In this document: piece by piece, positions 1 to 64,000 of the stretch
Numbering within the stretch: the first letter of the stretch is position 1
Layout of the letters: every line of letters begins with the position of its first letter
DNA from: Bacillota bacterium
Lineage (GTDB): Bacteria > Bacillota > Sulfobacillia > JAMCWA01
Reading direction: 5' to 3'
Length of the DNA stretch: 64,000 nucleotides
Assembly: GCA_023475165.1 (NCBI GenBank)
Contig: JAMCWA010000029.1
Location: forward strand, 1,950-65,949
Translations under genes and position numbers: made by a program
The notes under the pieces: generated by a model
Database searches by the model: none
The model's input: only the letters and a program-made list of their open reading frames with translations
Told to the model about the DNA's origin: nothing

Positions 1-323
1 TTCGCGGGAGGAGAACTTTCAGGCGTACCGGCCAGCGGTGGCCACGGCCGGTACGCGTAAAAATAGTAAGCTAGCCAAGCCACCAGCCCGATCAGCAGAA
101 GACGCCGGAGAAAGGAGAACACGATTTTACCATCTGCCTTTTTGTGGCTTATGTTGCCTTGATCTATCAGACTATAGATATTTCGCCCCGTCACCGCCAA
201 ATCCTCCTGGTGCCTGTTGCCAATTGGTGGAGGCCCCCTTACGTTTACGGAAGTAACATGTTATTTTCTCTCGGCATATATTACTTTAGGATTCCCACGA
301 CGAGGAGGGAAAGGAGGGCACAG

Positions 324-1928
324 ATGAGCGATCAACTATCGGTTGTCAAGGAACTCTTGCGCATTGAAGAGGTGATCGGGGAGGGAGCATCCCAGACCAT
401 TGTCAAGGAAACCTTGACGGTTCCCACGGATAAGCCGCCCGTAGCCCAGATCATCGACTATGAGGCCACCCCCGAGGTCACCGGGGAAACCATCGTGGCG
501 GACAAGGTCATCGTTTCCGGGAACGTCCATCTGAAGACCATTTATGAGGCCAAGACCTCCGACCAGAGCGTACACGCCATGCACCATACCGTACCCTTTG
601 AAGGCTTTGTGGAAATCCCGGGGGCAAGGCCCGGCATGAAGGTTTATCCGACCGTTAGTGTCGAAAACGTTTCCTACGACATAGCTCCGGATGGCAAGAG
701 CGTCACTGTGCAGATGATCCTGCGGATTTTTGTCAAGGTGGTTCGTCCCGCTCAGTTGCAGGTGGTGACGGGGGTCTCCGGAGTGGCCGGTCTGCAGGTA
801 ACCAAGGATGTCATTCGGACGGAGGAAGTGGTGGGTGAAAACACCGCCCAGACCATCGTCAAGCAAAGTTTGACCGTGCCCAGCCCCAAGCCCGCCGTCA
901 AACAGGTTATCGACCATATCGCCACTTCGGAGATTACCAGTCACAGGATCGTACCTAACAAGGTCATTGTGGCGGGTCTGCTCCATTTGAAAACCGTCTA
1001 CGAAGGGCAGACTGCTGATCAGTCGATCCACGCTATGGAGCACGATATCCCCTTCGAATACTATGTGGAGATCCCCGGAGCCATGCCCGAGATGGTAGTT
1101 TACCCTTCCGTGAAGGTGGAATACATCAGCTATGATGTTCCACCGGCGGGGAATCCCATTACGGTTCAGGTGGTCCTGGAAATCTTCGCCAAGGTGGTTC
1201 GGGTCCGCTCCCTGGAGGTGGTGACCGACGTCAGCGGCGTACCCGGCCTGAGTGTAACCAAAGAACTCTTGCGGGTGCAAGAGGTACGCGGTGAAAACAG
1301 CGCTCAAACCATTATCAAAGAGACCCTGCCCGTTCCCGAAACCAAGCCACCCGTAGATCAGGTGCTGGATCACCGGGCCTCCATGACCATTACCAAGACC
1401 ATCGTCTTACCCGGGAAACTGGTGGTAGACGGGGTCATGTCCCTGAAGACCATTTACGTTGCCCTCAATCCCTATCAAACCGTCCACGCCATGCACCACG
1501 ATGTTCCGTTTGAGGTGGCCATCAACCTGCCGGGAGCCCAGCCGGGAATGGTGGCCGGGGCGACGGCCAGGCTGGAACACGTCAGCTACGAAGTACCGGC
1601 CGCCGGCAATCCCATTACCGTCCAGGCGGTCATCAAGGTCAAGGGTCACCTGTATCAGACCAAGCAGGTCGAAGTCGTTACCGACGTCGTCATGGGGGCT
1701 GTTTATCCACCTCCACCGCCTCCCTGTACGGGAACGATTACGGGAGACTCTGTTAATGTCCGCAGCGGTCCCGGTATGGATTACGCCCCCTTTACCCAGG
1801 TGAACAAGGGGACTGTGGTTACTCTTCTGGATAAGCAGGGCGAATGGTTTAAGGTCCGTCTTCCAGATCAGCGTGAGGGCTGGATAAACGCCAGATACAT
1901 CCAAACCACTTGCTGGCCTGCCGGCTAG
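324..1928 (+). CDS. Protein with three tandem DUF3794 (SPOCS-like) repeats and a C-terminal bacterial SH3 domain; probably spore-coat or envelope associated
   Basis: ORF 144..1928. Preferred start is ATG 324 (MSDQLSVVKELL) just after GGAAAGGAGGG. There are three ~152-aa repeats (nt period 456, starting near 342, 798 and 1254), each with E-E-V-x-G-E...Q, HAM-H-x-x-PFE and VSY motifs. The tail GDSVNVRSGPG...GWINARYI looks like SH3b. Confidence 0.8.
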   Translation: MSDQLSVVKELLRIEEVIGEGASQTIVKETLTVPTDKPPVAQIIDYEATPEVTGETIVADKVIVSGNVHLKTIYEAKTSDQSVHAMHHTVPFEGFVEIPGARPGMKVYPTVSVENVSYDIAPDGKSVTVQMILRIFVKVVRPAQLQVVTGVSGVAGLQVTKDVIRTEEVVGENTAQTIVKQSLTVPSPKPAVKQVIDHIATSEITSHRIVPNKVIVAGLLHLKTVYEGQTADQSIHAMEHDIPFEYYVEIPGAMPEMVVYPSVKVEYISYDVPPAGNPITVQVVLEIFAKVVRVRSLEVVTDVSGVPGLSVTKELLRVQEVRGENSAQTIIKETLPVPETKPPVDQVLDHRASMTITKTIVLPGKLVVDGVMSLKTIYVALNPYQTVHAMHHDVPFEVAINLPGAQPGMVAGATARLEHVSYEVPAAGNPITVQAVIKVKGHLYQTKQVEVVTDVVMGAVYPPPPPPCTGTITGDSVNVRSGPGMDYAPFTQVNKGTVVTLLDKQGEWFKVRLPDQREGWINARYIQTTCWPAG

Positions 1929-1956
1929 AGGGTGGCAAGGAATCCTGGGAGCGACA

Positions 1957-2095
1957 CGGCGGATGTTTTCAGCGGTCACGCCTGACTGTTTTTCGGGCGC
2001 CTCGAGAACTCAAAACCTGGTTTTTTAGCGGTCTCTTCTAACAGCTTTTCGAGCGCCTCAAGAACTTGAAGCGGGGTTTGTCAGGGGTCTCTAAG
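1957..2095. repeat. Copy or fragment cluster of the modular intergenic repeat family (TTTTCAGCGGTC-type ends plus an internal ~27-bp direct repeat)
   Basis: GGATGTTTTCAGCGGTCACG at 1961-1980 and TTTTTTAGCGGTCTCTTC at 2021-2038. TTTTCGGGCGCCTCGAGAACT (1989..) repeats as TTTTCGAGCGCCTCAAGAACT (2046..). The ends match elements at 36496-36533 and 50935-50974. Confidence 0.6.
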
Positions 2096-2384
2096 TCTGG
2101 GTTGTTTTTGTTAGTGACGGATGCTGATGGTTATCGTGATCATCGGCCCGTCATTCTTCTTTTCCGGCTTGTTGTTTCGTGAGTTCTTTAGTCCTCTCAT
2201 GGCGGCGCGACTTCTGCCATGTCCTCCCAAAATACAGGAATCCTATATGATTACCAGAGAACCAAAGGACATCCTGTTTTCTGGAAGGAGAAGGCGAAAG
2301 ATAGTTGTTAAACAGCCTTGTCGTCTTAACATAATATAGTTTATCCTTGATACACGTCATAAAATAACCACGGGAGGGAAAGAG

Positions 2385-3212
2385 ATGCCGCGACGAAGAA
2401 TAACCATCGTCCTAAGCCTGCTCTTGTTGGTAGCGCTTCTAGTGCCGGCCAGCGTGCACGCCGGAGTCTTCTACAAGTTTAGAAACGGTACCGTCCAGTA
2501 CACCTCCTCCGGAGTCATCACCACCTATCAGGAAGCTCGCTCCGCTACTCCAGAGACGAACTCGGCTGCCCCTGTTGTCAAAGGCACTAGCGTTTATCGA
2601 ACCTCTACTGGTACAACTAAAGCGGCAACGACCACCAGGGTAATCCGGTACATGGGTCAGACCAAGACGACCTACTCAACAACTGCCTCACGCGTTGTCC
2701 ACGGTGTTCCGAAAACGGTTCCGGCCCCTCAGCCTGCGCCCGCCCCGACGCCAGCTCCGGCGCCTCAACCTGCGCCGGCTCCCCAACCCGCTCCGGCTCC
2801 ACAGCCCACCCCCGCCCCTGTCTCTGGCCTGACGGCCCAGGAGCAGCAAATGGTGGACCTGGTGAACCAGGAACGAATTAAGGCCGGTCTCAAACCGCTG
2901 GCGGTTGATCTCAAGTTGACCGAACTGGCTCGGCTTAAGGCCCAAGATATGGTCAAGAACAACTACTTTGACCACATGTCGCCAACCTACGGTTCGCCCT
3001 TTGATATGATGCGGAAGGCCGGGCTCACCTTCCGGACGGCCGGGGAAAACATCGCCGGGGCCGGTACCGTCGAGCGAGCCCACAGTGCCCTCATGAATAG
3101 TGCTGGACACCGGGCCAATATCCTTAATCCAAACTTTACCCGGATCGGCATCGGGATTGTGCCTGACGGGACCTATGGCTTGATGATCTCGCAGATGTTT
3201 ATCGGTAACTGA
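2385..3212 (+). CDS. Secreted CAP/SCP-domain protein (YkwD-like) with a Pro-Ala-Gln repeat linker
   Basis: RBS GGGAGGGAAAGAG precedes ATG 2385. N-terminal signal peptide (LLLLVALLVPASVHA). (PAPAPQ)n linker. C-terminal part has NQERIKAGL...NYFDHMSPTYGSPFDMM...GENIA...HSALMNSAGHRANILNPNFTRIGIG, typical of the CAP/YkwD family. Confidence 0.85.
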   Translation: MPRRRITIVLSLLLLVALLVPASVHAGVFYKFRNGTVQYTSSGVITTYQEARSATPETNSAAPVVKGTSVYRTSTGTTKAATTTRVIRYMGQTKTTYSTTASRVVHGVPKTVPAPQPAPAPTPAPAPQPAPAPQPAPAPQPTPAPVSGLTAQEQQMVDLVNQERIKAGLKPLAVDLKLTELARLKAQDMVKNNYFDHMSPTYGSPFDMMRKAGLTFRTAGENIAGAGTVERAHSALMNSAGHRANILNPNFTRIGIGIVPDGTYGLMISQMFIGN

Positions 3213-3409
3213 CCTTCGAGGTCTCACACTTTCTTGGTGGCGCAGACGATTGATGACCTCGCAAAGTTCATCGGTAATCGACCGGCTCGGTGGTGCCTGG
3301 TCAGCAAGACCCGTCTGAACCTAATTACAAAACAGCGCCGTATGGGCCGCTTGTCATCGTCTGCCGCTGCTCCGAATGATTGTATCTCCAGTGGAACAAG
3401 CTGCAAAAT

Positions 3410-3443
3410 CGACCTGGACGCTCTGGCCAGGTCGTTTTTTTTT
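3410..3443 (+). terminator. Rho-independent terminator
   Basis: Stem CGACCTGG/CCAGGTCG with a 9-nt loop, followed by T9. Confidence 0.6.
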
Positions 3444-3555
3444 CGATCCGAGATCTTTACTCCCGGGACGTCATTATGCTATAATCGGGACACAACCGCA
3501 AAGCCGGTGCCTGGCAGGAGATCGGCCTGGTGACCTGGTTTCTAGAAAATAGCTT

Positions 3556-3584
3556 TTGACAACCGTCGCGATTTATTATATACT
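3556..3584 (+). promoter_or_regulatory. Sigma-A type promoter of the tRNA cluster
   Basis: TTGACA (3556-3561), 17-nt spacer, TATACT (3579-3584); about 15 nt upstream of the first tRNA. Confidence 0.6.
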
Positions 3585-3599
3585 GAAAAGGCGGCGAAC

Positions 3600-3674
3600 G
3601 GGCGAATAGCTCAGTGGTAGAGCACCTGCCTTACACGCAGGGGGTCACAGGTTCGAGCCCTGTTTCGCCCACCA
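3600..3674 (+). tRNA. tRNA-Val (anticodon TAC), CCA encoded
   Basis: Acceptor GGGCGAA/TTCGCCC, anticodon arm CCTGC-CTTACAC-GCAGG, T-loop GGTTCGAGCC, 3' ACCA. Confidence 0.95.
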
Positions 3675-3689
3675 GAGTGACGCAAATAC

Positions 3690-3767
3690 GGAGGCGTGGT
3701 GTAGCTGGCCTAACATACATGCCTGTCACGCATGAGACCGCGGGTTCGAATCCCGTCGCCTCCGCCA
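3690..3767 (+). tRNA. tRNA-Asp (anticodon GTC), CCA encoded
   Basis: Acceptor GGAGGCG/CGCCTCC, anticodon arm CATGC-CTGTCAC-GCATG, T-loop GGTTCGAATCC, 3' GCCA. Confidence 0.95.
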
Positions 3768-3772
3768 TAAAG

Positions 3773-3848
<76 letters not shown>

Positions 3849-3856
3849 GTAATCAT

Positions 3857-3931
3857 GCGGAAGTGGCTCAGTGGTGGAGCATCGCCTTGCCAAGGCGAGG
3901 GTCGCGGGTTCGAATCCCGTCTTCCGCTCCA
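3857..3931 (+). tRNA. tRNA-Gly (anticodon GCC), CCA encoded
   Basis: Acceptor GCGGAAG/CTTCCGC, anticodon arm TCGCC-TTGCCAA-GGCGA, T-loop GGTTCGAATCC, 3' TCCA. Confidence 0.95.
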
Positions 3932-4007
3932 AAAGAGTAAATCGGGGGTCTCCTTGCCAGATCCCCTTAAAGCATATGATGGTCGGATGACCAGTAAGGC
4001 TATCCTG

Positions 4008-4083
4008 GGGCGAGTGGCGAAGTGGCTAACGCTGTGGACTGCAAATCCACCATTCGTCGGTTCAATTCCGACCTCGCCCTCCA
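4008..4083 (+). tRNA. tRNA-Cys (anticodon GCA), CCA encoded
   Basis: Acceptor GGGCGAG/CTCGCCC, anticodon arm GTGGA-CTGCAAA-TCCAC, T-loop GGTTCAATTCC, 3' TCCA. Confidence 0.9.
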
Positions 4084-4089
4084 GAATAC

Positions 4090-4166
4090 GGGCGGTTAGC
4101 TCAGTTGGTTAGAGCGCATGCTTGACATGCATGAGGTCACAGGTTCGAATCCTGTATCGCCCACCA
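4090..4166 (+). tRNA. tRNA-Val (anticodon GAC), CCA encoded
   Basis: Acceptor GGGCGGT/ATCGCCC (one G-U pair), anticodon arm CATGC-TTGACAT-GCATG, T-loop GGTTCGAATCC, 3' ACCA. Confidence 0.95.
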
Positions 4167-4176
4167 GTAAAATCAG

Positions 4177-4202
4177 GGCTTCCGAGATTCGGAAGCCTTT
4201 TT
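4177..4202 (+). terminator. Rho-independent terminator of the tRNA cluster
   Basis: Stem GGCTTCCG/CGGAAGCC, loop AGATT, followed by TTTTT. Confidence 0.8.
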
Positions 4203-4957
4203 GTTTCGCCCTCAAACCATTTTTTTACTACTTTTGTGACTAAACCGGCCACTACAGACCTGCTTCAGCCGAACTGCCTCCAAATTCAAGCCAGCTCTTT
4301 TAGAAAAAGGGACAATATGGTAAACTTTAAGCCAAGGGGTACCTGGGTCAATTTTGAGTGAGAATCTACAGGTAGAACTCTCACTGATAATGACGTGAGA
4401 GTTGAGGGGTCAATCACCCACTGAGGTGAGAGTTCAGCCGTCGTTCACTTCTACATATTAGGAGACGGGTTAGTCACCCCGCCACCTCGCGTTGCTGGTC
4501 GTAATCAGACAGGACTTGGGAGATGTGGGCCTCCTGGATGCTAACGATAAAAGGCAGCCCGGCGGGCGGACGGCTGAAGCCCTATTTGCTTTTCAGAAAA
4601 TCGTCCGGCAGCACCACCCTGACCGGCGAGCCGCCGAAGTCCTTAATGCTCCGGGTGATGATGCTTTATTAATCGTACAGTGGGGCGGTCAAGATAACCC
4701 CATTATTCCCTAACCGCTCTTTTCCAGCTTAATACCTCTGTTAGTGCTGTAACTGACCTGGGACTCCTCATCAGGGCCCGGGGCAACGCCGCTACCGACA
4801 GCTAACGATGGAGTTCTGACAGGTAAAGACGTAGTTTAACTCTCGCGAGTGGGAGAAGTGCTTCCTGCACAAGAAATCGAGGCCTGGCAGGCCAAAATTG
4901 CTGCATAGATGGGGGCACCTGATCGCAAAGTGGGGGCGGAGCGGGGAAGCCGACACC

Positions 4958-4986
4958 TTGACTAAACGCGATTTCTGTAATATGCT
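4958..4986 (+). promoter_or_regulatory. Candidate sigma-A promoter of the toxin-antitoxin pair
   Basis: TTGACT (4958-4963), 17-nt spacer, TATGCT (4981-4986); about 30 nt upstream of the antitoxin start. Confidence 0.5.
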
Positions 4987-5016
4987 AATTTCAGAATTTA
5001 AGAAGGGAGTGGCTTG

Positions 5017-5316
5017 ATGATTATCCTGACCGTCCGCACCAACGGACAGATTACCCTGCCCGCGAGCGTCCGAAAAGAGCTAGGGCTTAAAGAAGGAGAT
5101 GTGGTCAGCCTTGAAGTACAGGACGGCGCCTTGTTGATAAAGCCGAAGCTGGTCGTTGATAAAAGCCAGGCCTATTTTTGGAGCGAGAGATGGCAGGCCG
5201 GCGAAAGAGAGGCTGAGGAGGACATTAAAGTGGGCAGGTTGAAGTATTTCAAGAACGCCCAAGAAGCCGCGCAAGCCTTAATCTCTCCCGACGCTGACGA
5301 CGGAGTGGAACGCTGA
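5017..5316 (+). CDS. AbrB/MazE/SpoVT-fold type II antitoxin
   Basis: RBS AGAAGGGAG, then ATG 5017 (TTG 5014 is also in frame). N-terminus ILTVRTNGQITLPASVRKELGLKEGDVVSLEV..GALLIKP is the SpoVT/AbrB swapped-hairpin signature. Its stop overlaps the next start (TGATG). Confidence 0.8.
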   Translation: MIILTVRTNGQITLPASVRKELGLKEGDVVSLEVQDGALLIKPKLVVDKSQAYFWSERWQAGEREAEEDIKVGRLKYFKNAQEAAQALISPDADDGVER

Positions 5317-5576
5317 TGCCCATCATTTTGACGTGGCGGTTTGGACGGGCGTTTCGCGCACTCAACAAGCAAATTCAAAAGAAGGCGCTGCGGGTTTTGG
5401 AGCTTCTTGACCGCGATATGGGACACCCGTCTTTGCGTTGCAAGCTTGTTCAGGGGACGCCGGATATTTACGAAGCCAGAGTAGATCTCAAATACCGGAT
5501 GACTTTTCAATTGGTCGGGGAGGTCAAGGTGTTGAGGAACATTGACAATCATGACGAATGCCTTCGGAATCCATAA
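5316..5576 (+). CDS. RelE/ParE-superfamily type II toxin
   Basis: 86 aa, translationally coupled to the antitoxin by a 1-nt overlap. The size and the central/C-terminal pattern (L..MGHPSLR..LVQGTPDIYEARVDLKYRMTFQLVGEVKVLRNIDNHDE) fit RelE/ParE-like toxins. Confidence 0.7.
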   Translation: MPIILTWRFGRAFRALNKQIQKKALRVLELLDRDMGHPSLRCKLVQGTPDIYEARVDLKYRMTFQLVGEVKVLRNIDNHDECLRNP

Positions 5577-5627
5577 TCACGGCTATACCGACCTTTAATG
5601 GGCCAAGCTTGTTAACTCTCTCTGAAA

Positions 5628-6074
5628 ACTGACCCACTTTTCTCCCCGAAAATTCGCCAAGGCCTTATCGATCCTTGAGTTACCCAGAGCTACCTGCTTT
5701 CGCTGGCAGGCCCAGGGCGGTAAAACCGTTGCTGAAAGGATCTATGTACCAAAGAGCCACTATCTTTTGCCCAAGGAACGGGAAGCCATCTTGGCTTATA
5801 AAAGGGCTCACAGGTAGGCTATCGTCGGTTAGCCTTCATGATGTTGGATGAGGGGATAGCGGCCGTATCCCCGGGAACGGTCTATGAGGTTCTTTACAAA
5901 GCGGGACTTTCGAGTCGGTGGACCCGGGCTGGGGGTACGCCCTCGGAGAAAGGGTTTGTTCAACCCGGGGGACCGCATCAACAGTGGCACATAGACATCT
6001 CTTACTTGAACATCCTGGGGACCAATTACTCGCTCGGAGAAAGTAGTCAGCTGGAACCCGTTCTTCAAGATTAA
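5628..6074 (+). pseudogene. Truncated and interrupted IS3/IS481-superfamily (rve/DDE integrase-core) transposase
   Basis: The frame reads ...LPRATCFRWQAQ...LLPKEREAILAYKRAHR, then a stop and frame change, then GYRRLAFMMLDEGIAAVSPGTVYEVLYKAGL...QQWHIDISYLNILG, ending prematurely. It has the HTH and the start of the rve domain, but the catalytic core is missing. Confidence 0.7.
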
Positions 6075-6214
6075 ACTGGTAGAAAAGCTTTCCTTGTCCA
6101 GACTTGAGCCCCTTCATCGAGGACCACCGCCTTGTAGAAGTGTTCTACCTATGAGTTTCGACGTCTTAACCTTTGTTACCTGCGAGTTTGGCAACAGATC
6201 CATTGCCATTCACA

Positions 6215-6390
6215 ATGACCGTCAGAATTGATGAGAAGGGCCGCCAAAAGCGCAGGTTCTTCTACGGGAAGACGCGGGCCGAAGTTCAGCAGAAATTGCC
6301 TGGCCGACGGCTAAGCCGGTTTACCTGTTAATCCCGCGAAAGAGTCGCTGGGGCAGTTTTTAGCCCGCTGGACTACTCTTTTACTACTAC
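6215..6390 (+). pseudogene. Fragment of a tyrosine-recombinase (phage-type integrase) N-terminus
   Basis: MTVRIDEKGRQKRRFFYGKTRAEVQQKL, followed after a frameshift by ESLGQFLARW. This resembles the integrase N-terminal SAM-like region. No catalytic domain follows. Confidence 0.5.
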
Positions 6391-6555
6391 GAGGATAAAA
6401 AACCCTGGATTTTATGAACGCCAAGGATTATGAAGTGCTTTCTATACAGGTTGCGGCAGGATTCTGGGAATGTTCGTCGAATTAGCAACAAAAGGCAGCT
6501 GGCCTTGCAGGATTACAGTGGCGTCACTGATGGCACCCATAGCCTGACGGTGCAG

Positions 6556-6573
6556 TGAATGACCAGTCATTCA
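6556..6573. promoter_or_regulatory. Inverted repeat TGAATGAC-CA-GTCATTCA; candidate FadR(YsiA)/TetR-type operator
   Basis: Perfect 8-bp arms, about 200 bp upstream of the acyl-CoA ligase start. From memory, the TGAATGA...TCATTCA half-sites resemble the Bacillus FadR box. Confidence 0.4.
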
Positions 6574-6768
6574 GAAAAGGCGAGCAAGTCCGTGGCGTAT
6601 GGGTCCCGAGCAAGTACCTAGTTTCTCCGCGATAGGCGTGAAGACCTATCGGGAATATTCCCGGCCATTGGAAGAGAAACGGGGAAGGACACACATATTC
6701 GGTTTACTCCAACACCCTTCAACCACCCCACTACGCCTTCGACGACTACCAAACGAGGAGGGAAGGGC

Positions 6769-8454
6769 ATGCCGCAGCCGGATTATCCCTGGTATCGTCA
6801 TTACGATTCTGATGTCCCCAAGAACCTCACCTACCCCCAAAAGACGGTCTTGGAGCTTTTCGAAGACCGGGCCAGAGAAGCCCCCGACCGCCCGGCGGTG
6901 ATCTTCTTCGGTCACCGCCTTTCCTACGGCCAGCTGGTCGGCTACGTCGACCGGGTGGCCGCAGGGTTGAAGGATTTGGGGTTGGATCCGGGTGAGCGGC
7001 TGGCCCTTCTCCTTCCCAACTGTCCCCAATATGTCATCGCCTTTTTTGCGGCCGTCAAAGCTGGCCTGACCGTCGTTCCGCTTAATCCCCTGAACACCGA
7101 ACGCGAGCTGGAGTTCATCGTTCGCGATGCCGGAGTCAAGGCCGCCGTTGTCTTGGATCTTCTCGCCGCTCGCGTCCAAAAAGTGCGGGAGCGGGTTAGC
7201 GCAGACGGTTCCTCTTCCCTCTTATCCAAAGTGATCTACGCCGCCATTCCGGAGTTTTTGCCCTTCCCGCTCAACTGGCTTTACCCCTTGCGCCAGCCCC
7301 TTTCCGCGGAGGCCAAGAGCGCTTTACCGTATGGTTTGCCGTTTAGTCGTTTGCTTTCAGCCAGGGTCAGACCGCTGGTCCCGCCACCGGTGGACCGCGA
7401 AAAGGATCTGGCCGTCCTCATTTATACCGGCGGCACCACCGGAAAACCGAAAGGGGTCATGCTTTCCCACCGGGCCCTCGTCGTCAACGCCTCCCAAGTA
7501 ATGGCCTGGGGGCAAATAGCGCCAGCCGATCGCGTTTTGGCCGTCCTGCCCTTGTTTCACGGTTTCGGGATGAGCGTGGGGATGAACGCCCCGCTCATCA
7601 CCGGGGCGGCTTCCGTCTTGGTCCCCCGCTATAATGCGGGTGATCTACTGCGAGTGATCCACCGGCAGCGGCCAACCCTCTTTGCCGGGGTCCCGACGAT
7701 GTATATTGGGATGATCAATCACCCGGACTTGAAACGTTACGATCTTTCCTCCCTCCGCGGTTGTTTTGCCGGGGCGGCGGCTTTGCCGGCGGAGATAAAA
7801 CGGCGCTGGGAGGAGCTGACCGGCGGACGCCTCCTTGAGGGCTATGGTCTGACCGAGGCGGTCACCGCCAAGAGCGCCAACCCCTATCGTGGCCTCAACA
7901 AGACCGGGAGCATTGGGATTCCCTTTCCCGATACGGTGATGGAGATCGTCGACCTGGAAACCGGAGAAAAGGTGCTGAAACCGGGCGAAATCGGCGAGAT
8001 CCGGCTCAAGAGTCCCGATCTCATGTTGGGCTACTGGAAGCGGCCGGAAGAAACGGCGGCCGCCCTGCGCGGCGGGTGGCTTTACACCGGGGACCTGGGC
8101 AAAATGGATGAAGACGGTTATTTCTATATCGTTGAGCGGAAGAAGGATCTCATCATCACCGGCGGCTTCAATGTTTATCCCCGGGAAGTGGAGGACGTGC
8201 TCTACCTGCACCCGGCGGTCAGGGAAGCCAGTGTCATCGGGGTTCCTGACGAATACCGGGGGGAGGCGGTCAAGGCCTTTGTCGTCCTCCGCGAGGGGAT
8301 GACGGCCACGGAAGCGGAGATCATCGCCTTCTGCCGCGAGCAGCTGACGCCCTATAAGGTGCCCCGTCAGGTTGAATTTGTCCCGGATCTGCCCAAGAGC
8401 GCCATTGGCAAGGTCTTGCGGCGGGCCTTGCGCGAGAAAGTAGGATCTTCCTAA
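6769..8454 (+). CDS. AMP-forming acyl-CoA ligase (FadD-like long/medium-chain fatty acid-CoA ligase)
   Basis: RBS GGAGGGAAGGG before ATG. AMP-binding motifs [29 protein letters not shown]...DGYFYIVERKKDLI and KSAIGKVLRR. Confidence 0.9.
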   Translation: MPQPDYPWYRHYDSDVPKNLTYPQKTVLELFEDRAREAPDRPAVIFFGHRLSYGQLVGYVDRVAAGLKDLGLDPGERLALLLPNCPQYVIAFFAAVKAGLTVVPLNPLNTERELEFIVRDAGVKAAVVLDLLAARVQKVRERVSADGSSSLLSKVIYAAIPEFLPFPLNWLYPLRQPLSAEAKSALPYGLPFSRLLSARVRPLVPPPVDREKDLAVLIYTGGTTGKPKGVMLSHRALVVNASQVMAWGQIAPADRVLAVLPLFHGFGMSVGMNAPLITGAASVLVPRYNAGDLLRVIHRQRPTLFAGVPTMYIGMINHPDLKRYDLSSLRGCFAGAAALPAEIKRRWEELTGGRLLEGYGLTEAVTAKSANPYRGLNKTGSIGIPFPDTVMEIVDLETGEKVLKPGEIGEIRLKSPDLMLGYWKRPEETAAALRGGWLYTGDLGKMDEDGYFYIVERKKDLIITGGFNVYPREVEDVLYLHPAVREASVIGVPDEYRGEAVKAFVVLREGMTATEAEIIAFCREQLTPYKVPRQVEFVPDLPKSAIGKVLRRALREKVGSS

Positions 8455-8556
8455 CCGACAGGAGGCAAATGACGCCCGCGAGCGCCAAAGCGAGTACCAG
8501 CTTGAGTCACCACGATTTGCCCCCAATTCTTTCATCGCGAAAAAGAGGAGTCGGTT

Positions 8557-9693
8557 ATGGAACACGGCGAGACTGACGGTATTAGTACTCTTCTGGCCGC
8601 GGCGCAAAGGCCCAGCGCCGCTTGGCCGAAGGCGTATCCGGAGATTAAATTCTTCGGCTTCTTCTGCAGCTACTGGCCGGAAGAACTGGCTTTGAGCGTA
8701 GGCTGGGAACCATTAAGGCTTCTCCCACCCCTACAGCCGGGGATGGCCGCTCGCCTGCCAGCTTACACCTGTGCGGTGGGCCGCGGGTGTCTGGCTCAGG
8801 CGGAAAACGGTGCGTACCGCCAACTGGCCGGGGTGGGCTTTGCGCATACCTGTGACACGATGCAAAGCCTGTTTGGAGTCTGGAGGAGCCTTTTTGCCGG
8901 CGGAGAGGCTCTCCCGGGGGACGAGTCGACCTTCATGGTGGTGCCTCCCGCCAATCTTCTGGCTATCGGGGCTGAATCTTACTACCGGGCGGAGTTGGAA
9001 CTCCTCTGGCACCGCCTGATGGCGAGGGCCGGGCAAAAACCGGAGGAAGAGGCTCTGCGGGGAGCCATCAGATTGGCAAACCGGATCCGCCGTCAGGTGG
9101 AGGAACTGGAGCGAAGGCGGGCCTGGCTCCCTTCTGATCTGGTCGCCGCTTTGCTCCGGGCCGGGCAACTGATGCCCCGGGCCAACTATGACCAGCAGCT
9201 GGCCCAGGCCTTGAAGCAATTGGAGGACTACCCCTCTTCCCTGGCCGGGCGAGTCCCGTTAGTCCTGAGCGGCTCCGTTTTGGAGGGGGACGGGATTTAT
9301 CGGCTGATTGAGGACCTGGGTGGCCGGGTGGTGGCTGATGACACCTGTACCGGGACCCGCCATTATCTGGGTTTGGTGGACGAGGAGGAGGAGCCCCTCC
9401 TGGCCCTGGCCCGTCGCCACCTCTCCCGGCCGGCCTGTCCCTGCCGTCACCAGGGGTTACCAGCCAGGTTAGATCACTTGAAAGGGTTGCTCCGACAGAG
9501 GGAAGCCCGCGGGGTCCTTTTGGTCTTGCGCAAGTACTGCGAACCCCATGCCTGGGACGCCGTACCCCTGCGCGATGGTTTGAGGGACGCGGGCGTCCCC
9601 GCGTTAATCCTCGAACTGGACGGGACCGCTCCGGGAGAACAAGAGAGGACGCGCCTGCAGGCCTTTTTGGAAGGTCTGGCGGGAGGGTCTTGA
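8557..9693 (+). CDS. 2-hydroxyacyl-CoA dehydratase / benzoyl-CoA reductase BcrC-BadD-HgdB family subunit
   Basis: RBS GAGGAG. The N-terminal FFGFFCSYWPEELALSVGWEPLRL and the Cys-containing segments (HTCDTMQS, DTCTGTRH) are typical of the family. Confidence 0.8.
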   Translation: MEHGETDGISTLLAAAQRPSAAWPKAYPEIKFFGFFCSYWPEELALSVGWEPLRLLPPLQPGMAARLPAYTCAVGRGCLAQAENGAYRQLAGVGFAHTCDTMQSLFGVWRSLFAGGEALPGDESTFMVVPPANLLAIGAESYYRAELELLWHRLMARAGQKPEEEALRGAIRLANRIRRQVEELERRRAWLPSDLVAALLRAGQLMPRANYDQQLAQALKQLEDYPSSLAGRVPLVLSGSVLEGDGIYRLIEDLGGRVVADDTCTGTRHYLGLVDEEEEPLLALARRHLSRPACPCRHQGLPARLDHLKGLLRQREARGVLLVLRKYCEPHAWDAVPLRDGLRDAGVPALILELDGTAPGEQERTRLQAFLEGLAGGS

Positions 9694-9837
9694 CCGTCCT
9701 GACTCATCGGGCGCCTGAACGCCGCCCCGAGCGGATGGTTAGGGAACTTCACCCCGGCCGATACCCCCAGCATCCTCAGGGATATTGGAACATACTCCGG
9801 ATCCCACCCTATCCCATAGTGAAAGGACGTCAGGAGC

Positions 9838-11076
9838 TTGGCCAGGAAAGATTATATCCCGCTGAAAAGCAGCGGCCCTTTGCAGCGGCTGATGAAGCGC
9901 TATTACCTTTTGACTCGTTACCACCACCTTTGGGGCCGGCCCTTGCGGCGGCCACTGGCTTGGATTACCAGCGGCGCCCCGGTCGAGATCCTGCAGGCTC
10001 TTGGCATTGATTCTCTTTATCCGGAGAATTATGGGGCCATTTACGGAGCGCGGCGCAAAGGCGGGGCACTGGCCCTGGCCGCCGAAACCAAGGGTTTCTC
10101 ACCTGATCTTTGTTCTTATGCCCGGGCCAATCTTGGCGCCATTTATCACCCCGATCGCGAACCGCTGGGAGGGCTCCCCCGGCCGGATCTTCTGGTCATC
10201 AGCAGCAACATCTGCGGTACCGTTTTAAAATGGTACGAAGCCCTGGCCCGCCACTACGGCGTACCTCTCCTCATCGTCGATACCCCTTTTGTCGCCGCTG
10301 ACGACGGAGTATCCCGGCAGCACGTAGTGGCCTACGTTCGGGGACAGCTCCGGCAGCTGATCGCCGATTTGACCAAGATTACCGGGCGTCCTCTCCCCAT
10401 GACCGAACTGGAGCGGCGGATTAAGTGGAGCAACGAGGCGGTGCAACTTTGGGAGGAGATCCGCCGGCTGGGCCGGAATCGCCCCGCTCCGCTCAATGTT
10501 CCCGATCTATTCATTCAGATGGCGCCCATCGTCGTCCTGCGGGGGACACCTCAGGCGGTAGCTTACTATCGCCAGCTCTACGCCGAGGCTAAGGAGAGGG
10601 TGCGGCAGGGGCTGGGAGCCGTTCCGGGGGAAAAATACCGCCTACTTTGGGATAACATCGCCATCTGGCATCATCTTTACCGGTTTTTCAACCTTTTTTC
10701 GCGGCGCGGGGCGGCCTTTGTGGTCGACACCTACACCGCGGGATGGGCGGGGACCATGGCCCCCGGGGATCCCCTGGAAAGTCTGGCCCGGACCTATACG
10801 GAAGTTTTCCTCAACCAGTCCTTTGAGTTTCGGGTGAGACAAATGATTCAGTTGATCCGGGAGTATAAGGTGGACGGCTTTGTGATGCATTCCAACCGTT
10901 CCTGCAAGCCATACTCATTAATTCAAGAGGAAATGCGGCGGAGGGTGATGGCGGAAACGGGGGTCCCCGGGCTCATCGTCGAAGCGGATATGACCGATGA
11001 GCGGGCTTACGCCGAGGAGCCCATCAAAAACCGGGTGGAAGCCTTTTTAGAGAGCTTGGAAGGGGGCGGGGACTAG
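9838..11076 (+). CDS. 2-hydroxyacyl-CoA dehydratase family subunit (HgdA/BcrB-like)
   Basis: TTG start 10 nt after GAAAGGA. LAWITSGAPVEILQALGIDSLYPENYGA, CSYARANLG, ICGTVLKWY and HSNRSCKPYS are characteristic family segments. Confidence 0.8.
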   Translation: MARKDYIPLKSSGPLQRLMKRYYLLTRYHHLWGRPLRRPLAWITSGAPVEILQALGIDSLYPENYGAIYGARRKGGALALAAETKGFSPDLCSYARANLGAIYHPDREPLGGLPRPDLLVISSNICGTVLKWYEALARHYGVPLLIVDTPFVAADDGVSRQHVVAYVRGQLRQLIADLTKITGRPLPMTELERRIKWSNEAVQLWEEIRRLGRNRPAPLNVPDLFIQMAPIVVLRGTPQAVAYYRQLYAEAKERVRQGLGAVPGEKYRLLWDNIAIWHHLYRFFNLFSRRGAAFVVDTYTAGWAGTMAPGDPLESLARTYTEVFLNQSFEFRVRQMIQLIREYKVDGFVMHSNRSCKPYSLIQEEMRRRVMAETGVPGLIVEADMTDERAYAEEPIKNRVEAFLESLEGGGD

Positions 11077-11469
11077 TCTGGTCAGAAGTCCGCCGAAAGA
11101 TCGGTCAATCCCTTGTTCGACCCCCAGGCCGCAAGCGGTGCCAGCAGCGGATGAAAAAGCCGGCCGCGGAGCGGGGGTGCTGGCAGTTTGTGGAGGGAGG
11201 CGGCGTAGCCGCATTGGTCCGAGCTGGTACCGCCCTCCGCAAGGCGCGGCCTGAAGTCCGGACGGCGGCACGGATGCCGCCGAGCGCGGCTCTCCAGGGA
11301 TGGAGAATCCGCGCGGCACCGGACGAAAGGCCGCCGGCGAGCGGCTAAGGGCGTCAGCGTAGGGACCTGCGGTTAGCCGCCGACCACAGCAAGCTCGCCG
11401 CTAGAATGCGCTCGGCGCGAGTGACTTGCGGAGCGCATCTCCATATTTTGAAATAAATTGGCGCGAGGG

Positions 11470-12291
11470 ATGAGGTTGAAGGTGGAACATTATTTCTTGG
11501 GAGTAGACATCGGTTCTCTAACCACCAAAATCGTCCTTTTGGATGAAGGCGGGAAAATCGTGGCCCAGGCCACCCGGCGTTCGGGCTACCGCGGCAAAGA
11601 GACGGCGGAACGGTTACTGGAGGACCTGTTGCGGGAGCGGGGTTTAGGCCGGGAGCAGATCGCCAAAGTCGCGGCCACCGGCTATGGCCGGATTACTTTT
11701 CCCGCCGATCGGGAGATCTCCGAGATCACCTGCCAGGCGCGGGGGATTAACCATCTCTTTCGGGGAGTCCGCACCATCATCGACATTGGCGGGCAGGATA
11801 GCAAAGTGATCAAAATTTTGCCTAGTGGCCGGGTGGGCGATTTCGTGATGAACGATAAATGCGCGGCGGGGACGGGGCGCTTCCTGGAGGTCATGAGTCA
11901 AGCTTTGGAGGTAGACTTAGAAGAGCTGGGAAGACTGGCCGGCCTGGCGGAAAAGGCGGCAGCGATTTCCTCGACCTGTACCGTTTTCGCGGAATCGGAG
12001 GTAGTATCGTATTTGGCCCAAGGGGCCGAAAGAAGCGACATCATCGCCGGGCTTTGTGCTTCCGTGGCCGCGCGGGTAGCGGCCCTGGTCAGCCGCGTCG
12101 GTGTGGAAAAAGAGGTCCTTTTAACCGGAGGTGTGGCCCGGAACCAGGGCGTGGTGCGGGCTTTGCAGGAGAAGCTGGGTCTTGCGCTCTTGATCCCCCC
12201 AGAACCCAGTATAACGGCTGCCCTGGGCGCCGCCCTTTTTGCCCGCGACCTGGCAAGGAACAATGAAAATGTCACGATAAAAACGCGTTAA
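11470..12291 (+). CDS. ATP-dependent activase of the radical dehydratase (HgdC / BcrAD-BadFG ATPase family)
   Basis: LGVDIGSLTTKIVLLDEGG (ASKHA phosphate-1), DIGGQDSKVI, NDKCAAGTGRFLE (cluster-ligand Cys region), TGGVARNQGVV. The start is uncertain: ATG 11470 or TTG 11458. Confidence 0.85.
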   Translation: MRLKVEHYFLGVDIGSLTTKIVLLDEGGKIVAQATRRSGYRGKETAERLLEDLLRERGLGREQIAKVAATGYGRITFPADREISEITCQARGINHLFRGVRTIIDIGGQDSKVIKILPSGRVGDFVMNDKCAAGTGRFLEVMSQALEVDLEELGRLAGLAEKAAAISSTCTVFAESEVVSYLAQGAERSDIIAGLCASVAARVAALVSRVGVEKEVLLTGGVARNQGVVRALQEKLGLALLIPPEPSITAALGAALFARDLARNNENVTIKTR

Positions 12292-12374
12292 GGGGACAGA
12301 TGCCCAGGGAACTGGCATAACCAAGATATCTCCGCAATGAAAATGTCACGATAAAAACGCGTTAAGCGGACAGA
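12261..12374 (+). repeat. Direct duplication of the activase 3' end, stop codon included (40 bp, 39/40 identical, offset 74 bp)
   Basis: CAATGAAAATGTCACGATAAAAACGCGTTAAG(G/C)GGACAGA at 12261-12300 and at 12335-12374. Confidence 0.9.
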
Positions 12375-12553
12375 GAAGATGTCACTCCCTTTGACTAAGA
12401 GGTAAATGGAAGGAAATCAGGCGACTCCTGCATGTTCCCATATCAAAACTCGACAGCAGCATAGGTATGCATCCATAGGAATAATGCCCTGACACTCTTG
12501 AAAAGAGACAGCTGGCCCGGAGGATGTAATGAATGAAGCTGCGGCAATGCGAG

Positions 12554-12591
12554 CAGCCGCCAGAGCTAGTTTCTGGCGGCTGTTTCTTCTT
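12554..12591 (+). terminator. Strong orphan Rho-independent terminator in the 566-bp gap before the histidine kinase
   Basis: Perfect 11-bp stem CAGCCGCCAGA/TCTGGCGGCTG followed by TTTCTTCTT. No credible CDS ends just upstream. Confidence 0.5.
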
Positions 12592-12857
12592 GATTGCATC
12601 TCTCTGGCGATCCGCAGACCAGTTCGCAAGGTGTCTTGCCGGTGCCTGTTAAAGTCGTCTCTTCCTGTTGCTGCCCGGGTGGTTTCGCGCCACGCCTTCG
12701 GTAGCCTTCTCGGCCGCCTGGGAGGAAAAAGCCGTTTCTCGTGGAATACCTATTAACAGGTAATTTCCCGCTGGTCCTGGCTGAGCAGGGCCCCGTCGTC
12801 TGGTGTGGCCCGGGCTGCCTCGGGCGAAATGTTTTATCTCTTCTGATGGTGGAGAAG

Positions 12858-13952
12858 ATGGATAAGCATAGATTCTCCTGGCTGAGAAGGTGGGTTAATC
12901 GCTGGATGAAGCTTCTCAACCGGCTTAATCTTTTTCACAAAGTAGTCGTGGCCAATGCCTTCATCATCGCCATTGGGGCGATCGGAGGAACCTGGTTGAC
13001 CAGGCGGCTGGCCCAGCAGTCAGACGCCAAACTGGTTGTCTTTTTCGTCCTCCTGGGAGTTGCGGCCTCCATTGTCGTGAATTTCCTGGTTGTGCACCTG
13101 GTCTTCCGCCCTCTTTTTCGCTTGGAGCAGACGATGCAGGTCATTCAATCCGGTGAGGTCAACGCCAGGGTTCCCCTCGGGTTCGACGATCCGCAACTGG
13201 AGGGGTTGGCCCGGGCCTTCAATTCCATGTTGGAAGCTATTGAAGCGGCGCGGAAGGGGTTCTCTGCCCGGGTCCTGGAGGCCCAGGAGGAGGAAAGGAA
13301 ACGGATCGCCCGTGAACTCCACGATGAGACCAGCCAGGCGTTGACCACGGTGGTGATCAACCTGGAGCTGCTGGAGCGTCTCCTCCCGCCCGATTCCGGA
13401 CGGATCAAGGAGCGTCTGGCCGCGGTTCGCGACCTGGTCCTGATGACCCTGGAAGAGACCCGCCGTCTGATTCATGATCTTCGCCCGACCATCCTGGATG
13501 ATCTGGGGTTGGTCCCTGCTATCCGGTGGTATGCTAAGAGCAAGCTGGAGAGCGAGGGCATTAAGGTGGCTTATCAAATGGCGGAAGAGTGTTGCGAAAA
13601 GGTCTCCCCGGAGATCAGGACGGCTCTCTTTCGGATCGCGCAGGAAGCCATGACCAACATTCTCCGGCACGCCCGGGCGAAAAACGTTAGGATCGGACTA
13701 TGCCGGGAAGGGAAGGAAGTTCGACTCTGCCTTGAAGACGATGGTCTTGGGTTTGACGAGGGCGAGTTGGCCCGCTCGGATCCCCGGGGGCGAGGTATGG
13801 GGCTCTTCGGAATGAAGGAGCGGGCCTCGCTTCTGGGCGGGGAGGTTAAGATTCAGAGCAATCCGGGTTGCGGGACGAGGGTGTTGGTTAGAATTCCCTT
13901 GGCGGGGGGTGCGGACAGTGCCGGGAAAGATACGTGTCCTGCTGGTGGATGA
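12858..13952 (+). CDS. Sensor histidine kinase, NarX/DegS/LiaS type (TM, HAMP, HisKA_3, HATPase_c)
   Basis: Preferred start ATG 12858 after GGTGGAGAAG (ORF opens at 12741). Two hydrophobic segments, the H-box ARELHDETSQAL, NILRHARA, DDGLGFD, GMGLFGMKERA. Confidence 0.85.
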   Translation: MDKHRFSWLRRWVNRWMKLLNRLNLFHKVVVANAFIIAIGAIGGTWLTRRLAQQSDAKLVVFFVLLGVAASIVVNFLVVHLVFRPLFRLEQTMQVIQSGEVNARVPLGFDDPQLEGLARAFNSMLEAIEAARKGFSARVLEAQEEERKRIARELHDETSQALTTVVINLELLERLLPPDSGRIKERLAAVRDLVLMTLEETRRLIHDLRPTILDDLGLVPAIRWYAKSKLESEGIKVAYQMAEECCEKVSPEIRTALFRIAQEAMTNILRHARAKNVRIGLCREGKEVRLCLEDDGLGFDEGELARSDPRGRGMGLFGMKERASLLGGEVKIQSNPGCGTRVLVRIPLAGGADSAGKDTCPAGG

Positions 13953-14589
13953 TCATACCATCTTGCGGGACGGGATTCGCTTGTTGCTTTCCTCACAGGA
14001 GGACATCGAAGTGGTGGGCGAGGCCGGCGATGGCAGAGAAGCTGTAGAAAAGGTGCTTCAACTGCAACCGGATGTGGTCCTGATGGATATCGGCCTCCCG
14101 GTGATGAACGGGATTGAGGCGACCCGGACCATTACTCAGAAAAGGCCAGCAACTAAAGTTCTGGTCTTGACCATGCACGAGGATGAAGAATACGTCCTTC
14201 CCCTCCTCGCCGCCGGTGCCTCGGGCTATGTCCTGAAAAAGACCGCCTCTTCTGAGTTAATCTCGGCACTGCGCGCTGTGGCCGAGGGTAATGCCTTCCT
14301 CCATCCCGCGGTGGCCAAGACAGTTATAGACAAGTACCTGCAGGGAGCCGCGCCGGAGGGTGACTCGGGGGGACCGGACGGGTTGACAGAGCGGGAAGTG
14401 GAGGTCTTGAAGCTGGTGGCACAGGGACTTTCCAACCGCGAAATTGCCGACCGGCTCTTTATCAGCATCAAAACCGTCCAGGCCCATCGCAGCAACATCA
14501 TGGAGAAGCTTAACCTGCATGACCGGGTGGATTTGGCCAAGTACGCCATTCGCAAGGGCTTGATTGAGATGGACAAGGAAAGGAATTAG
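13909..14589 (+). CDS. NarL/LuxR-family response regulator (REC plus HTH)
   Basis: IRVLLVDDH...VVLMDIGLP...VLVLT...GYVLK receiver, and LTEREVEVLKLVAQGLSNREIADRLFISIKTVQAHRSNIMEKL HTH. The start is GTG 13909 or 13918 and overlaps the kinase 3' end. Confidence 0.9.
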   Translation: MRTVPGKIRVLLVDDHTILRDGIRLLLSSQEDIEVVGEAGDGREAVEKVLQLQPDVVLMDIGLPVMNGIEATRTITQKRPATKVLVLTMHEDEEYVLPLLAAGASGYVLKKTASSELISALRAVAEGNAFLHPAVAKTVIDKYLQGAAPEGDSGGPDGLTEREVEVLKLVAQGLSNREIADRLFISIKTVQAHRSNIMEKLNLHDRVDLAKYAIRKGLIEMDKERN

Positions 14590-14685
14590 AAGATTGGTGA
14601 AAAGCCGCGTTTGGAATGGTCAACCTGCCCGAGACACGGTGGGGGGAAGTTGAGGCCGGGCGAGCAACCGGGGGAGGCTGATGGG

Positions 14686-15171
14686 ATGCGGGAACAGGCG
14701 GAGGTTGGTGCTGAGGGTGGTCGGGGTATGGCAGGAGAAACCGAAACCGTCAAAGTGCTGCTGGTGGACCGTTTTGCCCCCTTTCATCAGTGTTTGCGTG
14801 ACGTCCTCACCCCCGAGACGGGTATGGAAGTCGTCGCCACGGCTGAGGACGGGGAACAGGCTTTGGCCAGCATTGGTCCTCTGGCCCCGGATGCTGTCCT
14901 GGTCGATGTGGGCCTTTTTCGGCCTGGCCAGGCTGGTCTTCCGGAATTGCGCCGCTTGAATGGAGTGGAGACGGCCAGGTTGATCCGAGCTCGTTACCCG
15001 GGCATGGTGATAATCCTTTTGGCCACCGAGGATCATGAAGAATACCATAGGGCGGCCAAGGGTTTGGGGTTGGATGGTTTTTTGGCTAAACGCCGCATTC
15101 AGGATGATCTGATCCAGCTCCTTGCGGAAAGTATCACCCGGCGGCGTGGGGGGCGGTTTGTTTCAGGGTAG
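14686..15171 (+). CDS. Stand-alone receiver-domain protein with a degenerate acidic pocket
   Basis: VKVLLVDRF (DR instead of DD), phospho-acceptor context AVLVDVGL, LLATED, GFLAK. No output domain. The start is uncertain: ATG 14686 after GGGGAGG, or ATG 14728. Confidence 0.65.
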   Translation: MREQAEVGAEGGRGMAGETETVKVLLVDRFAPFHQCLRDVLTPETGMEVVATAEDGEQALASIGPLAPDAVLVDVGLFRPGQAGLPELRRLNGVETARLIRARYPGMVIILLATEDHEEYHRAAKGLGLDGFLAKRRIQDDLIQLLAESITRRRGGRFVSG

Positions 15172-15552
15172 CCCCCAATGCCGTCTCCGGGCACCCCAAA
15201 GAATGAAAACATTGGTTCAGCGCGTGGCCTGGGTCGACATCGTCGCCGCGATTTTGCCCCGGCCCTTTTTGTTTTGAGCAGCAAATATCTGGCTAAGAGA
15301 AAGGCTCAAGCCTTGATTTAGAACGATCTAAGACGCGGCAGCAGCGAGCGGCCTTGAAAAGCTCGTCGTCACAGTTGGAGCGAAAAAATGCCCTACAGCA
15401 ATAGGTTGAAGACCCTAGGCCAAATTTAGGGCATGTGCCTAATGGCACAAACTGTCCGGATATCTTATGATGAGAACGAAGCGGAAAGTCGCCAGTTATG
15501 AGAGCTACTTCACAATGCGATTATCCCGAAACGTTTTGAGGAGGCATAATCG

Positions 15553-16062
15553 ATGAATATTCTCAAGGACCGTCGCTTCAGTGTTATCTGGCTCTTGCTT
15601 CGGGTTTGGCTGGGCTATCAGTGGCTGGAGGCAGGTCTGCATAAGGTTGGTGACCCCAAGTGGATGCAAACCGGTGAGGCTCTCAAGGGGTTTTGGATGA
15701 AGGCTGCCGGTCTGCTCCCCAATAGCCAGCCCGCCATCAAGTACGGTTGGTATAAGTCCTTCATTGAAGGGCTGGTCAAGAGTGGCAGTCAGGTCTGGTT
15801 TGGCAAGCTCGTTGCCCTGGGTGAAATGGCCGTTGGCCTTGCTTTGATTCTGGGCCTACTGACCACCTTTGCCGCCGTGATGGGGGCCTTCATGAACTTG
15901 AATTTTATGCTGGCCGGAAGCTCAAGCACCAATCCGGTTCTTTACACCCTGGCCATCCTGCTGATCCTGGGCGGGTCCAACGTCGGTTACTGGGGGCTGG
16001 ACCGCTTTGTCCTGACCTATCTGAAGGGAATATTGCCGAAAGGAAAGCCTTCTCCCGCCTAG
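15553..16062 (+). CDS. DoxX-family integral membrane protein
   Basis: RBS GAGGAGG. 169 aa with four hydrophobic helices and N-terminal RFSVIWLLLRVWLGYQWLEAGLHK, typical of DoxX/DoxD-like proteins. Confidence 0.7.
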   Translation: MNILKDRRFSVIWLLLRVWLGYQWLEAGLHKVGDPKWMQTGEALKGFWMKAAGLLPNSQPAIKYGWYKSFIEGLVKSGSQVWFGKLVALGEMAVGLALILGLLTTFAAVMGAFMNLNFMLAGSSSTNPVLYTLAILLILGGSNVGYWGLDRFVLTYLKGILPKGKPSPA

Positions 16063-16179
16063 TTTCGATGTAACCAAAGCCTACCCCGGTTTGCCTGCCC
16101 CCTGACCGGGGGGCAGTGAGGCCGCGAGTCCGGCAAACCGTGGTATATAATCCGGGTTTCTCACCCCTGTTCACTGCCC

Positions 16180-16206
16180 GGGGCCCCTTTGGGGCCTTTT
16201 TTTTAT
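16180..16206 (+). terminator. Rho-independent terminator after doxX
   Basis: GGCCCC-TTT-GGGGCC followed by T9. Confidence 0.7.
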
Positions 16207-16409
16207 TTTGCCGGAAGTAACGCTCACCCTCCCTGTTTGGTAGAATTGGCTGATTTGTTTTGGGACCTCTTTAGGAAGTAACGCTATGATCGCAATGTCC
16301 TTGCCGGCGAGAGAGGTAAGGCACCTGTGGAAGGCGCTTCCAGAAGCTCTTGTATACGATTTTTTGGCCGCACATATACTATTAACACCGGAAGAAAGGA
16401 GTGATCCGG

Positions 16410-17315
16410 TTGCAGCTTAGTATTGGGACGGCCAGGTACGTCGATGAACTGCGAGAGCGGTTGGGTTACGAATTCCGCTCTCTAGAACGAGAGGGGCTAA
16501 GTGTTGATAAGGCCGAGACAAGCCGGGGAAACTTGACCTTCCTCGGATACGATATCAGAAGGAATGAGCGGACGAAGTACAGCCAGGATGACATTAATGC
16601 CCTACTGAAGCATTACGTCGCCAACACCGTCTCTGACATTATCGTCAGTGATTGGGAGGATTTCCTTCTCAAAAAGATCATTAAAGAAAACTACTATTAC
16701 TTGAGTAAGGAGGAACAGGAGGCCATCCTCAAGCATGTTGGCGAGGGCTCGGAATGCCCTGATCGGGACTTTTATGTGCGAATGTCTCGGAAAACCAGGG
16801 TCCTGAACCAACTCCTGGAATTTTTTCGCTCCAATAATGAACTCGTGGTGGAGGGTTTCTTGACCTTTCGTCTCAAGGACTATTTGGAGGAACTGGAAGA
16901 AGTCGTCGACCGGGCGGTAGACGATTTTCTGATGGAAAAGGAGTATAAAGAGTTCGTCCGTCTCCTGAAGTATTTTGTAGATATTCAGGAGCCCAGGGAA
17001 GCTGAAGTGAACATATTCTTCCTTCCGGAGGGTGGCTTTCATCTCTTGGACAAAAGCTTTAACGAGATTAAGAGTGAAAGCCTAAGCGAATTCATGGTAA
17101 GCGGAATAGGTGAAAACGAGGTGGAATTCGAAGACGTTCTCATCAGCTCGCTGATCACCCTTTCCCCTTTGCGAATCATCTTGCATTCACCTCCCCAAGA
17201 AGAACGTTTCAGTCTGGAAACCATCAAGGCCGTCTTCGGCGAGAGGGTAAGTACTTGCCGGAACTGTTCCCGTTGCAAGGCGGCGGTGGAAAAGGTTCCG
17301 CAAAAGGAGAGATAG
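16410..17315 (+). CDS. ytxC: Sporulation protein YtxC-like
   Basis: Acidic ~300-aa protein immediately upstream of thrS, the conserved Bacillus ytxC-thrS arrangement. TTG 16410 lies 8 nt after AAAGGAG (GTG 16401 abuts the SD). Family assignment is by synteny and composition. Confidence 0.6.
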   Translation: MQLSIGTARYVDELRERLGYEFRSLEREGLSVDKAETSRGNLTFLGYDIRRNERTKYSQDDINALLKHYVANTVSDIIVSDWEDFLLKKIIKENYYYLSKEEQEAILKHVGEGSECPDRDFYVRMSRKTRVLNQLLEFFRSNNELVVEGFLTFRLKDYLEELEEVVDRAVDDFLMEKEYKEFVRLLKYFVDIQEPREAEVNIFFLPEGGFHLLDKSFNEIKSESLSEFMVSGIGENEVEFEDVLISSLITLSPLRIILHSPPQEERFSLETIKAVFGERVSTCRNCSRCKAAVEKVPQKER

Positions 17316-17550
17316 TTTTCTTCATCGGATCCTCCGTTTTTCTCAAACGGATATCCTTGCGCAACCAGTTGCTTCCTTTGCCGAGAGCGGCGCGTTTCTC
17401 TCGGCCTTTTCTTTTGGTACAATGGGGACGAGCCCGCCGGAGCGACAAGGTAGATGGGGTTTCAAGCCGTCTCCCGGGAGCCCTCGCGCCTCTGGACACC
17501 AACCAGGATGCAAAAAGGTGAGACATTCCCTTAAAGCAGGTGAAGCTGGC

Positions 17551-18153
17551 GTGCTACCGGAGTATTTTCTCATTCCTATAGTTGGGGCCTTCATCGGCTG
17601 GGTCACGAATCTCCTGGCCATTAAGCTGATCTTTTGGCCCCTGCAACCCATCGAGGTCCCCCTGGCGGGAATAACCATCCAGGGGCTCTTACCCAGGCGC
17701 CGCAAGGAGATGGCCCGTCTTATCGGCGTGACCCTGGAAAAGGAGGTTCTCTCCACCCAAACTATCTTCCGCAGCCTGGTCAACGATTCTCTGCGACAAG
17801 ACATCACCGATGGGATAGGGGAAGCCATCCGCAAAAGGCTTCAGGCCAGGTTTCCCGTTTTTTTGCCCCGCGGACTTACTGAAGGGCTGATTAATTATAT
17901 TACCGGCCTGGCCCGCCGCGAGACGGCCGCCTTCTTGGACGAATCACTGGACGACCTGAGCCGTCAAGCCAGGGAATCATTTCATCTGGGGGAGATGGTG
18001 GAGGAGCGTCTAAACAGCCTTGATTTAGACGCTTTAGAGGGTCTGGTGGTCAAACTGGCCGCTTCTGAGCTGCGGCATATTGAAATCTTGGGCGGGGTCT
18101 TGGGGTTCATCATCGGGATGATTCAGGTGATCTTTCTCGCTTTGACCAGATGA
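17551..18153 (+). CDS. DUF445-family membrane protein
   Basis: The N-terminus from GTG 17551 (after AGGTGA) reads VLPEYFLIPIVGAFIGWVTNLLAIKLIFWP, the DUF445 signature. C-terminal TM GGVLGFIIGMIQVIF. The longer ORF from 17422 is Arg/Pro-rich and unlikely to be coding. Confidence 0.7.
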   Translation: MLPEYFLIPIVGAFIGWVTNLLAIKLIFWPLQPIEVPLAGITIQGLLPRRRKEMARLIGVTLEKEVLSTQTIFRSLVNDSLRQDITDGIGEAIRKRLQARFPVFLPRGLTEGLINYITGLARRETAAFLDESLDDLSRQARESFHLGEMVEERLNSLDLDALEGLVVKLAASELRHIEILGGVLGFIIGMIQVIFLALTR

Positions 18154-18174
18154 CATTCAGGGCCTTCCAAAGCC

Positions 18175-18202
18175 TTGACTTTGCTTCGGAGTATTGTATA
18201 AT
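18175..18202 (+). promoter_or_regulatory. Sigma-A promoter of the thrS leader
   Basis: TTGACT (18175-18180), 16-nt spacer, TATAAT (18197-18202). Confidence 0.6.
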
Positions 18203-18209
18203 CAAAGGA

Positions 18210-18530
18210 AATGTGACATCATACTTATGGCGATGATCGGGAAAGTAACTCTTTTCAGACCTAGCAGAGAAGAGGGCCGCTGGCTGAAAGCCCTCAGGCA
18301 GAGGAAAGAGCGAAAACCACCCGAGAGCCGGAGGATGAACGGGATCGCCTGCACAGATCTCGCCAGGGGTCTTTAAGGGCGGAGCGAGTCCCCTGCAGGC
18401 AGTTGACCAACGCGGTCTCCTACTAAATCCTCCCGGATGGTCCCGTTAAAGGCCGACGAGTGGATCCTTTTTCGGATCAAACAGGGTGGAACCGCGGTCA
18501 GCAACCGTCCCTATCGGGGCGGTTTTTTGT
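18210..18530 (+). promoter_or_regulatory. T-box riboswitch, Thr specifier (ACC)
   Basis: Stem I start GCGATGATCGGGAAAGTA. Specifier-loop GAAAACCA with ACC at 18316-18318. T-box AGGGTGGAACCGCG at 18483-18496. Terminator CCGTCCC-TATC-GGGGCGG plus T6 (18504-18528). Confidence 0.9.
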
Positions 18531-18564
18531 TTGAGATCATTGTACTCGGCGAGCTATGCGTCAA

Positions 18565-18620
18565 GCAGATGGGGTTCTTTCAGCGGTCTACCCTGAAACA
18601 AACCAGCTACTTCCAGGGCG
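18565..18620. repeat. Repeat-family fragment between the T-box terminator and the thrS start
   Basis: GCAGATGGGGTTCTTTCAGCGGTCTACC resembles CGCAGATGGGTGTTTTTCAGCGGTCTCC (50945-50974). The following CCTGAAACAAACCAGCTACTTCCAGGGCG is the reverse complement of 36555-36583. Confidence 0.7.
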
Positions 18621-18695
18621 CCGTTGCTGTTTCATACTTTTTGGCGCCGCCAAAAGGCGGCAGGGGGATCTCCTAGATCAAAGGAGGGGTCTTTC

Positions 18696-20627
18696 ATGTC
18701 AACTATCAAGATTCGTTTTCCCGACGGCCAGGAGAAAGAATACCCTGAAGGGGTGACGGCAGGGGAGATAGCCGAAGGCCTGGGGGCTGGGCTGGCTCGG
18801 GCGGCTCTGGCGGCCCTCATTGACGGCGAGATGGTGGATCTTTCTCGCCCCCTGTCCCAGACTGGGGAGATTCGTCTTTTGACCTTCGATGATCCAGAAG
18901 GGAGGGAGGTCTTGCGGCATAGTACCTCCCACGTCATGGCTCAGGCCGTCCAGCACCTCTTCCCTGGGGTCAAACTGGCTATCGGACCGGCCATTGAAGA
19001 TGGTTTCTACTATGACTTTGATGTTCCGCAGCCCTTCACCCCGGAAGATCTCACTCGTATTGAAGAGGAGATGGGGCGGATCATTGCGGCCGATTACCCT
19101 TTCCTGCGGGAGGAGGTCAGCCGGGAGGAGGCCCTGCGCCTGTTTGCGGAGCGGGGAGAAAAGTACAAGGTGGAACTCATCGTCGATCTTCCGGCCGGGG
19201 AGCCCATCTCCCTCTACCGGCAGGGGGACTTCCTCGACCTCTGCGCTGGTCCCCACATCCCATCCACCGGAAAGGTCAAGCACTTCAAGCTTCTGAGCGT
19301 AGCTGGGGCCTACTGGCGGGGGGACGAAAAGCGTCCCATGCTGCAAAGGATCTATGGAACTGTTTTTGCCAAGAAGAGCGACTTGGAGGAGTATCTTCGT
19401 CGCCTCGAGGAAGCCAAGAGAAGGGACCACCGCCGTCTGGGGCGGGAGCTGGACCTTTTCAGCCTGCAAGAGGAGGCTGGTCCGGGATTGGTCTTTTGGC
19501 ACCCTAAAGGGGGTCTGGTCCGCCAGTTGATCGAGGACTTCTGGCGCGCTGAGCACCGGCGCCGTGGGTATGAGATCGTTTTTTCCCCGCACATCGCGAA
19601 GCTTGACCTTTGGAAGATCAGTGGGCACTGGAGCTGGTACAAAGAGAACATGTACTCCCCCATCAATATCGATGAGGTGGAGTACCTCCTGAAGCCTATG
19701 AACTGTCCTTTCCACATCCTGATGTATAAATCGGCCACCCGGAGCTATCGGGACCTGCCCTTGCGCTGGGGGGAACTGGGAACCGTTTATCGCTACGAGC
19801 GCTCCGGGGTGCTGCACGGCCTCCTGCGGGTGCGCGGCTTTACCCAGGACGATGCCCACCTCTTTGTCCGTCCGGACCAGCTCAAGGATGAACTGGTGGG
19901 GGTCATTGATTTGGCGCAGTTTATGATGGAATCGTTCGGCTATCAGAACTATGAACTCATGCTTTCCGTCCGCGACCCAGAGAACAAGACCAAGTATATT
20001 GGCAGCGATGAGGTCTGGGAGATGGCGGAAAAGGCCCTGGTAGGAGCGCTCCAGACCAAGGGTCTCCCCTACGTCCTGGGCGAGGGGGAAGCCAAATTCT
20101 ACGGACCGGCCATCGACATCACCCTGAAGGACGCCCTGGGGCGAGGGTGGCAGGGTCCCACCATTCAGGTGGACTTCAATCTGCCGGAACGCTTTGATCT
20201 GGCCTATATCGGCGAGGACGGTCAACCGCACCGGCCGGTGATGATCCACCGGACAGTTCTTGGTTCCATGGAACGTTTCATGGGCGGACTGATCGAACAT
20301 TACGCCGGGGCCTTCCCCCTCTGGCTAGCGCCGGTTCAGGCCCGGCTTTTGCCCATCACCGAGCGGCATCATGAATATGCCTATTCCGTCCAGAAAAGGT
20401 TGCAGGAAGCCGGACTGCGGGTCGAGGTGGACCCGCGTAGCGAAAAGGTGGGCTACAAGATCCGCCAGGCTGAGATGGAGAAAGTCCCCTATATGCTGGT
20501 AGTGGGCGATAAGGAAAGAGACCTGGGCCAGGTGGCCGTCCGGCAGCGACAGCAGGGTGATCTTGGCCCCATGGGGGTTGAGGACTTCCTCAGCAAAGCC
20601 CGGGCGGAAATCGGGGAGAAAAGATAG
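18696..20627 (+). CDS. thrS: Threonyl-tRNA synthetase
   Basis: RBS AAAGGAGGGG, ATG 18696 (MSTIKIRFPDGQ). TGS, editing and class II core motifs (HRRLGRELDLF, FRAEHRRRGY, GFTQDDAHLF). Confidence 0.97.
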   Translation: MSTIKIRFPDGQEKEYPEGVTAGEIAEGLGAGLARAALAALIDGEMVDLSRPLSQTGEIRLLTFDDPEGREVLRHSTSHVMAQAVQHLFPGVKLAIGPAIEDGFYYDFDVPQPFTPEDLTRIEEEMGRIIAADYPFLREEVSREEALRLFAERGEKYKVELIVDLPAGEPISLYRQGDFLDLCAGPHIPSTGKVKHFKLLSVAGAYWRGDEKRPMLQRIYGTVFAKKSDLEEYLRRLEEAKRRDHRRLGRELDLFSLQEEAGPGLVFWHPKGGLVRQLIEDFWRAEHRRRGYEIVFSPHIAKLDLWKISGHWSWYKENMYSPINIDEVEYLLKPMNCPFHILMYKSATRSYRDLPLRWGELGTVYRYERSGVLHGLLRVRGFTQDDAHLFVRPDQLKDELVGVIDLAQFMMESFGYQNYELMLSVRDPENKTKYIGSDEVWEMAEKALVGALQTKGLPYVLGEGEAKFYGPAIDITLKDALGRGWQGPTIQVDFNLPERFDLAYIGEDGQPHRPVMIHRTVLGSMERFMGGLIEHYAGAFPLWLAPVQARLLPITERHHEYAYSVQKRLQEAGLRVEVDPRSEKVGYKIRQAEMEKVPYMLVVGDKERDLGQVAVRQRQQGDLGPMGVEDFLSKARAEIGEKR

Positions 20628-20650
20628 CCTGGTTTCGCCGGCGTTTATCT

Positions 20651-20735
20651 CTAGGAGACCGCTAAAAAACACCCATCTGCGGTGTCGATTAGCGGCCCCG
20701 ATGCTCCGGCCAGGGGTCTCTTCGAGTGACTCAAT
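20651..20735. repeat. Repeat-family fragment (inverted orientation) downstream of thrS
   Basis: CTAGGAGACCGCTAAAAAACACCCATCTGCGGTG is the reverse complement of the module at 50941-50974. Confidence 0.7.
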
Positions 20736-20793
20736 GGAGGCTGCTCTTTTCAGGGGTGATTTTGAACAAGACCATGAAAAAAGCCTTGCGCCG

Positions 20794-20823
20794 TTGACTG
20801 GTCTTGACGCCTCATGTTATAAT
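20794..20823 (+). promoter_or_regulatory. Sigma-A promoter of the infC-rpmI-rplT operon
   Basis: TTGACT (20794-20799), 18-nt spacer with TGT, TATAAT (20818-20823). Confidence 0.6.
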
Positions 20824-20829
20824 CTAGAA

Positions 20830-20970
20830 GAGTTCTAAGCAGAAGCCATCCGCTTCTCACCTTACGACCACTGGTTGTCAGGGTTTCTTCGAAAAGGTAG
20901 CGCCGGTCCTCCTGGATCTCGATTTACCTTTTGATCTTTAAGCGGGTGGTAAGCCCGCTTTCTATTTTTT
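20830..20970 (+). promoter_or_regulatory. Leader with intrinsic terminator in front of infC (L20-leader-type attenuator)
   Basis: Hairpin AGCGGG-TGGTAAG-CCCGCT plus TTCTATTTTTT (20940-20970) lies immediately before the infC SD. Position and architecture match the Firmicute L20 autoregulatory leader. The L20-binding fold itself was not verified. Confidence 0.5.
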
Positions 20971-20984
20971 GGAGGTGAAAAACA

Positions 20985-21584
20985 ATCAGTAAAGACTTAC
21001 GGGTCAATGAAGCGATCAGGGTCCGGGAGGTCAGACTGGTGGATAGCACCGGCGAACAGCTGGGCATAATCCCTCTCAGAGAGGCCTTGCGCCTGGCTTC
21101 AGACCGGGGTTTAGACCTGGTGGAAGTGGCTCCCACGGCCCGACCGCCCGTCTGCCGGATCATGGACTATGGCAAGTTCAAATACGAGCAGAGCAAGAAG
21201 GAAAAAGAGGCCCGTAAAAAACAGAAGGTCTTTGATGTTAAGGAACTCAAGATCCGGCCTAACATCGATGACCACGATTTCGAAGTGCGGGTGCGTAATA
21301 CTGAGCGCTTTCTTTTGGACGGGGATAAGGTCAAGCTGATAATGATTTTCCGGGGCCGGGAGATTGCCCATGCCAATTTGGGGCGTCAGGTCCTGGAGAA
21401 GTTGGCGCAAAGGGTGGCTGAAGTGGGGTTGATAGAACGTCCGCCCAAGATTGAGGGCCGGAATATGATCATGATCCTGACACCGAAAAGCCAGCCCCGG
21501 GAGCCGGTTAGAGAGCCAGTTAAGGAACAACCCAAGGAGACGGTCGGCTCGTCCGAAAAAGTACCTACAATTGAGGGAAGGTGA
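20985..21584 (+). CDS. infC: Translation initiation factor IF-3, non-canonical ATC start
   Basis: The conserved N-terminus [20 protein letters not shown] is encoded upstream of the first ATG/GTG/TTG. ATC 20985 lies 9 nt after GGAGGTG. IF-3 genes classically use AUU-class starts. Confidence 0.9.
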
Positions 21585-21589
21585 GTTGT

Positions 21590-21787
21590 TTGCCTAAAAT
21601 GAAGACGCACCGGGGGGCAGCCAAACGTTTTAAGGTTTCGGCCACCGGGAAGATCATACGGCGCAAGGGATACAAGAGCCATATTCTCGAGAAAAAGAGC
21701 GCCAAACGCCGGCGTAATCTTGGTCAAGCGGCCGTGGTAAGTTCAGGGGACGAAAAACGGGTTAAGAAGCTACTCCCTTACGCCTAG
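21590..21787 (+). CDS. rpmI: 50S ribosomal protein L35
   Basis: TTG 21590 gives [15 protein letters not shown], the canonical L35 N-terminus. RBS GAGGGAAGGTGAG. Confidence 0.95.
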
Positions 21788-21798
21788 GAAGCGGCTTG

Positions 21799-21957
21799 GG
21801 AACCGCGGTTTCAGCGGTCTTTTAGGAGTGTGCTGACGAACTGCGTTTTGCGTGGTTAGCCCGCCCGAGCAAAGCCGCTAAGTTTGGGCGCTTGACGGCG
21901 ATTGTGCTTCTGGCGGCTTTAGCCCAATCGTTAGGTCGAGACCGCTCAAAAACCGCG
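21799..21957 (+). repeat. Repeat-family copy inserted between rpmI and rplT
   Basis: GGTTTCAGCGGTCTTTT, then GCTGACGAACTGCGTTTTGCGTGGTTAGCCCGCCCGAG (21832-21869), CTGGCGGCTTTAGCCCAATC, GAGACCGCTCAAAAACC. It is collinear with 50743-50810 and with the reverse complement of 42680-42796. Confidence 0.85.
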
Positions 21958-21991
21958 TCTTAAATGTCCAGTCATGAGGAGGTTTTGATGT

Positions 21992-22345
21992 ATGGCCAGG
22001 GTCAAAAAAGGGGTTACCGCCCATAAGAGACATAAGAAAATTCTAAAGCTGGCTAAGGGTTTTTGGGGTACTAAGAGTAAACTGTTCCGACCGGCCAATG
22101 AGGCCGTCTTGCACGCCCTGTCTTACGCTTTTCGCGACCGGCGAGCCGTCAAACGCGAATTCCGGAAGCTTTGGATCGCCAGGATCAATGCGGCGGCCAG
22201 GAGCAACGGCATCTCTTACAGTCGACTGATCAATGGCCTTAAGAAGGCTGGGGTTGAGATCAATCGCAAGATGCTGGCCGAGTTGGCGGTGCATGACGCC
22301 TCGGCCTTCAGCCAGATTGTAGAGAAGGCCAAGGGTGGTTTTTGA
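21992..22345 (+). CDS. rplT: 50S ribosomal protein L20
   Basis: [24 protein letters not shown]...; RBS GAGGAGG. Confidence 0.97.
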
Positions 22346-22609
22346 GGATAACCGGCGATAGGAGATGGCCAGGCCGTCTTTGGCAGCGCTGTCGTCCATC
22401 CGCCATCCTCCACCATCCAGGCGACTGCCAATTTGCTGGTTTGTTTGAGGGCAGGGTAGACGCAGGTCACCAGAGCGGGAACCGGCGAGCGACCAGTCAG
22501 CAAAGCCGATTGCTTGGAGAGAGCCAGTTGAGAGAGAACGAAAAGGCCTGCATTCGGGCCTTTTGGTTCTTTACACAACCTTTCTTGCCTCTAGGAGGGA
22601 GACTAACCG

Positions 22610-23257
22610 GTGCGTCAGTTTGTGGTGATTGGATTAGGTCGCTTCGGTTCCAGCGTGGCCAAGACGCTCCATGCCATGGGCTATGAAGTTTTGGGGGTGG
22701 ACAACCATTCCGATAGGATCCAGGGGGCCGCTTCTTACCTGACTCATGTGGTCCAGGCCGATGCCACCGACGAGGAGGTCCTGAAGAACCTGGGAATCCG
22801 GAATTTCGATTGCGCGGTAGTCAGCATCGGGGAAGATATCCAGGCCAGCATCCTGGTCACCGTTCTCTTAAAGGAGATGGGGATCAAGTACGTTGTAGCC
22901 AAGGCCTTGAACGATCTGCACGCCAAGGTGCTGAGCAAGATCGGGGCCGATCGGATCGTTTTTCCGGAGCGCGAGATGGGGGCCAGGGTGGCTCACAACC
23001 TGGTATCTTCCCATGTGCTGGACTATATCCAGCTTTCCCCGGACCATAACATCGTTGAGGTGGAAGCAAGCCCGGACTGGAACGGGAAAACCTTACGGCA
23101 CCTGAATTTCCGGTCGCGGTTTGGGGTAAACGTCCTGGCCATCAAGCGCGGTAAACAGATCAACGTTTCACCCACGGCGGACGATGTGGTAATGGCCGGG
23201 GATATCCTGGTGGTCGTCGGGGAGACCGACAATCTGCGCCGTTTGGAGGAGTACTAG
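22610..23257 (+). CDS. ktrA: Potassium uptake peripheral subunit KtrA/TrkA (RCK domain)
   Basis: RBS GGAGGGAG, GTG start. GLGRFGSSVAKTL Rossmann motif and a C-terminal TrkA_C domain; 215 aa. Confidence 0.9.
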   Translation: MRQFVVIGLGRFGSSVAKTLHAMGYEVLGVDNHSDRIQGAASYLTHVVQADATDEEVLKNLGIRNFDCAVVSIGEDIQASILVTVLLKEMGIKYVVAKALNDLHAKVLSKIGADRIVFPEREMGARVAHNLVSSHVLDYIQLSPDHNIVEVEASPDWNGKTLRHLNFRSRFGVNVLAIKRGKQINVSPTADDVVMAGDILVVVGETDNLRRLEEY

Positions 23258-23262
23258 GCCGC

Positions 23263-24615
23263 ATGGAACTCTTCCATTTCAGAATCGTTCAGGGAATTAG
23301 GCTTACCCCACCCCGGATCCTGGCTTTTGGTTTTGCCGGAGTGATCCTGCTGGGAAGCTTTTTACTGACGCTCCCCGCCGCGGCCCGGGCCGGCCAGGGC
23401 ACCTCGTATCTGGATGCCCTCTTCACGGCTACGTCGGCGACCTGTGTCACCGGGCTGGTGGTGGTGGATACCGGCAGCCACTATTCCCTTTTCGGGCAGT
23501 TGGTGATCCTTTCATTAATCCAGGTGGGTGGGCTGGGGATCATGACCATGGCCACCCTCTACGCCCTGATGATCGGGAAACGAATCACCTTGCGGGAACG
23601 ATTGGCGATTCAAGAATCTTTAGGACAATTCAAAGTGGCTGGGGTGGTGAGACTGACCCGGGCGATCATCCTCATCACCCTGGTCGCCGAGGCGCTGGGA
23701 AGTCTCATTCTTTTCTTCCGCTTCCTGTCTGACTATAGGCTGGCAAAGGCGCTATATTTTGCGGTATTCCATACCGTTTCGGCCTTTAATAACGCCGGTT
23801 TTGACCTTTTCGGCACCAGCCTGATGGGTTACGTGGGAGACCCGGTGGTGATCCTGACGATGTCCGTCCTCATCATCACCGGAGGTCTGGGATTCACCGT
23901 GGTCTATGAACTCTTGGGCCAGTTTAGACAAAGGCATAGCCTCTCTTTGCACAGTAAAGTAGTCTTGAAGACGACGGTCCTCCTTTTAGTCTTGGGGACT
24001 GTCTTCATTTTCCTCTTTGAGTACAGGAACCCATCTACCCTGGCCTCCCTGGATTGGAAGGGCAAGCTATTGGGGGCCTTCTTCCACTCCGTCACCCCCA
24101 GGACGGCGGGCTTTAACTCGCTGCCTACCGGGAAGCTGACACAAGCTACGCTCTTTTTAACGATACTGCTCATGTTCATCGGGGGTTCACCCGCCGGAAC
24201 CGCCGGTGGGATCAAGACCTCCACCTTCGCCACCATTCTGCTGGCGGTATGGATCAACATCAGAGGCAGGACCGATCTGGAGATTTTCCGCCGGCGCCTT
24301 CCCCACGAAATAGTGGCCAAGGCCCTGGTCCTCATGGTTTTGGCGATGCTGCTCGTGGGCGGCATGACATTACTCTTACTTTTGACGGAGCACTGGCCTT
24401 TCCTGGATCTGGCCTTTGAGACCGTTTCCGCTTTCGGTACCGTCGGACTTTCCACGGGGGTTACCCCCAGCCTGAGCCCCATGGGTAAGCTCGTCACAAT
24501 CCTCACCATGTATGCCGGCCGGGTTGGTCCCCTGACCCTGGCCATGGCCCTGGCCCAACAGGGCCAGAAGCCTACTGACATCAGATTGCCGGAGGAAAGG
24601 ATCCTAATCGGTTGA
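23263..24615 (+). CDS. ktrB: Potassium transporter KtrB/TrkH family membrane subunit
   Basis: 450 aa, polytopic, with selectivity-filter-like TGLVVVDTG, NAGFDL, RTAGFNS and STGVTPSLS repeats. Confidence 0.9.
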   Translation: MELFHFRIVQGIRLTPPRILAFGFAGVILLGSFLLTLPAAARAGQGTSYLDALFTATSATCVTGLVVVDTGSHYSLFGQLVILSLIQVGGLGIMTMATLYALMIGKRITLRERLAIQESLGQFKVAGVVRLTRAIILITLVAEALGSLILFFRFLSDYRLAKALYFAVFHTVSAFNNAGFDLFGTSLMGYVGDPVVILTMSVLIITGGLGFTVVYELLGQFRQRHSLSLHSKVVLKTTVLLLVLGTVFIFLFEYRNPSTLASLDWKGKLLGAFFHSVTPRTAGFNSLPTGKLTQATLFLTILLMFIGGSPAGTAGGIKTSTFATILLAVWINIRGRTDLEIFRRRLPHEIVAKALVLMVLAMLLVGGMTLLLLLTEHWPFLDLAFETVSAFGTVGLSTGVTPSLSPMGKLVTILTMYAGRVGPLTLAMALAQQGQKPTDIRLPEERILIG

Positions 24616-24697
24616 GGAGACCGAACCTGGAGAGGCAACTATCTCCGGCTATCGCGTGGTCGGAGGAAAGAATCCTGATCGGTTGAGGAGACCGACC
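24590..24697 (+). repeat. Direct duplication of the ktrB 3' end, stop codon included (37 bp, 34/37 identical, offset 71 bp)
   Basis: CGGAGGAAAGGATCCTAATCGGTTGAGGAGACCGAAC (24590-24626) versus CGGAGGAAAGAATCCTGATCGGTTGAGGAGACCGACC (24661-24697). Confidence 0.9.
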
Positions 24698-24821
24698 GGG
24701 GCTTTCCGCCCAGATTGTGACTGCGGCGGGGCGACTGGAGCAGCCTTGGGACCCAGATAATGGAGCAACTACAGTGCCTGGCAAGAGGTGAGGGACACCT
24801 CTTGAAAGGAGGCGTGACGCC

Positions 24822-25493
24822 TTGGGGAAAAAGGAGTTTGCCGTCCTTGGCCTGGGCCGTTTTGGTTCCAGCGTCGCCACAACCCTGACCCGGTTGGGTT
24901 ATCCTACTCTGGGGGCAGATAGGGACGAGGCCGTCGTCAACGAACTTTCCTCATTCCTGCCGCGGATTGTGCAGGCTGATACCACGAGGGAAGATGTGCT
25001 TTCCTCAATGAACCTGAAGGATTGCGCCGCGGTTATCATCGGAATTGGATCCTTTCAGGAAAGTGTCATTACGGCGGTTCGCGTCAAGCGCCTGGGTGTC
25101 AACCACATCCTGGCCAAGGCCTATGATGAAGTGCATAGTCAGGTGCTCAAAGAGATAGGGGTAGATCGGATCGTCTGCCCGGAAAAGGAGATGGGGGCGC
25201 GGGTAGCCTTGGGCCTGGTGTCGCCCAGCATCGTTGACTACATTGAACTTTCTCCGGAATTGGGCGTATTGGATGTTACCATCGGGGAAGGTTTCGCGGG
25301 CAAGAGCTTGCGGCAACTGCGCCTGCCCGAGCGTTTCGGGGTCAATGTTGTTGCGGTGAAGCGGGGCAAGAGGATTGAAATCACCCTTCCCCCGGACGAG
25401 TCTTTGCAGGTTGGCGACATCCTGGCTCTCATCGGCGAAAGGCAAGGTATTAACCGGCTCTCGGTGGAGTTGGAAGGGAAGCTGGGGGCGTAA
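24822..25493 (+). CDS. Second KtrA/TrkA-type RCK subunit
   Basis: TTG 24822 lies 8 nt after GAAAGGAGG. GLGRFGSSVATTL; paralogous to 22610..23257 along its full length. Confidence 0.85.
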   Translation: MGKKEFAVLGLGRFGSSVATTLTRLGYPTLGADRDEAVVNELSSFLPRIVQADTTREDVLSSMNLKDCAAVIIGIGSFQESVITAVRVKRLGVNHILAKAYDEVHSQVLKEIGVDRIVCPEKEMGARVALGLVSPSIVDYIELSPELGVLDVTIGEGFAGKSLRQLRLPERFGVNVVAVKRGKRIEITLPPDESLQVGDILALIGERQGINRLSVELEGKLGA

Positions 25494-25598
25494 GCGGGCG
25501 TTTTGTTTGGATAGGAGGCCGCTTGGAAACAGCGGTGGACTTGGCCAACTCGGCGGAGAGAACGACAATCCGGTGCCCAATGCTTTGGGGGAAAGCTC

Positions 25599-26669
25599 AT
25601 GCCTGAAGACATTATCAGTCTGGATAACGAACGGATCAAGTCGGCCCGTAAGCTCCTGACGGCTCGCGGACGGGCCGGGGCCGGCCGATTTCTCTTGGAG
25701 GGTCTGCGTTTGGTGGAGGAGGCCTTTGGTTCCGGGGTGGAGCTGGAGGTCCTTTTTTATACCCAGGATTTCTTGGAAGACCACCGCGGGCGTCACCTGG
25801 TGGAAGAGGTGACGGGGCTGGGAGGTAAAGCCTGGTCCGTTTCGCAGCGAGTGCTGAGGTCACTGAGCGAGACAGAGACGCCCCAGGGGGTGGTGGCCGT
25901 GGCCATTATGCCCCATTCTTCCGCCGCCGCCGTTCGGAGGACGCCGTCTCCTGCCGGAGATCCTGGAGAAGGGGCGAAAGGGGCCTCGGAGGCTAGGAGA
26001 TTCCGCCAATGGGTAAAACCGGGCGTGAAGATCGGGTCATCCGGAGAAGAGCAGATGGCTGGGGAGGGGGAGCGGAGGCAGGGATGGTCTGGGGTTGAGG
26101 TGGTGGACCACCCCCAGTTGGAAGGGGTGGATGAGGAGGGGGATTGGGTTGGATTATTCCGGAGGGTTTTATCTCGCCCGTCGCCTCTTATCTTGATAGC
26201 CGACGGTTTACAGGACCCCGGCAACCTCGGCACCATGATCCGGACGGCCGATGCGGCCGGTGCCGACGGGGTCTTCACCACCCCGGGCACCGTTGACCTT
26301 TATAACCCCAAGGTCCTGCGGGCCAGCATGGGTTCCCTCTTTCACCTGCCTGTGCTCCCCGTTTCCAGCGTCGCCCGCCTTCTGTCGGAGGTTACCGGGG
26401 TAGGGCTGATGGTTCTGGCGGCGGACGCCGGGGCGGAAGAGAACATTTATCAATTCGATCTGCGGGGTCCGGTCCTTTTTGCTGTCGGCAATGAGGGGGC
26501 CGGGGTGAGTCCGCTGCTCCTGGCCCACAGCCGGCGGGTGGCCATCCCCATGCCGGGACGAGCGGAATCCCTCAATGCCGCAGTGGCGGCGTCGATACTG
26601 CTATTTGAGGCTGTTCGCCAGAGACGCCAGAAGCACATGTCGTCCCTGGCGCCGACCCAGACCCGGTAA
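25599..26669 (+). CDS. TrmH/SpoU-family RNA 2'-O-methyltransferase (YsgA/RlmB-like) with a ~90-aa low-complexity insertion
   Basis: SpoU motifs DGLQDPGNLGTMIRTADAAG, FAVGNEGAGVS and IPMPGRAESLNAAVAASI. Sits upstream of pheS as ysgA does in Bacillus. 356 aa against roughly 250-270 for typical members. Confidence 0.85.
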   Translation: MPEDIISLDNERIKSARKLLTARGRAGAGRFLLEGLRLVEEAFGSGVELEVLFYTQDFLEDHRGRHLVEEVTGLGGKAWSVSQRVLRSLSETETPQGVVAVAIMPHSSAAAVRRTPSPAGDPGEGAKGASEARRFRQWVKPGVKIGSSGEEQMAGEGERRQGWSGVEVVDHPQLEGVDEEGDWVGLFRRVLSRPSPLILIADGLQDPGNLGTMIRTADAAGADGVFTTPGTVDLYNPKVLRASMGSLFHLPVLPVSSVARLLSEVTGVGLMVLAADAGAEENIYQFDLRGPVLFAVGNEGAGVSPLLLAHSRRVAIPMPGRAESLNAAVAASILLFEAVRQRRQKHMSSLAPTQTR

Positions 26670-26707
26670 GCTGGAATAAGATCGGATTATTTTAAAGATT
26701 GCCGGAC

Positions 26708-26737
26708 TTGTTTTTTGAACGGGTACTGTGATATAAT
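26708..26737 (+). promoter_or_regulatory. Sigma-A promoter (extended -10) of the pheST leader
   Basis: TTGTTT (26708-26713), 18-nt spacer ending TGA, TATAAT (26732-26737). Confidence 0.55.
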
Positions 26738-26769
26738 CTTTATACGAGCTAAAAAGGGGGCGTGACCAG

Positions 26770-26859
26770 ATGACAGCCGCCATGTTCTTCTGGAAATTCT
26801 TTGAACTGACTGGCTCGATCAGCGCCTACCTTCTTTACAAACGATATTCGTTACAGTGA
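26770..26859 (+). CDS. 29-codon Phe/aromatic-rich mini-ORF in the pheST leader (candidate leader peptide or small protein)
   Basis: AGGGGG SD 9 nt before ATG 26770. Sequence MTAAMFFWKFFELTGSISAYLLYKRYSLQ, with Phe at codons 6, 7, 10 and 11. Its stop TGA 26857-26859 lies at the base of T-box Stem I. Confidence 0.4.
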   Translation: MTAAMFFWKFFELTGSISAYLLYKRYSLQ

Positions 26860-27205
26860 AAGGCGAGGACGGAGAAAAGTAAGCGGCTGACGAACCTCCA
26901 GGGAGGGGGTGCCGTGACTGAAAGCACCCCCGGGCGAGTTCCGCTGAAGTTCGCTCCTGAGCTGCCAATTGAAAGAGGCCATTGGTCCTGCAGGTTGCCC
27001 AAAATCAGGCCCGGGTCCGGGCGGGCCAATCCGGGAGGACCCCTGGTCATCAAGTAGATCTGGCCGGTGGTTTACCGTTACGAGAACGGGGTTTACCATT
27101 TGGGGACCTGGTGAACCCAGTGAGGGAGGCCGAAGGGCCTAAGAAGGGTGGTACCGCGGAAGCTTGGCTTCCGTCCTGGCAAGGGACGGAAGCTATTTTA
27201 ATTTT
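26858..27205 (+). promoter_or_regulatory. T-box riboswitch, Phe specifier (TTC)
   Basis: Stem I start GGCGAGGACGGAGAAAAGTAAGC. Specifier GAAGTTCG with TTC at 26950-26952. T-box AGGGTGGTACCGCG at 27145-27158. Terminator GCTTCCGTCC/GGACGGAAGC plus a T-rich tail (27167-27205). Confidence 0.9.
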
Positions 27206-27218
27206 GGGGGGAAAAGAT

Positions 27219-28241
27219 TTGCGAGAGCGATTGCCACAGATCACCCAGGAAGCGTTGCAGTCAATCCAGATCGCCCGGAACCTGGAAGATCTGAAGAACA
27301 CCAGGGTCAGGTTCCTGGGGAGGAAGGGCCTTTTGACCGAGATTCTGCGGGGGATGGGGAATCTTCCGCCGGAAGAGAGACCGCTGCTTGGGCAACTGGC
27401 CAACGCCAGCCGTCAGGAGATTGAGGCCAGGTTAAGCCAGCGGGAGATGGAGCTGAAGGAAGAGGAGAAAGAGAGCCGCTGGAAGCGCGAGGCTCTTGAT
27501 GTGACCCTCCCCGGGGTGGAACTGCCGCGGGGGCATAAACATCCCCTCCGCCAGGTGTGGGAGGAAATCGAGGCGATCTTTATTTCTATGGGTTTTGAGG
27601 TGGCACACGGGCCGGAGGTGGAGACTGATTTTTACAATTTTGAGGCCTTAAACATCCCTCCTGATCATCCGGCCCGTGATATGCAAGATTCCTTCTTTTT
27701 TACTGAGGAGATCCTCCTGCGCACTCAGACCTCGCCGGTTCAGATCCGCACCATGCAGGCCCGGGCGCCCCGCCTGCCGGTAAAGATCATTGCCCCTGGA
27801 CGGGTCTACCGCAGGGACGATGATGCCACCCATTCGCCGATGTTTCATCAGGTGGAGGGCCTACTGGTGGATACAGGAGTGACATTTGGCGATCTGAAAG
27901 GAACCTTGGAAACCTTCGCCCGGCGCCTTTACGGACCGGGGACGCGGATCAGGCTGCGCCCCAGCTATTTTCCTTTCACGGAACCCAGTGCGGAAGTGGA
28001 TGTCTCCTGCACCATTTGCGGTGGCCAGGGCTGTCGGGTTTGCAAGGGGACTGGGTGGCTGGAGATCTTGGGTACGGGGATGGTACACCCCGGGGTTTTG
28101 CAGAACGGCGGCTACGATCCGGAAAAGGTGACCGGCTTTGCCTTCGGTATGGGGATCGAGCGCGTGGCCATGCTCAAATATGGGATTGACGACCTGCGCC
28201 ACTTCTTTACTAATGACATAAGGTTTCTGGAACAGTTCTAA
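27219..28241 (+). CDS. pheS: Phenylalanyl-tRNA synthetase alpha subunit
   Basis: TTG 27219 ([13 protein letters not shown]) follows a G-rich SD and gives the canonical ~340 aa. Class II motifs [43 protein letters not shown]. Confidence 0.95.
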
Positions 28242-28275
28242 GACATCCAACTTCTGTTCTCAGGGAGTGAAAGTG

Positions 28276-30822
28276 ATGAGGGTTTCCCATAACTGGCTAA
28301 AGGAATACGTCGATTCTGACCTCACCCCGCGGGACCTGGCCGAGGCTTTAACCCAGGCTGGGGTGAATGTGGCCCAAGTGGAAAAAGTGGAGGGGGCGCG
28401 GGGGGTGGTGGTGGCCAGGATCGTCACCTTGAGGCCGCATCCGAACTCGGACCGCCTTTTGGTAGCCGCGGTTTCGGCGGGAGAGAGCGGAGGCCAGGTG
28501 GTAACGGGCGCCACCAATATCAAGCCCGGGGATTGTGTACCCTGGGCGGCTCCTGGGGCCATACTGCCTGGAAACTGGGCCATCGGCACGACCGATTTGC
28601 GTGGCGTTCGATCGGAGGGGATGCTCCTCTCCGAAACAGAGCTCCTTTTGGGCCAACCTCACCTGGAGGACGAGGGCATTCTCGTCCTGGGGGAGGATGC
28701 TGTGCCTGGGACGCCGGTAACCCCCCTCCTGGGTCTGGAGGACCATATGCTGGAACTGGACCTCACTCCGAACTACGCTGCCCATTGTCAGAGCATGATC
28801 GGAGTGGCCCGGGAGGTAACGGTCATCACTGGTGGGAAGCTACGGTGGCCAGGCCGAGCAGCGACTCCCGCCGGTCCCCTTCCGCCCGGTGGCCTCGCCG
28901 GCAAGGCCGGGACTGTGCTCGGGACGGCTGGACCGAATCCGCTTTTCTCCTGGGTCACGGTGGAGGTCTGGGACACGGATCTCTGTCCTCGCTACACGGG
29001 GCGGATCATCTCCGACGTCAAGATTGGCCCTTCTCCGGCCTGGATGCGACAACGGCTCCAGTCAGCCGGGATCAGACCCATCAACAACGTGGTGGATGTC
29101 ACCAACTACGTCATGCTGGAACTGGGACAGCCGCAGCACGCCTTCGATTACGATCTGCTCCGGCAGAAAAAGGTGATCGTCCGCCGGGCCAGGGTCGGTG
29201 AGAAGATCCGGACCCTGGACGGTGTGGAAAGAACCCTGGAGGGGGACGATCTCGTCATAGCCGATCCGGAACGGGCCATAGGCATTGCCGGGGTCATGGG
29301 CGGAGAAGAGACTGAGATTACCGCTTCCACCAGGACCATCTTCTTGGAGTCGGCCTATTTCGCGGGACGGGGGATCAGCCGGACCTCGCGGCGCCTGGGT
29401 TTACGTTCCGAGGCCTCCGGTCGCTTTGAAAAGGGGCTGGACCCCAATCTGGCCCTGGTGGCAGCGGACCGGGCAGTGGAATTAATGGAATTGCTCGGGG
29501 CCGGGAAGGGGGTTCCCGGGGTAGTCGACCTTTACCCCAACCCGGTCAAGCCCCGGGAGATCACCCTACGGCTGGAGCGAATGAACGGGCTCTTGGGGAC
29601 AGACTTAACCGTTGAGGAGACGGCCTCCATCTTACGGCGTTTGGGGTTTGCCACTGAGTTGGAGGTCGCAGGGTCTGATAGTCTTGAGGCCCCAACTGGG
29701 ACGATGGAGAAAGGTCCCCGAATCTTGGTCCACGTTCCCACCTTCCGACCCGATATTGAGGCAGAAGTGGACCTGGCGGAGGAGGTGGCACGGGTCTATG
29801 GTTTCAACCGCATAAAAACCACTCTGCCCTTTGGGCCCACCACCTCTGGGGGCAAGGACCGGGAACACCAATTGGTGGACTTGGCCCGGGGAGAGCTGGT
29901 AAGTATGGGGCTGGACGAGGTCTTGACTTATTCCTTTATCCACCCGGCTACCTTCGACCGTCTCCGCCTGCCGGTCGATGACCTCCAGAGGAGGGCACTG
30001 GTGCTTTCGAACCCCCTCTCTGAGGAACAGAGCGTCATGCGGACCGGCCTCCTTGGTAGTATCCTCGAGGTTATGGCCTATAACGCCAGCCGGAAAAACG
30101 CCGATCTGGCCATCTTTGAAATCGGGACGGTGTACCTGCCGGTGGAGGTTCCCCCAACCAGGCAGCCCGAAGAGGTCTGGCGGCTGGGGTTAGGGGCTAT
30201 GGGAAACTGGCGGCGCAAAACCTGGCGGGAACCGGCGGCTGCCGGAGACTTCTATTACCTGAAGGGCGTCCTGGAGAGGCTCCTTGAAAGGCTGGGGCTG
30301 GAGGGGCGGTTTGAGGCCGGTCAGCATCCGACCTTCCAGCCAGGACGGACAGCCAGGTTGTTGGTGCGATCCAAAGCCCGCCGGAAGGCTCACCAGTTGG
30401 TTATGGTGGGTTGGTTGGGGCAGGTTCACCCCGATGTCCAGGGGGCCTATGACCTGCCGGGAAGTTGTTATCTGGCGGAACTGGACTTCTCGTATCTATT
30501 GAAGGAGGCCGATCTGACCAGGACCTACCAGGCTTGGACCAGGTTCCCGGCCGTTGCCAGAGACCTGGCCTTGGTGGCACCGGAAGGGGTCCCAGCCCAA
30601 GACATCGCTGAGGTCATCCAGCAAGAGGGCGGGGAGCTCCTGGAGAGCTGGCGGCTATTCGACCTGTACCAGGGTGATCCTGTCCCGTCCGGTTACCGTA
30701 GCCTGGCCTTCTCTCTCACCTACCGTTCAACGGAACGGACTTTGACCGACGAAGAGGTAGACGACAGACAGGAACAGGTCTTACGGAGGCTTCAGGAGGG
30801 GTACGGGGTCAGGTTGAGATAG
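28276..30822 (+). CDS. pheT: Phenylalanyl-tRNA synthetase beta subunit
   Basis: ATG 28276 lies 8 nt after AGGGAG and gives MRVSHNWLKEYV. tRNA-binding, B3/4, B5 and FDX-ACB regions are recognisable. Confidence 0.95.
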   Translation: MRVSHNWLKEYVDSDLTPRDLAEALTQAGVNVAQVEKVEGARGVVVARIVTLRPHPNSDRLLVAAVSAGESGGQVVTGATNIKPGDCVPWAAPGAILPGNWAIGTTDLRGVRSEGMLLSETELLLGQPHLEDEGILVLGEDAVPGTPVTPLLGLEDHMLELDLTPNYAAHCQSMIGVAREVTVITGGKLRWPGRAATPAGPLPPGGLAGKAGTVLGTAGPNPLFSWVTVEVWDTDLCPRYTGRIISDVKIGPSPAWMRQRLQSAGIRPINNVVDVTNYVMLELGQPQHAFDYDLLRQKKVIVRRARVGEKIRTLDGVERTLEGDDLVIADPERAIGIAGVMGGEETEITASTRTIFLESAYFAGRGISRTSRRLGLRSEASGRFEKGLDPNLALVAADRAVELMELLGAGKGVPGVVDLYPNPVKPREITLRLERMNGLLGTDLTVEETASILRRLGFATELEVAGSDSLEAPTGTMEKGPRILVHVPTFRPDIEAEVDLAEEVARVYGFNRIKTTLPFGPTTSGGKDREHQLVDLARGELVSMGLDEVLTYSFIHPATFDRLRLPVDDLQRRALVLSNPLSEEQSVMRTGLLGSILEVMAYNASRKNADLAIFEIGTVYLPVEVPPTRQPEEVWRLGLGAMGNWRRKTWREPAAAGDFYYLKGVLERLLERLGLEGRFEAGQHPTFQPGRTARLLVRSKARRKAHQLVMVGWLGQVHPDVQGAYDLPGSCYLAELDFSYLLKEADLTRTYQAWTRFPAVARDLALVAPEGVPAQDIAEVIQQEGGELLESWRLFDLYQGDPVPSGYRSLAFSLTYRSTERTLTDEEVDDRQEQVLRRLQEGYGVRLR

Positions 30823-30970
30823 ATTGGGAAAAAGGGAGCCCAGTGGCTGGGGGGCAACCCCCGGTTTAAAAGCCGCGACCAGATCGTCGATACCCGTTTC
30901 CGAGGTGCTAAGTAGAAAAATTCTTCACGGTGATGCATATAAAGTTTCCACCTGGCCAAAATACCACTAG

Positions 30971-31387
30971 AGGTCTGCAGTAGCCGAGCTAAGACTGTCA
31001 TAGGTTCCCGCCGGGGATCTATGATAGTCGAGCAAAGGTTGTCAGGGGCCTACCGGTTCCTGGCAGCCGGAGCGCAGATCATCAGGCGTCCTGTCAGGGT
31101 TCCTGGCAGTCCCTTAGATTGTCAGGGGCTCAAAAGGGATGTCTGGTGGTCGAGCAAAGATCATCATGGGTTCCGCAGGTCTGCTAACAGGCTCTACGGG
31201 ACACCGTCTCGCCGACTAGAGGTTTACGGCAGCCGAGAGGTTGCCGTAGGCTTCGCAGGTACTCATGATGGTCGAGATAAGGTTATTGCAGGTTCCGTAA
31301 GGGTCTATGGTAGCCGAAAGGTTGCCGTGGGCTCTGTAGGGATCTGCAGTAGCCGGACGAAGGTTGCTGCAGGCTTCTTTTTTGTTT
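30971..31387 (+). repeat. Array of about ten degenerate 37-45-nt hairpin repeats ending in an intrinsic terminator; candidate structured multi-hairpin RNA
   Basis: Units share CTNNNG-(G/A)T-AGCCGAG..AAGGTTG-NNNN-AGG. Clear hairpins: TACGGCA-GCCGAGAGGT-TGCCGTA (31225-31248), CTATGGTA-GCCGAAAGGT-TGCCGTGG (31305-31330) and CTGCAGTA-GCCGGACGAAGGT-TGCTGCAG (31344-31372), followed by the T-run 31375-31387. Confidence 0.7.
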
Positions 31388-31388
31388 A

Positions 31389-31493
31389 GGCGCCCGAAGG
31401 TGAGAAGTGATCAAACCAACTCCTTGTCATGAAATATTGCGCTTACCTTCTTTGGGGCGGCGCCCGAAGGTGAGAAGTGACCAAACCCACTCC
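31389..31493 (+). repeat. 35-bp direct repeat pair (offset 70 bp)
   Basis: GGCGCCCGAAGGTGAGAAGTGATCAAACCAACTCC (31389-31423) versus GGCGCCCGAAGGTGAGAAGTGACCAAACCCACTCC (31459-31493); 33/35 identical. Confidence 0.85.
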
Positions 31494-31685
31494 GGGCTTC
31501 GCTTCGCCGGAGGCGATGGCCGGCTCGACAAAAGCCGCTTGGCCGGCAATCGCCCTCCCGTCACCACCTGGCCGTTTGCACTGTTCTATACCGCCGCTTA
31601 AGGCGGCAGGGAGATTTGCTCCGCGCCTCTTTTGACAGACGCGGACGCTATAATATTTTAAGATTGCGCCAATTCATGTGAAGTA

Positions 31686-31714
31686 TTGCACAATAGGGGA
31701 AAGGGAAGTATAAT
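31686..31714 (+). promoter_or_regulatory. Candidate sigma-A promoter of the hydrogenase operon (implies a ~465-nt leader)
   Basis: TTGCAC (31686-31691), 17-nt spacer, TATAAT (31709-31714). Confidence 0.5.
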
Positions 31715-32185
31715 TGGATTGAAGGATTCTATCTATTTGGGCCGTACATATCCTGCAGCAGAGTTAGTACATTCTTGCGCAGCCCTGTCTATGTGAGAGA
31801 AGTAACTATATCTCTATGGCCTGTGATCTTCGGGCGAAGCGCCCTCCTCTCGGCACGGGTAGCAGTCCCCGCGACGGGGCGCAGAATACGCGGTCTGAGC
31901 CAATACTGACCTTGGCAAACTCCTAAGATTCTCCCATAAGTCTACTTTCAGGAGAAGGAATGTGACGGAACTAACAGGTATATCTTAAACCCCCGTCAGA
32001 ACATCCTGGGGAATAGGGTCGGCCGAGAGCCGATCTTGTTAGAAAAGAGACGATGTGATTTCCGGGAGGAGATTGTTCCGTCATTAACAACAGGGCAGGT
32101 GCTGAGAGAGAGTGGCGGCTGCGTTCTGACCGGACGGCTTATGAGAATCGATAGACAGCAATTCTGGAAGGAGGTTTGATGTCTC

Positions 32186-33229
32186 ATGGTGGTGGCCAGG
32201 AGTTTAACCATTCCTAATCCCCTGGTGCTATTGCCGAAGAAGGACTTGTCCCGGCTGGTACAACACCTCATGCAGCGTTATACGGTGGTGGGGCCGGTGG
32301 CCAAAGGGGGGGAGCATGCGTTCAGTGCCATCACTGACCCGGCTCAACTGACCCTGGATTACGTGAGCAGTCTCTTGCCTCCCAAGAAGGTTCTCCACCA
32401 ACCCTTTGAAGTGCTCTTCTCCTTCCATCAGGAGCAGGGTGTACTGGAGGAAAGGGAGCCAGCGAGGGGCCAGGTTCTTTTTGGGGTACATCCCTGCGAT
32501 GTCCATGCCATTGAGATCCTGGATAAAGCATACGGCCACGAGTATCCCGATCCCTATTACGTCAATAGGAGGCAGAACACCCTCATCGTTGCCGCCAACT
32601 GCACTAAGGTGGGGGATAACTGCTTTTGCCAATCTATGGGGACGGGTCCTGACTTGCAGAAGGGCTACGACCTCCTTCTGACCGACCTCGGCAGCCAGAT
32701 CCTGGTGGAGATCGGCAGCCCGGCGGGGGAGGATCTCTTGCAGCAGGTGCCTTTGCAGCCGGCTCCCCGGGTGATGTTGGTGGAAAAGGAGAAAAGACTC
32801 GATGAGGCGCGGCGTAAATTCAAGAAGCGCCTGAACACGTCAGGGCTGAAAGAGCTCTTAGAGGACAACTTCCGGCACCCCATCTGGGACGAACTCAGGC
32901 AGGACTGCCTGGCTTGTGGTTCTTGCACCATGGTTTGTCCCACTTGCTTTTGCTATAACGTTGTCGATAAACTGGACCTGAACCTGAAAAGCGGGCAGCG
33001 ACAGCGGGAATGGGATTCCTGCATGTTGCTCGAGTATGCCCAGGTGGCCATGGGTCACAATTTCCGCAAGGACCGGGATGCTCGCATCAAGCAGCGGATC
33101 TACCATAAGCTGGCTTACTACGAGCCCCAGTTCGGAACCCTGGGATGTGTTGGTTGCGGGCGTTGCATCGGCACCTGCGTGAAGCATATTGACATCACTG
33201 ACATTATGGCCAGGTTGGGAGGCGAGTGA
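32186..33229 (+). CDS. Group 3b (sulfhydrogenase-type) hydrogenase beta subunit, 4Fe-4S protein (HydB/AsrA-like)
   Basis: Cys motifs CLACGSCTMVCPTCFC and CVGCGRCIGTCVKH. The gene order beta-gamma-delta-alpha and the sizes 347/281/254/428 aa mirror Pyrococcus-type sulfhydrogenase. Confidence 0.8.
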   Translation: MVVARSLTIPNPLVLLPKKDLSRLVQHLMQRYTVVGPVAKGGEHAFSAITDPAQLTLDYVSSLLPPKKVLHQPFEVLFSFHQEQGVLEEREPARGQVLFGVHPCDVHAIEILDKAYGHEYPDPYYVNRRQNTLIVAANCTKVGDNCFCQSMGTGPDLQKGYDLLLTDLGSQILVEIGSPAGEDLLQQVPLQPAPRVMLVEKEKRLDEARRKFKKRLNTSGLKELLEDNFRHPIWDELRQDCLACGSCTMVCPTCFCYNVVDKLDLNLKSGQRQREWDSCMLLEYAQVAMGHNFRKDRDARIKQRIYHKLAYYEPQFGTLGCVGCGRCIGTCVKHIDITDIMARLGGE

Positions 33230-33230
33230 G

Positions 33231-34076
33231 GTGATCAATCCTTTTAAGCCTGCGAGAGCGCTAATCAGGGGCGTGCAAAAGGAAACTTACGACACCACGA
33301 CCTATACCTTATCCTTCGAGGACGCGCGGGTCCGGGAGGAGTTTGCCTTCCAGCCGGGGCAATTCAATATGATCACTCTTTTTGGCATTGGGGAGGCCCC
33401 CGTTTCCATCAGTTCCGATCCGGACGAGGGACCCACTTTTCAGCACACCGTCCGGCACGTGGGGAATGTAACCAAGGCCCTGGCCCGGCTGAAAGTTGGG
33501 GACGCCGTGGGTGTTCGCGGGGCCTACGGCACTGGTTGGCCCATGGAGCTGTTGCGGGGGAGGAATGTCCTGATCGTGGCGGGCGGTATCGGTCTGGCGC
33601 CACTACGGCCAGTCATAACACAAATACTGCGTCAACGGCGGGATTTTGGCCGGGTAGAGCTGCTCTACGGCGCCAGAACCCCAGCCGATATGCTCTACAC
33701 CCCTCAATTTCCACGGTGGCAGGAGGAGATCAAGCTTTACCAGGCGGTGGATGTGGTGCCGGATGGGTATAGCTGGGAACAACGCGTGGGTGTGGTGACC
33801 ACCCTTTTCGGGGAAATGGAGAGCCAGCCCGCGGACACCATCGTCTTGACCTGCGGCCCAGAGATCATGATGAAGTTTGTGGTTAAGGACCTTCTGACCA
33901 GGGGTTTTCTGTCCGATCAGATTTACGTTTCCTTGGAACGTCGGATGAGCTGTGGAGTGAAAAAGTGCGGCAAGTGCCAGATCGGTCCCAAATTCGTCTG
34001 CCGTGACGGCCCGGTGTTTGCCTATGCCGAGCTGATGGGGCTCAGCGAAGGGGTATTGGGAGGTGTGGCGGGGTGA
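33231..34076 (+). CDS. Hydrogenase gamma subunit, FAD/NAD(P)-binding 2Fe-2S oxidoreductase (HydG/AsrB/PyrK-like)
   Basis: GTG 33231 after GGGAGGCGAG. FAD-binding FQPGQFNMI...PVSISS, NAD-binding LIVAGGIGLAPL, C-terminal cluster CGVKKCGKCQIGPKFVCRDGPVF. Confidence 0.8.
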   Translation: MINPFKPARALIRGVQKETYDTTTYTLSFEDARVREEFAFQPGQFNMITLFGIGEAPVSISSDPDEGPTFQHTVRHVGNVTKALARLKVGDAVGVRGAYGTGWPMELLRGRNVLIVAGGIGLAPLRPVITQILRQRRDFGRVELLYGARTPADMLYTPQFPRWQEEIKLYQAVDVVPDGYSWEQRVGVVTTLFGEMESQPADTIVLTCGPEIMMKFVVKDLLTRGFLSDQIYVSLERRMSCGVKKCGKCQIGPKFVCRDGPVFAYAELMGLSEGVLGGVAG

Positions 34077-34837
34077 CAGACAAACCGCGGGTTGCGATTT
34101 ACAAGATGAGTTCCTGTGCCGGCTGCCAGCTCGAGTTTTTGAATCTGGAACCGGTCCTGCTGGATGTGGTAGGTGCCGTTGAGCTGAGTTACTTTGTCAT
34201 GGCCCGGCGGCAAAACGCTCCTGGCCCTTACGATATCGGTTTTGTGGAAGGGGCCATTACCTGTGGCGAGGAAATCGAAAAATTGAAGAGAGCCAGGCAG
34301 GAGTGCCGGGTGTTGGTAGCCCTCGGGTCTTGCGCCTGCTTTGGCGGTCTGCCCTCCATCAAGAACTGGATACCGGAGAGGGTCGTGGAAAGCCGGGTTT
34401 ACCAGAACCTGGAGGTCATAGAATCCACCAAAGCCTATGGCATCGATGAATACGTCAAGGTCGATGCCTACCTGAAGGGGTGCCCGGTGGATAAAGGTGA
34501 ACTGGTGGAGTTCATCAAAGGCGCCTTGCTGGGAATAAGCCCTCACCTGCGACCCCACAGCGTCTGCGTGGAATGTAAACTCCGCGAAAACGTCTGCCTG
34601 TTTGTCAGCCAGGGTGAGCCTTGCCTGGGAGCAGTGACCACCGCCGGTTGTGGTGCCTTATGCCCGTCACGGGGCAAGGTCTGTGATGGCTGCCGGGGAC
34701 CGGCCAATGATGCCAACGCTGAATCCCTGGCCCGTTCCTTTACAGAATACGGCCTGCACAAGAGCGATGTGATCAGGAAATTCCGCAAATTCGCCGGGCT
34801 TACTCCGGAATTCAGCAAAGGAGCTGAAGCGGTATGA
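34073..34837 (+). CDS. NiFe hydrogenase small (delta) subunit, group 3 type
   Basis: GTGA overlap with the gamma subunit. N-terminal KMSSCAGCQLEFL, then GSCACFGG, and distal clusters CVECKLRENVC...CLGAVTTAGCGALCPSRGKVCDGCRGP. Confidence 0.85.
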   Translation: MTDKPRVAIYKMSSCAGCQLEFLNLEPVLLDVVGAVELSYFVMARRQNAPGPYDIGFVEGAITCGEEIEKLKRARQECRVLVALGSCACFGGLPSIKNWIPERVVESRVYQNLEVIESTKAYGIDEYVKVDAYLKGCPVDKGELVEFIKGALLGISPHLRPHSVCVECKLRENVCLFVSQGEPCLGAVTTAGCGALCPSRGKVCDGCRGPANDANAESLARSFTEYGLHKSDVIRKFRKFAGLTPEFSKGAEAV

Positions 34838-36120
34838 GCAGTCTCCGAGTCAAGGTCGACTACCTGGCCCGGGTCGAAGGGGAAGGAGCCCTGGACATCC
34901 GGGTACACAACGGGGAGATCGCTGAGCTGAAGCTGAAGATCTATGAGCCCCCCCGCTTTTTTGAGGGCTTTCTGGTTGGTCGTAAGTACGATGAGGTACC
35001 GGGGATTGTCTCCCGGATTTGCGGCATTTGCCCGGCTTCGCACCAACTTACCGCCATCCAGGCCATCGAGGACGCCTTCGGGATCAAGGTCAGCTCCCAA
35101 ACCAGGGATCTCAGGAAGCTCCTGGCCTTGAGCCAGTGGATCCAGAGCCATAGCTTGCACATTTACATGCTGGCTTTACCCGATTTCCTGGGTTATGAGA
35201 GCGTTCTGACCATGGCGGCCGACCACCTGCCGGCCGTACAGCGTGCCCTAAAGCTGAAACGGCTGGGCAACGACCTGACCGCCCTCATCGGGGGACGAGA
35301 GGTCCATCCGGTCACGGCTACCGTTAACGGCTTTACCTCCTTACCTTCCAAAAAGGACCTGAAGGCCATCGCGGAACGACTGGAGGAAGCCAGACCCGAC
35401 GCCCTGGAAACGGTAAAGCTATGTGCCTCTCTGGAGTTGCCCGACTTTTCCTGGGAGGCGGAACACGTGGCCTTACGGAGCGAAGAGGGATACGCCATCA
35501 ATGAAGGCCGGCTGGTCTCCACCGAGGGATTGAACATTGCTCCCTGGGAATACCGAAACCACATCAAGGAGCGGCACATTCCCCACTCCAACGCCCTCCA
35601 TTCCTACATTGAGGGTCGCGGGTCCTTCCTGGTGGGACCCCTGGCCAGGGTGAACCTTAACTACGAACGCTTATCCCCCGGGGCTCAGGAAGCAGCTCGG
35701 GCCGTGGGAGTGAATTTCCCCGACTTCAACCCCTTCCGTGGCATTGTGGCGCGGTCCCTGGAGCTTTACCACAGCATCGAGGAAAGTCTGGCCATCATCG
35801 ACCGTCTGGAGCTGGCGCAGGAAGACACCAGTTATGCCGTAAGGGCCGGGCAGGGCTTTGCCATCACGGAGGCCCCGCGGGGGTCTCTCTACCACAGCTA
35901 TAAGATCAATGAGCACGGGATTATCGAAAAGGCGGATATTGTCTCCCCGACGGCGCACAATGTCCATAATATCGAGGAAGACCTGCGGCGGTTCGTGCCA
36001 CAGGTGCTGGATCTGTCGGAAGAAGAAGCCACCTTAAAGTGTGAAACGGTGATTCGCAACTATGACCCTTGCATCTCCTGTTCGGCTCATTTCTTGAAGA
36101 TGCGGGTGGTGAGGGAGTAG
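34834..36120 (+). CDS. NiFe hydrogenase large (alpha) subunit
   Basis: ATGA overlap with the small subunit. N-terminal RICGICPASH and C-terminal DPCISCSAH NiFe-ligand motifs, with a short C-terminal extension for proteolytic maturation. Confidence 0.92.
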   Translation: MSSLRVKVDYLARVEGEGALDIRVHNGEIAELKLKIYEPPRFFEGFLVGRKYDEVPGIVSRICGICPASHQLTAIQAIEDAFGIKVSSQTRDLRKLLALSQWIQSHSLHIYMLALPDFLGYESVLTMAADHLPAVQRALKLKRLGNDLTALIGGREVHPVTATVNGFTSLPSKKDLKAIAERLEEARPDALETVKLCASLELPDFSWEAEHVALRSEEGYAINEGRLVSTEGLNIAPWEYRNHIKERHIPHSNALHSYIEGRGSFLVGPLARVNLNYERLSPGAQEAARAVGVNFPDFNPFRGIVARSLELYHSIEESLAIIDRLELAQEDTSYAVRAGQGFAITEAPRGSLYHSYKINEHGIIEKADIVSPTAHNVHNIEEDLRRFVPQVLDLSEEEATLKCETVIRNYDPCISCSAHFLKMRVVRE

Positions 36121-36130
36121 ATTCCCCAGG

Positions 36131-36535
36131 AGAGGGCTGACGAACTGCGAGTTGAGCGGCAAACGCGCCCGGGGAAACTCAGGCCAAGACCGCGTAAAGA
36201 TGCCCAGATGCTAGGAGCGACAAGGCTCCGAAGCGAGGCGTACCAAGTGGTACGTTGAGCGAGGAGGCGCCGGAGCGACACAATTTACCATAGTCATGCA
36301 CCATTTGACCAGGAAAGCTCCCTTGGAGAATTGCGCCACAATCCGCCACAGTTACGCCCCATTTTGGGGAAAGTTCTTCGGCGGATTGCGCCACAATCCG
36401 CCACAGTTACGCCCCATTTTGGGGAAAGTTCTTCGGCGGATTGCGCCACAATCCGCCACAGACGCGTCCCATTTTTGGGAGAAGTTCTTCGGCGGATTGC
36501 ACCACCGCAGATGGGTGTTTTTCAGCGGTCTTCTA
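36131..36535 (+). repeat. Longest copy of the modular repeat family, with three tandem 55/56-bp hairpin modules; inserted between the hydrogenase large subunit and its protease
   Basis: GCTGACGAACTGCG (36136..), the CCAGATGCTAGGAGCGACAAGG...GGAGCGACACAAT module (36204-36284), 55-bp units at 36331-36385 and 36386-36440 (identical) and 36441-36496 (diverged), and the end module ATTGCACCACCGCAGATGGGTGTTTTTCAGCGGTCTTC (36496-36533). Confidence 0.9.
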
Positions 36536-36601
36536 GCCGCCTGCGGCGGACGCCCCGGAAGTAGCTGGTTTGTTTCGGGTTGGCGGGGAGGAGATTCTCT
36601 C

Positions 36602-37066
36602 ATGGCTAAGACGATGGTAATTGGCTGCGGCAATCCGTTGCGTGGTGACGACGGTGTGGGCCGGGCCGTCATCCAGGCTTTGGGCGGAGTCTCTTTGCCC
36701 GAGGAAGTCAGATTGGTCGAGGCCGGAACGCCCGGCTTGGCCTTGCTCGACATCCTCCGCCAGGCCGACCGCATCATCATCGTTGATGCCGTGGCCGGGG
36801 AGGGCCGGCCGGGGACAGTCTTCCGCCTGCGGGCCGAAGATCTTGAGAAACCTCCCCCTGGCTCCTGCTCGCTGCATGATCTGGGGATTGCCGAGGTCCT
36901 GGCCTTGGGGCGCTTGGCTGAACCAGAAGCCCTCCCCGGGGAACTGGTCTTCGTCGGTATCCAGGCGGCCTGTCTGGAGCCCGGGCGAGAGGGATTGAGC
37001 CAGGAGGTGGCCGCGGCCGTACCCAGGGCGGTACAGGCGGTATTGGAGGAGATTGGGATTGTATGA
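36602..37066 (+). CDS. Hydrogenase maturation endopeptidase (HycI/HyaD/FrhD family)
   Basis: ATG 36602 after GGGGAGGAG. MVIGCGNPLRGDDGVGRAV...IIIVDA...SLHDLG. The upstream part of ORF 36296..37066 is a translation of the tandem repeats. Confidence 0.85.
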   Translation: MAKTMVIGCGNPLRGDDGVGRAVIQALGGVSLPEEVRLVEAGTPGLALLDILRQADRIIIVDAVAGEGRPGTVFRLRAEDLEKPPPGSCSLHDLGIAEVLALGRLAEPEALPGELVFVGIQAACLEPGREGLSQEVAAAVPRAVQAVLEEIGIV

Positions 37067-37138
37067 CAGCGGTCTCCTGGCAGTTCCGCCCATTTCTCAA
37101 CCTTCGGCCCATTTAGCGGGGAGCCATGGACGTTGGGC

Positions 37139-38185
37139 CTATTTCTTCTTCGACCTGGCCAGGGAACGGGCCATGCGTTCCAGCTTAAAGATGGTGGTGA
37201 ACTCCGCGTTCTTGCTGATCCAGAGCTGCCGGAACATGATGGCCTGGGTAAGAGAACCTTTATAGGCCAGGCCGCGGACTAGGACGTCCAGGTCCTGGCA
37301 GACCATGACCAGGTCGGGGGACGGGATGATCCCCTCTCTGACCTCCAGATGACCGTCGTTGATCTCCAGGACTAGCTGACCGCCGGTGGTCTTGACCTGG
37401 ATCTGGCGGCGCCAGTCGGCGATATCCTTTCTGGCCCGCTCCGTCTGGTTCATTTCCGCGGCCAGGGTCTGCAGTTGACCGTAGAGCTCCTGAAAGCGGT
37501 TCGCCTCATCTGGACCGGCTGAGGTGAGAGCCGGTTCTTCCGCCGCTTCCCAGTTTACCTCAGACTCCTGCAAACCGGGCTTAGCCACCTGCTCTGGGGT
37601 TAGTTCTGATGCCGGCACCACGAAGATATCGGAGATTTCCCCAAGACGGCTGTCCCGGAAAACCACCTTAACCTCCGTGTCCTTCTTCACCAGTCCCGGC
37701 ACGAGAATCCCTTTGCTGGTATAAACGTTGACGCTGAGGGCGGTGTCGGCCCCCTCCAGGAGCACCCGCCCCCGCCCAAATGGGACCTGCTTTTGAAAGA
37801 GGGAGTTGGCAAAGTAGGTGATGGGCGGGGTACTGAGCATGCGTCCCACCTGACCCACCTCTACCAACTCGGTGGGAGCGAAGTTGCAGTCCGGGCACCG
37901 GGTCATAAAGGGGGGAACCCGGACCTGACCGCAATGGGTGCAACGGCTCCCCAAGATCTTCTTCTCATCGCGCAGGGCTAAGAAGAAAGGGGAAAACTCG
38001 CCCATGGACCGCTGGTAGAAGGTAAACATGGCGTCATTGAGGACCAGATAATCCCGGCCGCCCACGTTTACGGTGTGTCCGCCCACATCGGGGATGGCTT
38101 CCAGGGGGATGACCTTTTTCTTCTCCGCTTCCGGCACTCTCCATTCCTCCCTAAAAGTAGAAGTTGGGAATTGGATATCGGACAA
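37139..38185 (-). CDS. DUF35 (zinc-ribbon plus OB-fold) protein with a C-terminal SCP2-like domain; thiolase partner (BbsA-like)
   Basis: RCTHCGQVRVPPFMTRCPDCNF zinc ribbon followed by an OB fold. C-terminal LVLEINDGHLEVREG...FKLERMA looks like SCP2. Located directly downstream of the thiolase-like gene. Confidence 0.75.
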   Translation of the reverse strand: MSDIQFPTSTFREEWRVPEAEKKKVIPLEAIPDVGGHTVNVGGRDYLVLNDAMFTFYQRSMGEFSPFFLALRDEKKILGSRCTHCGQVRVPPFMTRCPDCNFAPTELVEVGQVGRMLSTPPITYFANSLFQKQVPFGRGRVLLEGADTALSVNVYTSKGILVPGLVKKDTEVKVVFRDSRLGEISDIFVVPASELTPEQVAKPGLQESEVNWEAAEEPALTSAGPDEANRFQELYGQLQTLAAEMNQTERARKDIADWRRQIQVKTTGGQLVLEINDGHLEVREGIIPSPDLVMVCQDLDVLVRGLAYKGSLTQAIMFRQLWISKNAEFTTIFKLERMARSLARSKKK

Positions 38186-38190
38186 TCAAA

Positions 38191-38232
38191 CCTCTGACAC
38201 GGACCAGGACGCCTCTGACACGGACCAGGACG
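38191..38232. repeat. Perfect 21-bp tandem duplication in the thiolase/DUF35 spacer
   Basis: CCTCTGACACGGACCAGGACG occurs twice (38191-38211 and 38212-38232). On the coding strand each copy carries CAGAGG. Confidence 0.9.
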
Positions 38233-38264
38233 GTTGTAAGGCCCTGGCTATTGGAGGCTGGCCA

Positions 38265-39461
38265 TCAGTCATGCTCCAGAACCATGGCCACCCCATACTG
38301 GGCGATGGTGCTGCCCGTCCCGTGGATCAGGGCCCGGCGCAGGCCGCGGCTGATGAGTTCGCGGCGGGCGGACCAGGCCGACATGACATTGCTGGCACCC
38401 ACCGCGTGGCCGGAGTAAATGAGACCACCGCAGGGGTTGACCAGGACCTCGCCGCCCGGGGTCATGATCCCTTCCTCGATAAGATCGTTAGCCCGGCCCA
38501 GGGGGACAAAGCCCATTTCCGCCATGGTAATCCCCAACTGGTGAACGAAGGCATCGTGAGCCTCGACGACATCAATGGCGTGTAAGGGATCCTTGATCCC
38601 GGCCATGGCATAGGCTTGGTGGGCGGCAATATGGTCCGACATGATGCGCGACATGAGTTTTTGGTTCTTTCCAGCGAAGGAGTGCTCGTTGGACTCACCC
38701 ACCCCCGTGACCCAGATGACGGGTTTTCCTGTCAGGCGGGAGATGGCCCGGGCCGTCTCTTCTTCGGCCATAAGCAGAGCCGCCGCCCCTTCCGAATAAA
38801 CACAGATCTCCAGCTCCTTAAAGGGATAAACAACGGTACGGGAGTTCATGACCTCCTCAGGGGTAACCTGGTCGTAACGCCGCTGAGCGAACTCGTTGGT
38901 CCGCACCTGCTGGCTGAGAAGGGAGGAGATCTGCGCGGTCACCTCTGGTTTCAGATCGCCGGGATGATCGTCCATATAGGCCAGAACCACCTCAGCGTAG
39001 CTGTCGGCCGCCGTCCAGCCCAACTTCTGCTCAAAGAAGCTGTCGCCAGACCAGCCGATAGTCTTGATGGTCTCGGGGGTGGCGGACATGGACTGAAAGT
39101 CAAAAACATCAGTGGCCTTCTCCACTCCCAGGACCAGGGCAATCTTGAATCGGCCGGCCGCCAGGTAGGCGTGGGCGGCGGACATCGTGTACGCCCCGGT
39201 GGCTCCGCCGTTGCTGATCCGAATCCCAAACTTGTTCTGCAGGCCAATGATCCCCTGGAGCGGGTGTTCCGGGATGGCGGCCCGCTGAAAGATATCATTA
39301 TAAATTCCGTAAAAGACCCCATCCACCTGGTCAATGGTCAGGCCGGCATCCTGCAAGGCATCGGCAGTAGCCATTTGGGCCAACTCGTAGTAAGTTTTCT
39401 CATACCATTTGGCTTTGAAAGGGGTAACGGCGGCACCGACGATGCCGACTCTTTTGGACAT
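38265..39461 (-). CDS. Thiolase-like protein (SCP-x/BbsB-type, non-acetoacetyl thiolase)
   Basis: RBS AAGGAGGGTG. VGIVGAAVTPF, SNGGATGA and GGLIYSGHAVGASN are typical of the thiolase superfamily members that pair with DUF35 proteins. Confidence 0.85.
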   Translation of the reverse strand: MSKRVGIVGAAVTPFKAKWYEKTYYELAQMATADALQDAGLTIDQVDGVFYGIYNDIFQRAAIPEHPLQGIIGLQNKFGIRISNGGATGAYTMSAAHAYLAAGRFKIALVLGVEKATDVFDFQSMSATPETIKTIGWSGDSFFEQKLGWTAADSYAEVVLAYMDDHPGDLKPEVTAQISSLLSQQVRTNEFAQRRYDQVTPEEVMNSRTVVYPFKELEICVYSEGAAALLMAEEETARAISRLTGKPVIWVTGVGESNEHSFAGKNQKLMSRIMSDHIAAHQAYAMAGIKDPLHAIDVVEAHDAFVHQLGITMAEMGFVPLGRANDLIEEGIMTPGGEVLVNPCGGLIYSGHAVGASNVMSAWSARRELISRGLRRALIHGTGSTIAQYGVAMVLEHD

Positions 39462-39540
39462 GCTTTCACCCTCCTTAAGGACGGAAATTAGAGGCCGGAA
39501 GTTGGAGGTCAGAAGGGGAGCCCAATAGGGGAACCGGTTT

Positions 39541-40683
39541 CTACCGGCATCCCAACTGGCGGGCGATGACCAGGCGCTGCACCTCTGAGGTTCCCTCCCC
39601 GATCTCCATCAGCTTGGCATCCCGCAGATAACGTTCCACAAGATATTCCTTGATGTAGCCATATCCCCCGTGGATCTGGATGGCCTCCAGGGCGGCCCAG
39701 ACGGCGGTCTCTGAGGCCGCCAGCTTGGCCATGGAGGCCTCTTTGGTATAAGGCAGCCCTTTTTCCTTGAGCCAGGCCGCCTTGTGGACCAGGAGCCGGG
39801 CCTGCTCGATCCGGGTGGCCATATCGGCCAGTTTGAATTGAATGGCCTGGAAACGGTTGATGGGTTGGCCAAATTGAACCCGTTCCCCGGCATAGCGTAA
39901 GGAGGCGTCCAAGCTGGCCCGGGCGATGCCGACGGCCAGGGCACCGATGGCTACCCGCCCGCCGTCTAAGACCTGCAGGAATTGCTTGAAGCCTTCACCT
40001 CGCTTTCCCAGCAGGTTTTCTTTTGGAACCCGGCAGTCTTCCAGAAAGACCTGAGCTGTATCCGAGGCGCGCAGGCCCAGCTTGTCAAACTTCTTGCCAA
40101 TAGTGAGGCCGGGGGTACCTTTGGGAATGATGATGGTGCTGATGCCGCGGGTTCCCTTCTCCGGGTCGGTGACGGCGGTGACAATGAGGGCTGAGGCTAC
40201 GCTGGCATTGGTAATGAAAATCTTGGAGCCGTTTAGCACCCAATGATCACCCTCCAGAACGGCCCGGGTCTGTGTGCCCCCGGCATCGGAACCGGCGTTT
40301 GGTTCTGTCAAACCGAAGGCGATGAGGATCTCCCCACGAGCGGCCGGGGTTAGCCAATGTCGCTTCTGCGCTTCCGTCCCGAAGAGGTAGAACGGAGTGG
40401 CGCCTAGGGAAACGGCGGCCTCGTAGGTGAGGCCGGTGGAGGCGCAGGCGGCGCCGATCTCTTCCAGAGCCAGGGCATAGCTAATGGCGCCGGCCCCGGA
40501 ACCACCACATTCCTCGGGAAAAGGAAGTCCGAAAAGGCCTAGTTCACCCATTTTCCAAATGATAGACCAGGGAAATTCCTTCTTTTCATCCAATTCCGCT
40601 GCCAGGGGTCGGATTTCTCTTTCGGCCAGGTCCCTGACCATTTCCCGGACCATTCGCTGCTCGTCGGTGAGGCCAAAATCCAT
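39541..40683 (-). CDS. Acyl-CoA dehydrogenase (short/medium-chain type)
   Basis: Start ATG 40683 gives MDFGLTDEQRMVREMVRDLAEREI, the canonical ACAD N-terminus. GLTEPNAGSD, the catalytic-base region YEGTSEVQRLVIA-like (IGEGTSEVQRLVIARQL). The ORF extension to 40851 is Arg/Pro-rich. Confidence 0.9.
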   Translation of the reverse strand: MDFGLTDEQRMVREMVRDLAEREIRPLAAELDEKKEFPWSIIWKMGELGLFGLPFPEECGGSGAGAISYALALEEIGAACASTGLTYEAAVSLGATPFYLFGTEAQKRHWLTPAARGEILIAFGLTEPNAGSDAGGTQTRAVLEGDHWVLNGSKIFITNASVASALIVTAVTDPEKGTRGISTIIIPKGTPGLTIGKKFDKLGLRASDTAQVFLEDCRVPKENLLGKRGEGFKQFLQVLDGGRVAIGALAVGIARASLDASLRYAGERVQFGQPINRFQAIQFKLADMATRIEQARLLVHKAAWLKEKGLPYTKEASMAKLAASETAVWAALEAIQIHGGYGYIKEYLVERYLRDAKLMEIGEGTSEVQRLVIARQLGCR

Positions 40684-41071
40684 TGTAGCGCCCGCTCCAG
40701 CCATTTTGACCAGCTGGGCCGGACCTTCCCCCTTTCGCGCTGTGTCTTGACCCTTTGACCTGCTTGGCCTGAGTCGCTGAGTTTGGCGGCTTGGAGCCGC
40801 CGAGTGCGCCGTCCTTGTGATTCCCCCCTTCGGTAATCTGGCCCGGGGCAAAGTGGGCTAGACCATTACTGCAATTAGCAATTAGAACGCAAATCATGGT
40901 AATGCCCCAATTAAAAATTATTCTACGTTTCCAATGAGAATCCTGCCGCACCTTGTGAGAAATTTCCTGTCCAGGACTGCGAAGAAAAGGGGAAAACCGA
41001 GCTGCCCCGCTTTTGGCGGAATGGGAAAAGGTCCAATTATAAATGACGAAAAACTAAATCATTGATTAACC

Positions 41072-41100
41072 TTGACAATAGCGAAGAGGGCAAGTAGAAT
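41072..41100 (+). promoter_or_regulatory. Sigma-A promoter of the NifV/LeuA-family gene
   Basis: TTGACA (41072-41077), 17-nt spacer, TAGAAT (41095-41100). Confidence 0.6.
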
Positions 41101-41153
41101 CATTGCCAATATAACAATTGGAATGTAGGCCAATTGTGGAAGGGGGGCCGGAA

Positions 41154-42338
41154 ATGTCGCCAGGGAAGGACGGCCGAAAGGTGGCCATAGTTGATACCAC
41201 TTTGCGGGATGGAGAGCAGACGGCGGGGGTGGTTTTCGCCAAGTCGGAGAAGATCCGAATTGCTCAGATGCTGGACGAGGTGGGGGTGGATCAGATTGAG
41301 GTCGGTATTCCCGTCATGGGCGGGGAAGAGATGGAGGCCGTTAAGGCCATAGCCAGGCTAGGTTTGCGGGCCAGCTTGATGGCCTGGAACCGGGCGGTCG
41401 TATCCGATGTGGAGGCGTCCCTGGCCTGCGGGGTAGACGCCGTGGCTATCTCCATCTCCACCTCTGATATTCACATCCAGCATAAGCTCAAGGCCTCCCG
41501 GCAGTGGGTTCTGGATGCCACGGCCAGGGCGGTGGAACTGGCCAAACGGAATGGTTTGTACGTCTCGGCCAACGCCGAGGATGCCTCCCGGACGGACCCC
41601 TATTTCCTGGCGGAATTCATCCGCGTGGCCCGCCAGGCTGGGGCTGACCGGATCAGATACTGTGACACTGTGGGCATCTTAGATCCTTTCCGTACCTGCG
41701 ACCTGGTCAAAGAACTGATCTATACCCAAGGCATAGATATTGAGATGCATACTCATAACGATCTGGGAATGGCTACGGCCAACGCCCTGGCGGGTGTTCG
41801 GGCCGGAGCAACCTATGTCGGCGTTACCGTCAACGGCCTGGGGGAACGGGCGGGGAACGCGGCCCTGGAAGAAGTGGTGATGGCCCTCAAGTACACCATG
41901 GACCTGGACCTGGGACTGGATACCAGGCGATTTCGCGAGCTATCTGAGTACGTGGCCCGGGCCTCAGACCGGGAGATCCCGCCGGGCAAAGCCATCGTCG
42001 GGTCCAACACCTTTGCCCACGAATCCGGCATCCACACCGATGGGACCTTAAAGAACCCGCGAACCTATGAGGCCTTCAATCCGGAAGAGGTGGGCCTGGA
42101 GCGTCAGATCGTCATTGGGAAGCACTCCGGAAGCCGGGCTATCATGAACAAGTTTAAGGAGTACGGAGTTTTTTTGACGGAAAAGGAGGCAGCCGCCTTG
42201 CTGCCCCAGGTAAGGGCCCTGGCCATCGAGTTGAAGCGACCGCTTTTTGATAAGGAACTGGCCTACCTTTACTCGGCTCACGTTAGGGCCAGGCCGGAAA
42301 AGTCAGCGGTGGGAACCATTGGTCGGGAAGGACGCTGA
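41154..42338 (+). CDS. Homocitrate / Re-citrate / 2-alkylmalate synthase family protein (NifV/LeuA-like, DRE-TIM aldolase)
   Basis: ATG 41154 after GGAAGGGGGG. VAIVDTTLRDGEQTAGVVF, IEVGIP, HTHNDLGMATANALAG and HESGIH motifs. ~394 aa with no LeuA regulatory domain. Confidence 0.85.
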   Translation: MSPGKDGRKVAIVDTTLRDGEQTAGVVFAKSEKIRIAQMLDEVGVDQIEVGIPVMGGEEMEAVKAIARLGLRASLMAWNRAVVSDVEASLACGVDAVAISISTSDIHIQHKLKASRQWVLDATARAVELAKRNGLYVSANAEDASRTDPYFLAEFIRVARQAGADRIRYCDTVGILDPFRTCDLVKELIYTQGIDIEMHTHNDLGMATANALAGVRAGATYVGVTVNGLGERAGNAALEEVVMALKYTMDLDLGLDTRRFRELSEYVARASDREIPPGKAIVGSNTFAHESGIHTDGTLKNPRTYEAFNPEEVGLERQIVIGKHSGSRAIMNKFKEYGVFLTEKEAAALLPQVRALAIELKRPLFDKELAYLYSAHVRARPEKSAVGTIGREGR

Positions 42339-42416
42339 GTGATTCGACCAAACTGCCGGAGCAACCCGGCGGCCGTTGGTGTGGGAACCATTGGTCGGGA
42401 AGGACGCGGAATGATT
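42309..42416 (+). repeat. Direct duplication of the synthase 3' end (about 36 bp, offset 72 bp); the stop TGA becomes GGA in copy 2
   Basis: GTGGGAACCATTGGTCGGGAAGGACGCTGAGTGATT (42309-42344) versus GTGGGAACCATTGGTCGGGAAGGACGCGGAATGATT (42381-42416); 34/36 identical. Confidence 0.9.
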
Positions 42417-42508
42417 TTTCGCCTAGCGGCAACCTGAGCAAGGCAGAGCGCGGATTGGACACCGGCGAGCGACGCTCAAGAAGCCTAAATTCGGGAGCAG
42501 CCCCCTAT

Positions 42509-42800
42509 GAGGCCGCTGAAAAATACCCATCTGCGGTGTGGCGCAATCTGCCAGAAAGAACCTTTTTATTAAAGGGGCGTTACTATTGCCGATTGTCGCT
42601 CCGGCGGCTCCTCGCTCAACGTACCACCTGGTACGCCTCGCCTCGGAGCCTTGTCGCTCCTAGCATCTGGGCTGATCTGAGGTCTTGGCCTTATGATTGG
42701 GCTAAAGCCGCCAGAAACACGAGCGCCATCAAGCGCAGTACAGACTAGGACGGCTTTTCCCGGGCGGGTTAACCACTCAAAACGCAGTTCGTCAGCACTC
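42509..42800 (-). repeat. Full-length copy of the modular repeat family (inverted relative to 50734-50974)
   Basis: GAGGCCGCTGAAAAATACCCATCTGCGGTGTGGCGCAAT (42509-42547), ATTGTCGCTCCGGCGG...CTCCTAGCATCTGG (42592-42670), CCGGGCGGGTTAACCACTCAAAACGCAGTTCGTCAGC (about 42759-42796). Confidence 0.9.
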
Positions 42801-42825
42801 TTCTATGTAACTGAATCCTTATCAT

Positions 42826-42859
42826 GAGAAAGCCTCACCGTTTTCGGTGAGGCTTTCTC
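42826..42859. terminator. Perfect 15-bp stem hairpin (bidirectional terminator candidate)
   Basis: GAGAAAGCCTCACCG-TTTT-CGGTGAGGCTTTCTC. It lies between the convergent synthase gene and the small minus-strand ORF. Confidence 0.5.
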
Positions 42860-42899
42860 ATGGGAGGGCAGCCACAAAAGCTCAGCGGTTATCATCAAC

Positions 42900-43067
42900 T
42901 CAGATCTCATTTTTTGTCTGTCCGCCTAACTGTGGGGTCGCGCCGAGGTTTTCTTCGTAAAAGGGGCATTCCACCTCGTAGAAACTGGCCAGGGGGGTAC
43001 TGTCCTCCAACTCGCAAATCCCGTCCTGATTATGGATGCAGTTTAGGCTGCAGGTGATTTTGATCAA
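42900..43067 (-). CDS. Small Cys-rich protein (DUF1540-like), below the size cutoff of the ORF track
   Basis: Minus strand: AAGGAGG, 8 nt, then TTG 43067. Sequence MIKITCSLNCIHNQDGICELEDSTPLASFYEVECPFYEENLGATPQLGGQTKNEI, stop at 42900-42902. The C-x3-C-x-HN-x-DG-x-C pattern resembles DUF1540. Confidence 0.5.
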   Translation of the reverse strand: MIKITCSLNCIHNQDGICELEDSTPLASFYEVECPFYEENLGATPQLGGQTKNEI

Positions 43068-43487
43068 GTCCACCACCTCCTTGTTTATGATGACCCCAGG
43101 GAGAGGGAATTATTAAGGAATTATCATTAGGACCATTGTCACAAACTCGTCGGGGCAAAGCGCTGCCGGAAAGGGTTGGGTCGTTAGGAAAATAACAAAG
43201 CCTCCGAGGAAGAGCCGTTCCCAAGTATCAATTACCTGAGTTTTGCCGGAGGGCAGCGAGGCAAGGAATTCAAGGGCCAGCTATAAAAGGCGTCTTCTTT
43301 GTAACGCGGGGGAGGATTACATAAATATACGAGAAGTATAATTTTTCGGCCACTATGTGAATTAGATATTTTTTCAATTGTGCAAAAGAAATGAAGGAAT
43401 TTGCCTTCTTGTGACGTAAATATATTATAGCCTATATTCTATTTCTTAGCTTAGTAACCCGAACGAGACAGGAGGTCCTATTGAGAG

Positions 43488-44282
43488 ATGACTCCTCCCG
43501 CCGGCCAACTGGTGGTTGAGAAGCTTATACTGCACTTTGGTGGTCTAACGGCTCTCTCTGGAGTGAACCTGGAGGCCCGCCCCGGTGAGATCCTGGCCGT
43601 CATCGGCCCAAATGGGGCGGGAAAGACCAGCCTCCTGAATTGTATTAGCGGCCTCTACCACCCCAATTCGGGGACCATTACCTTTGGACAGAAAGATATC
43701 ACCAAGATGCCCGCTCCCACGCGGGCTCGCCTTGGTATTGCGCGGACCTTTCAGAACATAGAGCTTTTTCGGCACATGACCGTTCTGGAAAACCTCATGC
43801 TGGGACGCCACATTCACTTGAAAACCGGGGTCCTGGCCGGGGGGCTCTATTGGAGATGGGCCCAGAGCGAAGAAGTCCAACACCGCCGGGTGGTCGAAGA
43901 GATCATCGACTTTCTGGAGATTGAACGGATTCGCAAGAAGACAGTCGGTACCCTGGCTTATGGGCTGCAAAAACGGGTGGAACTGGGCCGGGCCCTAGCC
44001 CTGGAACCGAAGCTCCTGCTGCTCGACGAGCCCATGGCGGGCATGAACACCGAGGAGAAGGAAGATATGGCCCGTTTCATTCTCGACATTAACGAGGAGC
44101 GGGGGGTTACCGTCATACTCATCGAGCACGACATGGGTGTGGTGATGGACATCTCCGATCGGGTGGCGGTACTGGACTTTGGCCGCAAGATCGCCGAGGG
44201 CAAGCCTGAGGAGGTCAAGGAGAATCCGGAGGTCATCAAGGCCTACTTGGGTGGGAAGGATCTTCAGCTCACCGTCGTCTAG
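43488..44282 (+). CDS. Branched-chain amino acid-type ABC transporter ATP-binding protein (LivG-like)
   Basis: Walker A GPNGAGKTS, signature LAYGLQKRVELGRAL, Walker B LLLLDEP, LivG-type C-terminus. Confidence 0.9.
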   Translation: MTPPAGQLVVEKLILHFGGLTALSGVNLEARPGEILAVIGPNGAGKTSLLNCISGLYHPNSGTITFGQKDITKMPAPTRARLGIARTFQNIELFRHMTVLENLMLGRHIHLKTGVLAGGLYWRWAQSEEVQHRRVVEEIIDFLEIERIRKKTVGTLAYGLQKRVELGRALALEPKLLLLDEPMAGMNTEEKEDMARFILDINEERGVTVILIEHDMGVVMDISDRVAVLDFGRKIAEGKPEEVKENPEVIKAYLGGKDLQLTVV

Positions 44283-44395
44283 ACCAACCGTGCTCAGGAC
44301 CTCATGTCTCACGGCAACAACTGAAATGAGTGAAAACAGAAGGATGATCGATAGTTGACGGTGCCCGCCACCTCTACTGTGCTGGGGAGGTAAGA

Positions 44396-46339
44396 ATGAA
44401 CGAGGATACCCTGCCGAAATTGCTTTGGAGAAATGCCCTGCAAGCCGGTAACCGGGTAGCCCTGCGGGAAAAGGAGTTCGGAATCTGGGGCGAGGTCACC
44501 TGGCAGGGGTACCTGGAGCACGTCCGGGATTTTTCCCTGGGACTAATCAGCCTGGGTCTTGGGCAAGGGGATAAGATCGCCATCATTGGCGATAATCGAC
44601 CGGAGTGGGTCTATGCCGAGTTGGCCGTTCAGGCGGCCGGCGGAGTGTCGGTGGGGATTTACCAGGACTCCTTGCCCAAGGAAGTGGCCTATGTCATTGA
44701 TCACTCCGACGCCCTCTACGTGGTGGTGGAAGATCAGGAACAAGTGGATAAGATCCTGGAGATCAAGGAATACTTCCCCAGGGTCAAGGCCGTCATCTAT
44801 TATGACCCCAAGGGTCTGCGCAATTATCAGGAACCATTTCTTATGGCCTTTGAAGAGGTCGAAGAACGGGGTCGGCGCTTTGGTGCGGAGCACCCTGGCT
44901 TCTTCGAAGCCAGCCTGTCCCGGGGCCAAGCCAACGATCCCGCCATCATTTCCTATACTTCAGGAACGACTGGCTTTCCGAAGGGAGCCATGCTCAGTCA
45001 CCGTAACCTGATCAGCATGGCCAGAAATCTCCTGGCCTTTGATCCGATGGCCCCCGGCGACGAGTATGTTTCCTTTTTGCCGCTGGCCTGGATCGGCGAG
45101 CAAATGATGTCCCTCTCCGCCTCCCTTTGGGTGGGCTCGACGGTCAATTTCCCGGAAGAGCCGGAAACCGTACCGGAGAACCTCCGGGAAATTGGCCCTC
45201 ACATTATCTTCTCGCCGCCCCGCATTTGGGAGAACATGGTTTCCACAGTCCAGGTGAAGATTGAAGACTCAACCTTCTTGAAGAAGGTTTTCTACCGGGC
45301 CTTTATGCCCGTTGGTTACCGGATGGCGGATTATAAGTTCCAAAAGGAGCCGGCCCCCTTGACATTGCGGTTTCTCTACGCCCTGGGTAACTTTCTGGTC
45401 TTCAGTGCCATCAAGGACCACCTGGGGCTTCTACGTCTGCGGCGGGCCTACACCGGCGGAGCGGCCCTGGGCCCTGATGTCTTCCGTTTCTTCCATGCCC
45501 TGGGGGTAAACTTGAAGCAGATCTACGGTCAGACGGAGATCTCCGGGATTTCTGTGGTGCACCGGGATGACGACATCAAGTTTCACACCGTCGGGCGTCC
45601 CATTGAAGAGACGGAGATCAGAATCGATCCGGAAACGGGGGAGATCCTTTCCCGCAGCCCCAGCGTCTTTCAGGGTTACTACAAGAACCCGGCCGCCACA
45701 ACTGAAACCCTGGCCGGGGGGTGGTTGCATTCGGGGGACGCCGGCTATCTGGAAGAAAGTGGCCACTTGGTGGTCATCGATCGGATGAAAGACGTCATGC
45801 GGTTGGCCGACAATAGCATCTTTTCTCCTCAATACATCGAAAACAAACTGAAATTCAGTATGTACATTAAGGAAGCGGTGGTGGTGGGAAAAGAGAGGCC
45901 CTTCGTCATCGCCCTCATCAATATCGACATGGCCAATGCCGGCAAGTGGGCGGAGAATCACCGGCTGGCCTATACCACTTATACTGATCTGGCCCAGAAG
46001 CCTGAGGTTTATCAACTTCTCCGGGCCGAAGTGGAAAGGGTTAACCGGGACCTCCCGGAGGCGGCGCGAATTCGCCGTTTTGTCTCGCTGCACAAGGAAC
46101 TCGATGCTGATGATGAGGAACTTACCCGGACCAGGAAGATCAGGCGGGGGTACGTTTATGAAAAGTACCAGGACCTGGTGGAAGCCATCTACCGAGGCGA
46201 TGAGACGGTAAAGGTGGAGGCCAGGATTCGCTACCGGGATGGGCGGGAAGGAGTGGTGGAGACCGCTCTGCGAGTTATGGACTTGTCTTCCGGCGGGGAG
46301 GCCACGAGAGTGCTGACAAACTGCGTTTTGAGTGGTTAA
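44396..46339 (+). CDS. AMP-forming long-chain acyl-CoA synthetase embedded in the ABC transporter operon
   Basis: ISYTSGTTGFPKGAMLSH, IYGQTE, HSGDAGY...GHLVVIDRMKDV. The last ~12 codons and the stop (TAA 46337-46339) lie within a repeat-family module. Confidence 0.9.
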   Translation: MNEDTLPKLLWRNALQAGNRVALREKEFGIWGEVTWQGYLEHVRDFSLGLISLGLGQGDKIAIIGDNRPEWVYAELAVQAAGGVSVGIYQDSLPKEVAYVIDHSDALYVVVEDQEQVDKILEIKEYFPRVKAVIYYDPKGLRNYQEPFLMAFEEVEERGRRFGAEHPGFFEASLSRGQANDPAIISYTSGTTGFPKGAMLSHRNLISMARNLLAFDPMAPGDEYVSFLPLAWIGEQMMSLSASLWVGSTVNFPEEPETVPENLREIGPHIIFSPPRIWENMVSTVQVKIEDSTFLKKVFYRAFMPVGYRMADYKFQKEPAPLTLRFLYALGNFLVFSAIKDHLGLLRLRRAYTGGAALGPDVFRFFHALGVNLKQIYGQTEISGISVVHRDDDIKFHTVGRPIEETEIRIDPETGEILSRSPSVFQGYYKNPAATTETLAGGWLHSGDAGYLEESGHLVVIDRMKDVMRLADNSIFSPQYIENKLKFSMYIKEAVVVGKERPFVIALINIDMANAGKWAENHRLAYTTYTDLAQKPEVYQLLRAEVERVNRDLPEAARIRRFVSLHKELDADDEELTRTRKIRRGYVYEKYQDLVEAIYRGDETVKVEARIRYRDGREGVVETALRVMDLSSGGEATRVLTNCVLSG

Positions 46340-46349
46340 CCCGGCCGGG
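46307..46349 (+). repeat. Repeat-family left-end module overlapping the 3' end of the acyl-CoA synthetase CDS
   Basis: GAGTGCTGACAAACTGCGTTTTGAGTGGTTAACCCGGCCGGG matches GCTGACGAACTGCGTTTTAGGTGGTTAACCCGCCCGAG at 50743-50780. Confidence 0.8.
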
Positions 46350-46364
46350 AATGGAGGTCATACA

Positions 46365-47249
46365 ATGGTTTTCCTGCTGCAACTTATCGTAAGCGGCCTG
46401 GTGATCGGCGGTGTCTACGCCCTGGTGGCCTTGGGTTTTGTCCTCATTTACAAGGCCAGTGATGTCATCAACTTTGCCCAGGGGGAGTTTTTGCTCATTG
46501 GTGCCCACCTGGCCCTGACCTTCCTGCTGGTTTTCAATCTTCCCTTTATCCCGGCGGTCCTGGGCGCCTTGACGGTGGCGGTGGTCCTAGGAGCGGCCGT
46601 CGAGAGGGTGGTTTTGCGGCCCCTGATTGGCGAGCCCATCATATCCATGATTATGGCCACCATTGGGCTTTCCAGTGCTCTGCGCGGCCTTCTGCAGGTG
46701 TTTTGGGGCACTGAGACCAGGACTTTCCCCAACATCTTTCCCCAGGATGCCATTAACCTGGGCGGGGTGGTAGTTTCCCAGGTCTACCTCTGGTCTTTGG
46801 GCATCGCTCTGGTGCTCTTAGCCCTTTTCTCTTTCTTTTTCAAACGCTCTATTATGGGAATCGCCATGCGGGCCACAGCTGATGACCAGCAGGCCGCGCT
46901 TTCCATGGGCATCAGCGTCAAGGTGGCCTTCGCCGTGACCTGGGCCCTGGCCGCCGCTATTTCCACCGTGGGCGGGGTACTCCTGGGTAATATCAACGGG
47001 GTAAACATCTCTCTGGCCCATTTCGGCCTCAAGGTCTTGCCAGTGGTCATCCTGGGAGGGCTGGATAGCATTCCGGGGGCCATTGTCGGCGGGTTCATCA
47101 TTGGGATCCTGGAAAACCTGGCCGGGGGATACCTTGACCCCCTGTTGGGAGGTGGAGTTAAGGAAGTGGCACCCTTTATCATCCTGGTCCTCATCCTCAT
47201 GCTCAAGCCCTATGGTCTTTTCGGAAAGCAAGTCATCGAGCGGGTCTAG
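46365..47249 (+). CDS. ABC transporter permease (LivH-like)
   Basis: ATG 46365 lies 7 nt after GGAGG. MVFLLQLIVSGLVIGGVYALVALGFVLIYKAS is the typical LivH N-terminus. Confidence 0.9.
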   Translation: MVFLLQLIVSGLVIGGVYALVALGFVLIYKASDVINFAQGEFLLIGAHLALTFLLVFNLPFIPAVLGALTVAVVLGAAVERVVLRPLIGEPIISMIMATIGLSSALRGLLQVFWGTETRTFPNIFPQDAINLGGVVVSQVYLWSLGIALVLLALFSFFFKRSIMGIAMRATADDQQAALSMGISVKVAFAVTWALAAAISTVGGVLLGNINGVNISLAHFGLKVLPVVILGGLDSIPGAIVGGFIIGILENLAGGYLDPLLGGGVKEVAPFIILVLILMLKPYGLFGKQVIERV

Positions 47250-47321
47250 CAGACTGCTGATAAATGGCGTCTTTGGTGGTTAACAGTCCCAGAGAGCAAC
47301 TGAAAGAAAGGGTGCTAACCA

Positions 47322-48401
47322 TTGCCGGCCGGCCTCAAGTTGCGAAACCCCTTTGCCATGGAATGCGGTGTCTATAAGACCACCTATGAACAGGACATGG
47401 CCCTTCACCCCACTCCCCTCTCTCGCCTCCGCCTGGCGGCCATGCTCGCTGTTTTCGTCCTCTTTCCTCTGATGGCAGACCCATACTACGTTTCAGTGGC
47501 CAACCTCATTGCCATTGCCGCCATCGGAGCCATCGGGTTAAACCTGTTGACTGGTTTCACCGGGCAGATCTCCATCGGCCACGGTGCCTTCATTGGGGTG
47601 GGGGCCTATACCTCCGGTTATCTGACGTCACAGCTGGGGGTGCCTTTTTGGGTGGCCCTTCCCCTGGCCGGAATTGCGGCGGCCGTAGTTGGGGCGCTTT
47701 TCGGATTACCCTCCCTGCGGCTGAAGGGGCTTTACCTGGCCATGGCCACCCTGGCCGCCCAGGTCATTATCGAGTTTACCATGTACCACTGGACAGCGGT
47801 GACCGGTGGGAGCCGGGGCTTATTGCTTACGTCACCCAGCCTGGGGGGGTTTGTTTTCAATAGTGAGATCCGGTATTACTATCTGTTTCTGGCTCTGACG
47901 GCGGCGGCTTTCATCTTTGCCCAAAACCTCACGCGGACCCGGGTGGGTCGCGCCTTCATGGCCATCCGGGATCGGGACCTGGCGGCTGAGGTTACCGGGA
48001 TTGAGCTCTTCCACTATAAGATTATGGCTTTTGCCGTGAGTTCCTTCTATGCCGGGGTGGCGGGAACCCTCTGGGGACATTACCTCACCGTCATCAGTCC
48101 GGAGCACTTCACCATCTCTACCTCAGTAGAATACCTGGCCATGATCATCATCGGGGGACTGGGGAATGTCACCGGTTCCATCTTTGGCGCCGCCTTTATG
48201 ACCTTGATCCCTATCCTATTGCGGGGGTTATCCAAGGCCATGACCGGGGTCTTTCCCAACATAGAAACGGTTATCAACGCCTTGCGGGAGTTCACCTTCG
48301 GGGCAACCATCATCATTTTCCTGATCTTCGAACCGGAAGGCCTGGCCAAGATGTGGAAAAACATCAAGGACTATTTCCGGCTCTGGCCTTTTTCCTATTG
48401 A
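47322..48401 (+). CDS. ABC transporter permease (LivM-like)
   Basis: Polytopic. GLNLLTGFTGQISIGHGAFIGVGAY is the LivM signature. The start is uncertain: TTG 47322 or ATG 47359. Confidence 0.85.
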   Translation: MPAGLKLRNPFAMECGVYKTTYEQDMALHPTPLSRLRLAAMLAVFVLFPLMADPYYVSVANLIAIAAIGAIGLNLLTGFTGQISIGHGAFIGVGAYTSGYLTSQLGVPFWVALPLAGIAAAVVGALFGLPSLRLKGLYLAMATLAAQVIIEFTMYHWTAVTGGSRGLLLTSPSLGGFVFNSEIRYYYLFLALTAAAFIFAQNLTRTRVGRAFMAIRDRDLAAEVTGIELFHYKIMAFAVSSFYAGVAGTLWGHYLTVISPEHFTISTSVEYLAMIIIGGLGNVTGSIFGAAFMTLIPILLRGLSKAMTGVFPNIETVINALREFTFGATIIIFLIFEPEGLAKMWKNIKDYFRLWPFSY

Positions 48402-48541
48402 CTCTTATGACGCCGGGTGTTGCCAGGGTGAATCAGCTCTTATTGAGGGGGGTGATTTCTGGGCAACTTGCTTTTGACCTTGGTCCCAGGGAATCCTTCG
48501 GAGCGGGGTACAACTCAACCATTCAAAAAGGGGGTTAAAAG

Positions 48542-49762
48542 GTGAGGAAGGGTAGAACAAAGGTACTGGTGATCATATTGATGCTGGTCATGGTAGCCGT
48601 CCTGGCCGGCTGCGGTGGTTCTGGCAGTTCCAGCTCCGGTGGAAAGGAGACGGCCAAGCCCAAAGAACCGATCAAGCTGGGGGGTATCTTTGATATCACC
48701 GGTGGGACTGGTGACGTCGGGGCCCCCTACGCCGATGGGGTCAAGGATTACATTAAGTACATCAATTCCAAGGGGGGTGTCAATGGCCGGCAGATCAATC
48801 TGATTGACATTGACTATGCCTACCAGATCCCCAAGGCGCTGGATGCCTACAAGAAGTTGACCACTCAGGACAAGGTCGTGGCCATCCTGGGGTGGGGGAC
48901 GGGTGACACTGAGGCCATGGTCCCCCTGATCACCAAGGATAAGATCCCGTTTATGTCAGCTTCCTATTCGGAACACCTCCTAGAGCTCTCGACGCATCCT
49001 TACAACTTCCTGATCGCCCAGTCCTACTCCGATCAGTTGAAAATGGTTTTGAAATGGATCAAGGATAATTGGAAGGATACCTCTCGCAAGCCCCGGGCGG
49101 CCTTCATCTACAACGATACCGGCTTTGGGCTTTCCCCCATCGCCGACGGAGAAAAGTACGCCGCCGAAGTCGGGGTAGAGCTGGTGGATAAGGTCAATGT
49201 GCCCTTGACCGCCCTGGACGCCACCTCACAACTGACCAACATGCAAAAAAAGAACCCCGATTTTGCCATCATTCAGGAGACGGGCATGGCCACGGCCACT
49301 GTCCTCAAGGATGCCAAGCGCCTCAAGTTACCAACGAAGTTCATCGGGCTGAACTGGGCCTTTGACGAAAAGGTGATCAAACTGGCCGGGGAGGCCGCCG
49401 AGGGTTACGTTGGAGTGGTGCCTTTCGCCTTCGCCTCCGATGATATCCCCGCCATAAAGCCCCTGAAGGAAGCTACTAACGCCAGCGGGAAGAAATGGGA
49501 CGAAAGGACACAGAAGTACGTGCAAGGGTGGGCCACAGCCATGGTCATGGTGGAAGGACTGAAACGGGCCGGCGACGATCTATCTGGGGAAGGGATCAAA
49601 AAAGCCCTGGAAGGGATACAAAACTTTGACACGGGTGGGCTGGCGGCGCCCGTCTCCTTCTCTAGCTCCAGTCATCGCGGTAGTACCCAGGCCAGGCTTT
49701 ACGAAGTCAAGGGGGGGAAGTTTGTGCCCTTGACGGGTTGGCTGAAGTCTCCCGGAAGATAA
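48542..49762 (+). CDS. Periplasmic-type substrate-binding lipoprotein (LivK / type I PBP family)
   Basis: GTG 48542 after AAGGGGG. Lipobox LAGCGGS. KLGGIFDITGG...GVNGRQINLIDIDYAYQ matches the Leu/Ile/Val-binding-protein fold family. Confidence 0.9.
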   Translation: MRKGRTKVLVIILMLVMVAVLAGCGGSGSSSSGGKETAKPKEPIKLGGIFDITGGTGDVGAPYADGVKDYIKYINSKGGVNGRQINLIDIDYAYQIPKALDAYKKLTTQDKVVAILGWGTGDTEAMVPLITKDKIPFMSASYSEHLLELSTHPYNFLIAQSYSDQLKMVLKWIKDNWKDTSRKPRAAFIYNDTGFGLSPIADGEKYAAEVGVELVDKVNVPLTALDATSQLTNMQKKNPDFAIIQETGMATATVLKDAKRLKLPTKFIGLNWAFDEKVIKLAGEAAEGYVGVVPFAFASDDIPAIKPLKEATNASGKKWDERTQKYVQGWATAMVMVEGLKRAGDDLSGEGIKKALEGIQNFDTGGLAAPVSFSSSSHRGSTQARLYEVKGGKFVPLTGWLKSPGR

Positions 49763-49941
49763 AGATAGATGAGATGGGCTTGGCGCAAACTGGGCTCTAT
49801 TGACGACTGGGGTCGGGGTCTTCAAGAAACTGAGAAATGAGGTGAAAGCCAGCCGGTGGGGTGAAGCAGGGGTGACTTTGGAATGTAGGGTTAATGACCC
49901 GGGTTTGGAGTCGCGGTGCGCACCACACCGGCCGGCCCTCC

Positions 49942-50736
49942 ATGTTAACCTTGAATAACGTGGAAGTCATGTATGATAACGTCATCCTCGTCCTGAAGGG
50001 GATGTCCATGGCGGTGCCGCAGGGGAAGATCGTGGCCCTTTTGGGTTCCAACGGCGCGGGCAAGAGTACGACTCTGAAGGCCATCTCCGGTCTGCTGAAA
50101 GCTGAGGATGGGGCCGTCACCGATGGAGATATCAACTTCGAGGGCCAACGCATCGATAACCAGTCGGCCGACGCCATTGTCAGGCGGGGAATCTTCCAGG
50201 TCATGGAGGGACGCCGGGTCTTTGAACACCTGACGACGGAGGAGAACCTCCTGGCGGGGTCTTACATCCGACGCGACCGCCAAAACATCAAGAGGGACCT
50301 GAGTCTAGTCTACGACTATTTTCCTCAACTGATGAAACTGCAAAAAAGAACGGCTGGTTATCTCAGCGGTGGGGAGCAGCAAATGCTGGCCATCGGACGG
50401 GGTTTGATGGCCCGCCCCAAGCTCCTGCTCCTTGATGAGCCGTCCCTGGGATTAAGTCCTCTCTTGGTCAGGGAGATTTTCGAGATCATTCGCCGGATCA
50501 ACCAGGAGGAAAAGACCACCATCCTTTTGGTGGAGCAAAGTGCCACCATGGCTCTGGGGATCGCCGACTACGGCTATATCATGGAAAACGGGAAGATCGT
50601 CCTGGAGGGAACGGCGGAAAAGCTCCGGGACAACGAGGACGTCAAGGAGTTTTATCTGGGTTTGACCGAGGTCGGGAAGAAAAAGAGTTACCGGGAAGTA
50701 AAACACTACAAGCGGCGAAAGCGATGGCTTTCCTAG
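49942..50736 (+). CDS. ABC transporter ATP-binding protein (LivF-like)
   Basis: MLTLNNVEVMYDNVILVLKGMS, Walker A GSNGAGKST, signature LSGGEQQMLAIGRGL, Walker B LLLLDEPS. The alternative start is ATG 49894. Its stop TAG 50734-50736 is the first triplet of a repeat element. Confidence 0.85.
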   Translation: MLTLNNVEVMYDNVILVLKGMSMAVPQGKIVALLGSNGAGKSTTLKAISGLLKAEDGAVTDGDINFEGQRIDNQSADAIVRRGIFQVMEGRRVFEHLTTEENLLAGSYIRRDRQNIKRDLSLVYDYFPQLMKLQKRTAGYLSGGEQQMLAIGRGLMARPKLLLLDEPSLGLSPLLVREIFEIIRRINQEEKTTILLVEQSATMALGIADYGYIMENGKIVLEGTAEKLRDNEDVKEFYLGLTEVGKKKSYREVKHYKRRKRWLS

Positions 50737-51002
50737 GAGACCGCTGACGAACTGCGTTTTAGGTGGTTAACCCGCCCGAGAAGCTGTTAGGGCGAGACCG
50801 CTCAAAAATCCCCAGATGCTAGGAGCGACAAGGCGCCGAGGCGAGGCGTACTAGGTGGTACGTTGAGCGAGGAGCCGCCGGAGCGACAATCTGCAATAGT
50901 AACGCCCCTTTGATAAAAAGGTTCTTTCTTGCAGATTGCGCCACACCGCAGATGGGTGTTTTTCAGCGGTCTCCTAGGAGACCGCTGACGAACTGCGTTT
51001 TC
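50734..51002 (+). repeat. Full-length repeat-family copy (about 240 bp) plus an abutting 28-bp left-end fragment, forming a 24-bp perfect palindrome at the junction
   Basis: TAGGAGACCGCTGACGAACTGCG...(50734..), CCAGATGCTAGGAGCGACAAGG...GAGCGACAAT (50812-50890), ATTGCGCCACACCGCAGATGGGTGTTTTTCAGCGGTCTCC (50935-50974), then TAGGAGACCGCTGACGAACTGCGTTTTC (50975-51002). Palindrome CAGCGGTCTCCTAGGAGACCGCTG at 50964-50987. Confidence 0.9.
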
Positions 51003-51018
51003 AAGGAGGCTCTTACTA

Positions 51019-52989
51019 ATGGCGCAACCGGAGAAGGCCCTGGAGGCTCTTTTAGAGGAGGATCGACTTTTTTATCCCCCGCAAGACTTTGCTCTCCAGG
51101 CCAATGTCAGGGACCAAGGAATTTATCAGGGAGCGCAGAAGGATCCGGAGGCTTTCTGGGCGGCCCAGGCCGAAAGCTTAGACTGGTATAAGCGGTGGGA
51201 TCAAGTGCTGGAATGGAAACCGCCCTTTGCCAAGTGGTTTGTCAACGGGAGATTGAACGTTGCCCATAACTGTATTGACCGGCACCTGAAAACGGCCCGT
51301 AAGAATAAAGCGGCCATTATCTGGGAAGGGGAGCCGGGGGACTCCCGGATCCTGACCTACCAGCAACTGTATTATGAAGTGACCAGATTTGCCAATGTAC
51401 TAAAGGGTTTGGGGGTGAAACGGGGCGACCGGGTAACCCTTTACCTGCCGATGGTTCCGGAACTACCGATCGCCATGTTGGCCTGTGCCCGGATCGGTGC
51501 CCCACACAGTGTTGTCTTCGGCGGTTTTGCGGCAGAGGCCTTGCGAGACCGTATCAATGATGCTCAGGCCAAGGTGGTCATCACCGCCGACGGTGGTTAC
51601 CGCCGGGGCCAGGTGGTGCCCTTGAAGAAAAATGTGGATATGGCCCTGGAAGGAACCCCTTCGGTGGAGAAAGTGGTCGTGGTCAGGCGTATTGGCGGGC
51701 CCTTCGAAACCCCGATGCGCCAGGGGCGCGATCTTTGGTGGCATGACTTGATTGGTGCGGCCCCCCTGCACTGCCCGCCGGAAGAAATGGACGCTGAGGA
51801 TATGCTCTACATCCTTTATACTAGCGGGACCACCGGCAAACCCAAGGGGGTCGTGCATACTACCGGCGGGTATCTGACCGGGGTCAGCACCACCCATCGG
51901 ATGATCTTTGACCTGAAAGAGGACGATATCTACTGGTGTACCGCCGACATCGGGTGGGTCACCGGCCACAGTTATATCGTTTATGGCCCCCTGGCCAACG
52001 GGGCGACTTCGGTGATGTATGAAGGAGCCCCTGACTTTCCGGCCCGGGATCGCTTCTGGGCCATTATTGAGAAGTACGGGGTAACCCTTTTGTACACCGC
52101 CCCCACTGCCATCCGTACCTTTATGAAATGGGGCCCGCAATGGCCAGAACGCCGCGACCTCTCCTCCCTCCGCCTTTTGGGGACAGTGGGTGAACCCATC
52201 AACCCGGAGGCTTGGATATGGTACCATCGGCACATTGGCGGCGGGCGTTGCCCCATCGTTGACACCTGGTGGCAAACGGAGACGGGAATGATCCTCATCA
52301 GCCCGCTACCAGGGATCACGTCCCTCAAACCTGGTTCCGCCACCGTTCCTTTCCCCGGGGTGGACGCTCAGGTGGTAGACGAAAACGGGCGCCCTGTTCC
52401 CAAAGGTTCAGGTGGATACCTGGTGCTAAAGTCTCCCTGGCCGGCCATGCTTCGTACCATCTACGGCGATCCCCAGCGTTATGTTAATCAATACTGGAGC
52501 CGGTGGGAGGGTATGTACTTTACGGGGGATGGAGCCAAGTGGGATGAAGATGGTTACTTCTGGGTACTGGGGCGGGTGGACGATGTCATTAATGTCGCCG
52601 GGCACCGGATTGGAACCATGGAGGTGGAGAGTGCCCTGGTAGACCATCCAACCGTGGCGGAGGCCGCCGTCATCGGCCGGGCCCATGAAGTTAAGGGACA
52701 GGCCCTGGCCGCCTTCGTCATTCTGAAGGAAGGGGTACGCGCGGTACCAGAACTGATCAGCGAATTGAAGGAGCACGTGGCTAGGAAGATTGGTTCTCTG
52801 GCTCGTCCCGAAGATATCATTTTCACCGCGGAGCTGCCCAAGACCAGAAGCGGTAAGATCATGCGCCGGCTGTTGCGGGATGTGGCCGAGGGGCGGAGCC
52901 TGGGTGACACCACCACCCTGGCTGATCCAACGGTGGTGGCCACCCTCTCAGCTAAGGAGGCGAAGGCCTGGTCAGGGGAGGGTGGCTGA
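51019..52989 (+). CDS. acs: Acetyl-CoA synthetase (AMP-forming)
   Basis: [67 protein letters not shown]; 656 aa. Confidence 0.95.
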
Positions 52990-53027
52990 TCGAGGGCAGA
53001 AGACCAAAGGGCTATGACCAGGGCGCT

Positions 53028-54302
53028 GTGGCACATTTTGAAGACTTGGCTGGCTTCATTCAGAGGACCTCGGCCCGAGCACCCGCCGTACGGGAGATAC
53101 TGGAGCGGGCTGGCGCAAGACCGGAGGAAATCAGGAACCGGACTGCTTTGGCCCGATTACCGGTCACGCGCAAGACGGATCTCATCGACCGGCAACGGGC
53201 CGCTCCGCCGTTTGGTGGTTTCCTGGGGGTGGCTCAGGAGGAGCTGCAACGGATTTTTATGTCTCCCGGTCCCCTCTATGATCCACACGGTCAGGGAAAG
53301 GATTACTGGCGCTGGGGGGAGGCCCTTCAGGAGGCAGGATTCCGCCGGGGCGATCTGGTGCTGAACACCTTCTCCTACCATTTGTCGCCCGCCGGATTCA
53401 TGTTCGACGAGGCCTTGCGAAGTTTGGGAGCGGTGGTGATTCCCGCCGGGGTAGGCAACACGGAGCTTCAGGTGCGTCTCCTGGCCGATCTCGCCATCAC
53501 GGGTTATGTGGGTACCCCTAGCTTCCTGGCCACCCTGTTGGACAAGGCCGTGGAATTGGGTTATGACCCTGCCGGCTGGCGTCTCCAAAAGGCTTTCGTC
53601 ACAGCGGAGAGGCTTCCGGACAGCCTGCGGGATAGACTCCAGGGGCAAGGGATTGCCGTCTTTCAAGGGTATGGTACGGCCGATGTGGGCTGCGTGGCTT
53701 ACGAGTGTGGGGTTAGAGAGGGATTGCATCTAAGCACAGCAGTCATCGTCGAGATCGTTGACCCGGAAACGGGCCAGCCAGCTCTTCCCGGAGAGGTTGG
53801 GGAAATAGTGGTTACGGTCTTGGATGAGACCTATCCCCTGCTGCGTTTCGGGACCGGCGACCTCTCTTTGATCCTGACGGAACCTTGCCGTTGCGGACGG
53901 GAGACGCCGCGCTTGGGCGGTCTGCGCGGACGCCTGGGCGACGCCGTCAAAGTGAAAGGGATGTTTGTTTACCTGCGGCAGATTGAGGAGGTCATGCAGC
54001 GTTTTCCCCAAGTGGGACGCTATCAAGTGATCGTGTCCAGGGAAGATCACCGCGACCACCTCCTCTTGCGTTTGGAACCCAGGCGGGGGGGCGGATCCCC
54101 TGCCGCCGCCACGGGTGAGCCTGCTCCGGCAGAAGGAGAAGGGAGCGAGGAGGACGCCAGGCTGACTTCCGGGGATGTCTCCGGTATCCTGGCGACTTTT
54201 CGCGACATCATCCGGCTTCGCCCTGAGATCGAGGTACTGCCTCCTGGGAGCATTCCAGAAGGGGCGAAAGGCCTGGAAGATCGTCGTCAGTGGAATGCGT
54301 AA
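53028..54302 (+). CDS. Phenylacetate-CoA ligase family protein (PaaK / coenzyme F390 synthetase-like)
   Basis: LARLPVTRKTDLI...PPFGGF, VLNTFSYHLSPAG, GTPSFLATLL, QGYGTADVG. GTG start with a weak SD. Carries a C-terminal Gly/Ala/Glu-rich insert. Confidence 0.8.
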   Translation: MAHFEDLAGFIQRTSARAPAVREILERAGARPEEIRNRTALARLPVTRKTDLIDRQRAAPPFGGFLGVAQEELQRIFMSPGPLYDPHGQGKDYWRWGEALQEAGFRRGDLVLNTFSYHLSPAGFMFDEALRSLGAVVIPAGVGNTELQVRLLADLAITGYVGTPSFLATLLDKAVELGYDPAGWRLQKAFVTAERLPDSLRDRLQGQGIAVFQGYGTADVGCVAYECGVREGLHLSTAVIVEIVDPETGQPALPGEVGEIVVTVLDETYPLLRFGTGDLSLILTEPCRCGRETPRLGGLRGRLGDAVKVKGMFVYLRQIEEVMQRFPQVGRYQVIVSREDHRDHLLLRLEPRRGGGSPAAATGEPAPAEGEGSEEDARLTSGDVSGILATFRDIIRLRPEIEVLPPGSIPEGAKGLEDRRQWNA

Positions 54303-54370
54303 CTAGCCTGAAACAAACCACCATAGCTCTATGGCTTATTGTGGGAATATGCTCGAAAGCCGTCAGTATT

Positions 54371-54400
54371 GGCCAACCCGCGCGGTTGGCCGTTTCTCTT
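54371..54400 (+). terminator. Rho-independent terminator after the PaaK-like gene
   Basis: GGCCAACC-CGCGC-GGTTGGCC followed by GTTTCTCTT. Confidence 0.6.
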
Positions 54401-54449
54401 ATGGTCGGGAGCTAAGGGTGCAAACAGGAGTTCCATCCCATCAACAGGC

Positions 54450-54481
54450 TGTGGATAAAGCTGTGGATAACATGTGGAAAG
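54450..54481 (+). promoter_or_regulatory. Three same-orientation DnaA boxes spaced 12 and 11 bp apart
   Basis: TGTGGATAA (54450-54458) and TGTGGATAA (54462-54470) are perfect complements of TTATCCACA. TGTGGAAAG (54473-54481) has two mismatches (7/9). Confidence 0.6.
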
Positions 54482-54696
54482 TCAACGCGGGGAGGCCATG
54501 AGCCTCCTAAAATTTTTCTCTGGCAATGGCAGGAAATCCCACATACGTCGTGAATACTATTAAGAGACAGGAGATGGCATTCTTGCCATTACGAGACATG
54601 CGATTTATGGTCCGCCACTGCTGAGTACCAGGCTATTGGCATGGCCCCAAAAGGGGTTGCTGGGAACATTCAGGGGAAACAAAGGGGGAATGATCC

Positions 54697-55377
54697 TTGA
54701 CCAAGCGCTTTCTCGCTGTGACTCTCCTGTTAATGCTGTTGGTCTGGCTGGTTTGGCGAATGGGGAGTTGGGAACCAGGGAGAGGCAGTTACCTTTTCCT
54801 CTTCGTTTGGGAGAACAATACCGCCGCCCTGGCGGGCCAACCCCTGGGGGGCTCACCCTGGCCGGAGATCACCCCAGACCCACCCAGTGGCTCCTTGACG
54901 GTACCTGCTGGCACGGCAGTCCCGGACGGGAAGCGGCCTGTACTGGTCCTGCAACGCATCGACTCCCTGGACACCCATCTGGCTTCCCGTCTCTTCGCGG
55001 CGGAGAGGCTTCCTGAGATCATCGAGATCAATCGACCGGTACAATGGGAGGCGGAGGTATTTGGCCCGGATGGCCGCTTCAAAGGGAAGGGGAAGGCTGT
55101 GCGCAATGAGGAAAGGCTCCTGGCAGGTAACATCAAGCTAGTGGGGATTGATCCCGATGGTACCGTGCGTCTGACCTACGGGGAAAGGGACCTGGAGTTG
55201 AGGCCGGGGGAAAGCTGGGGAGAGTTAAGGATCTCAAGACCTGATGGACAGATAACCGTTCGGGCCGACCAGTGGGAAAAGGAGGCTCAGGAGGCTTTGG
55301 AGAAGCGGTGGGTAATGACCAGGTTAACCGTCCAGAACCTGGGCTGGTGGAAAAGGGAGCGGATTAAGGTGAGATAG
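54697..55377 (+). CDS. Membrane-anchored hypothetical protein (226 aa)
   Basis: TTG 54697 lies 8 nt after AGGGGGAA. N-terminal TM LAVTLLLMLLVWLVW. No recognisable domain. Directly precedes the 1123-aa hydrolase gene. Confidence 0.6.
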   Translation: MTKRFLAVTLLLMLLVWLVWRMGSWEPGRGSYLFLFVWENNTAALAGQPLGGSPWPEITPDPPSGSLTVPAGTAVPDGKRPVLVLQRIDSLDTHLASRLFAAERLPEIIEINRPVQWEAEVFGPDGRFKGKGKAVRNEERLLAGNIKLVGIDPDGTVRLTYGERDLELRPGESWGELRISRPDGQITVRADQWEKEAQEALEKRWVMTRLTVQNLGWWKRERIKVR

Positions 55378-55478
55378 GGAACTGGGAAACGGCTAATCAA
55401 CTGCGTTTGAGTAGGTAACCTGGGGGTCTTGTAGCTATATCCTAGATAATGGCAGTACAGTTGGGGGGAGCAAGGCGG

Positions 55479-58400
55479 ATGATCTCGGCACAAGATTTCA
55501 GGTGGTGGGGAAGATATGACCTTAGGAACGGGGCTGTGCTCTCCGGGATGTCATCAGGACTTCTCCGGGGAATCTCTCCCAAAGCGCGAGGCAAGAGGGA
55601 TTTTGGTGGGGTGGGGTCGCTGCGGACGCGATGGATTTCAGCAAATCTCACCGGATATCTGGCTGCCTGGGGCTCCCAAGCCAGTCGCCGCCGGCGTATC
55701 CTGGCGGGGGGAATCCTGATCGTTCTCTTCACCACCTTTATCTTCAGTAATACCACTTGTGGTAGTAAGGGGCACGAAGAGGAAACTACCCCTCAGGTAC
55801 CTGTCATTTTGGTGCATGGCCTCGCTTCTAGCCCAACTGCTGCCTGGGGCGCTCCCGCTGACCTGGGCCCGGCTTCTTCCCGCTGGTGGGAGAACCGTTC
55901 CGGCCGCGGGAACGGTAGGGCCGCCGATGCTCCTTGGACAGAGCTCGCAGGTTGTGACCGGCCGGAGGAGGCACCGGGATGGCCGAGCCGGCAAACCAGC
56001 AGCCGTCCGCCGACGGAATCAGACGGACTATATCCTTTTTTGGTGCGGGCTGGCTATGTTCCCGGTCGGACCCTCTTCCTCCTGGATTACGAGGATGACA
56101 ACAACGGCGACTACATTCTGATTGCCCGGGAACGACTGGCCCCATTTATCGAGAGGGTCAAGGCCGTCAGTGGTTCTCCATGGGTTGATGTGGTGGCCCA
56201 TAGCATGGGCGGCCTCGTGACCAGATTCTATGTTGCGGAGGGGGGCGGCGCCAGCCTCCGAAACGTCATCCTCCTGGGGACACCGAATCACGGCTCCTTC
56301 GCCGCCAACATCCTCGCGGAGCTGGCGGTCACCCGCCAGTATGATGAGTTTCAGTCCAAGCACCCCGGGGTTTGGTTTCAAGGGGCGACCCAGGCCAGAG
56401 AACCTCCCGCGCCGTCATTTTCTGAGGGTTTGGACGGCACATTCCCTCGGGAGAGGCCGTCTGCTGCCGAAATATCCGTTAGCGGTCAGAGGGAAGATCC
56501 CGGAGGTAAATGCGTTCAGGAGCAACCCTTGAGCCGGGAGGCTTTGCTCTTTCTTCATGAACGGGTTCAGCTCTACCTGCCGCGCCTGGTCCAGTATCTT
56601 TTGCAGGAGCGTTTCGGCCCGGCTAACCGAACCAACAGCCCCACGAGGTTGGGCAGCTTCAGCTTCAAGAGCTATTTCCCTTGGCGATACCAGCAAGATT
56701 ACCAGGCTTTCTTTCGTCAAGGGCAAAGATATCCGCTAGCTCTGAGCTTGGCCGGGCTAGCCATGGGTGGTACCACCAGAACCCTTGTAGGGGAAGACCC
56801 AGTCCGGGAGGTCTTTACGCCGGGGATGGCTGTTCCTCAGGATATCTGGGCTTTGAGCCGCGCCTATTTTGAAACCCTGGCTCTGGATCTTACTGCTTAT
56901 TCCTACCAATACCTTTGGCGAGGAGAGAACGTCCTGGTGGCTGAGGGATGGGAAGGGGATGGGAGGGAAGAAAAAGGGACCCTCACAACATTGCCCCCCA
57001 ACTTCATGGCGGCTTCAGCCAGGGTATTGGCGTGGTTGGCCGAAAGATTGATGTCCTTCCTGGGTTCGGAAGCAGTGAGCGTGGCGCTGCGGGATCAGGC
57101 TTTGGAAACCTCGGGCTGGCTGAGGATTCGCCCTTCTTCTGTGGCCATCAACCGACTGCTGCTGGAGCAAGTGGAATTTCCTGTTGCCAGTCCGGGGAAA
57201 ACGGGGTGGCTCACCTCGGCAGCGGCGGGAGGCAACTGGAACGGTGCTCAGACGAGCAGGGACGCCAGCCGTTTTGAAGCCCTCCAGGGTAACCTCTTCC
57301 TGGCCGGCTGGAACAACTGGGAGGCCAGGGAGCGGAAGGCGTCTCCCAAGTCTTTCCGGGCTTTTCCGGGAATCAAATATGTTACCATTGCCGGGGGGAT
57401 CCTCAACCCCTGGCAGTTGGTCTGGCCGCAGGTGCAGGAGAACGATAGCGTGGTGGAGGTAGGGTCCACCCTTTTGCCCTGGCAGAGAGATGACGTCTTT
57501 TACCTCTGGCGGGGGTCCGTCAGCAGCAATCACCTGGCCTTAACCAGGAGAAAGGATGTTCAGCAGCAGGTCTTGCGGCACTTAAGGGACTACTTTCCGA
57601 TAGAGCGGCAACTGGTGCCCACTATTGGGTGGAATTGGTGGCGGTTTGACCGGTGGGCTCGGCGCGGGTCCTTGGAGGTAACGCAGTGGCAACCGACCTA
57701 TTTGTCGGTCGACAGTCGTGCCCTGAAGGGGCATTCGGGACGGGTCACGGTGGAAATCCCGAGGCTGAAGCTCCCTTCTGACAGCAATTTGCAGGTTTGG
57801 GTCTACGGGAGCAGAGGAGAAGGATGGTTTGAGGTCTTGGCTGATGAGTGGGAACCAGGGGGACCTCTGAAAAACGAGAAGGTGCCCCGGCTGCAGATAG
57901 AAGGTTTCGGGAGCGCGTATGATCGACTGCTGGTGGGTTTTCGTCTTCGTCTCGACCACCGGCCGCCCTGGCCGAAGGAAAGGGGAGGGGTTTACTTTCA
58001 GGTGACTTTTTCCCCGGAGGAAAAGGCTCTCGAAGATGGGACGACAGCGATAACTGCAGGGGCGGGACAGGGACCCGATGAGGCGTCGGACGACCTCTGG
58101 TTGCGACGAACGAAAGAGGCGGAGAAGAGATCGGTTGTCGAGGAAGGGAGAGGGCTCCAGCCAGGTTCGGTAGGGCATTCCAATTTGCCCTGGGTCAGCC
58201 CGCCCTATCCTGATGATGAATTGGGAAACAAGGGGTTCTCCTCCCGGCCAGACTGGCCATTGGTCGAGGTAAGAGGGGTGAACCGGAATACGGCCGAGCG
58301 TAAGGAAGACAGGACTCATCACCAATACTGGGAGTGGCAACTAAATGGGGCTGGAATCCCATTTGTCGACAAAGATGGGGGTTTGATATCAGAAGCTACT

Positions 58401-58850
58401 CTGAACTTCACCAAACCAGGCCAGTATTACCTGGAAGCAAGATCCATCAGTAATAAGAGCGACCTCCTCCGCCACGTCAAGTGGACCGTGGAGATAAAAC
58501 CAGAGGATCTCAGCCAGGGGCGGGCGACCAGGGGATTTGAACTGGAGACGGCTCGCGAGCCTCGTGCGGACCTGGACATCCAGGGGCCACGGAAATGGAT
58601 CACCGGTTTGCCGGCTCCTTTCAAGGCCAAGGCAGAAATCACCTGGCCGAATAACGGTGTTCAAGAAGCGGTAACCCTTTACCCCGGCCGGGAGTTCTAC
58701 GTCGTCTTTGACAAACCGGGGAAATTCCCCGTCACGGCGGCCGTTCAGGTGAAGGTACGCTATCACTTCCCCGAAAGGACCTACGTCTTGAGTAACACCT
58801 ACATCAAAAAGGTCTGGGTGGAGGTGGTAACCACAGGGACCAGCGATTAG
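55479..58850 (+). CDS. Large membrane-anchored protein: N-terminal TM, PGAP1/lipase-type alpha/beta-hydrolase domain, ~800 aa of unknown function with Ig/PKD-like C-terminal modules
   Basis: ATG 55479 after GGGGGGAG. TM ILAGGILIVLFTTFIF. Hydrolase motifs VPVILVHGLASSP, the nucleophile elbow VVAHSMGGLVTRFY, and LLGTPNHGS. C-terminal FTKPGQYYLEARS and FDKPGKFPVTAAV beta-sandwich-like motifs. The stop TAG 58848-58850 belongs to a repeat element. Confidence 0.8.
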   Translation: MISAQDFRWWGRYDLRNGAVLSGMSSGLLRGISPKARGKRDFGGVGSLRTRWISANLTGYLAAWGSQASRRRRILAGGILIVLFTTFIFSNTTCGSKGHEEETTPQVPVILVHGLASSPTAAWGAPADLGPASSRWWENRSGRGNGRAADAPWTELAGCDRPEEAPGWPSRQTSSRPPTESDGLYPFLVRAGYVPGRTLFLLDYEDDNNGDYILIARERLAPFIERVKAVSGSPWVDVVAHSMGGLVTRFYVAEGGGASLRNVILLGTPNHGSFAANILAELAVTRQYDEFQSKHPGVWFQGATQAREPPAPSFSEGLDGTFPRERPSAAEISVSGQREDPGGKCVQEQPLSREALLFLHERVQLYLPRLVQYLLQERFGPANRTNSPTRLGSFSFKSYFPWRYQQDYQAFFRQGQRYPLALSLAGLAMGGTTRTLVGEDPVREVFTPGMAVPQDIWALSRAYFETLALDLTAYSYQYLWRGENVLVAEGWEGDGREEKGTLTTLPPNFMAASARVLAWLAERLMSFLGSEAVSVALRDQALETSGWLRIRPSSVAINRLLLEQVEFPVASPGKTGWLTSAAAGGNWNGAQTSRDASRFEALQGNLFLAGWNNWEARERKASPKSFRAFPGIKYVTIAGGILNPWQLVWPQVQENDSVVEVGSTLLPWQRDDVFYLWRGSVSSNHLALTRRKDVQQQVLRHLRDYFPIERQLVPTIGWNWWRFDRWARRGSLEVTQWQPTYLSVDSRALKGHSGRVTVEIPRLKLPSDSNLQVWVYGSRGEGWFEVLADEWEPGGPLKNEKVPRLQIEGFGSAYDRLLVGFRLRLDHRPPWPKERGGVYFQVTFSPEEKALEDGTTAITAGAGQGPDEASDDLWLRRTKEAEKRSVVEEGRGLQPGSVGHSNLPWVSPPYPDDELGNKGFSSRPDWPLVEVRGVNRNTAERKEDRTHHQYWEWQLNGAGIPFVDKDGGLISEATLNFTKPGQYYLEARSISNKSDLLRHVKWTVEIKPEDLSQGRATRGFELETAREPRADLDIQGPRKWITGLPAPFKAKAEITWPNNGVQEAVTLYPGREFYVVFDKPGKFPVTAAVQVKVRYHFPERTYVLSNTYIKKVWVEVVTTGTSD

Positions 58851-59066
58851 GAGACTACGGAAAAACACCATCTGCTTTGGCGCAATCCGCCGGAGAGCTT
58901 TTCTCAAAAATGTGACGCGCTATGGCGGATTGTGGTGTAATCGCCAGGAGAAGTTCTCCGAAAATGTCGCGTAACTATAGGCGATTGTGGCGCAATCGGC
59001 CTGCAACAGGGTGCCATGTCAAAAGGGACCTAGACTATGGCCGATTGAGTCGTTGCAGCGGCACCA
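58848..59066 (-). repeat. Repeat-family copy in inverted orientation with three to four tandem 56-58-bp hairpin modules
   Basis: TAGGAGACTACGGAAAAACACCATCTGCTTTGGCGCAATCCGCC, then units starting TATGGCGGATTGTGGTGTAATCGCC (58921), TATAGGCGATTGTGGCGCAATCGGCC (58977) and TATGGCCGATTGAGTCG (59035). This is the reverse complement of the 36331-36533 architecture. Confidence 0.85.
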
Positions 59067-59154
59067 CAAAGGATGAAAACGTCGCTTCAGTAGGGACCGC
59101 CAATAAGGTTCTCGACCTTTCCCCTCTCCCATATAACTTTAGGGGGTGGGAAGG

Positions 59155-61575
59155 GTGACTTTGGACCAGGTTCCCCGCGGGAAACGGGTGCAGGTTGTGG
59201 CTATCACCGATGAGCCGGTGCGGCTGACGGCCCTACGTTTGGGGCTGATTCCCGGCTCTTGGCTGACGGTCCTGGAGAACCTCCCGGGCGGACCCGTGGT
59301 GGTCTGCCAAAACCGGCAGGAAATAGCCTTGGGACGCTCGCTGGCCCGTTCCCTCCTCGTGGAGAAAAACCACCGGAGGGACAAGGAGAACGACCGGACC
59401 AACTGGGGCGGCTCCCCGGAGACACGGCCACGGGCCGCCAAACCTTCGCCGGAAGAAGTTTCAACTGCCACGGATCGCCCGGCCGGACCGGAGCGATTCA
59501 AACTCCCGGCCGTGACTTTGTCCCAAGTGGGGCGAGGATCGTCGTGCTTTGGTTGCCGAAAGGCTCGGGCCGCAGCTTGTCCCTTCAGCTGGAATCCTCA
59601 TCCCCGGGGGAAGGAACCGCGACTTGTTCAGCCCAGCGCTGGGATGAACAGGGCGGAGGCTCCCCCCTGCCGTCAAAAAGAAGCGGCCGTCATCCCGACG
59701 AAACGCGGTGGTGGGATGAGCGGGGAAGGTTACCCTCCCACCCTGGCTCTCGCGGGGAATCCCAATGTGGGGAAGTCGGTGATCTTTAACTATCTTACCG
59801 GTTTATACGTGAACGTCTCCAATTACCCGGGGACCACGGTGGAGGTCGCCTGGGGATGTTTTGGCCCTTATACCGTGGTTGATTCTCCTGGAATCTACGG
59901 GATTTCCTCCTTCAGCGATGAGGAGAGGGTGGCCCGAGAGGCCCTTTTGACAGCGGACTTGATCTTAAATGTGGTGGATGCTACTCACCTAGAGCGGGAT
60001 CTCTTTCTTACGCTACAGTTGCTGGATATGGGCAAGCCCATGCTGGTGGCCCTGAACCTTTTCGATGAGGCCCAGCGCCTGGGACTGAAGATTGATGTGC
60101 CCCTATTGAGCCGGCTCTTGGGGGTTCCCGTGGTGCCCACGGTGGCGGTAAAAGGGCGTGGTCTGGAAGAACTGAAGTCTAGAATCGGGGAGGCTAGAGG
60201 TGGTCAGCCTGACCCGGTGCTGCAAAGAGAGCTCTCAATCTACCGGAGCCTGACCGGTTCGCCGGCGGAAGCCTGGCAATGGGTCGAGGAGGGTGGCCTT
60301 CCGCCGAGCCGCCTGTCCGGGCTGCCGGAGAACTGCCCGGGGGTGCGGACTTACCGGAGGGAGATGCTTTACCAGCGCCGCCGGGAACGGTTAGAAGAAA
60401 TCGTCGCCTCTGTCTTGCGCGTACCGGCCACCCCCATCCCGGCGTGGTTTCGACTTAATAGAATGGTGCTCAACCCCCTGACGGGTTTTCCCATCTTGGT
60501 CCTCGTCCTCTTCTTGGTCTTCTACTTATTTGGGGTTCTGGTGGCCCAGGGCCTGGTGGGGATCACCGAGGGTGTAATCATGAAAGATTACTACGTACCC
60601 TTCTTGAAGCGGACGGTAACGGGACTGTTGGAGGCGGATTCGCTTCTGGATCAGGTTTTGGTGGGGGAATTCGGGCTCCTGACGATGGCGGTCACCTATC
60701 TCTTGGGGCTGCTTCTCCCCCTGGTCTTCGGTTTTTCCCTGGCCCTTTCCCTCCTGGAGGACTCTGGTTATCTCCCGAGGATTGCGGTGCTTTTGGACGG
60801 ACCAATGACCAGATGGGGGCTTAACGGTCGGGCCATCATTCCCTTTACCCTCGGCCTGGGTTGTGTGACCATGGCCATGTTGACCACGCGAGTTCTGACC
60901 ACCCGCCGTGAGCGACGCATTGCCATTGTCTTGTTAAGTCTGGCCATTCCCTGTTCGGCTCAGCTTGGGGTAGTGACAGGACTGCTTTCCCGGATTTCTG
61001 GCGGTATCGCCCTCCTCTATGTCCTGATTCTTGGGGGGGTGCTGTCAGTCATGGGAACCCTTCTGCAGAGGCTCTTGCCCGGACAGTCCAGCGCTTTGCT
61101 CCTGGACCTTCCTCCCTTACGCTGGCCTCAGTGGTCCAACGTACTCCGGAAGTCGGCGTTGCGAGCCGGGGCTTTCTTGCACGAAGCCGGTCCTCTTTTC
61201 GTTTACAGCGCCCTGGTCCTGACTCTGCTTCAGGTCACCGGCTATTTGGCCCAACTGGAGAGATGGTTGAACCCCCTGACGGTGGACTGGTTGCGCCTCC
61301 CGCCGGGGGCAACCCGCAGTTTCATTCTCGGTTTTGTCCGCCGGGATTTCGGAGCCGCCGGCCTGTATGCCCTGAGTCTGACAGATTGGCAGACCTTGGT
61401 GGCAGCCGTCACCATCACCCTTTTTGTTCCTTGTATAGCCTCAGTTACGGTAATCTTTAAGGAGCAGGGGGCAGGAGAAGGGGTGGCCCTCTGGCTCCTT
61501 AACCTGTTCGTAGCTTTCTTGATAGGGGGTTTGGTGGCCAGGTGGCCCTTTTCCGGGGTAAGCATTCCCTTTTAA
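59155..61575 (+). CDS. feoB: Fused FeoA-FeoB ferrous iron transporter
   Basis: GTG 59155 lies 8 nt after AGGGGG. The FeoA domain (VTLDQVPRGKRVQVVAITDE...LGLIPGSWLTVLENLPGGPVVV) runs in one open frame, through a ~110-aa Arg/Pro-rich linker, into the FeoB G-domain (ALAGNPNVGKSVIFN, DSPGIY) and its polytopic membrane domain. Confidence 0.85.
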   Translation: MTLDQVPRGKRVQVVAITDEPVRLTALRLGLIPGSWLTVLENLPGGPVVVCQNRQEIALGRSLARSLLVEKNHRRDKENDRTNWGGSPETRPRAAKPSPEEVSTATDRPAGPERFKLPAVTLSQVGRGSSCFGCRKARAAACPFSWNPHPRGKEPRLVQPSAGMNRAEAPPCRQKEAAVIPTKRGGGMSGEGYPPTLALAGNPNVGKSVIFNYLTGLYVNVSNYPGTTVEVAWGCFGPYTVVDSPGIYGISSFSDEERVAREALLTADLILNVVDATHLERDLFLTLQLLDMGKPMLVALNLFDEAQRLGLKIDVPLLSRLLGVPVVPTVAVKGRGLEELKSRIGEARGGQPDPVLQRELSIYRSLTGSPAEAWQWVEEGGLPPSRLSGLPENCPGVRTYRREMLYQRRRERLEEIVASVLRVPATPIPAWFRLNRMVLNPLTGFPILVLVLFLVFYLFGVLVAQGLVGITEGVIMKDYYVPFLKRTVTGLLEADSLLDQVLVGEFGLLTMAVTYLLGLLLPLVFGFSLALSLLEDSGYLPRIAVLLDGPMTRWGLNGRAIIPFTLGLGCVTMAMLTTRVLTTRRERRIAIVLLSLAIPCSAQLGVVTGLLSRISGGIALLYVLILGGVLSVMGTLLQRLLPGQSSALLLDLPPLRWPQWSNVLRKSALRAGAFLHEAGPLFVYSALVLTLLQVTGYLAQLERWLNPLTVDWLRLPPGATRSFILGFVRRDFGAAGLYALSLTDWQTLVAAVTITLFVPCIASVTVIFKEQGAGEGVALWLLNLFVAFLIGGLVARWPFSGVSIPF

Positions 61576-61600
61576 CCCGCTCAGGAGTATAATTCCTTGG

Positions 61601-61628
61601 GGAGATGGGGGTTTTTCAGCGGTCTCCC
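61601..61628 (+). repeat. Repeat-family right-end fragment
   Basis: GGAGATGGGGGTTTTTCAGCGGTCTCCC matches GCAGATGGGTGTTTTTCAGCGGTCTCC. Confidence 0.7.
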
Positions 61629-61642
61629 AGGGAAGGGGCACT

Positions 61643-62248
61643 ATGCGTAGGGTGAGATCGCTCACTCGGTTGATTCTGACGATTCCAGAAAAGCCGGGGT
61701 TGGTCTGGATCCTGATTACTGTTAACCTCCTGGGGGCAGTTTATGGCTTTAGCTGGTACTATCATCAGTTAGAGGCCACTTCCTGGAGGGCTTGGCCGGT
61801 AGTACCTGATTCCCCTCTTTCCACCCTCCTCTTTGGTCTGGTCCTCCTGTTGATCCAGCTCAAACGCCGGGTGGTCTGGCTAGAGGCTATTGCTTACCTT
61901 TCCCTGCTGAAATATGGTTTCTGGACGGTTCTCGTTTTGGGGCATTATGCCATAGTTTATCATTCCCTGGATTTTGAGACCACCCATCTCATTCTATCCC
62001 ACGGGGCTATGGCTTTGGAGGCCATCATCTTTCTGCGGTATTACCCACCCAGGTTGAAGGTCACCCTCTTGGCGGTGGCCTGGGGCCTCTTCAATGATTA
62101 CATGGACTATTTTAGGGGTTTCCATCCCACCCTGCCTGCCCCCGAGTTTGTCAATGGGATTGCTGTGCTGAGCTTTTTTTCCAGCCTCTTTTTTGGGACA
62201 GGCCTAATTCTAATCTCGCGCGGGAACCTCAAAATAGGGAAGAATTAA
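61643..62248 (+). CDS. DUF1405-family integral membrane protein (YpjA-like)
   Basis: RBS GGAAGGGG. 201 aa, five to six TM segments, with LLGAVYGFSWYYHQL and VPDSPLSTLLF motifs as I recall for DUF1405. Confidence 0.65.
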   Translation: MRRVRSLTRLILTIPEKPGLVWILITVNLLGAVYGFSWYYHQLEATSWRAWPVVPDSPLSTLLFGLVLLLIQLKRRVVWLEAIAYLSLLKYGFWTVLVLGHYAIVYHSLDFETTHLILSHGAMALEAIIFLRYYPPRLKVTLLAVAWGLFNDYMDYFRGFHPTLPAPEFVNGIAVLSFFSSLFFGTGLILISRGNLKIGKN

Positions 62249-62249
62249 T

Positions 62250-63188
62250 ATGGAAATAGTGAGTCTGAGCCTGGGTTCATCCCGGCGTGATTTTAGGCTG
62301 ACCCTGACTGTCTGTGGCCAAAGGGTCAGGCTTACCAGGCTGGGTGTGGACGGCCAGGTGGCCCGTCTGGCATCTCTCTTGCGGGAATATGATGGGCGGG
62401 CGGCGGCCATCGGGTTGGGCGGGATCAATTTTGACTATCGTCTCGGGCCGCGTCGCTATCACATTCCCTTGGGTCAACGATTAAGGAGCCTCACAAAAGA
62501 CACACCCCTGGTGGACGGCAGCGGTTATAAAGAGGCCATTGAGGCACAAGTGCCCCGCTGGTTGGAGGAAAAGGGCATCCTCTTGGCCGGACGGCAGGTT
62601 TTGGTGGTCTCGGTTCTGGATCGCTATCACCTGACGCGGGCGCTGGTCGAGATAGGAGCCAGGGTCTGGGTGGGCGATGCCGTCTTCGGCTTGAAGATCC
62701 CACTGCTTTTTTCGCTACCCACTTTTCAGGTGATCGCGGCAGCCACCTTGCCTCTATTGAGGCTCTTGCCCGTCTCCTGGCTCTATCCCCTGGGGAGGAA
62801 GCAGGAGGAGGTGGTACCCCGCTTCTCCCACCTTTTTCGGAGGGCTGAAATTATTGCTGGGGACTTTCACTTCCTTCGACGGTACTTGCCTTGGGACCTG
62901 GCCGGGAAGACCATTATCGCCAGTACCATAAACGACGAGGACGTGGGATTGTTACGGAAAAGAGGGGCGTCGGTCTTGGTGACACTGAGCCCTTTTCTCA
63001 CCGTGAGCTCGCCTCAGCGCAGCGTCATCACCACGAGTGGTTTTGTTTCGGGAAGGGCCTTCGGAGCTAACGCCATGGAGGCGCTCTTGGTGGCCCTGGC
63101 CGGGGAGAGGGGGCCCCTGTCAAAGGAACACTACCGCCAGCTCTGGCGCCAAACGGGTCTGGAGTCTACGGTGATCAGGTTTGATTAA
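62250..63188 (+). CDS. Conserved hypothetical protein (312 aa), family uncertain
   Basis: Its ATG is 1 nt after the DUF1405 stop. Compositionally coding. The N-terminal SLGSSRRDF...GLGGINF pattern is vaguely AroM-like, but I cannot support a family call. Confidence 0.6.
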   Translation: MEIVSLSLGSSRRDFRLTLTVCGQRVRLTRLGVDGQVARLASLLREYDGRAAAIGLGGINFDYRLGPRRYHIPLGQRLRSLTKDTPLVDGSGYKEAIEAQVPRWLEEKGILLAGRQVLVVSVLDRYHLTRALVEIGARVWVGDAVFGLKIPLLFSLPTFQVIAAATLPLLRLLPVSWLYPLGRKQEEVVPRFSHLFRRAEIIAGDFHFLRRYLPWDLAGKTIIASTINDEDVGLLRKRGASVLVTLSPFLTVSSPQRSVITTSGFVSGRAFGANAMEALLVALAGERGPLSKEHYRQLWRQTGLESTVIRFD

Positions 63189-63217
63189 GTTCGCAGAGAC
63201 AGTTGGAGGTCAGACAA

Positions 63218-64000
63218 ATGAAAGGTTTCCGCTACTTGGTTTTCGGGCTCTTGTTCCTGGGTTGGGTGGCGGGGATGGTGGTGATGATCCCGCGTTTGGC
63301 CACTGAAAACCGCGACACGGATGTGGAATTGGTGCTGGATCTGGGCTCGGCCCGGGACTTCTGCAACAAGTATTCTTACCGAATTGATCAGTTTCTTGGC
63401 CAGTTAAAGGCGGCGGGGCTGACCTCCTTGGCGGTTAAAGAGGTGACGCCTCAGGATTTGCAGGACCGGGGGGCAGTGGCCTTATATTCAGGGGGAGAAC
63501 TCCTGGCCAATCTGCTGTTCTCCAGAATGGCCGGCCTAAATGCGCCCGATATCCATCCCAATCACAGCTATCTCCTGGTGGCCGACCGGGATTCCTTTGC
63601 CTGGCTGAAAGAATCCCTGAGAGAACGATTCGGTGCTGAACGGGTGCGCTCTCAAGAGATGGGCTCTCTTTATCTCCTGGAAGTTCCCATGACTCCGAAG
63701 GATTTTTTGTCTTTGCCTTTAGGCCTCTGGCCAAAGGACCTGCAGTTGGTGCAAGAGAGCGGTCTGAATTTGGTGCCACGACCTTACAATCATCCGGGCG
63801 TGACCAACAGCGAGATCAGAGACTTTTTTGAAACTGTCCAGGCCTTGAGGGCACGTCTGGTGATCTTCGATGGCACCGAGGTCCTGGGTTTTCCCGATCA
63901 CCTGACGGCCCTAATCGAAGGTATACAGCAGAATCAGATGACGGTGGGGATGATTGAGACCCCCGTTCAGCTGGGGCACATTGACCAAAAAGGACTGTAT
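63218..64000 (+). CDS. Membrane-anchored hypothetical protein, 3'-truncated by the window end (possibly DUF5693-like)
   Basis: GGAGG, 8 nt, then ATG 63218. MKGFRYLVFGLLFLGWVAGMVVMI signal anchor. Open through position 64000 (261 codons). Not in the ORF track because no stop lies within the window. Confidence 0.7.
   Translation, partial: MKGFRYLVFGLLFLGWVAGMVVMIPRLATENRDTDVELVLDLGSARDFCNKYSYRIDQFLGQLKAAGLTSLAVKEVTPQDLQDRGAVALYSGGELLANLLFSRMAGLNAPDIHPNHSYLLVADRDSFAWLKESLRERFGAERVRSQEMGSLYLLEVPMTPKDFLSLPLGLWPKDLQLVQESGLNLVPRPYNHPGVTNSEIRDFFETVQALRARLVIFDGTEVLGFPDHLTALIEGIQQNQMTVGMIETPVQLGHIDQKGLY

Follow-up and report, generated by a model that had tools for sequence, protein, structure and literature searches.

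The repeats in the 64,000-nt window (the whole stretch of DNA that was analysed) probably represent intact and fragmentary copies of a small mobile DNA element that has no gene and would insert at TA and fold into a long hairpin. One modular repeat was found in three full copies (A, B, and C) and at least nine partial ones. When the three full copies were used as BLAST queries on the window, 12 loci were recovered, and a self-BLAST of the window gave identical loci. The terminal motif common to the copies, TAGGAGACCGCTGANRAAC, occurred 16 times in the window with three or fewer mismatches, versus 0.05 expected from shuffles. The preliminary description of a modular repeat at 12 or more intergenic loci in both orientations was borne out, with all three module types in place. 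Its sizes of about 240, 290, and 400 bp for the full copies agreed with the measured 243, 300, and 409 bp, and its density of one copy per about 5 kb held for the loci. The copies also differed in the number of internal modules as it had proposed, a 55-58-nt unit being present once in two full copies, four times in the third (36282-36505), and three times in a partial copy (58877-59046). Beyond that first reading, the modules together make up a single inverted-repeat element, the element has a conserved, covarying rod-like fold, and the family occurs outside this genome too. The weakest pieces (1957-1980, 21799-21824, and 55390-55425) were visible by eye and were individually not significant with the family HMM.

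Copy A (243 bp, 50734-50976, plus strand), identified by BLAST, HMM, and folding, consisted of TA and the outer-left terminus (50734-50760), a lineage-specific left hairpin (50761-50793), the inner-left arm (50794-50823), a core with the hairpin GAGGCGTAC-loop-GTACGTT (50824-50887), a single 58-nt hairpin module (50888-50945), and the right terminus with TA (50946-50976). The sequence TAGGAGACCGCTGA was present at both ends, and both termini paired with each other in the fold (z -4.7). The family HMM matched at 50795-50867 (E 3.4e-9) and 50940-50972 (E 1.5e-6). The ABC ATPase gene (49894-50736) terminated at the first TAG of the copy. On the other side, a solo outer-left terminus (50975-51001, plus strand), an exact repeat of 50734-50760, joined copy A via a common TA to create a 26-nt perfect palindrome (50963-50988), and the acetyl-CoA synthetase gene started 17 nt downstream of this terminus (51019). 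Copy B (409 bp, 36127-36535, plus strand; BLAST, HMM, and folding) was flanked by the NiFe-hydrogenase large subunit gene (stop 36120) on one side and the HycI protease gene on the other. It contained the outer-left (36127-36153), inner-left (36186-36215), and core (36216-36279) segments, four tandem 55-58-nt hairpin modules, and the right terminus with TA (36506-36535), and it was matched by the HMM at 36187-36259 (E 6.7e-7) and 36494-36531 (E 1.6e-6). In its fold (z -5.7), the right terminus paired with the inner-left arm and each module formed a separate hairpin. Copy C (300 bp, 42506-42805, minus strand; BLAST and HMM) comprised the right terminus (42506-42536), a 58-nt module (42537-42594), the core (42595-42658), the inner-left arm (42659-42686), an enlarged left hairpin region (42687-42778), and the outer-left terminus (42779-42805), with TA at each end as in copy A. 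Its HMM matches were at 42547-42510 (E 5.1e-7) and 42679-42615 (E 1.6e-4). Copies A and C were 95.7% identical across 163 nt by BLAST, and the fold of copy C was no better than those of shuffles (z only -1.4).

The partial copies were found by BLAST and inspection unless stated otherwise. The spacer between rpmI (stop 21787) and rplT (start 21992) held a composite on the plus strand (21798-21954) without core and right end, which was formed by a degenerate right-terminus remnant (21798-21822), TA and an outer-left terminus (21823-21849) followed by an enlarged left hairpin, and an inner-left arm (21938-21954). On the minus strand, the partial copy at 58848-59046 consisted of a right terminus (58848-58876), the TA of which was included in the TAG stop codon of the gene at 55449-58850, and three tandem hairpin modules (58877-58931, 58932-58986, and 58987-59046); a decayed core and left half may extend to about 59115. 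A solo left-end module of outer-left terminus and left hairpin (46308-46349, plus strand) contained the terminal TAA of the AMP-binding enzyme gene (44396-46339), and a diverged one (47247-47284, plus strand), which was also found in the terminus scan, began on the TAG that ends the permease gene (46332-47249). Solo right termini were matched by BLAST and HMM at three loci: one with TA at 20652-20681 in reverse orientation (minus strand, E 7.6e-6), with the thrS stop codon 25 nt upstream; a diverged one in the thrS leader at 18566-18591 (plus strand, E 0.0015), after the T-box element (18224-18515) and before the thrS start codon; and one at 61602-61629 (plus strand, E 0.035), in the gap that follows a feoB-like gene (stop 61575) and precedes a gene starting at 61643. 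A decayed composite on the minus strand (1958-2094), weak when taken alone, was built of three tandem units, each with a GAGACCGCTGA-like terminus and then a left-hairpin-like segment. The degenerate left-end module at 55391-55420 (plus strand), downstream of the gene at 54697-55377, was recognisable by eye only.

Unrelated bacteria from soil and wetland also carry the family at high density. A 22-mer motif of the right end matched 49 JGI metagenome contigs (GC 0.50-0.75), which had the core hairpin in common, together with an inverted left arm located about 101 nt upstream, and carried 65 element places; the central and right modules of the window belonged to the same family. One host is a member of Methylomirabilota, and the host of the window is a Bacillota metagenome-assembled genome. 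A family HMM built exclusively from the metagenome contigs, with the window copies left out, matched all three full copies of the window, each in two pieces (E 3e-9 to 1.6e-4), and gave zero matches in 494 kb of unrelated DNA. Copies reached 6 per 20 kb in contig L127 and 5 per 11 kb in L087. Their orientation relative to the flanking genes was mixed (17 antisense, 9 sense, 11 convergent, and 3 divergent), and no association with any gene family was seen among the flanking genes examined. The family is apparently undescribed so far. Rfam gave no family at gathering score at the window sites and nothing relevant in ten metagenome loci at E-values up to 1, and no match was found in E. coli genomes, plasmids, viral contigs, or a literature sequence search. 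Neither Rfam nor the known families tested could accommodate the repeats, consistent with the preliminary view that they were unassignable.

In the metagenome alignment, the core of the family was a rod hairpin of about 130 nt, and single-sequence folds gave a rod each time (-58 to -108 kcal/mol). Pairing held in 90.3% of cells, versus 34-41% in slid controls. A check for a conserved RNA fold, which had been proposed earlier, revealed strong covariation in this core, with 20 pairs changed on both sides and none of 500 shuffles equal. The interior stems covaried freely, and the rod kept non-Watson-Crick features, namely a C-C mismatch, a G.U pair, and tandem G-A/G-A; loops and non-canonical pairs were conserved across hosts with GC of 0.50-0.75. 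G.U cells far exceeded A.C cells, both in the core alignment (94 versus 12) and across the 65 places (206 versus 40), and therefore one strand folds. The covariance model scored the sense strand two to three times higher than the antisense strand. The 9 copies in sense context had 1 A.C cell, whereas the 17 in antisense context had 16, a contrast suggestive of selection at the RNA level. The compact-form covariance model gave low scores for the window copies (8.8-11.8 bits, E 0.9-5); inserted modules interrupt the rod in these copies, and their core arms are purine-rich direct repeats instead of Watson-Crick complements. As a separate observation, a double-strand cut-and-paste transposase accounts for neither the retention of a one-strand fold nor the conserved mismatches, and the strand bias is likewise not explained by simple co-transcription since the orientation relative to genes is mixed.

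The ends of the element were inverted repeats, with the form TA-GGAGACCGCTGA... in the window and TA-GCAGGCCGCTGAAAAAG... in most other hosts. The family terminal inverted repeats were 12-17 nt, most metagenome copies had an inverted counterpart of the right end upstream, and the left terminus was duplicated, with a second, inner copy inside the element. Termini read TA-GCAGG or TA-GGAGA; the right end was followed by TA in 21 of 40 copies, and TA-GCAGG was common on the left. Empty-site alleles and target-site duplications, which the preliminary description had named as a check, were found in related metagenome contigs: the empty site of contig L080 had a single TA (GGC-TA-CGG), whereas the filled sites of the closely related contigs L077 and L123 had two (TA-GCAGG...CCTGC-TA). 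The two filled copies differed considerably from each other, so that loss from L080 was indistinguishable from gain in L077 and L123. No copies were found in the syntenic relatives of the window organism (L070-L073, 87% ThrRS identity), and the rpmI-rplT spacer of L070 and L072 was about 50-60 nt with the element absent. These comparisons showed that the element apparently inserts at TA and duplicates it. Owing to this targeting in G+C-rich genomes, many copies coincide with a TAG or TAA stop codon or lie just 5' of a ribosome-binding site. The arrangement of the loci also showed that new insertions frequently target the terminal TA of a copy already in place, which gives tandem and composite copies, that solo ends are left by deletions, and that short hairpin modules enter the rod by insertion or tandem amplification. 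In the outer stem of the 55-nt module, pairing reached 93.8% and 4 of 8 pairs showed compensatory changes, and a 23-nt mini-hairpin was polymorphic between L123 and L077/L080. Judged by its sequence, the copy of L082 looks like an internally deleted form of that of L118. The element, 130-410 bp in size, contained no gene; the sole long ORF starting inside a copy (36296-37066) matched HycI only from residue 132, downstream of the element. Among the Pfam annotations of about 400 kb of host sequence, neither a transposase nor an autonomous element bearing these termini was seen.

The family resembles several known repeat systems. Like the Correia elements of Neisseria (CREE/NEMIS; 100-160 bp), it has inverted termini, TA at both ends, a long hairpin, high density beside or inside transcription units, full and internally deleted forms, and, by reading of the sequences, an A5/T5 tract set about 10 nt in from either end. 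It differs from them in the duplicated left terminus, the inserted hairpin modules, and hosts in different phyla. Kinship was rejected, as the family HMM matched none of the verified Correia copies within 40 kb of N. gonorrhoeae DNA and local alignment scores (15 and 18) were inside the shuffle range. ERIC/IRU is a 127-bp enterobacterial MITE, a TA-flanked rod-like imperfect palindrome that is co-transcribed with neighbouring genes and affects mRNA decay in an orientation-dependent manner (PMC3184786). The family forms a similar TA-flanked rod of about 130 nt, but ERIC is confined to Enterobacteriaceae and relatives and this family spans at least Bacillota and Methylomirabilota; its consensus had no blastn match in 5,426 complete E. 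coli genomes at E up to 10, so identity with ERIC was rejected. Pneumococcal BOX likewise combines fixed end modules with an internal module of variable number (1, 1, 3, and 4 units here), although by description it has neither long terminal inverted repeats nor TA duplication. REP/BIME/REPIN repeats with RAYT share the extragenic hairpins, mosaic clusters, high copy number, and importance of single-strand structure, but REPs are palindromes of about 35 nt that have a conserved 5' tetranucleotide and do not duplicate their target, unlike the 130-410-nt units with inverted termini and TA duplication seen here. RUP and Nezha are IS630-family-derived MITEs with TA duplication that are thought to be mobilised in trans by an IS630-type transposase, and the mobility of Nezha was shown by comparison of empty and filled sites (PMC3184786). 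The present family has the same target duplication and the same kind of site evidence; however, the parent IS with matching ends is known for RUP and Nezha, and none was seen in the fetched host sequence. The termini may also resemble those of Tc1-type elements (CAGTGCTGGCCAAAAAG...), and this putative resemblance, together with the TA duplication, would suggest a link to IS630/Tc1.

The best explanation, which we regard as probable, is a non-autonomous, MITE-like mobile element widespread in uncultured bacteria, of which the window would hold copies and decayed fragments. Four features of the generic MITE definition (PMC3184786) were found: terminal inverted repeats, target-site duplication, small size without an internal transposase gene, and multiple dispersed copies that are present or absent in different relatives. 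The label of a BOX/REP/MITE-like, hairpin-rich mosaic given earlier was sustained by the TA-flanked terminal inverted repeats, the variable internal hairpin modules, the absence at orthologous sites, and the empty and filled site. It is unlikely that the repeats are instead REPIN-like, that is, single-stranded DNA hairpins moved by a RAYT/IS200-type Y1 (HUH) enzyme and not a DDE enzyme, with the flanking TA as a cleavage or target motif. Strand-specific folding with conserved stem mismatches, extragenic sites at high copy number, and the lack of a DDE transposase with matching ends in the fetched host sequence fit such an origin, but one TA at the empty site and two at the filled sites are as expected from a duplication, the 12-17-nt termini are genuine inverted repeats, the 5' GTAG-type REP motif is absent, the unit of 130-410 nt is not a pair of 35-nt REPs, and no Y1 gene was seen in the host-genome fragments covered.

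Slightly less credence is given to a spread terminator or mRNA-end module, similar to SPRITE (a precedent; PMC3184786) or REP, in which an A5-stem-U5 hairpin selected at gene ends stops or pauses transcription both ways or protects the upstream mRNA. The rod base reads AAAAA-GGCCCA...UGGGUC-UUUUU on the sense strand with an equivalent form on the other strand, copies lay four times as often between convergent genes as between divergent ones (11 versus 3), and many copies adjoin stop codons. Yet copies lie within operons before essential genes (rpmI-rplT and hydrogenase-hycI, for example), the U tract is paired inside the rod, and such a module describes an effect and not the origin of the copies, thus complementing the MITE-like explanation without replacing it. 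A simple terminator scan, with an 8-nt loop limit that the element loop exceeds, did not flag the elements. An immobile multi-copy structured non-coding RNA gene or cis-regulatory RNA, with the repeats as paralogous functional RNAs, is very improbable: the covariation, the G.U asymmetry, and the conservation of loops and non-canonical pairs over the whole GC range of the hosts speak for it, whereas a density reaching one copy in every 2-3 kb with both orientations represented, no link to a gene family, presence or absence with TA duplication at one site, truncated, tandem, and internally deleted copies, and no match in Rfam speak against it.

A new class of mobile element with a folded single strand as its active form is doubtful, if somewhat less so than these. 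The rod, with its invariant C-C mismatch, G.U, and tandem G-A, would then be the substrate of a strand-specific DNA nuclease or transposase, or of an RNA-guided or RNA-templated system. If true, this would explain the one-strand fold whatever the direction of the neighbouring genes, as well as the near-identical ends across phyla and the lack of an ordinary transposase nearby.

As a MITE-like structured intergenic repeat, the family is a novel one of a known kind. Such an element would be mobilised in trans by a transposase encoded elsewhere, which, judging by the TA duplication and the CAGG...AAAAA termini, may be an enzyme of the IS630/Tc1-mariner type. Its one-strand fold would be kept since host operons transcribe the element and the RNA hairpin must be tolerated, and the hairpin may also protect mRNA ends or act in a terminator-like manner, as in ERIC, Correia, REP, or SPRITE elements.

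The three full copies in the window, A (50734-50976, + strand), B (36127-36535, + strand) and C (42506-42805, - strand), were read together with the partial copies, and the modules were seen where the preliminary description had placed them. Twelve loci were recovered by BLAST of the three full copies against the window, in agreement with a self-BLAST of the window. By BLAST, copies A and C (on the reverse strand) were 95.7% identical over 163 nt, and copy B was about 78% identical to A. The copies varied by whole modules, as had been proposed: a 55-58-nt unit was present once in copies A and C, four times at 36282-36505 and three times at 58877-59046. The first 12-17 nt were common to the "left-end" and "right-end" modules in opposite orientation, and both belong to a single inverted-repeat element. 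The left end read TA/GGAGACCGCTGACGAAC and the right end, in reverse complement, TA/GGAGACCGCTGAAAAAC. Across the family the inverted termini had the form TA/GCAGGNCGCTGAAAAAG or TA/GGAGACCGCTGA. In the window, with three or fewer mismatches, the terminus occurred 16 times against 0.05 expected. The terminus recurred within the left end as GAGACCGCTCAAAAA, an "inner-left arm" that complemented the right end better than the outer-left terminus did. The self-BLAST also revealed a perfect 26-nt palindrome (50963-50988), where a right end joined a left end via a shared TA. Element copies lay on the TAG stop codons of an ABC ATPase gene (50734-50736), of the gene at 55449-58850 (58848-58850) and of a permease gene (47247-47249), and the TAA stop of an AMP-binding enzyme gene (44396-46339) was located within a left module.

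An 18-mer from the left module gave at least 67 single matches in the genome collection, in unrelated taxa and at chance level, and the window-specific left module had no match in the JGI metagenomes; this module is lineage-specific. The right-end motif GCAGATGGGTNTTTTTNAGCGG matched 49 JGI metagenome contigs, in which the core hairpin GAGGCGTAC-loop-GTACGYYGCAG lay upstream of the motif and the inverted partner CAGGCCGCTCAAAAAGGCCCAGATGC was found about 101 nt upstream. A profile HMM (A4), built from 26 metagenome sequences with the window excluded, matched all three full copies (E 3.4e-9 to 1.6e-4) as well as four solo right ends in the window. In 494 kb of unrelated DNA it matched nothing, and the window elements therefore belong to the family. 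The matches on the full copies fell into two pieces, at profile positions 6-78 and about 89-127, and in the window copies additional modules are inserted ahead of the right end, after the core. Host contigs had GC contents of 0.50-0.75 and often several copies each. A gene on the host contig L087 was 97% identical to a protein of a "Candidatus Methylomirabilis sp." MAG, and a gene on L081 (GC 0.53) had its closest named relatives in deltaproteobacterial MAGs, at only 72% identity. With proper gene calls, a 20-kb stretch of a Methylomirabilota contig contained six strong copies and no transposase gene. Family members were found in none of the viral contigs, plasmids or E. coli genomes.

Both an empty site and a target duplication, which the preliminary description had suggested looking for, were found at one site in three closely related contigs: L080 was empty (GGC-TA-CGG), whereas L077 and L123 were filled (TA/GCAGG...CCTGC/TA). 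The duplicated TA at this site places the outer-left module inside the outer boundary of the element. The usual left boundary was TA/GCAGG, and of 40 non-redundant copies 21 had TA directly after the right end, where we estimate that it would be expected in only a few percent at this G+C content. Tandem copies sharing a TA were present in L084, in L120 and at window position 50975. The copy in L082 looks like an internal-deletion form of that in L118. In some copies a 23-nt mini-hairpin, GGGTACCCACCGAAGGTGGGTCC, sat at one or two places of the rod described below; it and its variants occurred at L077 3339-3487 and L080 444-592 and in L102, L108, L122 and L101, and were absent from the orthologous copy in L123. 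This mini-hairpin may represent a second-order module, similar in kind to the 55-nt unit of the window. The TA duplication points to a mobilising enzyme of the IS630/Tc1 type, and the termini may resemble those of Tc1; no partner was found in about 400 kb of host sequence. The element would be moved in trans by a DDE transposase.

The ThrRS of the window was 100% identical to an incomplete protein from a MAG listed at NCBI as "Firmicutes/Bacillota bacterium", and the window matched contigs of this MAG (GCA_023379645.1) and of Logan assemblies at 99.9-100%. The species is present in samples SRR22746114, SRR22746115 and SRR22746120. At the loci checked, the other same-species assemblies were identical to the window, with no polymorphism. 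In the nearest other lineage (contigs L070-L073), ThrRS was 86-87% identical and synteny with the window extended over about 20 kb; these contigs contained no element copies, and the rpmI-rplT spacer was about 50-60 nt in the relatives versus 204 nt in the window. Of three same-species short-read contigs free of mis-joins, two began within an element (L001 at window position 50953, where L002 also starts, and L126 at 21906), and such breaks are expected of a high-copy repeat. The contig L074 (JAMCQG010000353.1) matched window 19198-20517 forward and then 19027-8979 in reverse; this fold-back join inside thrS was not at a repeat copy and is most likely an assembly artefact. The window also contained a T-box leader, a tRNA cluster and a SipL sporulation protein. 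The leader (18224-18515, 108 bits) lay upstream of thrS, and a diverged right-terminus fragment (18566-18591), absent from the relatives, lay past the end of the T-box match, ahead of the thrS start. The six tRNA genes (Val, Asp, Phe, Gly, Cys and Val) lay on the + strand at 3600-4166. The gene at 144-1928 contained an internal tandem duplication of about 456 nt (391-1363, 66% identity), corresponding to repeated SipL/SPOCS domains in three matched stretches.

Compact copies each folded as a rod of about 60 pairs, with energies of -58 to -108 kcal/mol. The rod is a conserved, covarying fold: on the A4 alignment, 90.3% of its cells were paired, compared with 34-41% for slid partners. Twenty pairs had changed on both sides, compensatory change was seen in 13 of 15 interior pairs, and none of 500 shuffles reached the rod on any of five measures. 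A C-C mismatch, a G.U pair and a tandem G-A/G-A beside CCCA/UGGG were near-invariant. G.U or U.G cells outnumbered A.C or C.A cells by 94 to 12 in A4 and by 206 to 40 over all 65 places found by the covariance model, an excess which indicates that only the left-to-right strand has retained the fold. The covariance model of the compact form (R1) gave compact, uninterrupted copies 105-142 bits on this strand and roughly one fifth to half as much on the opposite strand. The window copies are branched forms of the family rod. In the predicted fold of copy A the two termini paired (z -4.7); in that of copy B the inner-left arm paired with the right end, and the 55-nt modules folded into separate hairpins (z -5.7); copy C folded no better than shuffles (z -1.4). 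In the 55-nt module the outer stem was 93.8% paired, with compensatory pairs at 4 of 8 positions and the variants CUGCA/UGCAG, CCGCC/GGCGG and CGGCC/GGCCG. The core arms of the window copies were purine-rich direct repeats, GGAGCGACAAGG...GGAGCGACAAT, which as read could pair through G-A mismatches only. The compact model gave the window copies a non-significant 8.8-11.8 bits because the rod was interrupted by inserted modules and the core arms were purine-rich; its better-scoring matches in the window were tandem 55-nt units or an unrelated palindrome. The profile HMM, unlike this model, is a suitable tool for the window copies. A simple terminator scan, limited to 8-nt loops, did not flag the elements, whose loop is larger.

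With genes called by codon-position G+C, 17 copies between co-directional genes were antisense and 9 sense, while convergent gene pairs flanked 11 copies and divergent pairs 3. The copies avoid promoter regions but do not favour the sense orientation. The strand bias of the fold held in both sense and antisense contexts. One A.C cell was counted in the 9 sense-context copies versus 16 in the 17 antisense-context copies, a pattern only suggestive, since the copies are not independent, of selection on the host transcript atop a bias inherited from source copies. The element may have effects at the RNA level.

At the motif level the element bears a likeness to Correia elements. The Correia sequence used for comparison was 98.7% identical to real N. 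gonorrhoeae copies, on which the family HMM had no match and alignment scores equalled those of shuffles; the element works like a Correia element, yet is not one. A relationship to ERIC was unsupported, with no family match in E. coli genomes, and Rfam contained no match to the element. The variable internal module recalls that of BOX. A CRISPR-type identity was rejected for the main repeat, which had no repeat-spacer regularity. MITEs are generally recognized by inverted termini, a target duplication, small size, a stable fold and the existence of empty and filled sites (PMC3184786), all of which were found in the present element. Chunjie, which is A+T-rich and has 9-bp duplications, differs from it (PMC3184786).

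Four locus-specific pairs of direct repeats were also observed in the window (12261-12374, 24590-24695, 31389-31493 and 42309-42416). The two repeats of each pair, 35-40 nt long and 94-98% identical, started 70-74 nt apart and were separated by about 35 nt of unrelated sequence, and each pair lay on or just past the stop of a + strand gene (ORF ends 12291, 24615, 31389 and 42338). The pair at the trkH end was absent from the relative L070, which had a weaker pair at 20711-20822 (72-nt period, 75% identity). The repeat-spacer-repeat layout had CRISPR dimensions. Off-target spacer integration by Cas1-Cas2 generates 'neo-CRISPR' loci, and one idea, by analogy, is that the four pairs could have arisen in this way. 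For the third pair, a longer repeat of 47 nt at 85% identity is possible, which would fit this idea less well, and the inserts had no exact match in viral contigs. A similar pair (29-nt repeats, 86% identical, period 71 nt) lay at the azlC/azlD junction of the Methylomirabilota contig L127 (2613-2712), where by reading it would duplicate the azlD start. A 40-nt near-perfect palindrome, tgagaaagcctcaccg...cggtgaggctttctca (window 42823-42862), adjoined the left end of copy C and looks like a bidirectional terminator outside the repeat family.

The reading as a BOX/REP/MITE-like mosaic element was thus borne out. The anatomy with its inverted termini has been established and the window copies shown to belong to the family; a strand-biased fold, duplication of TA and the lack of copies in relatives of the window organism have likewise been shown. 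The family is a real one of a known kind and, as far as searched, undescribed; literature searches by sequence strings did not find it. Its covariance model and HMM can be used to mask or annotate the element in MAGs, where short-read assemblies are broken at its copies. In uncultured bacteria of two or more phyla the element accounts for much of the intergenic space, its density reaching one copy per 2-3 kb in a contig from Methylomirabilota. Since it provides stop codons and adjoins ribosome-binding sites within operons, it probably affects mRNA processing and expression. Its ends were near-identical across hosts with GC contents of 0.50-0.75, which together with the conserved non-canonical pairs makes the family a good case for studying movement between phyla and the upkeep of a fold on a single strand.

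Follow-up and report, generated by a model that had tools for sequence, protein, structure and literature searches.

Genome-wide CRISPR-like insertion scars in a Bacillota MAG in which no cas1, cas2 or CRISPR array was found

Introduction

In the genome of an uncultured member of the Bacillota, the gene for an acyl-CoA dehydratase activase ends in a segment of 40 bp, including the stop codon, that is found a second time just downstream of the gene. The question raised by this locus is which process copies the end of a gene and leaves the two copies separated by a short stretch of unrelated DNA. An earlier note on 64,000 nt of this genome (hereafter the window) had listed three such gene ends. 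The analysis reported here covers the window, the whole genome, independent assemblies of the same population and relatives of the same class.

Genome data and repeat scan

The genome is a MAG of 3.08 Mb in 121 contigs, with a GC content of 57.7-57.8% and a completeness of 93.5%, and the window corresponds to C110:1950-65949. Ungapped direct repeats were scanned on all 121 contigs at offsets of 40-130, the offsets 40-67 and 79-130 being used as background.

Duplicated segments in the window

The sequence comparison agrees with the earlier note on the three duplicated gene ends (12261/12335, 24590/24661 and 42309/42381). The three pairs are real, but the count of three was too low, since the window contains four units, the fourth of which lies away from any CDS end (Table 1). 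The gene of unit 1 is the acyl-CoA dehydratase activase gene, that of unit 2 is ktrB, and that of unit 3 codes for a NifV-like protein (homocitrate/isopropylmalate synthase-type). Searches of the remaining genome, of phages and of plasmids gave no match to the insert of unit 1.

Table 1. Positions, in window coordinates, of the two copies (X1, X2) and the insert (Y) of each unit of the window.
Unit	Feature	Position	Strand	Description
1	Copy X1	12261..12300	+	Last 28 nt of the activase CDS, stop TAA 12289-12291, 9 nt downstream
1	Insert Y	12301..12334	.	34 nt, unique, spacer-sized
1	Copy X2	12335..12374	+	Non-coding duplicate of the activase CDS end; 39/40 identical to X1, offset 74
2	Copy X1	24590..24624	+	ktrB end including stop TGA 24613-24615
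2	Insert Y	24625..24660	.	36 nt, unique
2	Copy X2	24661..24695	+	33/35 identical to X1, offset 71; DNA downstream unique, no MITE
3	Copy X1	42309..42344	+	NifV-like CDS end, stop TGA 42336-42338
3	Insert Y	42345..42380	.	36 nt, unique
3	Copy X2	42381..42416	+	34/36 identical to X1, offset 72; duplicate stop codon mutated
4	Copy X1	31389..31423	.	C110:33338; downstream of the hairpin-repeat RNA region after pheT
4	Insert Y	31424..31458	.	35 nt
4	Copy X2	31459..31493	.	33/35 identical to X1, offset 70

The C-terminus of the activase (12250-12291, ...ARDLARNNENVTIKTR) extends about 8-10 residues beyond homologues of 257-262 aa, and this non-conserved tail is the region covered by the duplicated segment of unit 1; no relative of the activase above 71% identity was found. 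The window also carries a six-tRNA cluster and a T-box leader (3600-4163 and 18224-18515), and no Rfam family overlaps the X-Y-X units. Another kind of repeat is present at 36312-36505, where three to four tandem 55-nt units are made of a dispersed genomic repeat containing ATTGCGCCACAATCCGCCACAG; the same repeat family is found at position 42530 of the window and on many contigs.

Genome-wide number and geometry

The whole-genome scan for nearby duplicates that the earlier note had proposed was positive. Indeed, the offsets 70-76 yielded 60 repeat pairs, whereas the background offsets had 0.59 pairs each on average. A few loci (such as C89:24644, C42:21244 and C67:9681) are ordinary coding tandem repeats and were set aside, so that about 55 units remain; with about 55-60 units, the process is recurrent across the genome. 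Each pair has its own sequence genome-wide, which bears out the proposal that geometry, and not sequence, is the common feature.

The layout of the units is X-Y-X: a segment of 36-38 bp specific to each locus (X) is duplicated on either side of 35-37 bp of unrelated DNA, the insert (Y). In the ten perfect pairs, X measures 37-38 bp (41 bp in one case) and Y 35-37 bp (32 bp in one case), and in the full set the lengths peak at 36-37 for X and 35-37 for Y, the values of X below the peak being those of older units whose edges have mutated. The perfect pairs are the units C16:88278, C70:5976, C75:4160, C75:16797, C75:23773, C82:4163, C82:18696, C89:43464, C92:4271 and C99:34732. The two copies of a unit differ by 0-4 substitutions, with identities from 100% down to about 89%, and this range indicates a process that has been long-running and was active until recently. 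No multi-unit array was found among the pairs. X is slightly AT-richer than the genome (53.2% GC). Two simple processes were considered on these data and rejected: a hairpin-driven one, neither X nor Y showing an excess of hairpins, and one with a constant sum of 72 nt, the covariance of the X and Y lengths (-1.3) being about that of chance extension of the borders.

The units are clustered, 11 pairs lying less than 1.5 kb apart where 1.7 are expected. The densest hotspot of the genome, outside the window, is C80:9057-10730, with four units in 1.6 kb at and just past the 3' end of a gene for a P-loop/DUF6079 protein of 1,965 aa; two of these units are in-frame insertions of 24 codons. At C44:8685-8863, also outside the window, a perfect 37-nt pair with an offset of 142 encloses a degenerate third copy (19/21 core match). 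This locus may be a unit with two inserts, that is, a neo-array that has grown once; however, since CCGGCAATG stands at the end of both inserts, the structure is more complex than that.

Inserts and target borders

The Y sequences show no similarity to each other, to the abundant IS1182-type MITEs of the genome or to nearby DNA, and local templated insertion was therefore rejected. A chromosomal match was found for only one of 55 inserts: the insert at C80:9057 (37 nt) reproduces C59:51589-51625 at 36/37 positions, with homology that stops exactly at both borders. The match covers the insert from end to end and no more, so a fragment with defined ends was cut from another site and inserted here, and the insert has the appearance that would be expected of a self-derived spacer. 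The flanks of this sole protospacer found are CCCTTT before and TAGG after the copied segment. The mean GC content of the inserts (56.7%) is about equal to that of the genome, which, together with the single chromosomal match, suggests host-adapted mobile DNA as the main source. BLAST comparison of all 58 inserts with the INPHARED phages and the PLSDB plasmids gave no match, nor did exact-core scans of IMG/VR with three inserts, as might be expected of a lineage that is uncultured.

At either border of X there is a preference for C at -2 (43/80, p=3e-6), G at +1, T at +2 and G at +4, followed by an A-rich stretch. After orientation of the borders by expectation-maximisation, the consensus at one border reads C-N/G-T-K-G-C-R-A-A-A (the slash marks the border), and several X end in ...TGAAAC. 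The motif is weak, with 5.0 bits of information against 3.8 +/- 0.33 in identically treated random sites. With a matrix built from the ends of the 37-nt repeats of relatives (see below), X obtains higher scores than 37-mers drawn at random from the genome (5' end, p=2.5e-6; 3' end, p=0.006); the resemblance to repeats is modest, and about the same performance is obtained with a matrix of 32-nt I-C-type repeats.

Gene context and selection

With genes approximated by ORFs of at least 100 aa, a stop codon lies within the gene-proximal X copy in 19 of 58 units, and in this position it leaves the protein unchanged. Many other units are intergenic or lie over 5' ends, and five are inside unmistakable genes, namely selB, a GGDEF/HD-GYP gene, a DUF2232 membrane-protein gene and, twice, the 1,965-aa DUF6079 gene. 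A selection filter is visible in the latter group: all five intragenic insertions add 72 or 75 nt and are read through in frame (for example, ...RRRLSGIGTITV-LDQDGQVWVMED-RRRLSGIGTITV...), multiples of three making up 46% of all units. CDS ends and terminators are therefore not the only sites of the units. The link to CDS termini is best accounted for by survivorship: where the stop codon is part of the duplicated segment, the gene stays whole, and gene ends are thus the places where insertions survive and not the target.

In SelB (C86:17088-17186, outside the window), the in-frame X-Y-X insertion comprises 24 codons in a protein of 791 aa, and the insertion site is the linker between the beta-barrel and winged-helix domains.

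Other assemblies and class-level relatives

Identical units, base for base, are present in the NCBI MAG GCA_023379645.1, in the Logan assemblies of SRR22746114 and SRR22746115 and in the ENA assembly ERZ27236928 (MEGAHIT). Their presence in independent assemblies means that they are no artefact of one assembly. The organism is also contained in the metagenome SRR22746137. An assembly or sequencing artefact might be suspected in a MAG of 121 contigs with redundant contig ends (C49/C112 and C2/C13), but four independent assemblies made with different assemblers carry the same units, many copy pairs have diverged by 1-4 substitutions and the intragenic insertions are in frame, so the probability of such an artefact is practically negligible. 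Exact-protein look-ups beside recent units retrieved only DNA that is 99.97-100% identical and belongs to the same population.

The contig ends in question overlap by about 140 nt (end of C49 with start of C112, end of C2 with end of C13), one overlap differing by a G7/G8 homopolymer; the assembly thus contains small redundancies and breaks inside coding DNA. A SpoU/TrmH-type methyltransferase is split into two calls (132 and 188 aa) in GCA_023379645.1 (5170-6241) and is a single gene of 356 aa in the window (25599-26669) and in the Logan contig; the window and GCA_023379645.1 differ in this DNA by one mismatch and one gap.

The closest relatives in the species-genome set belong to the same class only. 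In about 640 kb of these class-level relatives (400 kb from one relative with cas1 and 238 kb from the surroundings of cas1 in a further 17), no X-Y-X unit was found outside true CRISPR arrays, which indicates that the enrichment is special to this genome. At the ktrB site, the nearest relative (KtrB 81% identical; Logan contig, SRR31758307) is without the duplication, at a divergence too great for a base-exact comparison. The distance from the ktrB stop to the ktrA start is 23 nt in this relative and 206 nt here. Apart from the unit of 71 nt, ktrB and ktrA are separated by about 120 nt of non-coding DNA that is unique (24698-24821 of the window); as the nearest relative has 23 nt only, one or more further events have lengthened this gap.

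CRISPR-Cas content of the genome and of the class

No match to Cas1 (PF01867), Cas2 (PF09827) or RAMP proteins (PF03787) was found in the 93.5%-complete MAG, and the assembly contains neither a multi-unit CRISPR array nor solitary repeats of the families found in relatives. Regular-expression matches to repeat-like sequences proved to be overlapping contig ends in coding DNA and not CRISPR repeats.

In the class, cas1 is present in 21 of the 31 genomes searched. Among the cas1-linked arrays of class-level relatives, 8 of 15 have 37-nt repeats (GTTGCA...GGGGACTGAAAS) with periods of 72-76 nt, and one array with 37-nt repeats adjoins a type I operon encoding Csa1/Cas4, Cas2, Cas1, Cas7 and Cas3. 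A cas1-positive relative with active 36/37-nt arrays carries no scars in 400 kb, so that having such a system is not sufficient alone and the present genome is exceptional.

Origin of the units

An insert and a duplication that are both of ruled length point to an integrase that is loaded with a fragment of set length and attacks the two target strands at a set spacing. To our knowledge, Cas1-Cas2 is the known enzyme that gives such products with these numbers, and we infer that it is the enzyme concerned. Off-target spacer integration by Cas1-Cas2, in a genome in which no cas1, cas2, RAMP gene or array was found, is the best reading of the units and, on balance, a somewhat probable one. Each unit would then be the scar of one integration event, in which an integrase carrying a fragment of about 36 bp (Y) would attack ordinary chromosomal DNA on both strands, at points about 37 bp from each other, and repair of the gaps would duplicate the 37-bp target (X) and yield X-Y-X. 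Both the chemistry and the ruler would be those of CRISPR spacer acquisition, acting at non-CRISPR sites and producing 'neo-CRISPR' units with one spacer, and the enzyme would be of the type that serves the 37-nt-repeat type I arrays common in this class of Bacillota. Selection would act afterwards: insertions would be kept between genes and at those gene ends whose stop or start region is regenerated, and inside genes only tolerated insertions of 72 or 75 nt would remain. The Cas1-Cas2 genes themselves may be unbinned, may be carried on a mobile element (plasmid or phage) or may have been lost recently. Set against what is expected of neo-CRISPR units, the genome shows a repeat-length duplication around a spacer-length insert, both narrowly ruled, inserts that are independent captured fragments, and targets that resemble repeat ends, the last effect being modest and not specific to one repeat family; resident cas1 and cas2 genes and a length-matched array were not found within the 93.5%-complete MAG.

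The lack of these genes and of an array is the main weakness of this reading and, together with the scar-free 400 kb of the cas1-positive relative, speaks for an undescribed integrase or repair pathway, independent of Cas proteins, that makes a stagger of about 37 bp and pastes fragments of about 36 bp genome-wide. We regard such a pathway as possible but rather unlikely, as no candidate enzyme is known, both lengths coincide with a CRISPR geometry common in the class, the target borders resemble repeat ends and the insert size is tightly ruled. A more specific form, in which an integration machinery outside CRISPR-Cas, a relative or a forerunner of the CRISPR adaptation module, operates in a cas-free lineage, is tentative and slightly more doubtful still. 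Processes that only rearrange local DNA are far less probable. Replication slippage, template switching or ordinary tandem duplications that have diverged would account for the few coding tandem repeats found in the same offset range and set aside above, but Y is single-copy in each unit and lacks a template, whether local or genomic, the lengths of X and Y are sharply peaked, about 55 unrelated loci are involved and neither X nor Y is enriched in hairpins, which makes these mechanisms very unlikely. The slippage hotspot at terminators that the earlier note had considered is not supported either, given the same lack of a local template for Y and the units that are intergenic, at 5' ends and intragenic.

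Transposition leaves direct repeats around inserted DNA as well, and for IS1182 ISfinder records variable, sometimes long direct repeats. The units might thus be footprints of the IS1182-type MITEs, left by insertion and imprecise excision or by solo staggered cuts of the transposase; the ktrB duplicate contains GGAGACCG, an 8-mer common to MITE ends, and a few other X overlap MITE ends. However, the inserts resemble neither the multi-copy MITEs nor each other, most X are without MITE sequence, and the ktrB unit is followed by unique DNA. Furthermore, only 7 unique repeat pairs of 28-48 nt occur at offsets 79-1500, which indicates that the MITEs of this genome do not make long target duplications. 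The resident MITEs land on CTAG, whereas the inserts of the scars form no family, lack terminal inverted repeats and are bordered by a far longer duplication. An origin from MITEs is therefore highly improbable, and with it the footprint of an inserted and partly excised element that had been put forward for the three gene ends; the judgement that these are not ordinary transposon target duplications stands, the inserts being no repeated element. The exclusion of a DGR pair is likewise upheld: the copies measure 35-40 bp, against about 100 bp or more for the template and variable repeats (TR/VR) of a DGR, they are spread over about 55 unrelated loci, and the mismatches (G/C, G/A, A/G, T/G) are not mainly at adenines.

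Comparison with known integration systems

Repeat-length duplications in E. coli over-producing Cas1-Cas2 are described by Nivala, Shipman & Church 2018 (Nat Microbiol 3:310), as set out in PMC7054753, PMC6698737, PMC9456107 and bioRxiv 10.1101/148544; according to PMC7054753 and bioRxiv 10.1101/148544, the natural cases of off-target integration are only circumstantial. The present scars share with off-target integration in E. coli the repeat-length duplication around a spacer-length insert, the targets that resemble repeat borders and a self-derived insert. The E. coli events were produced by an over-produced type I-E Cas1-Cas2 and measure 28 + 33 bp, whereas about 60 natural scars of 37 + 36 bp are fixed here in one wild genome. 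Unlike in the E. coli cases, some scars lie in frame within essential-type genes, none has been extended by a second spacer, and the assembly is without cas genes or an array.

In vitro, the off-target sites chosen by Cas1-Cas2 of Pyrococcus furiosus have the length of a repeat, G1/T2 at the borders and a C upstream (PMC6698737). The scars resemble that system in that the two strands are attacked as a pair, one repeat length apart, in the G/C found where attack occurs, in the preferred G1/T2 and upstream C, and in an A-rich interior. The P. furiosus data come from a plasmid assay with a 30-bp repeat, whereas the scars are a genomic record after selection and have a weaker motif. The scars are also like the type I arrays of relatives in repeat length (37), in period (72-76 nt) and in ends of the GT... 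/ ...GAAAC type. In real arrays, however, one repeat is reused many times beside cas genes, whereas each scar has its own 'repeat' and the scars are scattered singly.

The scar set is genome-wide, of CRISPR type, statistically overwhelming and far richer than any in the literature searched. Its anatomy constrains the mechanism well, and Cas1-Cas2 is the putative enzyme.

Significance

Off-array spacer integration has so far been clearly shown only in E. coli over-producing Cas1-Cas2. The present genome is a record of about 60 events over a long time, with target preferences and a selection filter. Through such insertions 3' regions become longer, and genes such as selB gain 24-25 codons. The scars are, furthermore, seeds of the repeat-spacer-repeat kind that could give rise to new CRISPR arrays. 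That the assembly lacks cas genes sharpens the case, since either the adaptation genes are mobile or short-lived and leave lasting scars, or another enzyme has the same ruler. Either outcome bears on how CRISPR adaptation evolves and misfires.

Follow-up and report, generated by a model that had tools for sequence, protein, structure and literature searches.

What does a short, phenylalanine-rich open reading frame (ORF) do when it separates the promoter from the T-box in a phenylalanyl-tRNA synthetase operon? The pheST locus of a Bacillota bacterium, contained in a 64,000-nucleotide stretch of DNA that was analysed as a whole and is referred to here as the window, presents exactly this arrangement. 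An earlier note on the window suggested that its ORF and T-box may combine two known modes of control in one leader, a Phe-rich leader peptide of the Escherichia coli pheM kind and a T-box, and named a genuine small protein or mere chance as alternatives.

The ORF runs along the plus strand from an ATG at 26770 to a TGA at 26857-26859 (26770-26859; 29 codons plus stop) and encodes MTAAMFFWKFFELTGSISAYLLYKRYSLQ. Codons 6, 7, 10 and 11 specify phenylalanine (TTC TTC .. .. TTC TTT), and eight of its residues are aromatic (F6, F7, W8, F10, F11, Y20, Y23 and Y26). Upstream and on the same strand lies a gene for a TrmH/SpoU-family RNA 2'-O-methyltransferase (25599-26669), recognized by its Pfam SpoU_methylase and substrate-binding domains; these occupy residues 10-100 and 197-336 of the protein, and the Gly/Glu/Arg-rich stretch of about 95 residues between them does not align to relatives, splitting their tblastn matches in two. 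Between this gene and the ORF, a sigma-A-type promoter can be read from the sequence at 26709-26737, composed of a -35 element TTGTTT (26709-26714), a 17-nt spacer and a -10 element TATAAT (26732-26737). A TG at 26729-26730, within the spacer, makes this an extended -10 element (TGaTATAAT); the weak -35 element accounts for the absence of the promoter from the output of a strict consensus scan. The Shine-Dalgarno sequence AAAGGGGG (26753-26760) lies 9 nt 5' of the ATG and within a conserved GAAAGGnnGTG(ATC) motif of the ribosome-binding region (26753-26769, and the equivalent place in L002-L152), which we take to be complementary to the 3' end of Bacillota 16S rRNA, the anti-Shine-Dalgarno sequence, over a far greater length than is usual. 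The ORF with its four Phe codons and eight aromatic residues, the spacing of the Shine-Dalgarno sequence and the position of the -10 element are all as the note had described them.

Immediately downstream, cmscan places a Phe-specific T-box leader (RF00230) at 26857-27181 of the plus strand, with 77.7 bits and an E-value of 3.9e-17, a score below the model's gathering score of 93. This sub-gathering match carries the features expected of a member: a specifier for the cognate amino acid (UUC at 26950-26952, in the context GAA-G-UUC-G); a T-box sequence, GGGUGGUACCGCG (27146-27158), whose UGGU bulge (27149-27152) matches the A73-CCA end of tRNA-Phe(GAA), the sole tRNA-Phe of the genome; and an intrinsic terminator (27165-27205) formed by a 13-bp stem (27165-27195) followed by the T-run TTTTAATTTT. 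A scan of the plus strand from 26500 to 27400 returned no terminator-like site other than the one at 27165-27195. The T-box is followed by pheS, with a TTG start (27219-28241; 53-68% tblastn identity to the PheS of relatives), and by pheT (28267-30822). The assignment of a Phe-specific T-box to pheST thus stands, as does the claim that the ORF ends where the T-box begins: its TGA forms the first three bases of the RF00230 match, and the first Stem I pair lies at 26863-4. Two further promoter positions were considered and rejected. The window leaves no room for pheS to have a promoter of its own in the interval from ORF to T-box, since the stop codon overlaps the T-box match, and within the ORF no convincing -35/-10 pair was seen by eye, nor any by scan.

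Other features of the window are recorded here for completeness. A second T-box (18224-18515; 108 bits, above the gathering score) precedes a 667-codon frame (18624-20627) that is probably thrS, itself followed by frames of the size of IF3 and L20 (21039-21584 and 21992-22345). Six tRNA genes lie at 3600-4163. Just past pheT, at 30970-31493, are degenerate direct repeats comprising 35-nt units spaced 44-122 nt apart and a 47-nt pair 70 nt apart.

Is the ORF a gene at all? Length is no guide, as 104 frames of at least 20 codons occur within 7 kb and a 29-codon frame alone is no better than chance; we take the ORF as real because it is conserved. Of 41 genomes of the same class, each from a different family, 33 gave a match to the peptide when searched in six frames. 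When the class set is aligned, the columns of the first, second and third codon positions have entropies of 0.62, 0.40 and 1.38, the third position varying two to three times as much as the others. A broader collection of 109 distinct sequences gives a pS of 0.85, a pN of 0.18 and a pN/pS of 0.21; across these sequences the 20-codon core contains zero indels and no in-frame stops or frameshifts, and the invariant residues are encoded by all of their synonymous codons, with Phe appearing as TTT and TTC interchangeably. Such wobble bears directly on the notion that the conserved entity is an RNA element—an extra T-box domain, for instance—or a chance frame, and not a protein gene. The brevity of the ORF, a Pfam match that covers only part of the profile and the many non-ATG starts among relatives would suit that notion. 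Yet synonymous sites are too close to saturation to accommodate conserved pairing with the ORF; the folding of the ORF region does not stand out from that of shuffled sequence (z -0.43), and no significant or conserved RNA pairing involving the ORF was found. Chance, one of the alternatives in the note, is ruled out by conservation in the class relatives together with codon wobble, and an RNA element in place of the ORF by codon-position entropy, pN/pS and shuffle-level folding, so that we give readings of this kind practically no credence. Selection acts on the protein encoded by the ORF at 26770-26859. The ORF is presumably translated, and as the start codon is often GTG or TTG in relatives, expression may be low.

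The protein has recognizable kin. The peptide matches PF14006 (YqzL-like) with 32.0 bits and an E-value of 1.5e-7, against a Pfam cut-off of 27, and scores 32.8 bits in a six-frame search of the genome. The match is limited to profile positions 2-20 of 44, and an NCBIfam search with the peptide returned no match, so that it is the N-terminal motif alone that decides membership. The exact peptide is present in NCBI nr, and relatives of 29-35 residues at homologous loci carry the NCBI name "YqzL family protein"; together with the PF14006 match and pN/pS, this naming is our basis for calling 26770-26859 a YqzL-like microprotein gene. The subfamily shares the core A-E/D-F-F-W-R/K-L/I-F-E-x-T-G-S-I/V-x-A-Y-L-L-Y-K/R. 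Five positions are invariant in the 109 relatives (W8, F11, T14, G15 and Y23) and five more are conserved in at least 97% of them (F7, E12, S16, A19 and Y20); nine non-Phe core positions reach that level. Alignments show a common core, F-W-x-x-F-x-x-T-G-x-[IV]-x-x-Y-L-L, in the window peptide and in the Bacillus-type YqzL proteins that are linked to recO. The window peptide ends six residues past the core and does not have the architecture of about 44 positions with an acidic C-terminal half. Judged by its sequence, the window protein is therefore best described as a truncated, short-form subfamily member of the YqzL-like proteins (PF14006), a family that already has a name and is uncharacterised. 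The searchable literature yielded nothing on YqzL, PF14006 or pheS leader peptides in Firmicutes, the text matches to PF14006 being Plasmodium gene identifiers. Of the alternatives set out in the note, the genuine small protein is the one that the family match and the pN/pS of 0.21 favor.

A fold can be proposed for the core, with reservations. From an alignment of 55 sequences, AlphaFold2 predicts two helices that meet at the invariant T-G-S, with a mean pLDDT of 82.8, and hence a helix-turn-helix hairpin; as AlphaFold2 readily draws helices for short peptides, the model is weak evidence of the actual fold. A profile search of the PDB gave only weak, meaningless matches to phage tail-tube proteins.

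The place of this gene before pheST proves to be widely shared. In all 30 class-level loci examined, pheS lies downstream of the ORF on the same strand, usually with a trmH homolog preceding both, and 27 of 29 class-level relatives show a T-box match in the stretch from ORF to pheS. Across Bacillota, 128 distinct loci were retrieved and classified by neighbor, and in 109 of them pheS comes after the ORF in the same orientation. At least 339 further stretches in species-representative genomes encode a relative, and among the best 80 of these pheS lies downstream in nearly all that have enough flanking sequence. Carriers include Symbiobacterium, Limnochordia, Thermoanaerobacterium, Thermovenabulum, Desulfitobacterium, Desulfotomaculum and Ammonifex, as well as Thermincola, Dethiobacter, Hydrogenispora, Syntrophomonadaceae and Negativicutes; the ORF is conserved, then, in the pheS leaders of many genera, a point that the note had proposed to check. 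The surroundings are conserved too. Of the 109 distinct pheS-linked loci, 87 have a trmH homolog upstream in the same orientation, and TGnTATAAT with a TTG 17 nt upstream (cTTGtaa-17-TGnTATAAT) precedes the ORF in 101 of 106 such loci, with the GAAAGGnnGTG(ATC) block and then the start codon downstream of it. From the stop codon to the T-box match the gap is 62 nt or less in 24 of 28 class loci (median 27.5), with a full range of -13 to +271 nt. Within the group of up to 62 nt, a simple scan found no terminators in the spacers longer than 25 nt, and the one spacer of the group checked for a -10-like hexamer, the 62-nt spacer of L004, has none. With a conserved promoter before it and pheS after it in 109 of 128 loci, mostly with an intervening T-box, the ORF has a link to pheST that is real and old, and too consistent for an accident of gene order.

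Equally, the ORF and the T-box have lives apart. Paralogs in the order era/deoC-yqzL-recO carry the same motif at the head of a longer protein with an acidic tail, a context seen for the long paralogs only; in one recO-linked copy (L031) the stop codon falls about 35 nt before recO, and there is no attenuator. At three distinct loci, trmH, the promoter and the ORF lead into other genes and pheS is absent; at one of these, L073, the ORF has a strong hairpin/terminator of its own. One genome (G083) has an ORF-bearing locus without pheS, and on another contig pheS with a T-box motif and no ORF. At L023, ORF and T-box are set apart by a terminator and a second promoter. In nine class genomes pheS lacks the ORF; a T-box motif is present in five of the nine, and at two of these, L062 and L063, the same type of promoter stands upstream of the T-box with no ORF between. 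These arrangements show that ORF and T-box are independent in some lineages. In the recO-linked paralogs and the trmH-linked copies lacking pheS, conservation of the peptide as a gene does not depend on pheS, the circumstance that the note itself had named as speaking against a hybrid.

Some details of these loci deserve separate mention. At seven recO-linked loci (L033, L034, L036-L038, L044 and L049), a T-box motif is found past recO, 1.1-1.5 kb beyond the long YqzL gene, and at L049 it precedes a frame resembling glyQ. Both YqzL paralogs are thus found upstream of T-box operons for two-subunit synthetases (PheRS and GlyRS), which may be coincidence. At L026 (G009:C29), a 53-codon ORF (1486-1647, oriented) combines the same core with a 30-residue tail and ends about 20 nt before pheS, with neither a T-box nor a terminator. 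A second, recO-linked YqzL was sought in the genome of the window itself, where era and recO are minus-strand neighbors (C103:43985-45896) with a gap of about 250 nt; that gap holds no such frame, and the pheS-linked gene is the only family member there.

How does hybrid control fare against this record? Under that reading the ORF is a Phe-sensing leader peptide: ribosomes that stall on its Phe codons, or that finish translation at the base of Stem I, would alter T-box folding or transcript fate, and pheST would integrate pheM-like and T-box signals. Its position in the pheST leader of more than 100 species is certainly suggestive, and in the window a terminating ribosome would, given the size of its footprint, cover the first bases of Stem I. 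The Phe codons themselves give a divided answer. F7 and F11 are (near-)invariant and a tandem FF occurs in 81 of 109 relatives; position 10, however, is L, I or V in 106 of 109, and position 6 is other than Phe in 28 of 109. Nor are F7 and F11 any more conserved than W8, E12, T14, G15, S16, Y20 and Y23. Purifying selection extends over the whole core and is not confined to Phe codons, and the aromatic motif recurs in the recO-linked paralogs, where the few nucleotides before recO in L031 offer no space for an attenuator. Geometry is equally unhelpful to the idea, as the Phe codons lie 50-70 nt 5' of Stem I and about 380 nt 5' of the only terminator, while the distance from stop codon to T-box varies as described above. 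With an ORF that persists without pheS, a T-box that persists without the ORF, and near-saturated synonymous sites free of detectable pairing, we regard hybrid control as highly improbable; what is conserved is a motif and not a set of Phe codons, and the hybrid put forward in the note is not supported.

Some observations congenial to a Phe-sensing peptide come from leaders that have no T-box. About 13 pheS-linked loci, among them L079 (2608-2704), L085, L087, L101, L104, L123, L125 and L137, have only 93-198 nt from ORF to pheS and no T-box match even at E <= 1. Most of these leaders have an intrinsic terminator whose end lies 27-70 nt short of pheS and whose 5' arm often holds CGTCCC, as in T-box terminators. 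In Thermovenabulum, the truncated RNA folds into another helix, GGGAUGA.../...UCGUCCC, beginning about 12 nt past the ORF stop and supplying a possible antiterminator arm. These short leaders could be decayed T-boxes or a different attenuator, and where a lineage lost the T-box and retained the order ORF, terminator, pheS, the ORF might conceivably, if improbably, have become a genuine attenuator leader peptide.

Taken together, the evidence makes it likely that a YqzL-like microprotein gene is the cistron nearest the promoter in the pheST unit and precedes the T-box gate. The extended -10 promoter is the only evident promoter of pheST and would transcribe the ORF as well, which very probably makes the ORF the first cistron of the pheST transcription unit; co-transcription is what the arrangement of signals predicts. 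The unit would then read yqzL-like, T-box, pheS, pheT, with the T-box intercistronic. Because the ORF lies 5' of the T-box terminator, terminated leaders would still carry it complete, and it should be expressed from terminated and read-through transcripts alike, leaving uncharged tRNA-Phe to gate the synthesis of PheRS alone. Under this account the Phe codons would be structural residues of the family motif and not sensors. One feature calls for something more: pheS-linked copies typically read FFW and recO-linked copies xFW or FxW, and the near-universal position in the pheST leader, together with this extra conserved Phe, is not explained by a purely independent protein.

One candidate for that something is a role in cis alongside the protein, which would be compatible with the microprotein cistron. 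Ribosomes at the translated ORF, or at its long Shine-Dalgarno sequence, might shield the leader from 5'-to-3' decay and act as a stabilizer or insulator, by analogy with the Bacillus STAB-SD or ermC-type stabilizers. The predicted 5' end is 20-50 nt away from GAAAGGnnGTG(ATC), a motif with presumed extended complementarity to the 16S 3' end, and most lineages have retained the ORF directly 5' of the T-box. Yet the case is inferential throughout, L062 and L063 run a T-box from the same type of promoter without an ORF, and stabilization would not need a conserved peptide; we consider such a role doubtful, if less so than sensing by the peptide. A more ambitious proposal is that the pheST T-box leader in many Bacillota is a dual-function RNA, a sensor of tRNA-Phe that also serves, in its 5' part, as mRNA for a conserved microprotein, and in which ribosome traffic on the microprotein ORF feeds into the decision or the lifetime of the leader. 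Possible routes are stalling of Phe-starved ribosomes on the conserved FFW..F near the 5' end, or termination at the foot of Stem I. We hold this proposal to be improbable.

The microprotein cistron, which we prefer, turns a candidate for a new regulatory mechanism into something more ordinary, a member of a named but uncharacterised microprotein family. Its setting retains its own interest. In more than 90 species an essential synthetase operon has a microprotein cistron inserted between its promoter and its T-box, a layout of which we found no description in the searchable literature. If our reading of the transcripts holds, the terminated leader, the "off-state" of the T-box, would be a productive mRNA, and the level of the microprotein would be uncoupled from that of PheRS. 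The two genomic contexts also offer a starting point for the function of YqzL, as one paralog lies beside a TrmH-family methyltransferase and PheRS and the other beside Era and RecO. More broadly, the locus is a caution against annotating T-box leaders as non-coding.

Comparison with known systems helps to place the arrangement. The pheM-pheST and pheL-pheA attenuators of E. coli share with it a short ORF that contains Phe codons and follows the promoter in the leader of an operon concerned with phenylalanine. Phe makes up 5 of 14 residues in the pheM peptide and 7 of 15 in that of pheL, compared with 4 of 29 codons in the window, arranged as two tandem pairs, and 2-4 Phe in relatives (mode 3). 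The E. coli peptides are mere codon runs without a conserved sequence, and their ORFs overlap alternative terminator and antiterminator hairpins; the window peptide has a conserved, foldable motif with two to three conserved Phe, no alternative structure involves its ORF, and the only terminator is that of the T-box, 300 nt further on. An otherwise unconstrained peptide, alternative hairpins between which the position of the ribosome on the ORF decides, and an ORF that occurs only with the regulated operon—three marks of the pheM/pheL type—are all missing here.

Arrest peptides such as TnaC, SecM and MifM resemble it in one respect, being upstream ORFs conserved in amino-acid sequence and not in codons alone. 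In the YqzL-like genes, by contrast, the tail from the core (Y23) to the stop varies from 4 to 30 residues and ends in any of the three stop codons, paralogs and stand-alone copies occur away from regulated genes, and nothing points to an arrest site. As for T-box leaders (RF00230), the window has a complete Phe T-box—UUC specifier, UGGU bulge and terminator—as the sensor of the operon; whereas in ORF-less leaders such as L062 and L063 the promoter leads directly to the T-box, the window and its related species insert a microprotein cistron, predicted to be translated, between promoter and Stem I. The known counterpart of that cistron is yqzL of Bacillus subtilis, the type member of PF14006 and likewise a Bacillota microprotein, which shares the N-terminal motif F-x-W-K/R-x-F-x-x-T-G-x-I/V-x-x-Y-L-L-x-K. 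The type form has about 47-60 residues with an acidic C-terminal tail, whereas the window protein has 29 residues and lacks the tail; and where the type member sits in the order era (or deoC)-yqzL-recO, the window presents trmH, the ORF, the T-box and pheS.

Follow-up and report, generated by a model that had tools for sequence, protein, structure and literature searches.

A conserved structured RNA with a six-way junction and a repeated helix module downstream of pheT in a Bacillota genome

Downstream of pheT, the analysed stretch of 64,000 nucleotides (hereafter the window; contig JAMCWA010000029.1 of a Bacillota bacterium) contains an intergenic array of short degenerate repeats, which raises the question whether these repeats represent separate hairpins, a part of the pheST mRNA, a DNA element or an RNA gene in its own right. 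A preliminary description of this DNA had proposed about ten tandem units, each forming a hairpin with a conserved GYCGAG..AAGGU loop, and had likened the array to protein-sequestering RNAs.

Ten degenerate units form one closed domain

The array is located at positions 30970-31377 on the plus strand, 147 nt 3′ of pheT and on the same strand as this gene. In line with the preliminary description, it comprises ten consecutive degenerate units (U1 to U10) of approximately 41 nt each. A profile HMM built from nine of the units recovers all nine with E-values between 1e-8 and 8e-5, and indicates no further unit anywhere else in the 64-kb window. We observed repeat families with start-to-start spacings of 41, 81, and 122 nt, the likeness from unit to unit being 60-77%; because the units are this divergent, Tandem Repeats Finder did not report any repeat in the array. 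Within each unit, two arms of approximately 16 nt, left and right, are separated by a purine-rich linker, and a short linker follows the right arm. The purine-rich linker takes the form of a 7-nt motif of the GAGCAAA type or of a GNRA tetraloop. Moreover, the GYCGAG..AAGGT motif is reiterated in the array as proposed, and is conserved across the homologues described below. Several assemblies break inside the array, a region that disrupts short-read assembly.

Both the minimum-energy fold and a consensus fold of nine homologues indicate that the partner of most arms lies in a different unit. The units fold into one closed domain, in which the closing helix P1 and five arms (S1 to S5) meet at a six-way junction, and a second helix extends three of the five arms. 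The only local hairpins among the units are U4, U7, and U9. The remaining units U1, U2, U3, U5, U8, and U10 find their partners in adjacent or more remote units; 97-100% of the alignment cells are paired in this nested arrangement as opposed to 62-84% for the same six units and the same alignment in an all-local hairpin model, which was consequently rejected. Thus, the notion that each unit is a hairpin exposing a conserved loop does not hold: the six GAGCAAA-type motifs of 7-8 nt are strands of the central junction, and true tetraloops are limited to GAGA and GAAA. The elements of the domain are listed below together with their support in the alignment.

30970-31377 (+): structured RNA proper, from the 5′ strand to the 3′ strand of P1, with ten units of ~41 nt, nine helices of 14-16 bp and a variable insert
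30970-30985 (+): P1 5′ strand, paired with 31362-31377 to close the entire domain; 16 pairs, 9 compensatory, 99.2% of cells paired
30986-30992 (+): junction strand J1/2, GAGCTAA; GAGCNNA conserved in 8 homologues
30993-31029 (+): arm S1, a 15-bp hairpin of the right half of U1 and the left half of U2 (30993-31007 with 31015-31029); 7 covarying pairs, 99.2% paired
31030-31076 (+): J2/3 (GAGCAAA), arm S2 and J3/4 (GGAGCGCA), with J2/3 pairing with J3/4
31037-31068 (+): arm S2, a 14-bp hairpin (31037-31050 with 31055-31068); 9 covarying pairs, 100% paired
31077-31151 (+): arm S3 (31077-31092 with 31136-31151); 7 covarying pairs, 100% paired
31097-31131 (+): hairpin U4, extends S3 through a 4x4 internal loop; 8 covarying pairs, 100% paired
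31152-31158 (+): junction strand J4/5, GAGCAAA; GRGCWAA in 9/9 sequences
31159-31273 (+): arm S4 (31159-31174 with 31258-31273), encloses U6 and U7; 5 covarying pairs
31175-31218 (+): variable insert U6 inside S4; length and sequence vary among homologues
31219-31254 (+): hairpin U7 with a GAGA tetraloop, inside S4; 7 covarying pairs
31274-31280 (+): junction strand J5/6, GAGATAA; GAGMNAA in all sequences
31281-31354 (+): arm S5 (31281-31296 with 31339-31354); 8 covarying pairs
31300-31335 (+): hairpin U9, extends S5 through a symmetric GUA/GUA internal loop; 7 covarying pairs
31355-31361 (+): junction strand J6/1, GGACGAA; conserved as G(U)RSCGWA

The best-conserved parts of the RNA are the junction strands with the adjacent base pairs, the internal loops and the GAAA tetraloop of U9, which is invariant in 9/9 sequences, while the peripheral loops vary among the homologues, as does the U6 insert. 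At the pair formed by J2/3 and J3/4 (alignment columns 67:111), G-C is switched to C-G across clades. A pairing of J1/2 with J3/4, which appeared in single-sequence folds of one clade, was likewise considered and discarded, since inspection of the alignment revealed that the window clade and the homologous locus L017 do not support it.

The plus strand of the array folds with -256.6 kcal/mol (z = -18.6; shuffled sequences -158.9 ± 5.2), as compared to -130.9 kcal/mol for the minus strand (z = -0.9), confirming that the G-U pairs noted earlier are real and strand-specific. This difference between the strands is due to the abundance of G-U pairs (26%) and indicates that the pairing acts at the level of the RNA, on the plus strand. 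Likewise, the five most strand-asymmetric windows in a sliding-window scan of the 64 kb all fall into the array region. All full-length homologues (eight sequences folded singly) reach the same architecture with z-scores from -11 to -20, and their minus strands attain about half of the plus-strand energy.

A second strand-asymmetric fold was observed on the minus strand at 2500-2900, where a CAP-domain ORF on the plus strand overlaps it. We think that this fold reflects a G-rich low-complexity stretch and not an RNA element.

Homologues, covariation and the helix module

PheT has one close relative with 68% identity, encoded in a metagenome (locus L004). There the RNA is likewise found 3′ of pheT and is 91-92% identical to that of the window, with a different gene following. 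The locus of a more distant PheT relative (L007, approximately 50% identity) lacks the RNA. More distant homologues were reached by employing the translation of the spurious ORF (see below) as a degenerate spaced-seed probe of raw DNA collections, and were located with nhmmer. The probe yielded two GTDB Bacillota MAGs (L017 and L018) and nine metagenome loci, and after de-duplication eight distinct homologues beyond the window were retained (seven full-length and one partial, 60-93% identical). The alignment used for the covariation analysis thus comprises nine distinct sequences from about four clades.

In this alignment, the 144 consensus pairs are paired in 98.8% of the cells, and 68 of them have changed on both sides, pointing to the selection on RNA pairing that the preliminary description had anticipated. 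When the partners were slid by 1-3 columns as a control, 32-44% of the cells were paired with 8-13 two-sided changes, and none of 500 column shuffles reached any of the observed measures. The long-range helices P1, S3, S4, and S5 contain 5-9 compensatory pairs each. The domain is therefore conserved beyond the window with compensatory changes, and this support is unusually strong given the small number of sequences.

In agreement with the earlier statement that no match was known, none of the 4227 models of Rfam 15 matches the array at gathering thresholds, including those for OLE, raiA, ROOL, GOLLD, HEARO, 6S, RNase P, tmRNA, and CsrB/RsmZ, and six homologous loci gave no relevant match either. 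An E-value scan of positions 30700-31800 returned chance matches only, such as mir-1178 with 19.5 bits versus 75; the only match to PrrB/RsmZ (11 bits, with a threshold of 44) lies outside the array. Literature searches did not retrieve a prior description of this RNA.

For a comparison of the helices with each other, the nine main helices were aligned in all sequences, starting at the end next to the junction or tetraloop. All nine repeat a single 16-bp module, which has the following pattern.

Position 1: G-C, 88%
Position 3: U-G, 83% of cells
Positions 5-10 and 13: free switching between A-U and G-C
Position 12: G-U, 95% of cells
Position 14: U-G, 78% of cells
Positions 15-16: mostly C-G

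Wobbles account for 26.5% of all pairs. As they persist while the neighbouring pairs covary, the G-U pairs themselves seem to be selected, which suggests that they are recognised, either by a partner or by another region of the RNA. Shared descent through duplication, and not selection, could account in part for the purine/pyrimidine pattern common to all arms. A single double-stranded-RNA-binding domain covers about sixteen base pairs, and we infer a tie between this footprint and the length of the helices. To our knowledge, there is no natural RNA in which one helix module with fixed wobbles is copied nine times and connected into a six-way junction by the long-range exchange of partners, and this modular, wobble-coded design appears to be unprecedented.

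Predicted transcription unit and its neighbours

Immediately upstream of P1 the window contains a site resembling the promoters of the forespore-specific sigma factors SigF and SigG, and the 3′ strand of P1 is followed by a U-tract.

30935-30963 (+): predicted forespore-type (sigma-F/sigma-G) promoter, -35 GCATA, 14-nt spacer, -10 GGCCAAAATA; ends 6 nt before P1
31362-31388 (+): P1 3′ strand, then the U-tract (31378-31383), the predicted intrinsic terminator and RNA 3′ end; terminator-like site 31343-31373 plus CTTCTTTTTT

The SigF consensus GYATA-N14-GGNNANAHTR originates from work published in 2006 and is used here as quoted in a later paper; SigF and SigG overlap in the promoters that they recognise. 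The window site is the sole exact match to this consensus in the 64 kb on both strands. It is likewise the sole exact match to GHATR-N17-CAHWHTA, the SigG consensus, on both strands (128 kb), where 0.2 matches are expected. A forespore-type promoter was found at seven of eight loci, always 6-8 nt before P1:

Window: GCATA-14-GGCCAAAATA, exact
L018 and L020: GTATA-14-GGTTACAATA, exact
L026: GAATA-14-GGCAAAAATA, 1 mismatch
L004: GAATA-14-GCTCAAAATA, 2 mismatches
L022: GAATT-14-GGACAAAATA, 2 mismatches
L025: GAATT-14-GGGCACAATA, 2 mismatches

The promoter is absent from L017 (4 mismatches), where the RNA lies downstream of a gene on the same strand. The -10 region also resembles a sigma-A box, albeit a weak one (CAAAAT, TACAAT) preceded by a poor -35, so that transcription by the housekeeping sigma factor is a possible alternative. 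The window encodes the sporulation proteins SipL/SPOCS (144-1928) and YtxC (16401-17315); neither sigF nor sigG is present in its 64 kb. The combination of a forespore-type promoter with sporulation proteins of the host suggests that the RNA is expressed in the forespore, a reading in which we place moderate confidence.

At the 3′ end, the T-run that had been noted after the last unit was found at 31378-31383. The U-tract directly follows P1 in the window, L004, L017, L018, and L020, and an additional canonical terminator hairpin is located approximately 10 nt downstream in L018, L022, and L026. Between L018 and L020, the RNAs of which are 93% identical, conservation extends from approximately 45 nt upstream of P1 to the terminator. 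The flanking genes differ in every clade, as listed below.

Window: pheT upstream; NiFe hydrogenase (Fer4_22 subunit, same strand) downstream
L004: pheT upstream; DUF1028 downstream
L017: Crp-family regulator upstream; convergent symporter (SSF) downstream
L018: divergent DUF2619 upstream (opposite strand)
L020: SiaC-GGDEF upstream
L022: DUF896 upstream; class-V aminotransferase downstream

The preliminary description had left the choice between a discrete plus-strand RNA and a pheST 3′ UTR. The former part stands, and the tie to pheT does not, as homologues occur elsewhere with a promoter of their own. The retention of a predicted promoter and terminator across different gene contexts argues for a free-standing RNA gene instead of a pheST 3′ UTR, and the RNA is thus probably an independent transcription unit, as judged from these predicted signals. 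In the window, the interval from pheT to the RNA contains no detectable plus-strand terminator, and read-through from pheST may also produce the RNA.

Possible function and alternative explanations

Taken together, the locus very probably represents a conserved structured RNA gene of approximately 410 nt that defines an undescribed family with a P1 and six-way-junction architecture. The RNA does not appear to fit any known family. Large and highly structured bacterial RNAs are rare, and nearly all of those studied have revealed new biology, including ribozymes, OLE and the ROOL and GOLLD cages. Moreover, very few regulatory RNAs are known in uncultured anaerobic Bacillota. Should the forespore promoter be real, the locus would provide a large structured RNA tied to spore development or dormancy in these organisms.

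With regard to a possible mechanism, transcription would start at the sigma-F/sigma-G promoter a few bases before P1 and would stop at the U-tract immediately after P1. As both ends of the RNA would be buried in P1, the RNA should be very stable and protected from exonucleases. In the developing or dormant spore it might then act in trans as a multivalent scaffold or sponge, where the G-U-marked 16-bp helices would each present an identical surface for the docking of numerous copies of one partner. Alternatively, the helices might dock neighbouring helices and the adenosines of the junction strands, resulting in a compact RNA particle. The sponge envisaged in the preliminary description is a possibility, in which case the reiterated feature would be the G-U-marked 16-bp helix and not the loop. 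No partner protein is linked to the RNA by gene neighbourhood at the examined loci, so that the case for a scaffold or sponge is an architectural one, and we put this mechanism forward as tentative. The explanation as a whole, which blends the layers of RNA gene, forespore expression and scaffold or sponge, appears to us reasonably plausible. The modular design renders a function in binding or assembly directly testable. It is conceivable, if speculative, that the RNA represents the first example of a novel developmental RNA class, namely a hyper-stable, pseudo-symmetric forespore particle of anaerobic Bacillota, the nine identical G-U-coded helices of which would organise or sequester a spore protein recognising A-form helices in numerous copies, or would assemble into a body of RNA alone that is kept in the dormant spore.

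Several known systems share individual traits with this RNA. OLE, the raiA motif, ROOL and GOLLD likewise comprise several hundred nucleotides with covarying helices around multi-helix junctions and are encoded by free-standing genes, and OLE and raiA also occur in anaerobic or spore-forming Bacillota. However, the array RNA matches none of their Rfam models, the nine-fold 16-bp module with fixed wobbles is seen in none of them, and associated protein genes such as oapA are lacking. An effect of raiA disruption on sporulation has been reported (PMC10861870). The Bacillus forespore sRNAs CsfG and Bvs196/S547, which were compared with the array RNA by description only, possess sigma-F/sigma-G-type promoters and an intrinsic terminator, as predicted here. 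Bvs196 is described as a 294-nt RNA with a conserved stable fold that influences spore resistance (PMC9147052), and base pairing with mRNAs has been proposed for it; its reported fold of -82 kcal/mol is, however, far less stable than the -256 kcal/mol of the array RNA. CsrB/RsmZ and 6S likewise present a reiterated structural element within one stable RNA, which suggests multivalent binding.

The nearest rival to the scaffold or sponge is an RNA-only compact or oligomeric particle. According to this explanation, the RNA would be a machine consisting of RNA only, either packing or assembling with itself in a manner similar to ROOL, GOLLD or the OLE homo-oligomer, or a ribozyme with a purine-rich core at the six-way junction, and the G-U pairs and the GAAA loop would make tertiary contacts instead of binding protein. 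The peak of conservation in the junction strands, the adjacent pairs, the GAAA loop and the internal loops is compatible with such a machine, as is the lack of a conserved neighbouring protein gene at the examined loci; in addition, large bacterial RNAs of unassigned function have been described to form RNA-only assemblies. However, we found neither a self-complementary conserved loop that could serve oligomerisation nor a canonical tetraloop receptor opposite a helix partner, and a set of nine almost identical helices would be expected of a platform for multivalent binding more than of a catalytic centre. We therefore regard an RNA-only machine as unlikely.

The scaffold or sponge built from G-U-marked helices has to be distinguished from a sponge of the CsrB/RsmZ type, in which approximately ten independent hairpins would show the GYCGAG..AAGGU loop to a loop-binding protein. 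The motif is indeed reiterated and conserved, and the RNA is predicted to end in a terminator. Furthermore, the pairing of left and right arms within a unit is partly possible, as reflected by the 62-84% of cells given above, and transient hairpins could form during transcription. The covariation nevertheless favours the nested fold, and six of the motifs are strands of the junction. Moreover, GAGCAAA, GAGA and GAAA are the sequences of the loops and junction strands, with no GGA or ANGGA loop among them, in accord with the earlier remark that the motif is unlike that of CsrA; the reiterated element is a 16-bp helix with its junction strand in place of the GGA loop of CsrB/RsmZ. A sponge of independent hairpins is hence improbable.

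In the window the RNA follows pheT in the same orientation with no terminator detected in between, and in L004 it likewise follows pheT, which would also be compatible with a cis-acting element, either a stabilising or terminating 3′ UTR of pheST or a leader of the downstream hydrogenase operon. However, in four other clades neither pheT nor hydrogenase genes adjoin the RNA, the upstream gene is divergent in L018 and the downstream gene is convergent in L017, and the L007 locus encodes the PheT relative without the RNA. The conserved block is confined to promoter, RNA and terminator, and the hydrogenase operon has sigma-70-like promoter matches of its own at 31632-31714. Thus, a function in cis for pheST or the hydrogenase genes is very improbable.

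As an intergenic array of similar imperfect palindromes at which several assemblies break, the locus further resembles selfish or structural DNA repeats of the REP/BIME, BOX or MITE type without a function at the RNA level; arrays of REP/BIME and BOX elements are likewise clusters of imperfect palindromes of approximately 35-45 nt downstream of genes. In contrast to these, the array is present in a single copy in the 64 kb, its pairing is specific for one strand and includes long-range nested helices, the whole 410-nt unit is kept in order across genomes with compensatory changes, and it has a predicted promoter and terminator of its own. In viral contigs, a first pattern scan gave no match, a translated search retrieved no relative and a second pattern scan returned chance matches only, so that no copies were found there. 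The selfish repeat is accordingly highly improbable. The chance matches in L010 are ordinary phage terminators with a GGCAGCC-GAGA-GGTTGCC hairpin.

The succession of tandem units of ~41 nt, a terminator and a same-strand gene in the window is reminiscent of the antitoxin RNAs of type III toxin-antitoxin systems such as ToxI and CptI, where tandem units of approximately 36-45 nt precede a terminator; yet the units of the array are degenerate (60-77% identical) and pair with each other, and the downstream gene differs at each locus (Fer4_22 hydrogenase subunit, DUF1028, convergent SSF symporter, aminotransferase) with no ToxN-like toxin gene seen, which makes an antitoxin array hardly credible. 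Finally, the window contains an open frame of 122 codons at 31021-31389, translation of which had earlier been weighed against the RNA, but this frame contains two in-frame stops in L017 and is shifted by indels between homologues, has no Pfam match and lacks a gene call in the annotations of NCBI, ENA and JGI; a gene for a protein of 122 aa can practically be dismissed, an annotation of the region as a hypothetical protein is unwarranted, and the pattern of substitutions is that of a paired RNA.

Repeats beside the RNA and at related loci

A direct repeat, GGCGCCCGAAGGTGAGAAGTGAYCAAACC, lies between the terminator of the RNA and the predicted promoter of the hydrogenase operon. Its two copies, as well as the repeats observed 3′ of pheT or of the RNA at other loci, have the following positions:

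Window 31389-31417 and 31459-31487 (wider extent 31377-31423 and 31447-31493): direct repeat GGCGCCCGAAGGTGAGAAGTGAYCAAACC, about 30-47 nt, two copies
L004 6602-6768: tandem repeat with a 40-nt unit, 4.2 copies at 85% matches
L007 6480-6850: two direct copies of a very GC-rich repeat, about 185 nt
L018 6344-6581: tandem repeat with a 105-nt unit, 2.3 copies at 98% matches

The two GGCGCCCGAAGGTGAGAAGTGAYCAAACC copies are spaced by 70 nt, and no further copy was found within the 64-kb window. The pair is not conserved in L004, a metagenome locus with a homologue of the RNA after pheT. The repeats could represent a pair of binding sites for a regulator or a small repeat element. At L004, the tandem repeat starts within the last codons of pheT, and the 3′ end of the gene (GGCCAGGTTGCGTTAGCGG...) is reiterated past the stop codon. 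At L007, encoding a PheT relative with 50% identity, the GC-rich direct repeat is present 3′ of pheT in place of the RNA. At L018, a Bacillota MAG harboring an RNA homologue, the tandem repeat lies about 90 nt 3′ of the terminator of the RNA and extends to the end of the contig.

Contig breaks and U7-like phage terminators

Many short-read contigs (L002, L003, L021, L023, L024, L025 and L027) start or end within the RNA. Evidently, these assembly breaks are caused by its internal near-repeats, and the RNA family is therefore probably under-represented in MAGs.

A near match to unit U7 was observed on a viral contig (L010), a chance hit of the pattern scan:

L010 90-130 and 440-480: phage intrinsic terminators, hairpin GCCCGGCAGCC-GAGA-GGTTGCCGGGC followed by a T-run

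The likeness of these hairpins to U7 appears to reflect convergent use of a highly stable stem capped by C(GAGA)G rather than homology.

Additional features of the window

Window 2500-2900, minus strand: second strand-asymmetric fold, -85 versus -54 kcal/mol per 150 nt
Window 3600-4163: six clustered tRNA genes
Window 18224-18515: T-box leader
Window 8557-12291: AMP-binding ligase, followed by two HGD-D (2-hydroxyacyl-CoA dehydratase/benzoyl-CoA reductase-like) subunits and a BcrAD/BadFG activator ATPase
Window 144-1928: SipL/SPOCS with SH3 domain, sporulation-associated
Window 16401-17315: YtxC, sporulation-associated

The minus strand at the second fold is G-rich and of low complexity, whilst the plus strand carries an overlapping ORF that encodes a CAP domain; this fold is probably not an RNA element. 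The T-box precedes a 667-aa ORF (18624-20627), which may encode an aminoacyl-tRNA synthetase. For pheS in the window, a T-box leader was not found, although about 240 nt of extra frame precede its ORF. The genes at 8557-12291 together make up a predicted cluster for anaerobic dehydration or reduction of acyl-CoA. SipL/SPOCS and YtxC are encoded in the window, and its host is probably an endospore former.
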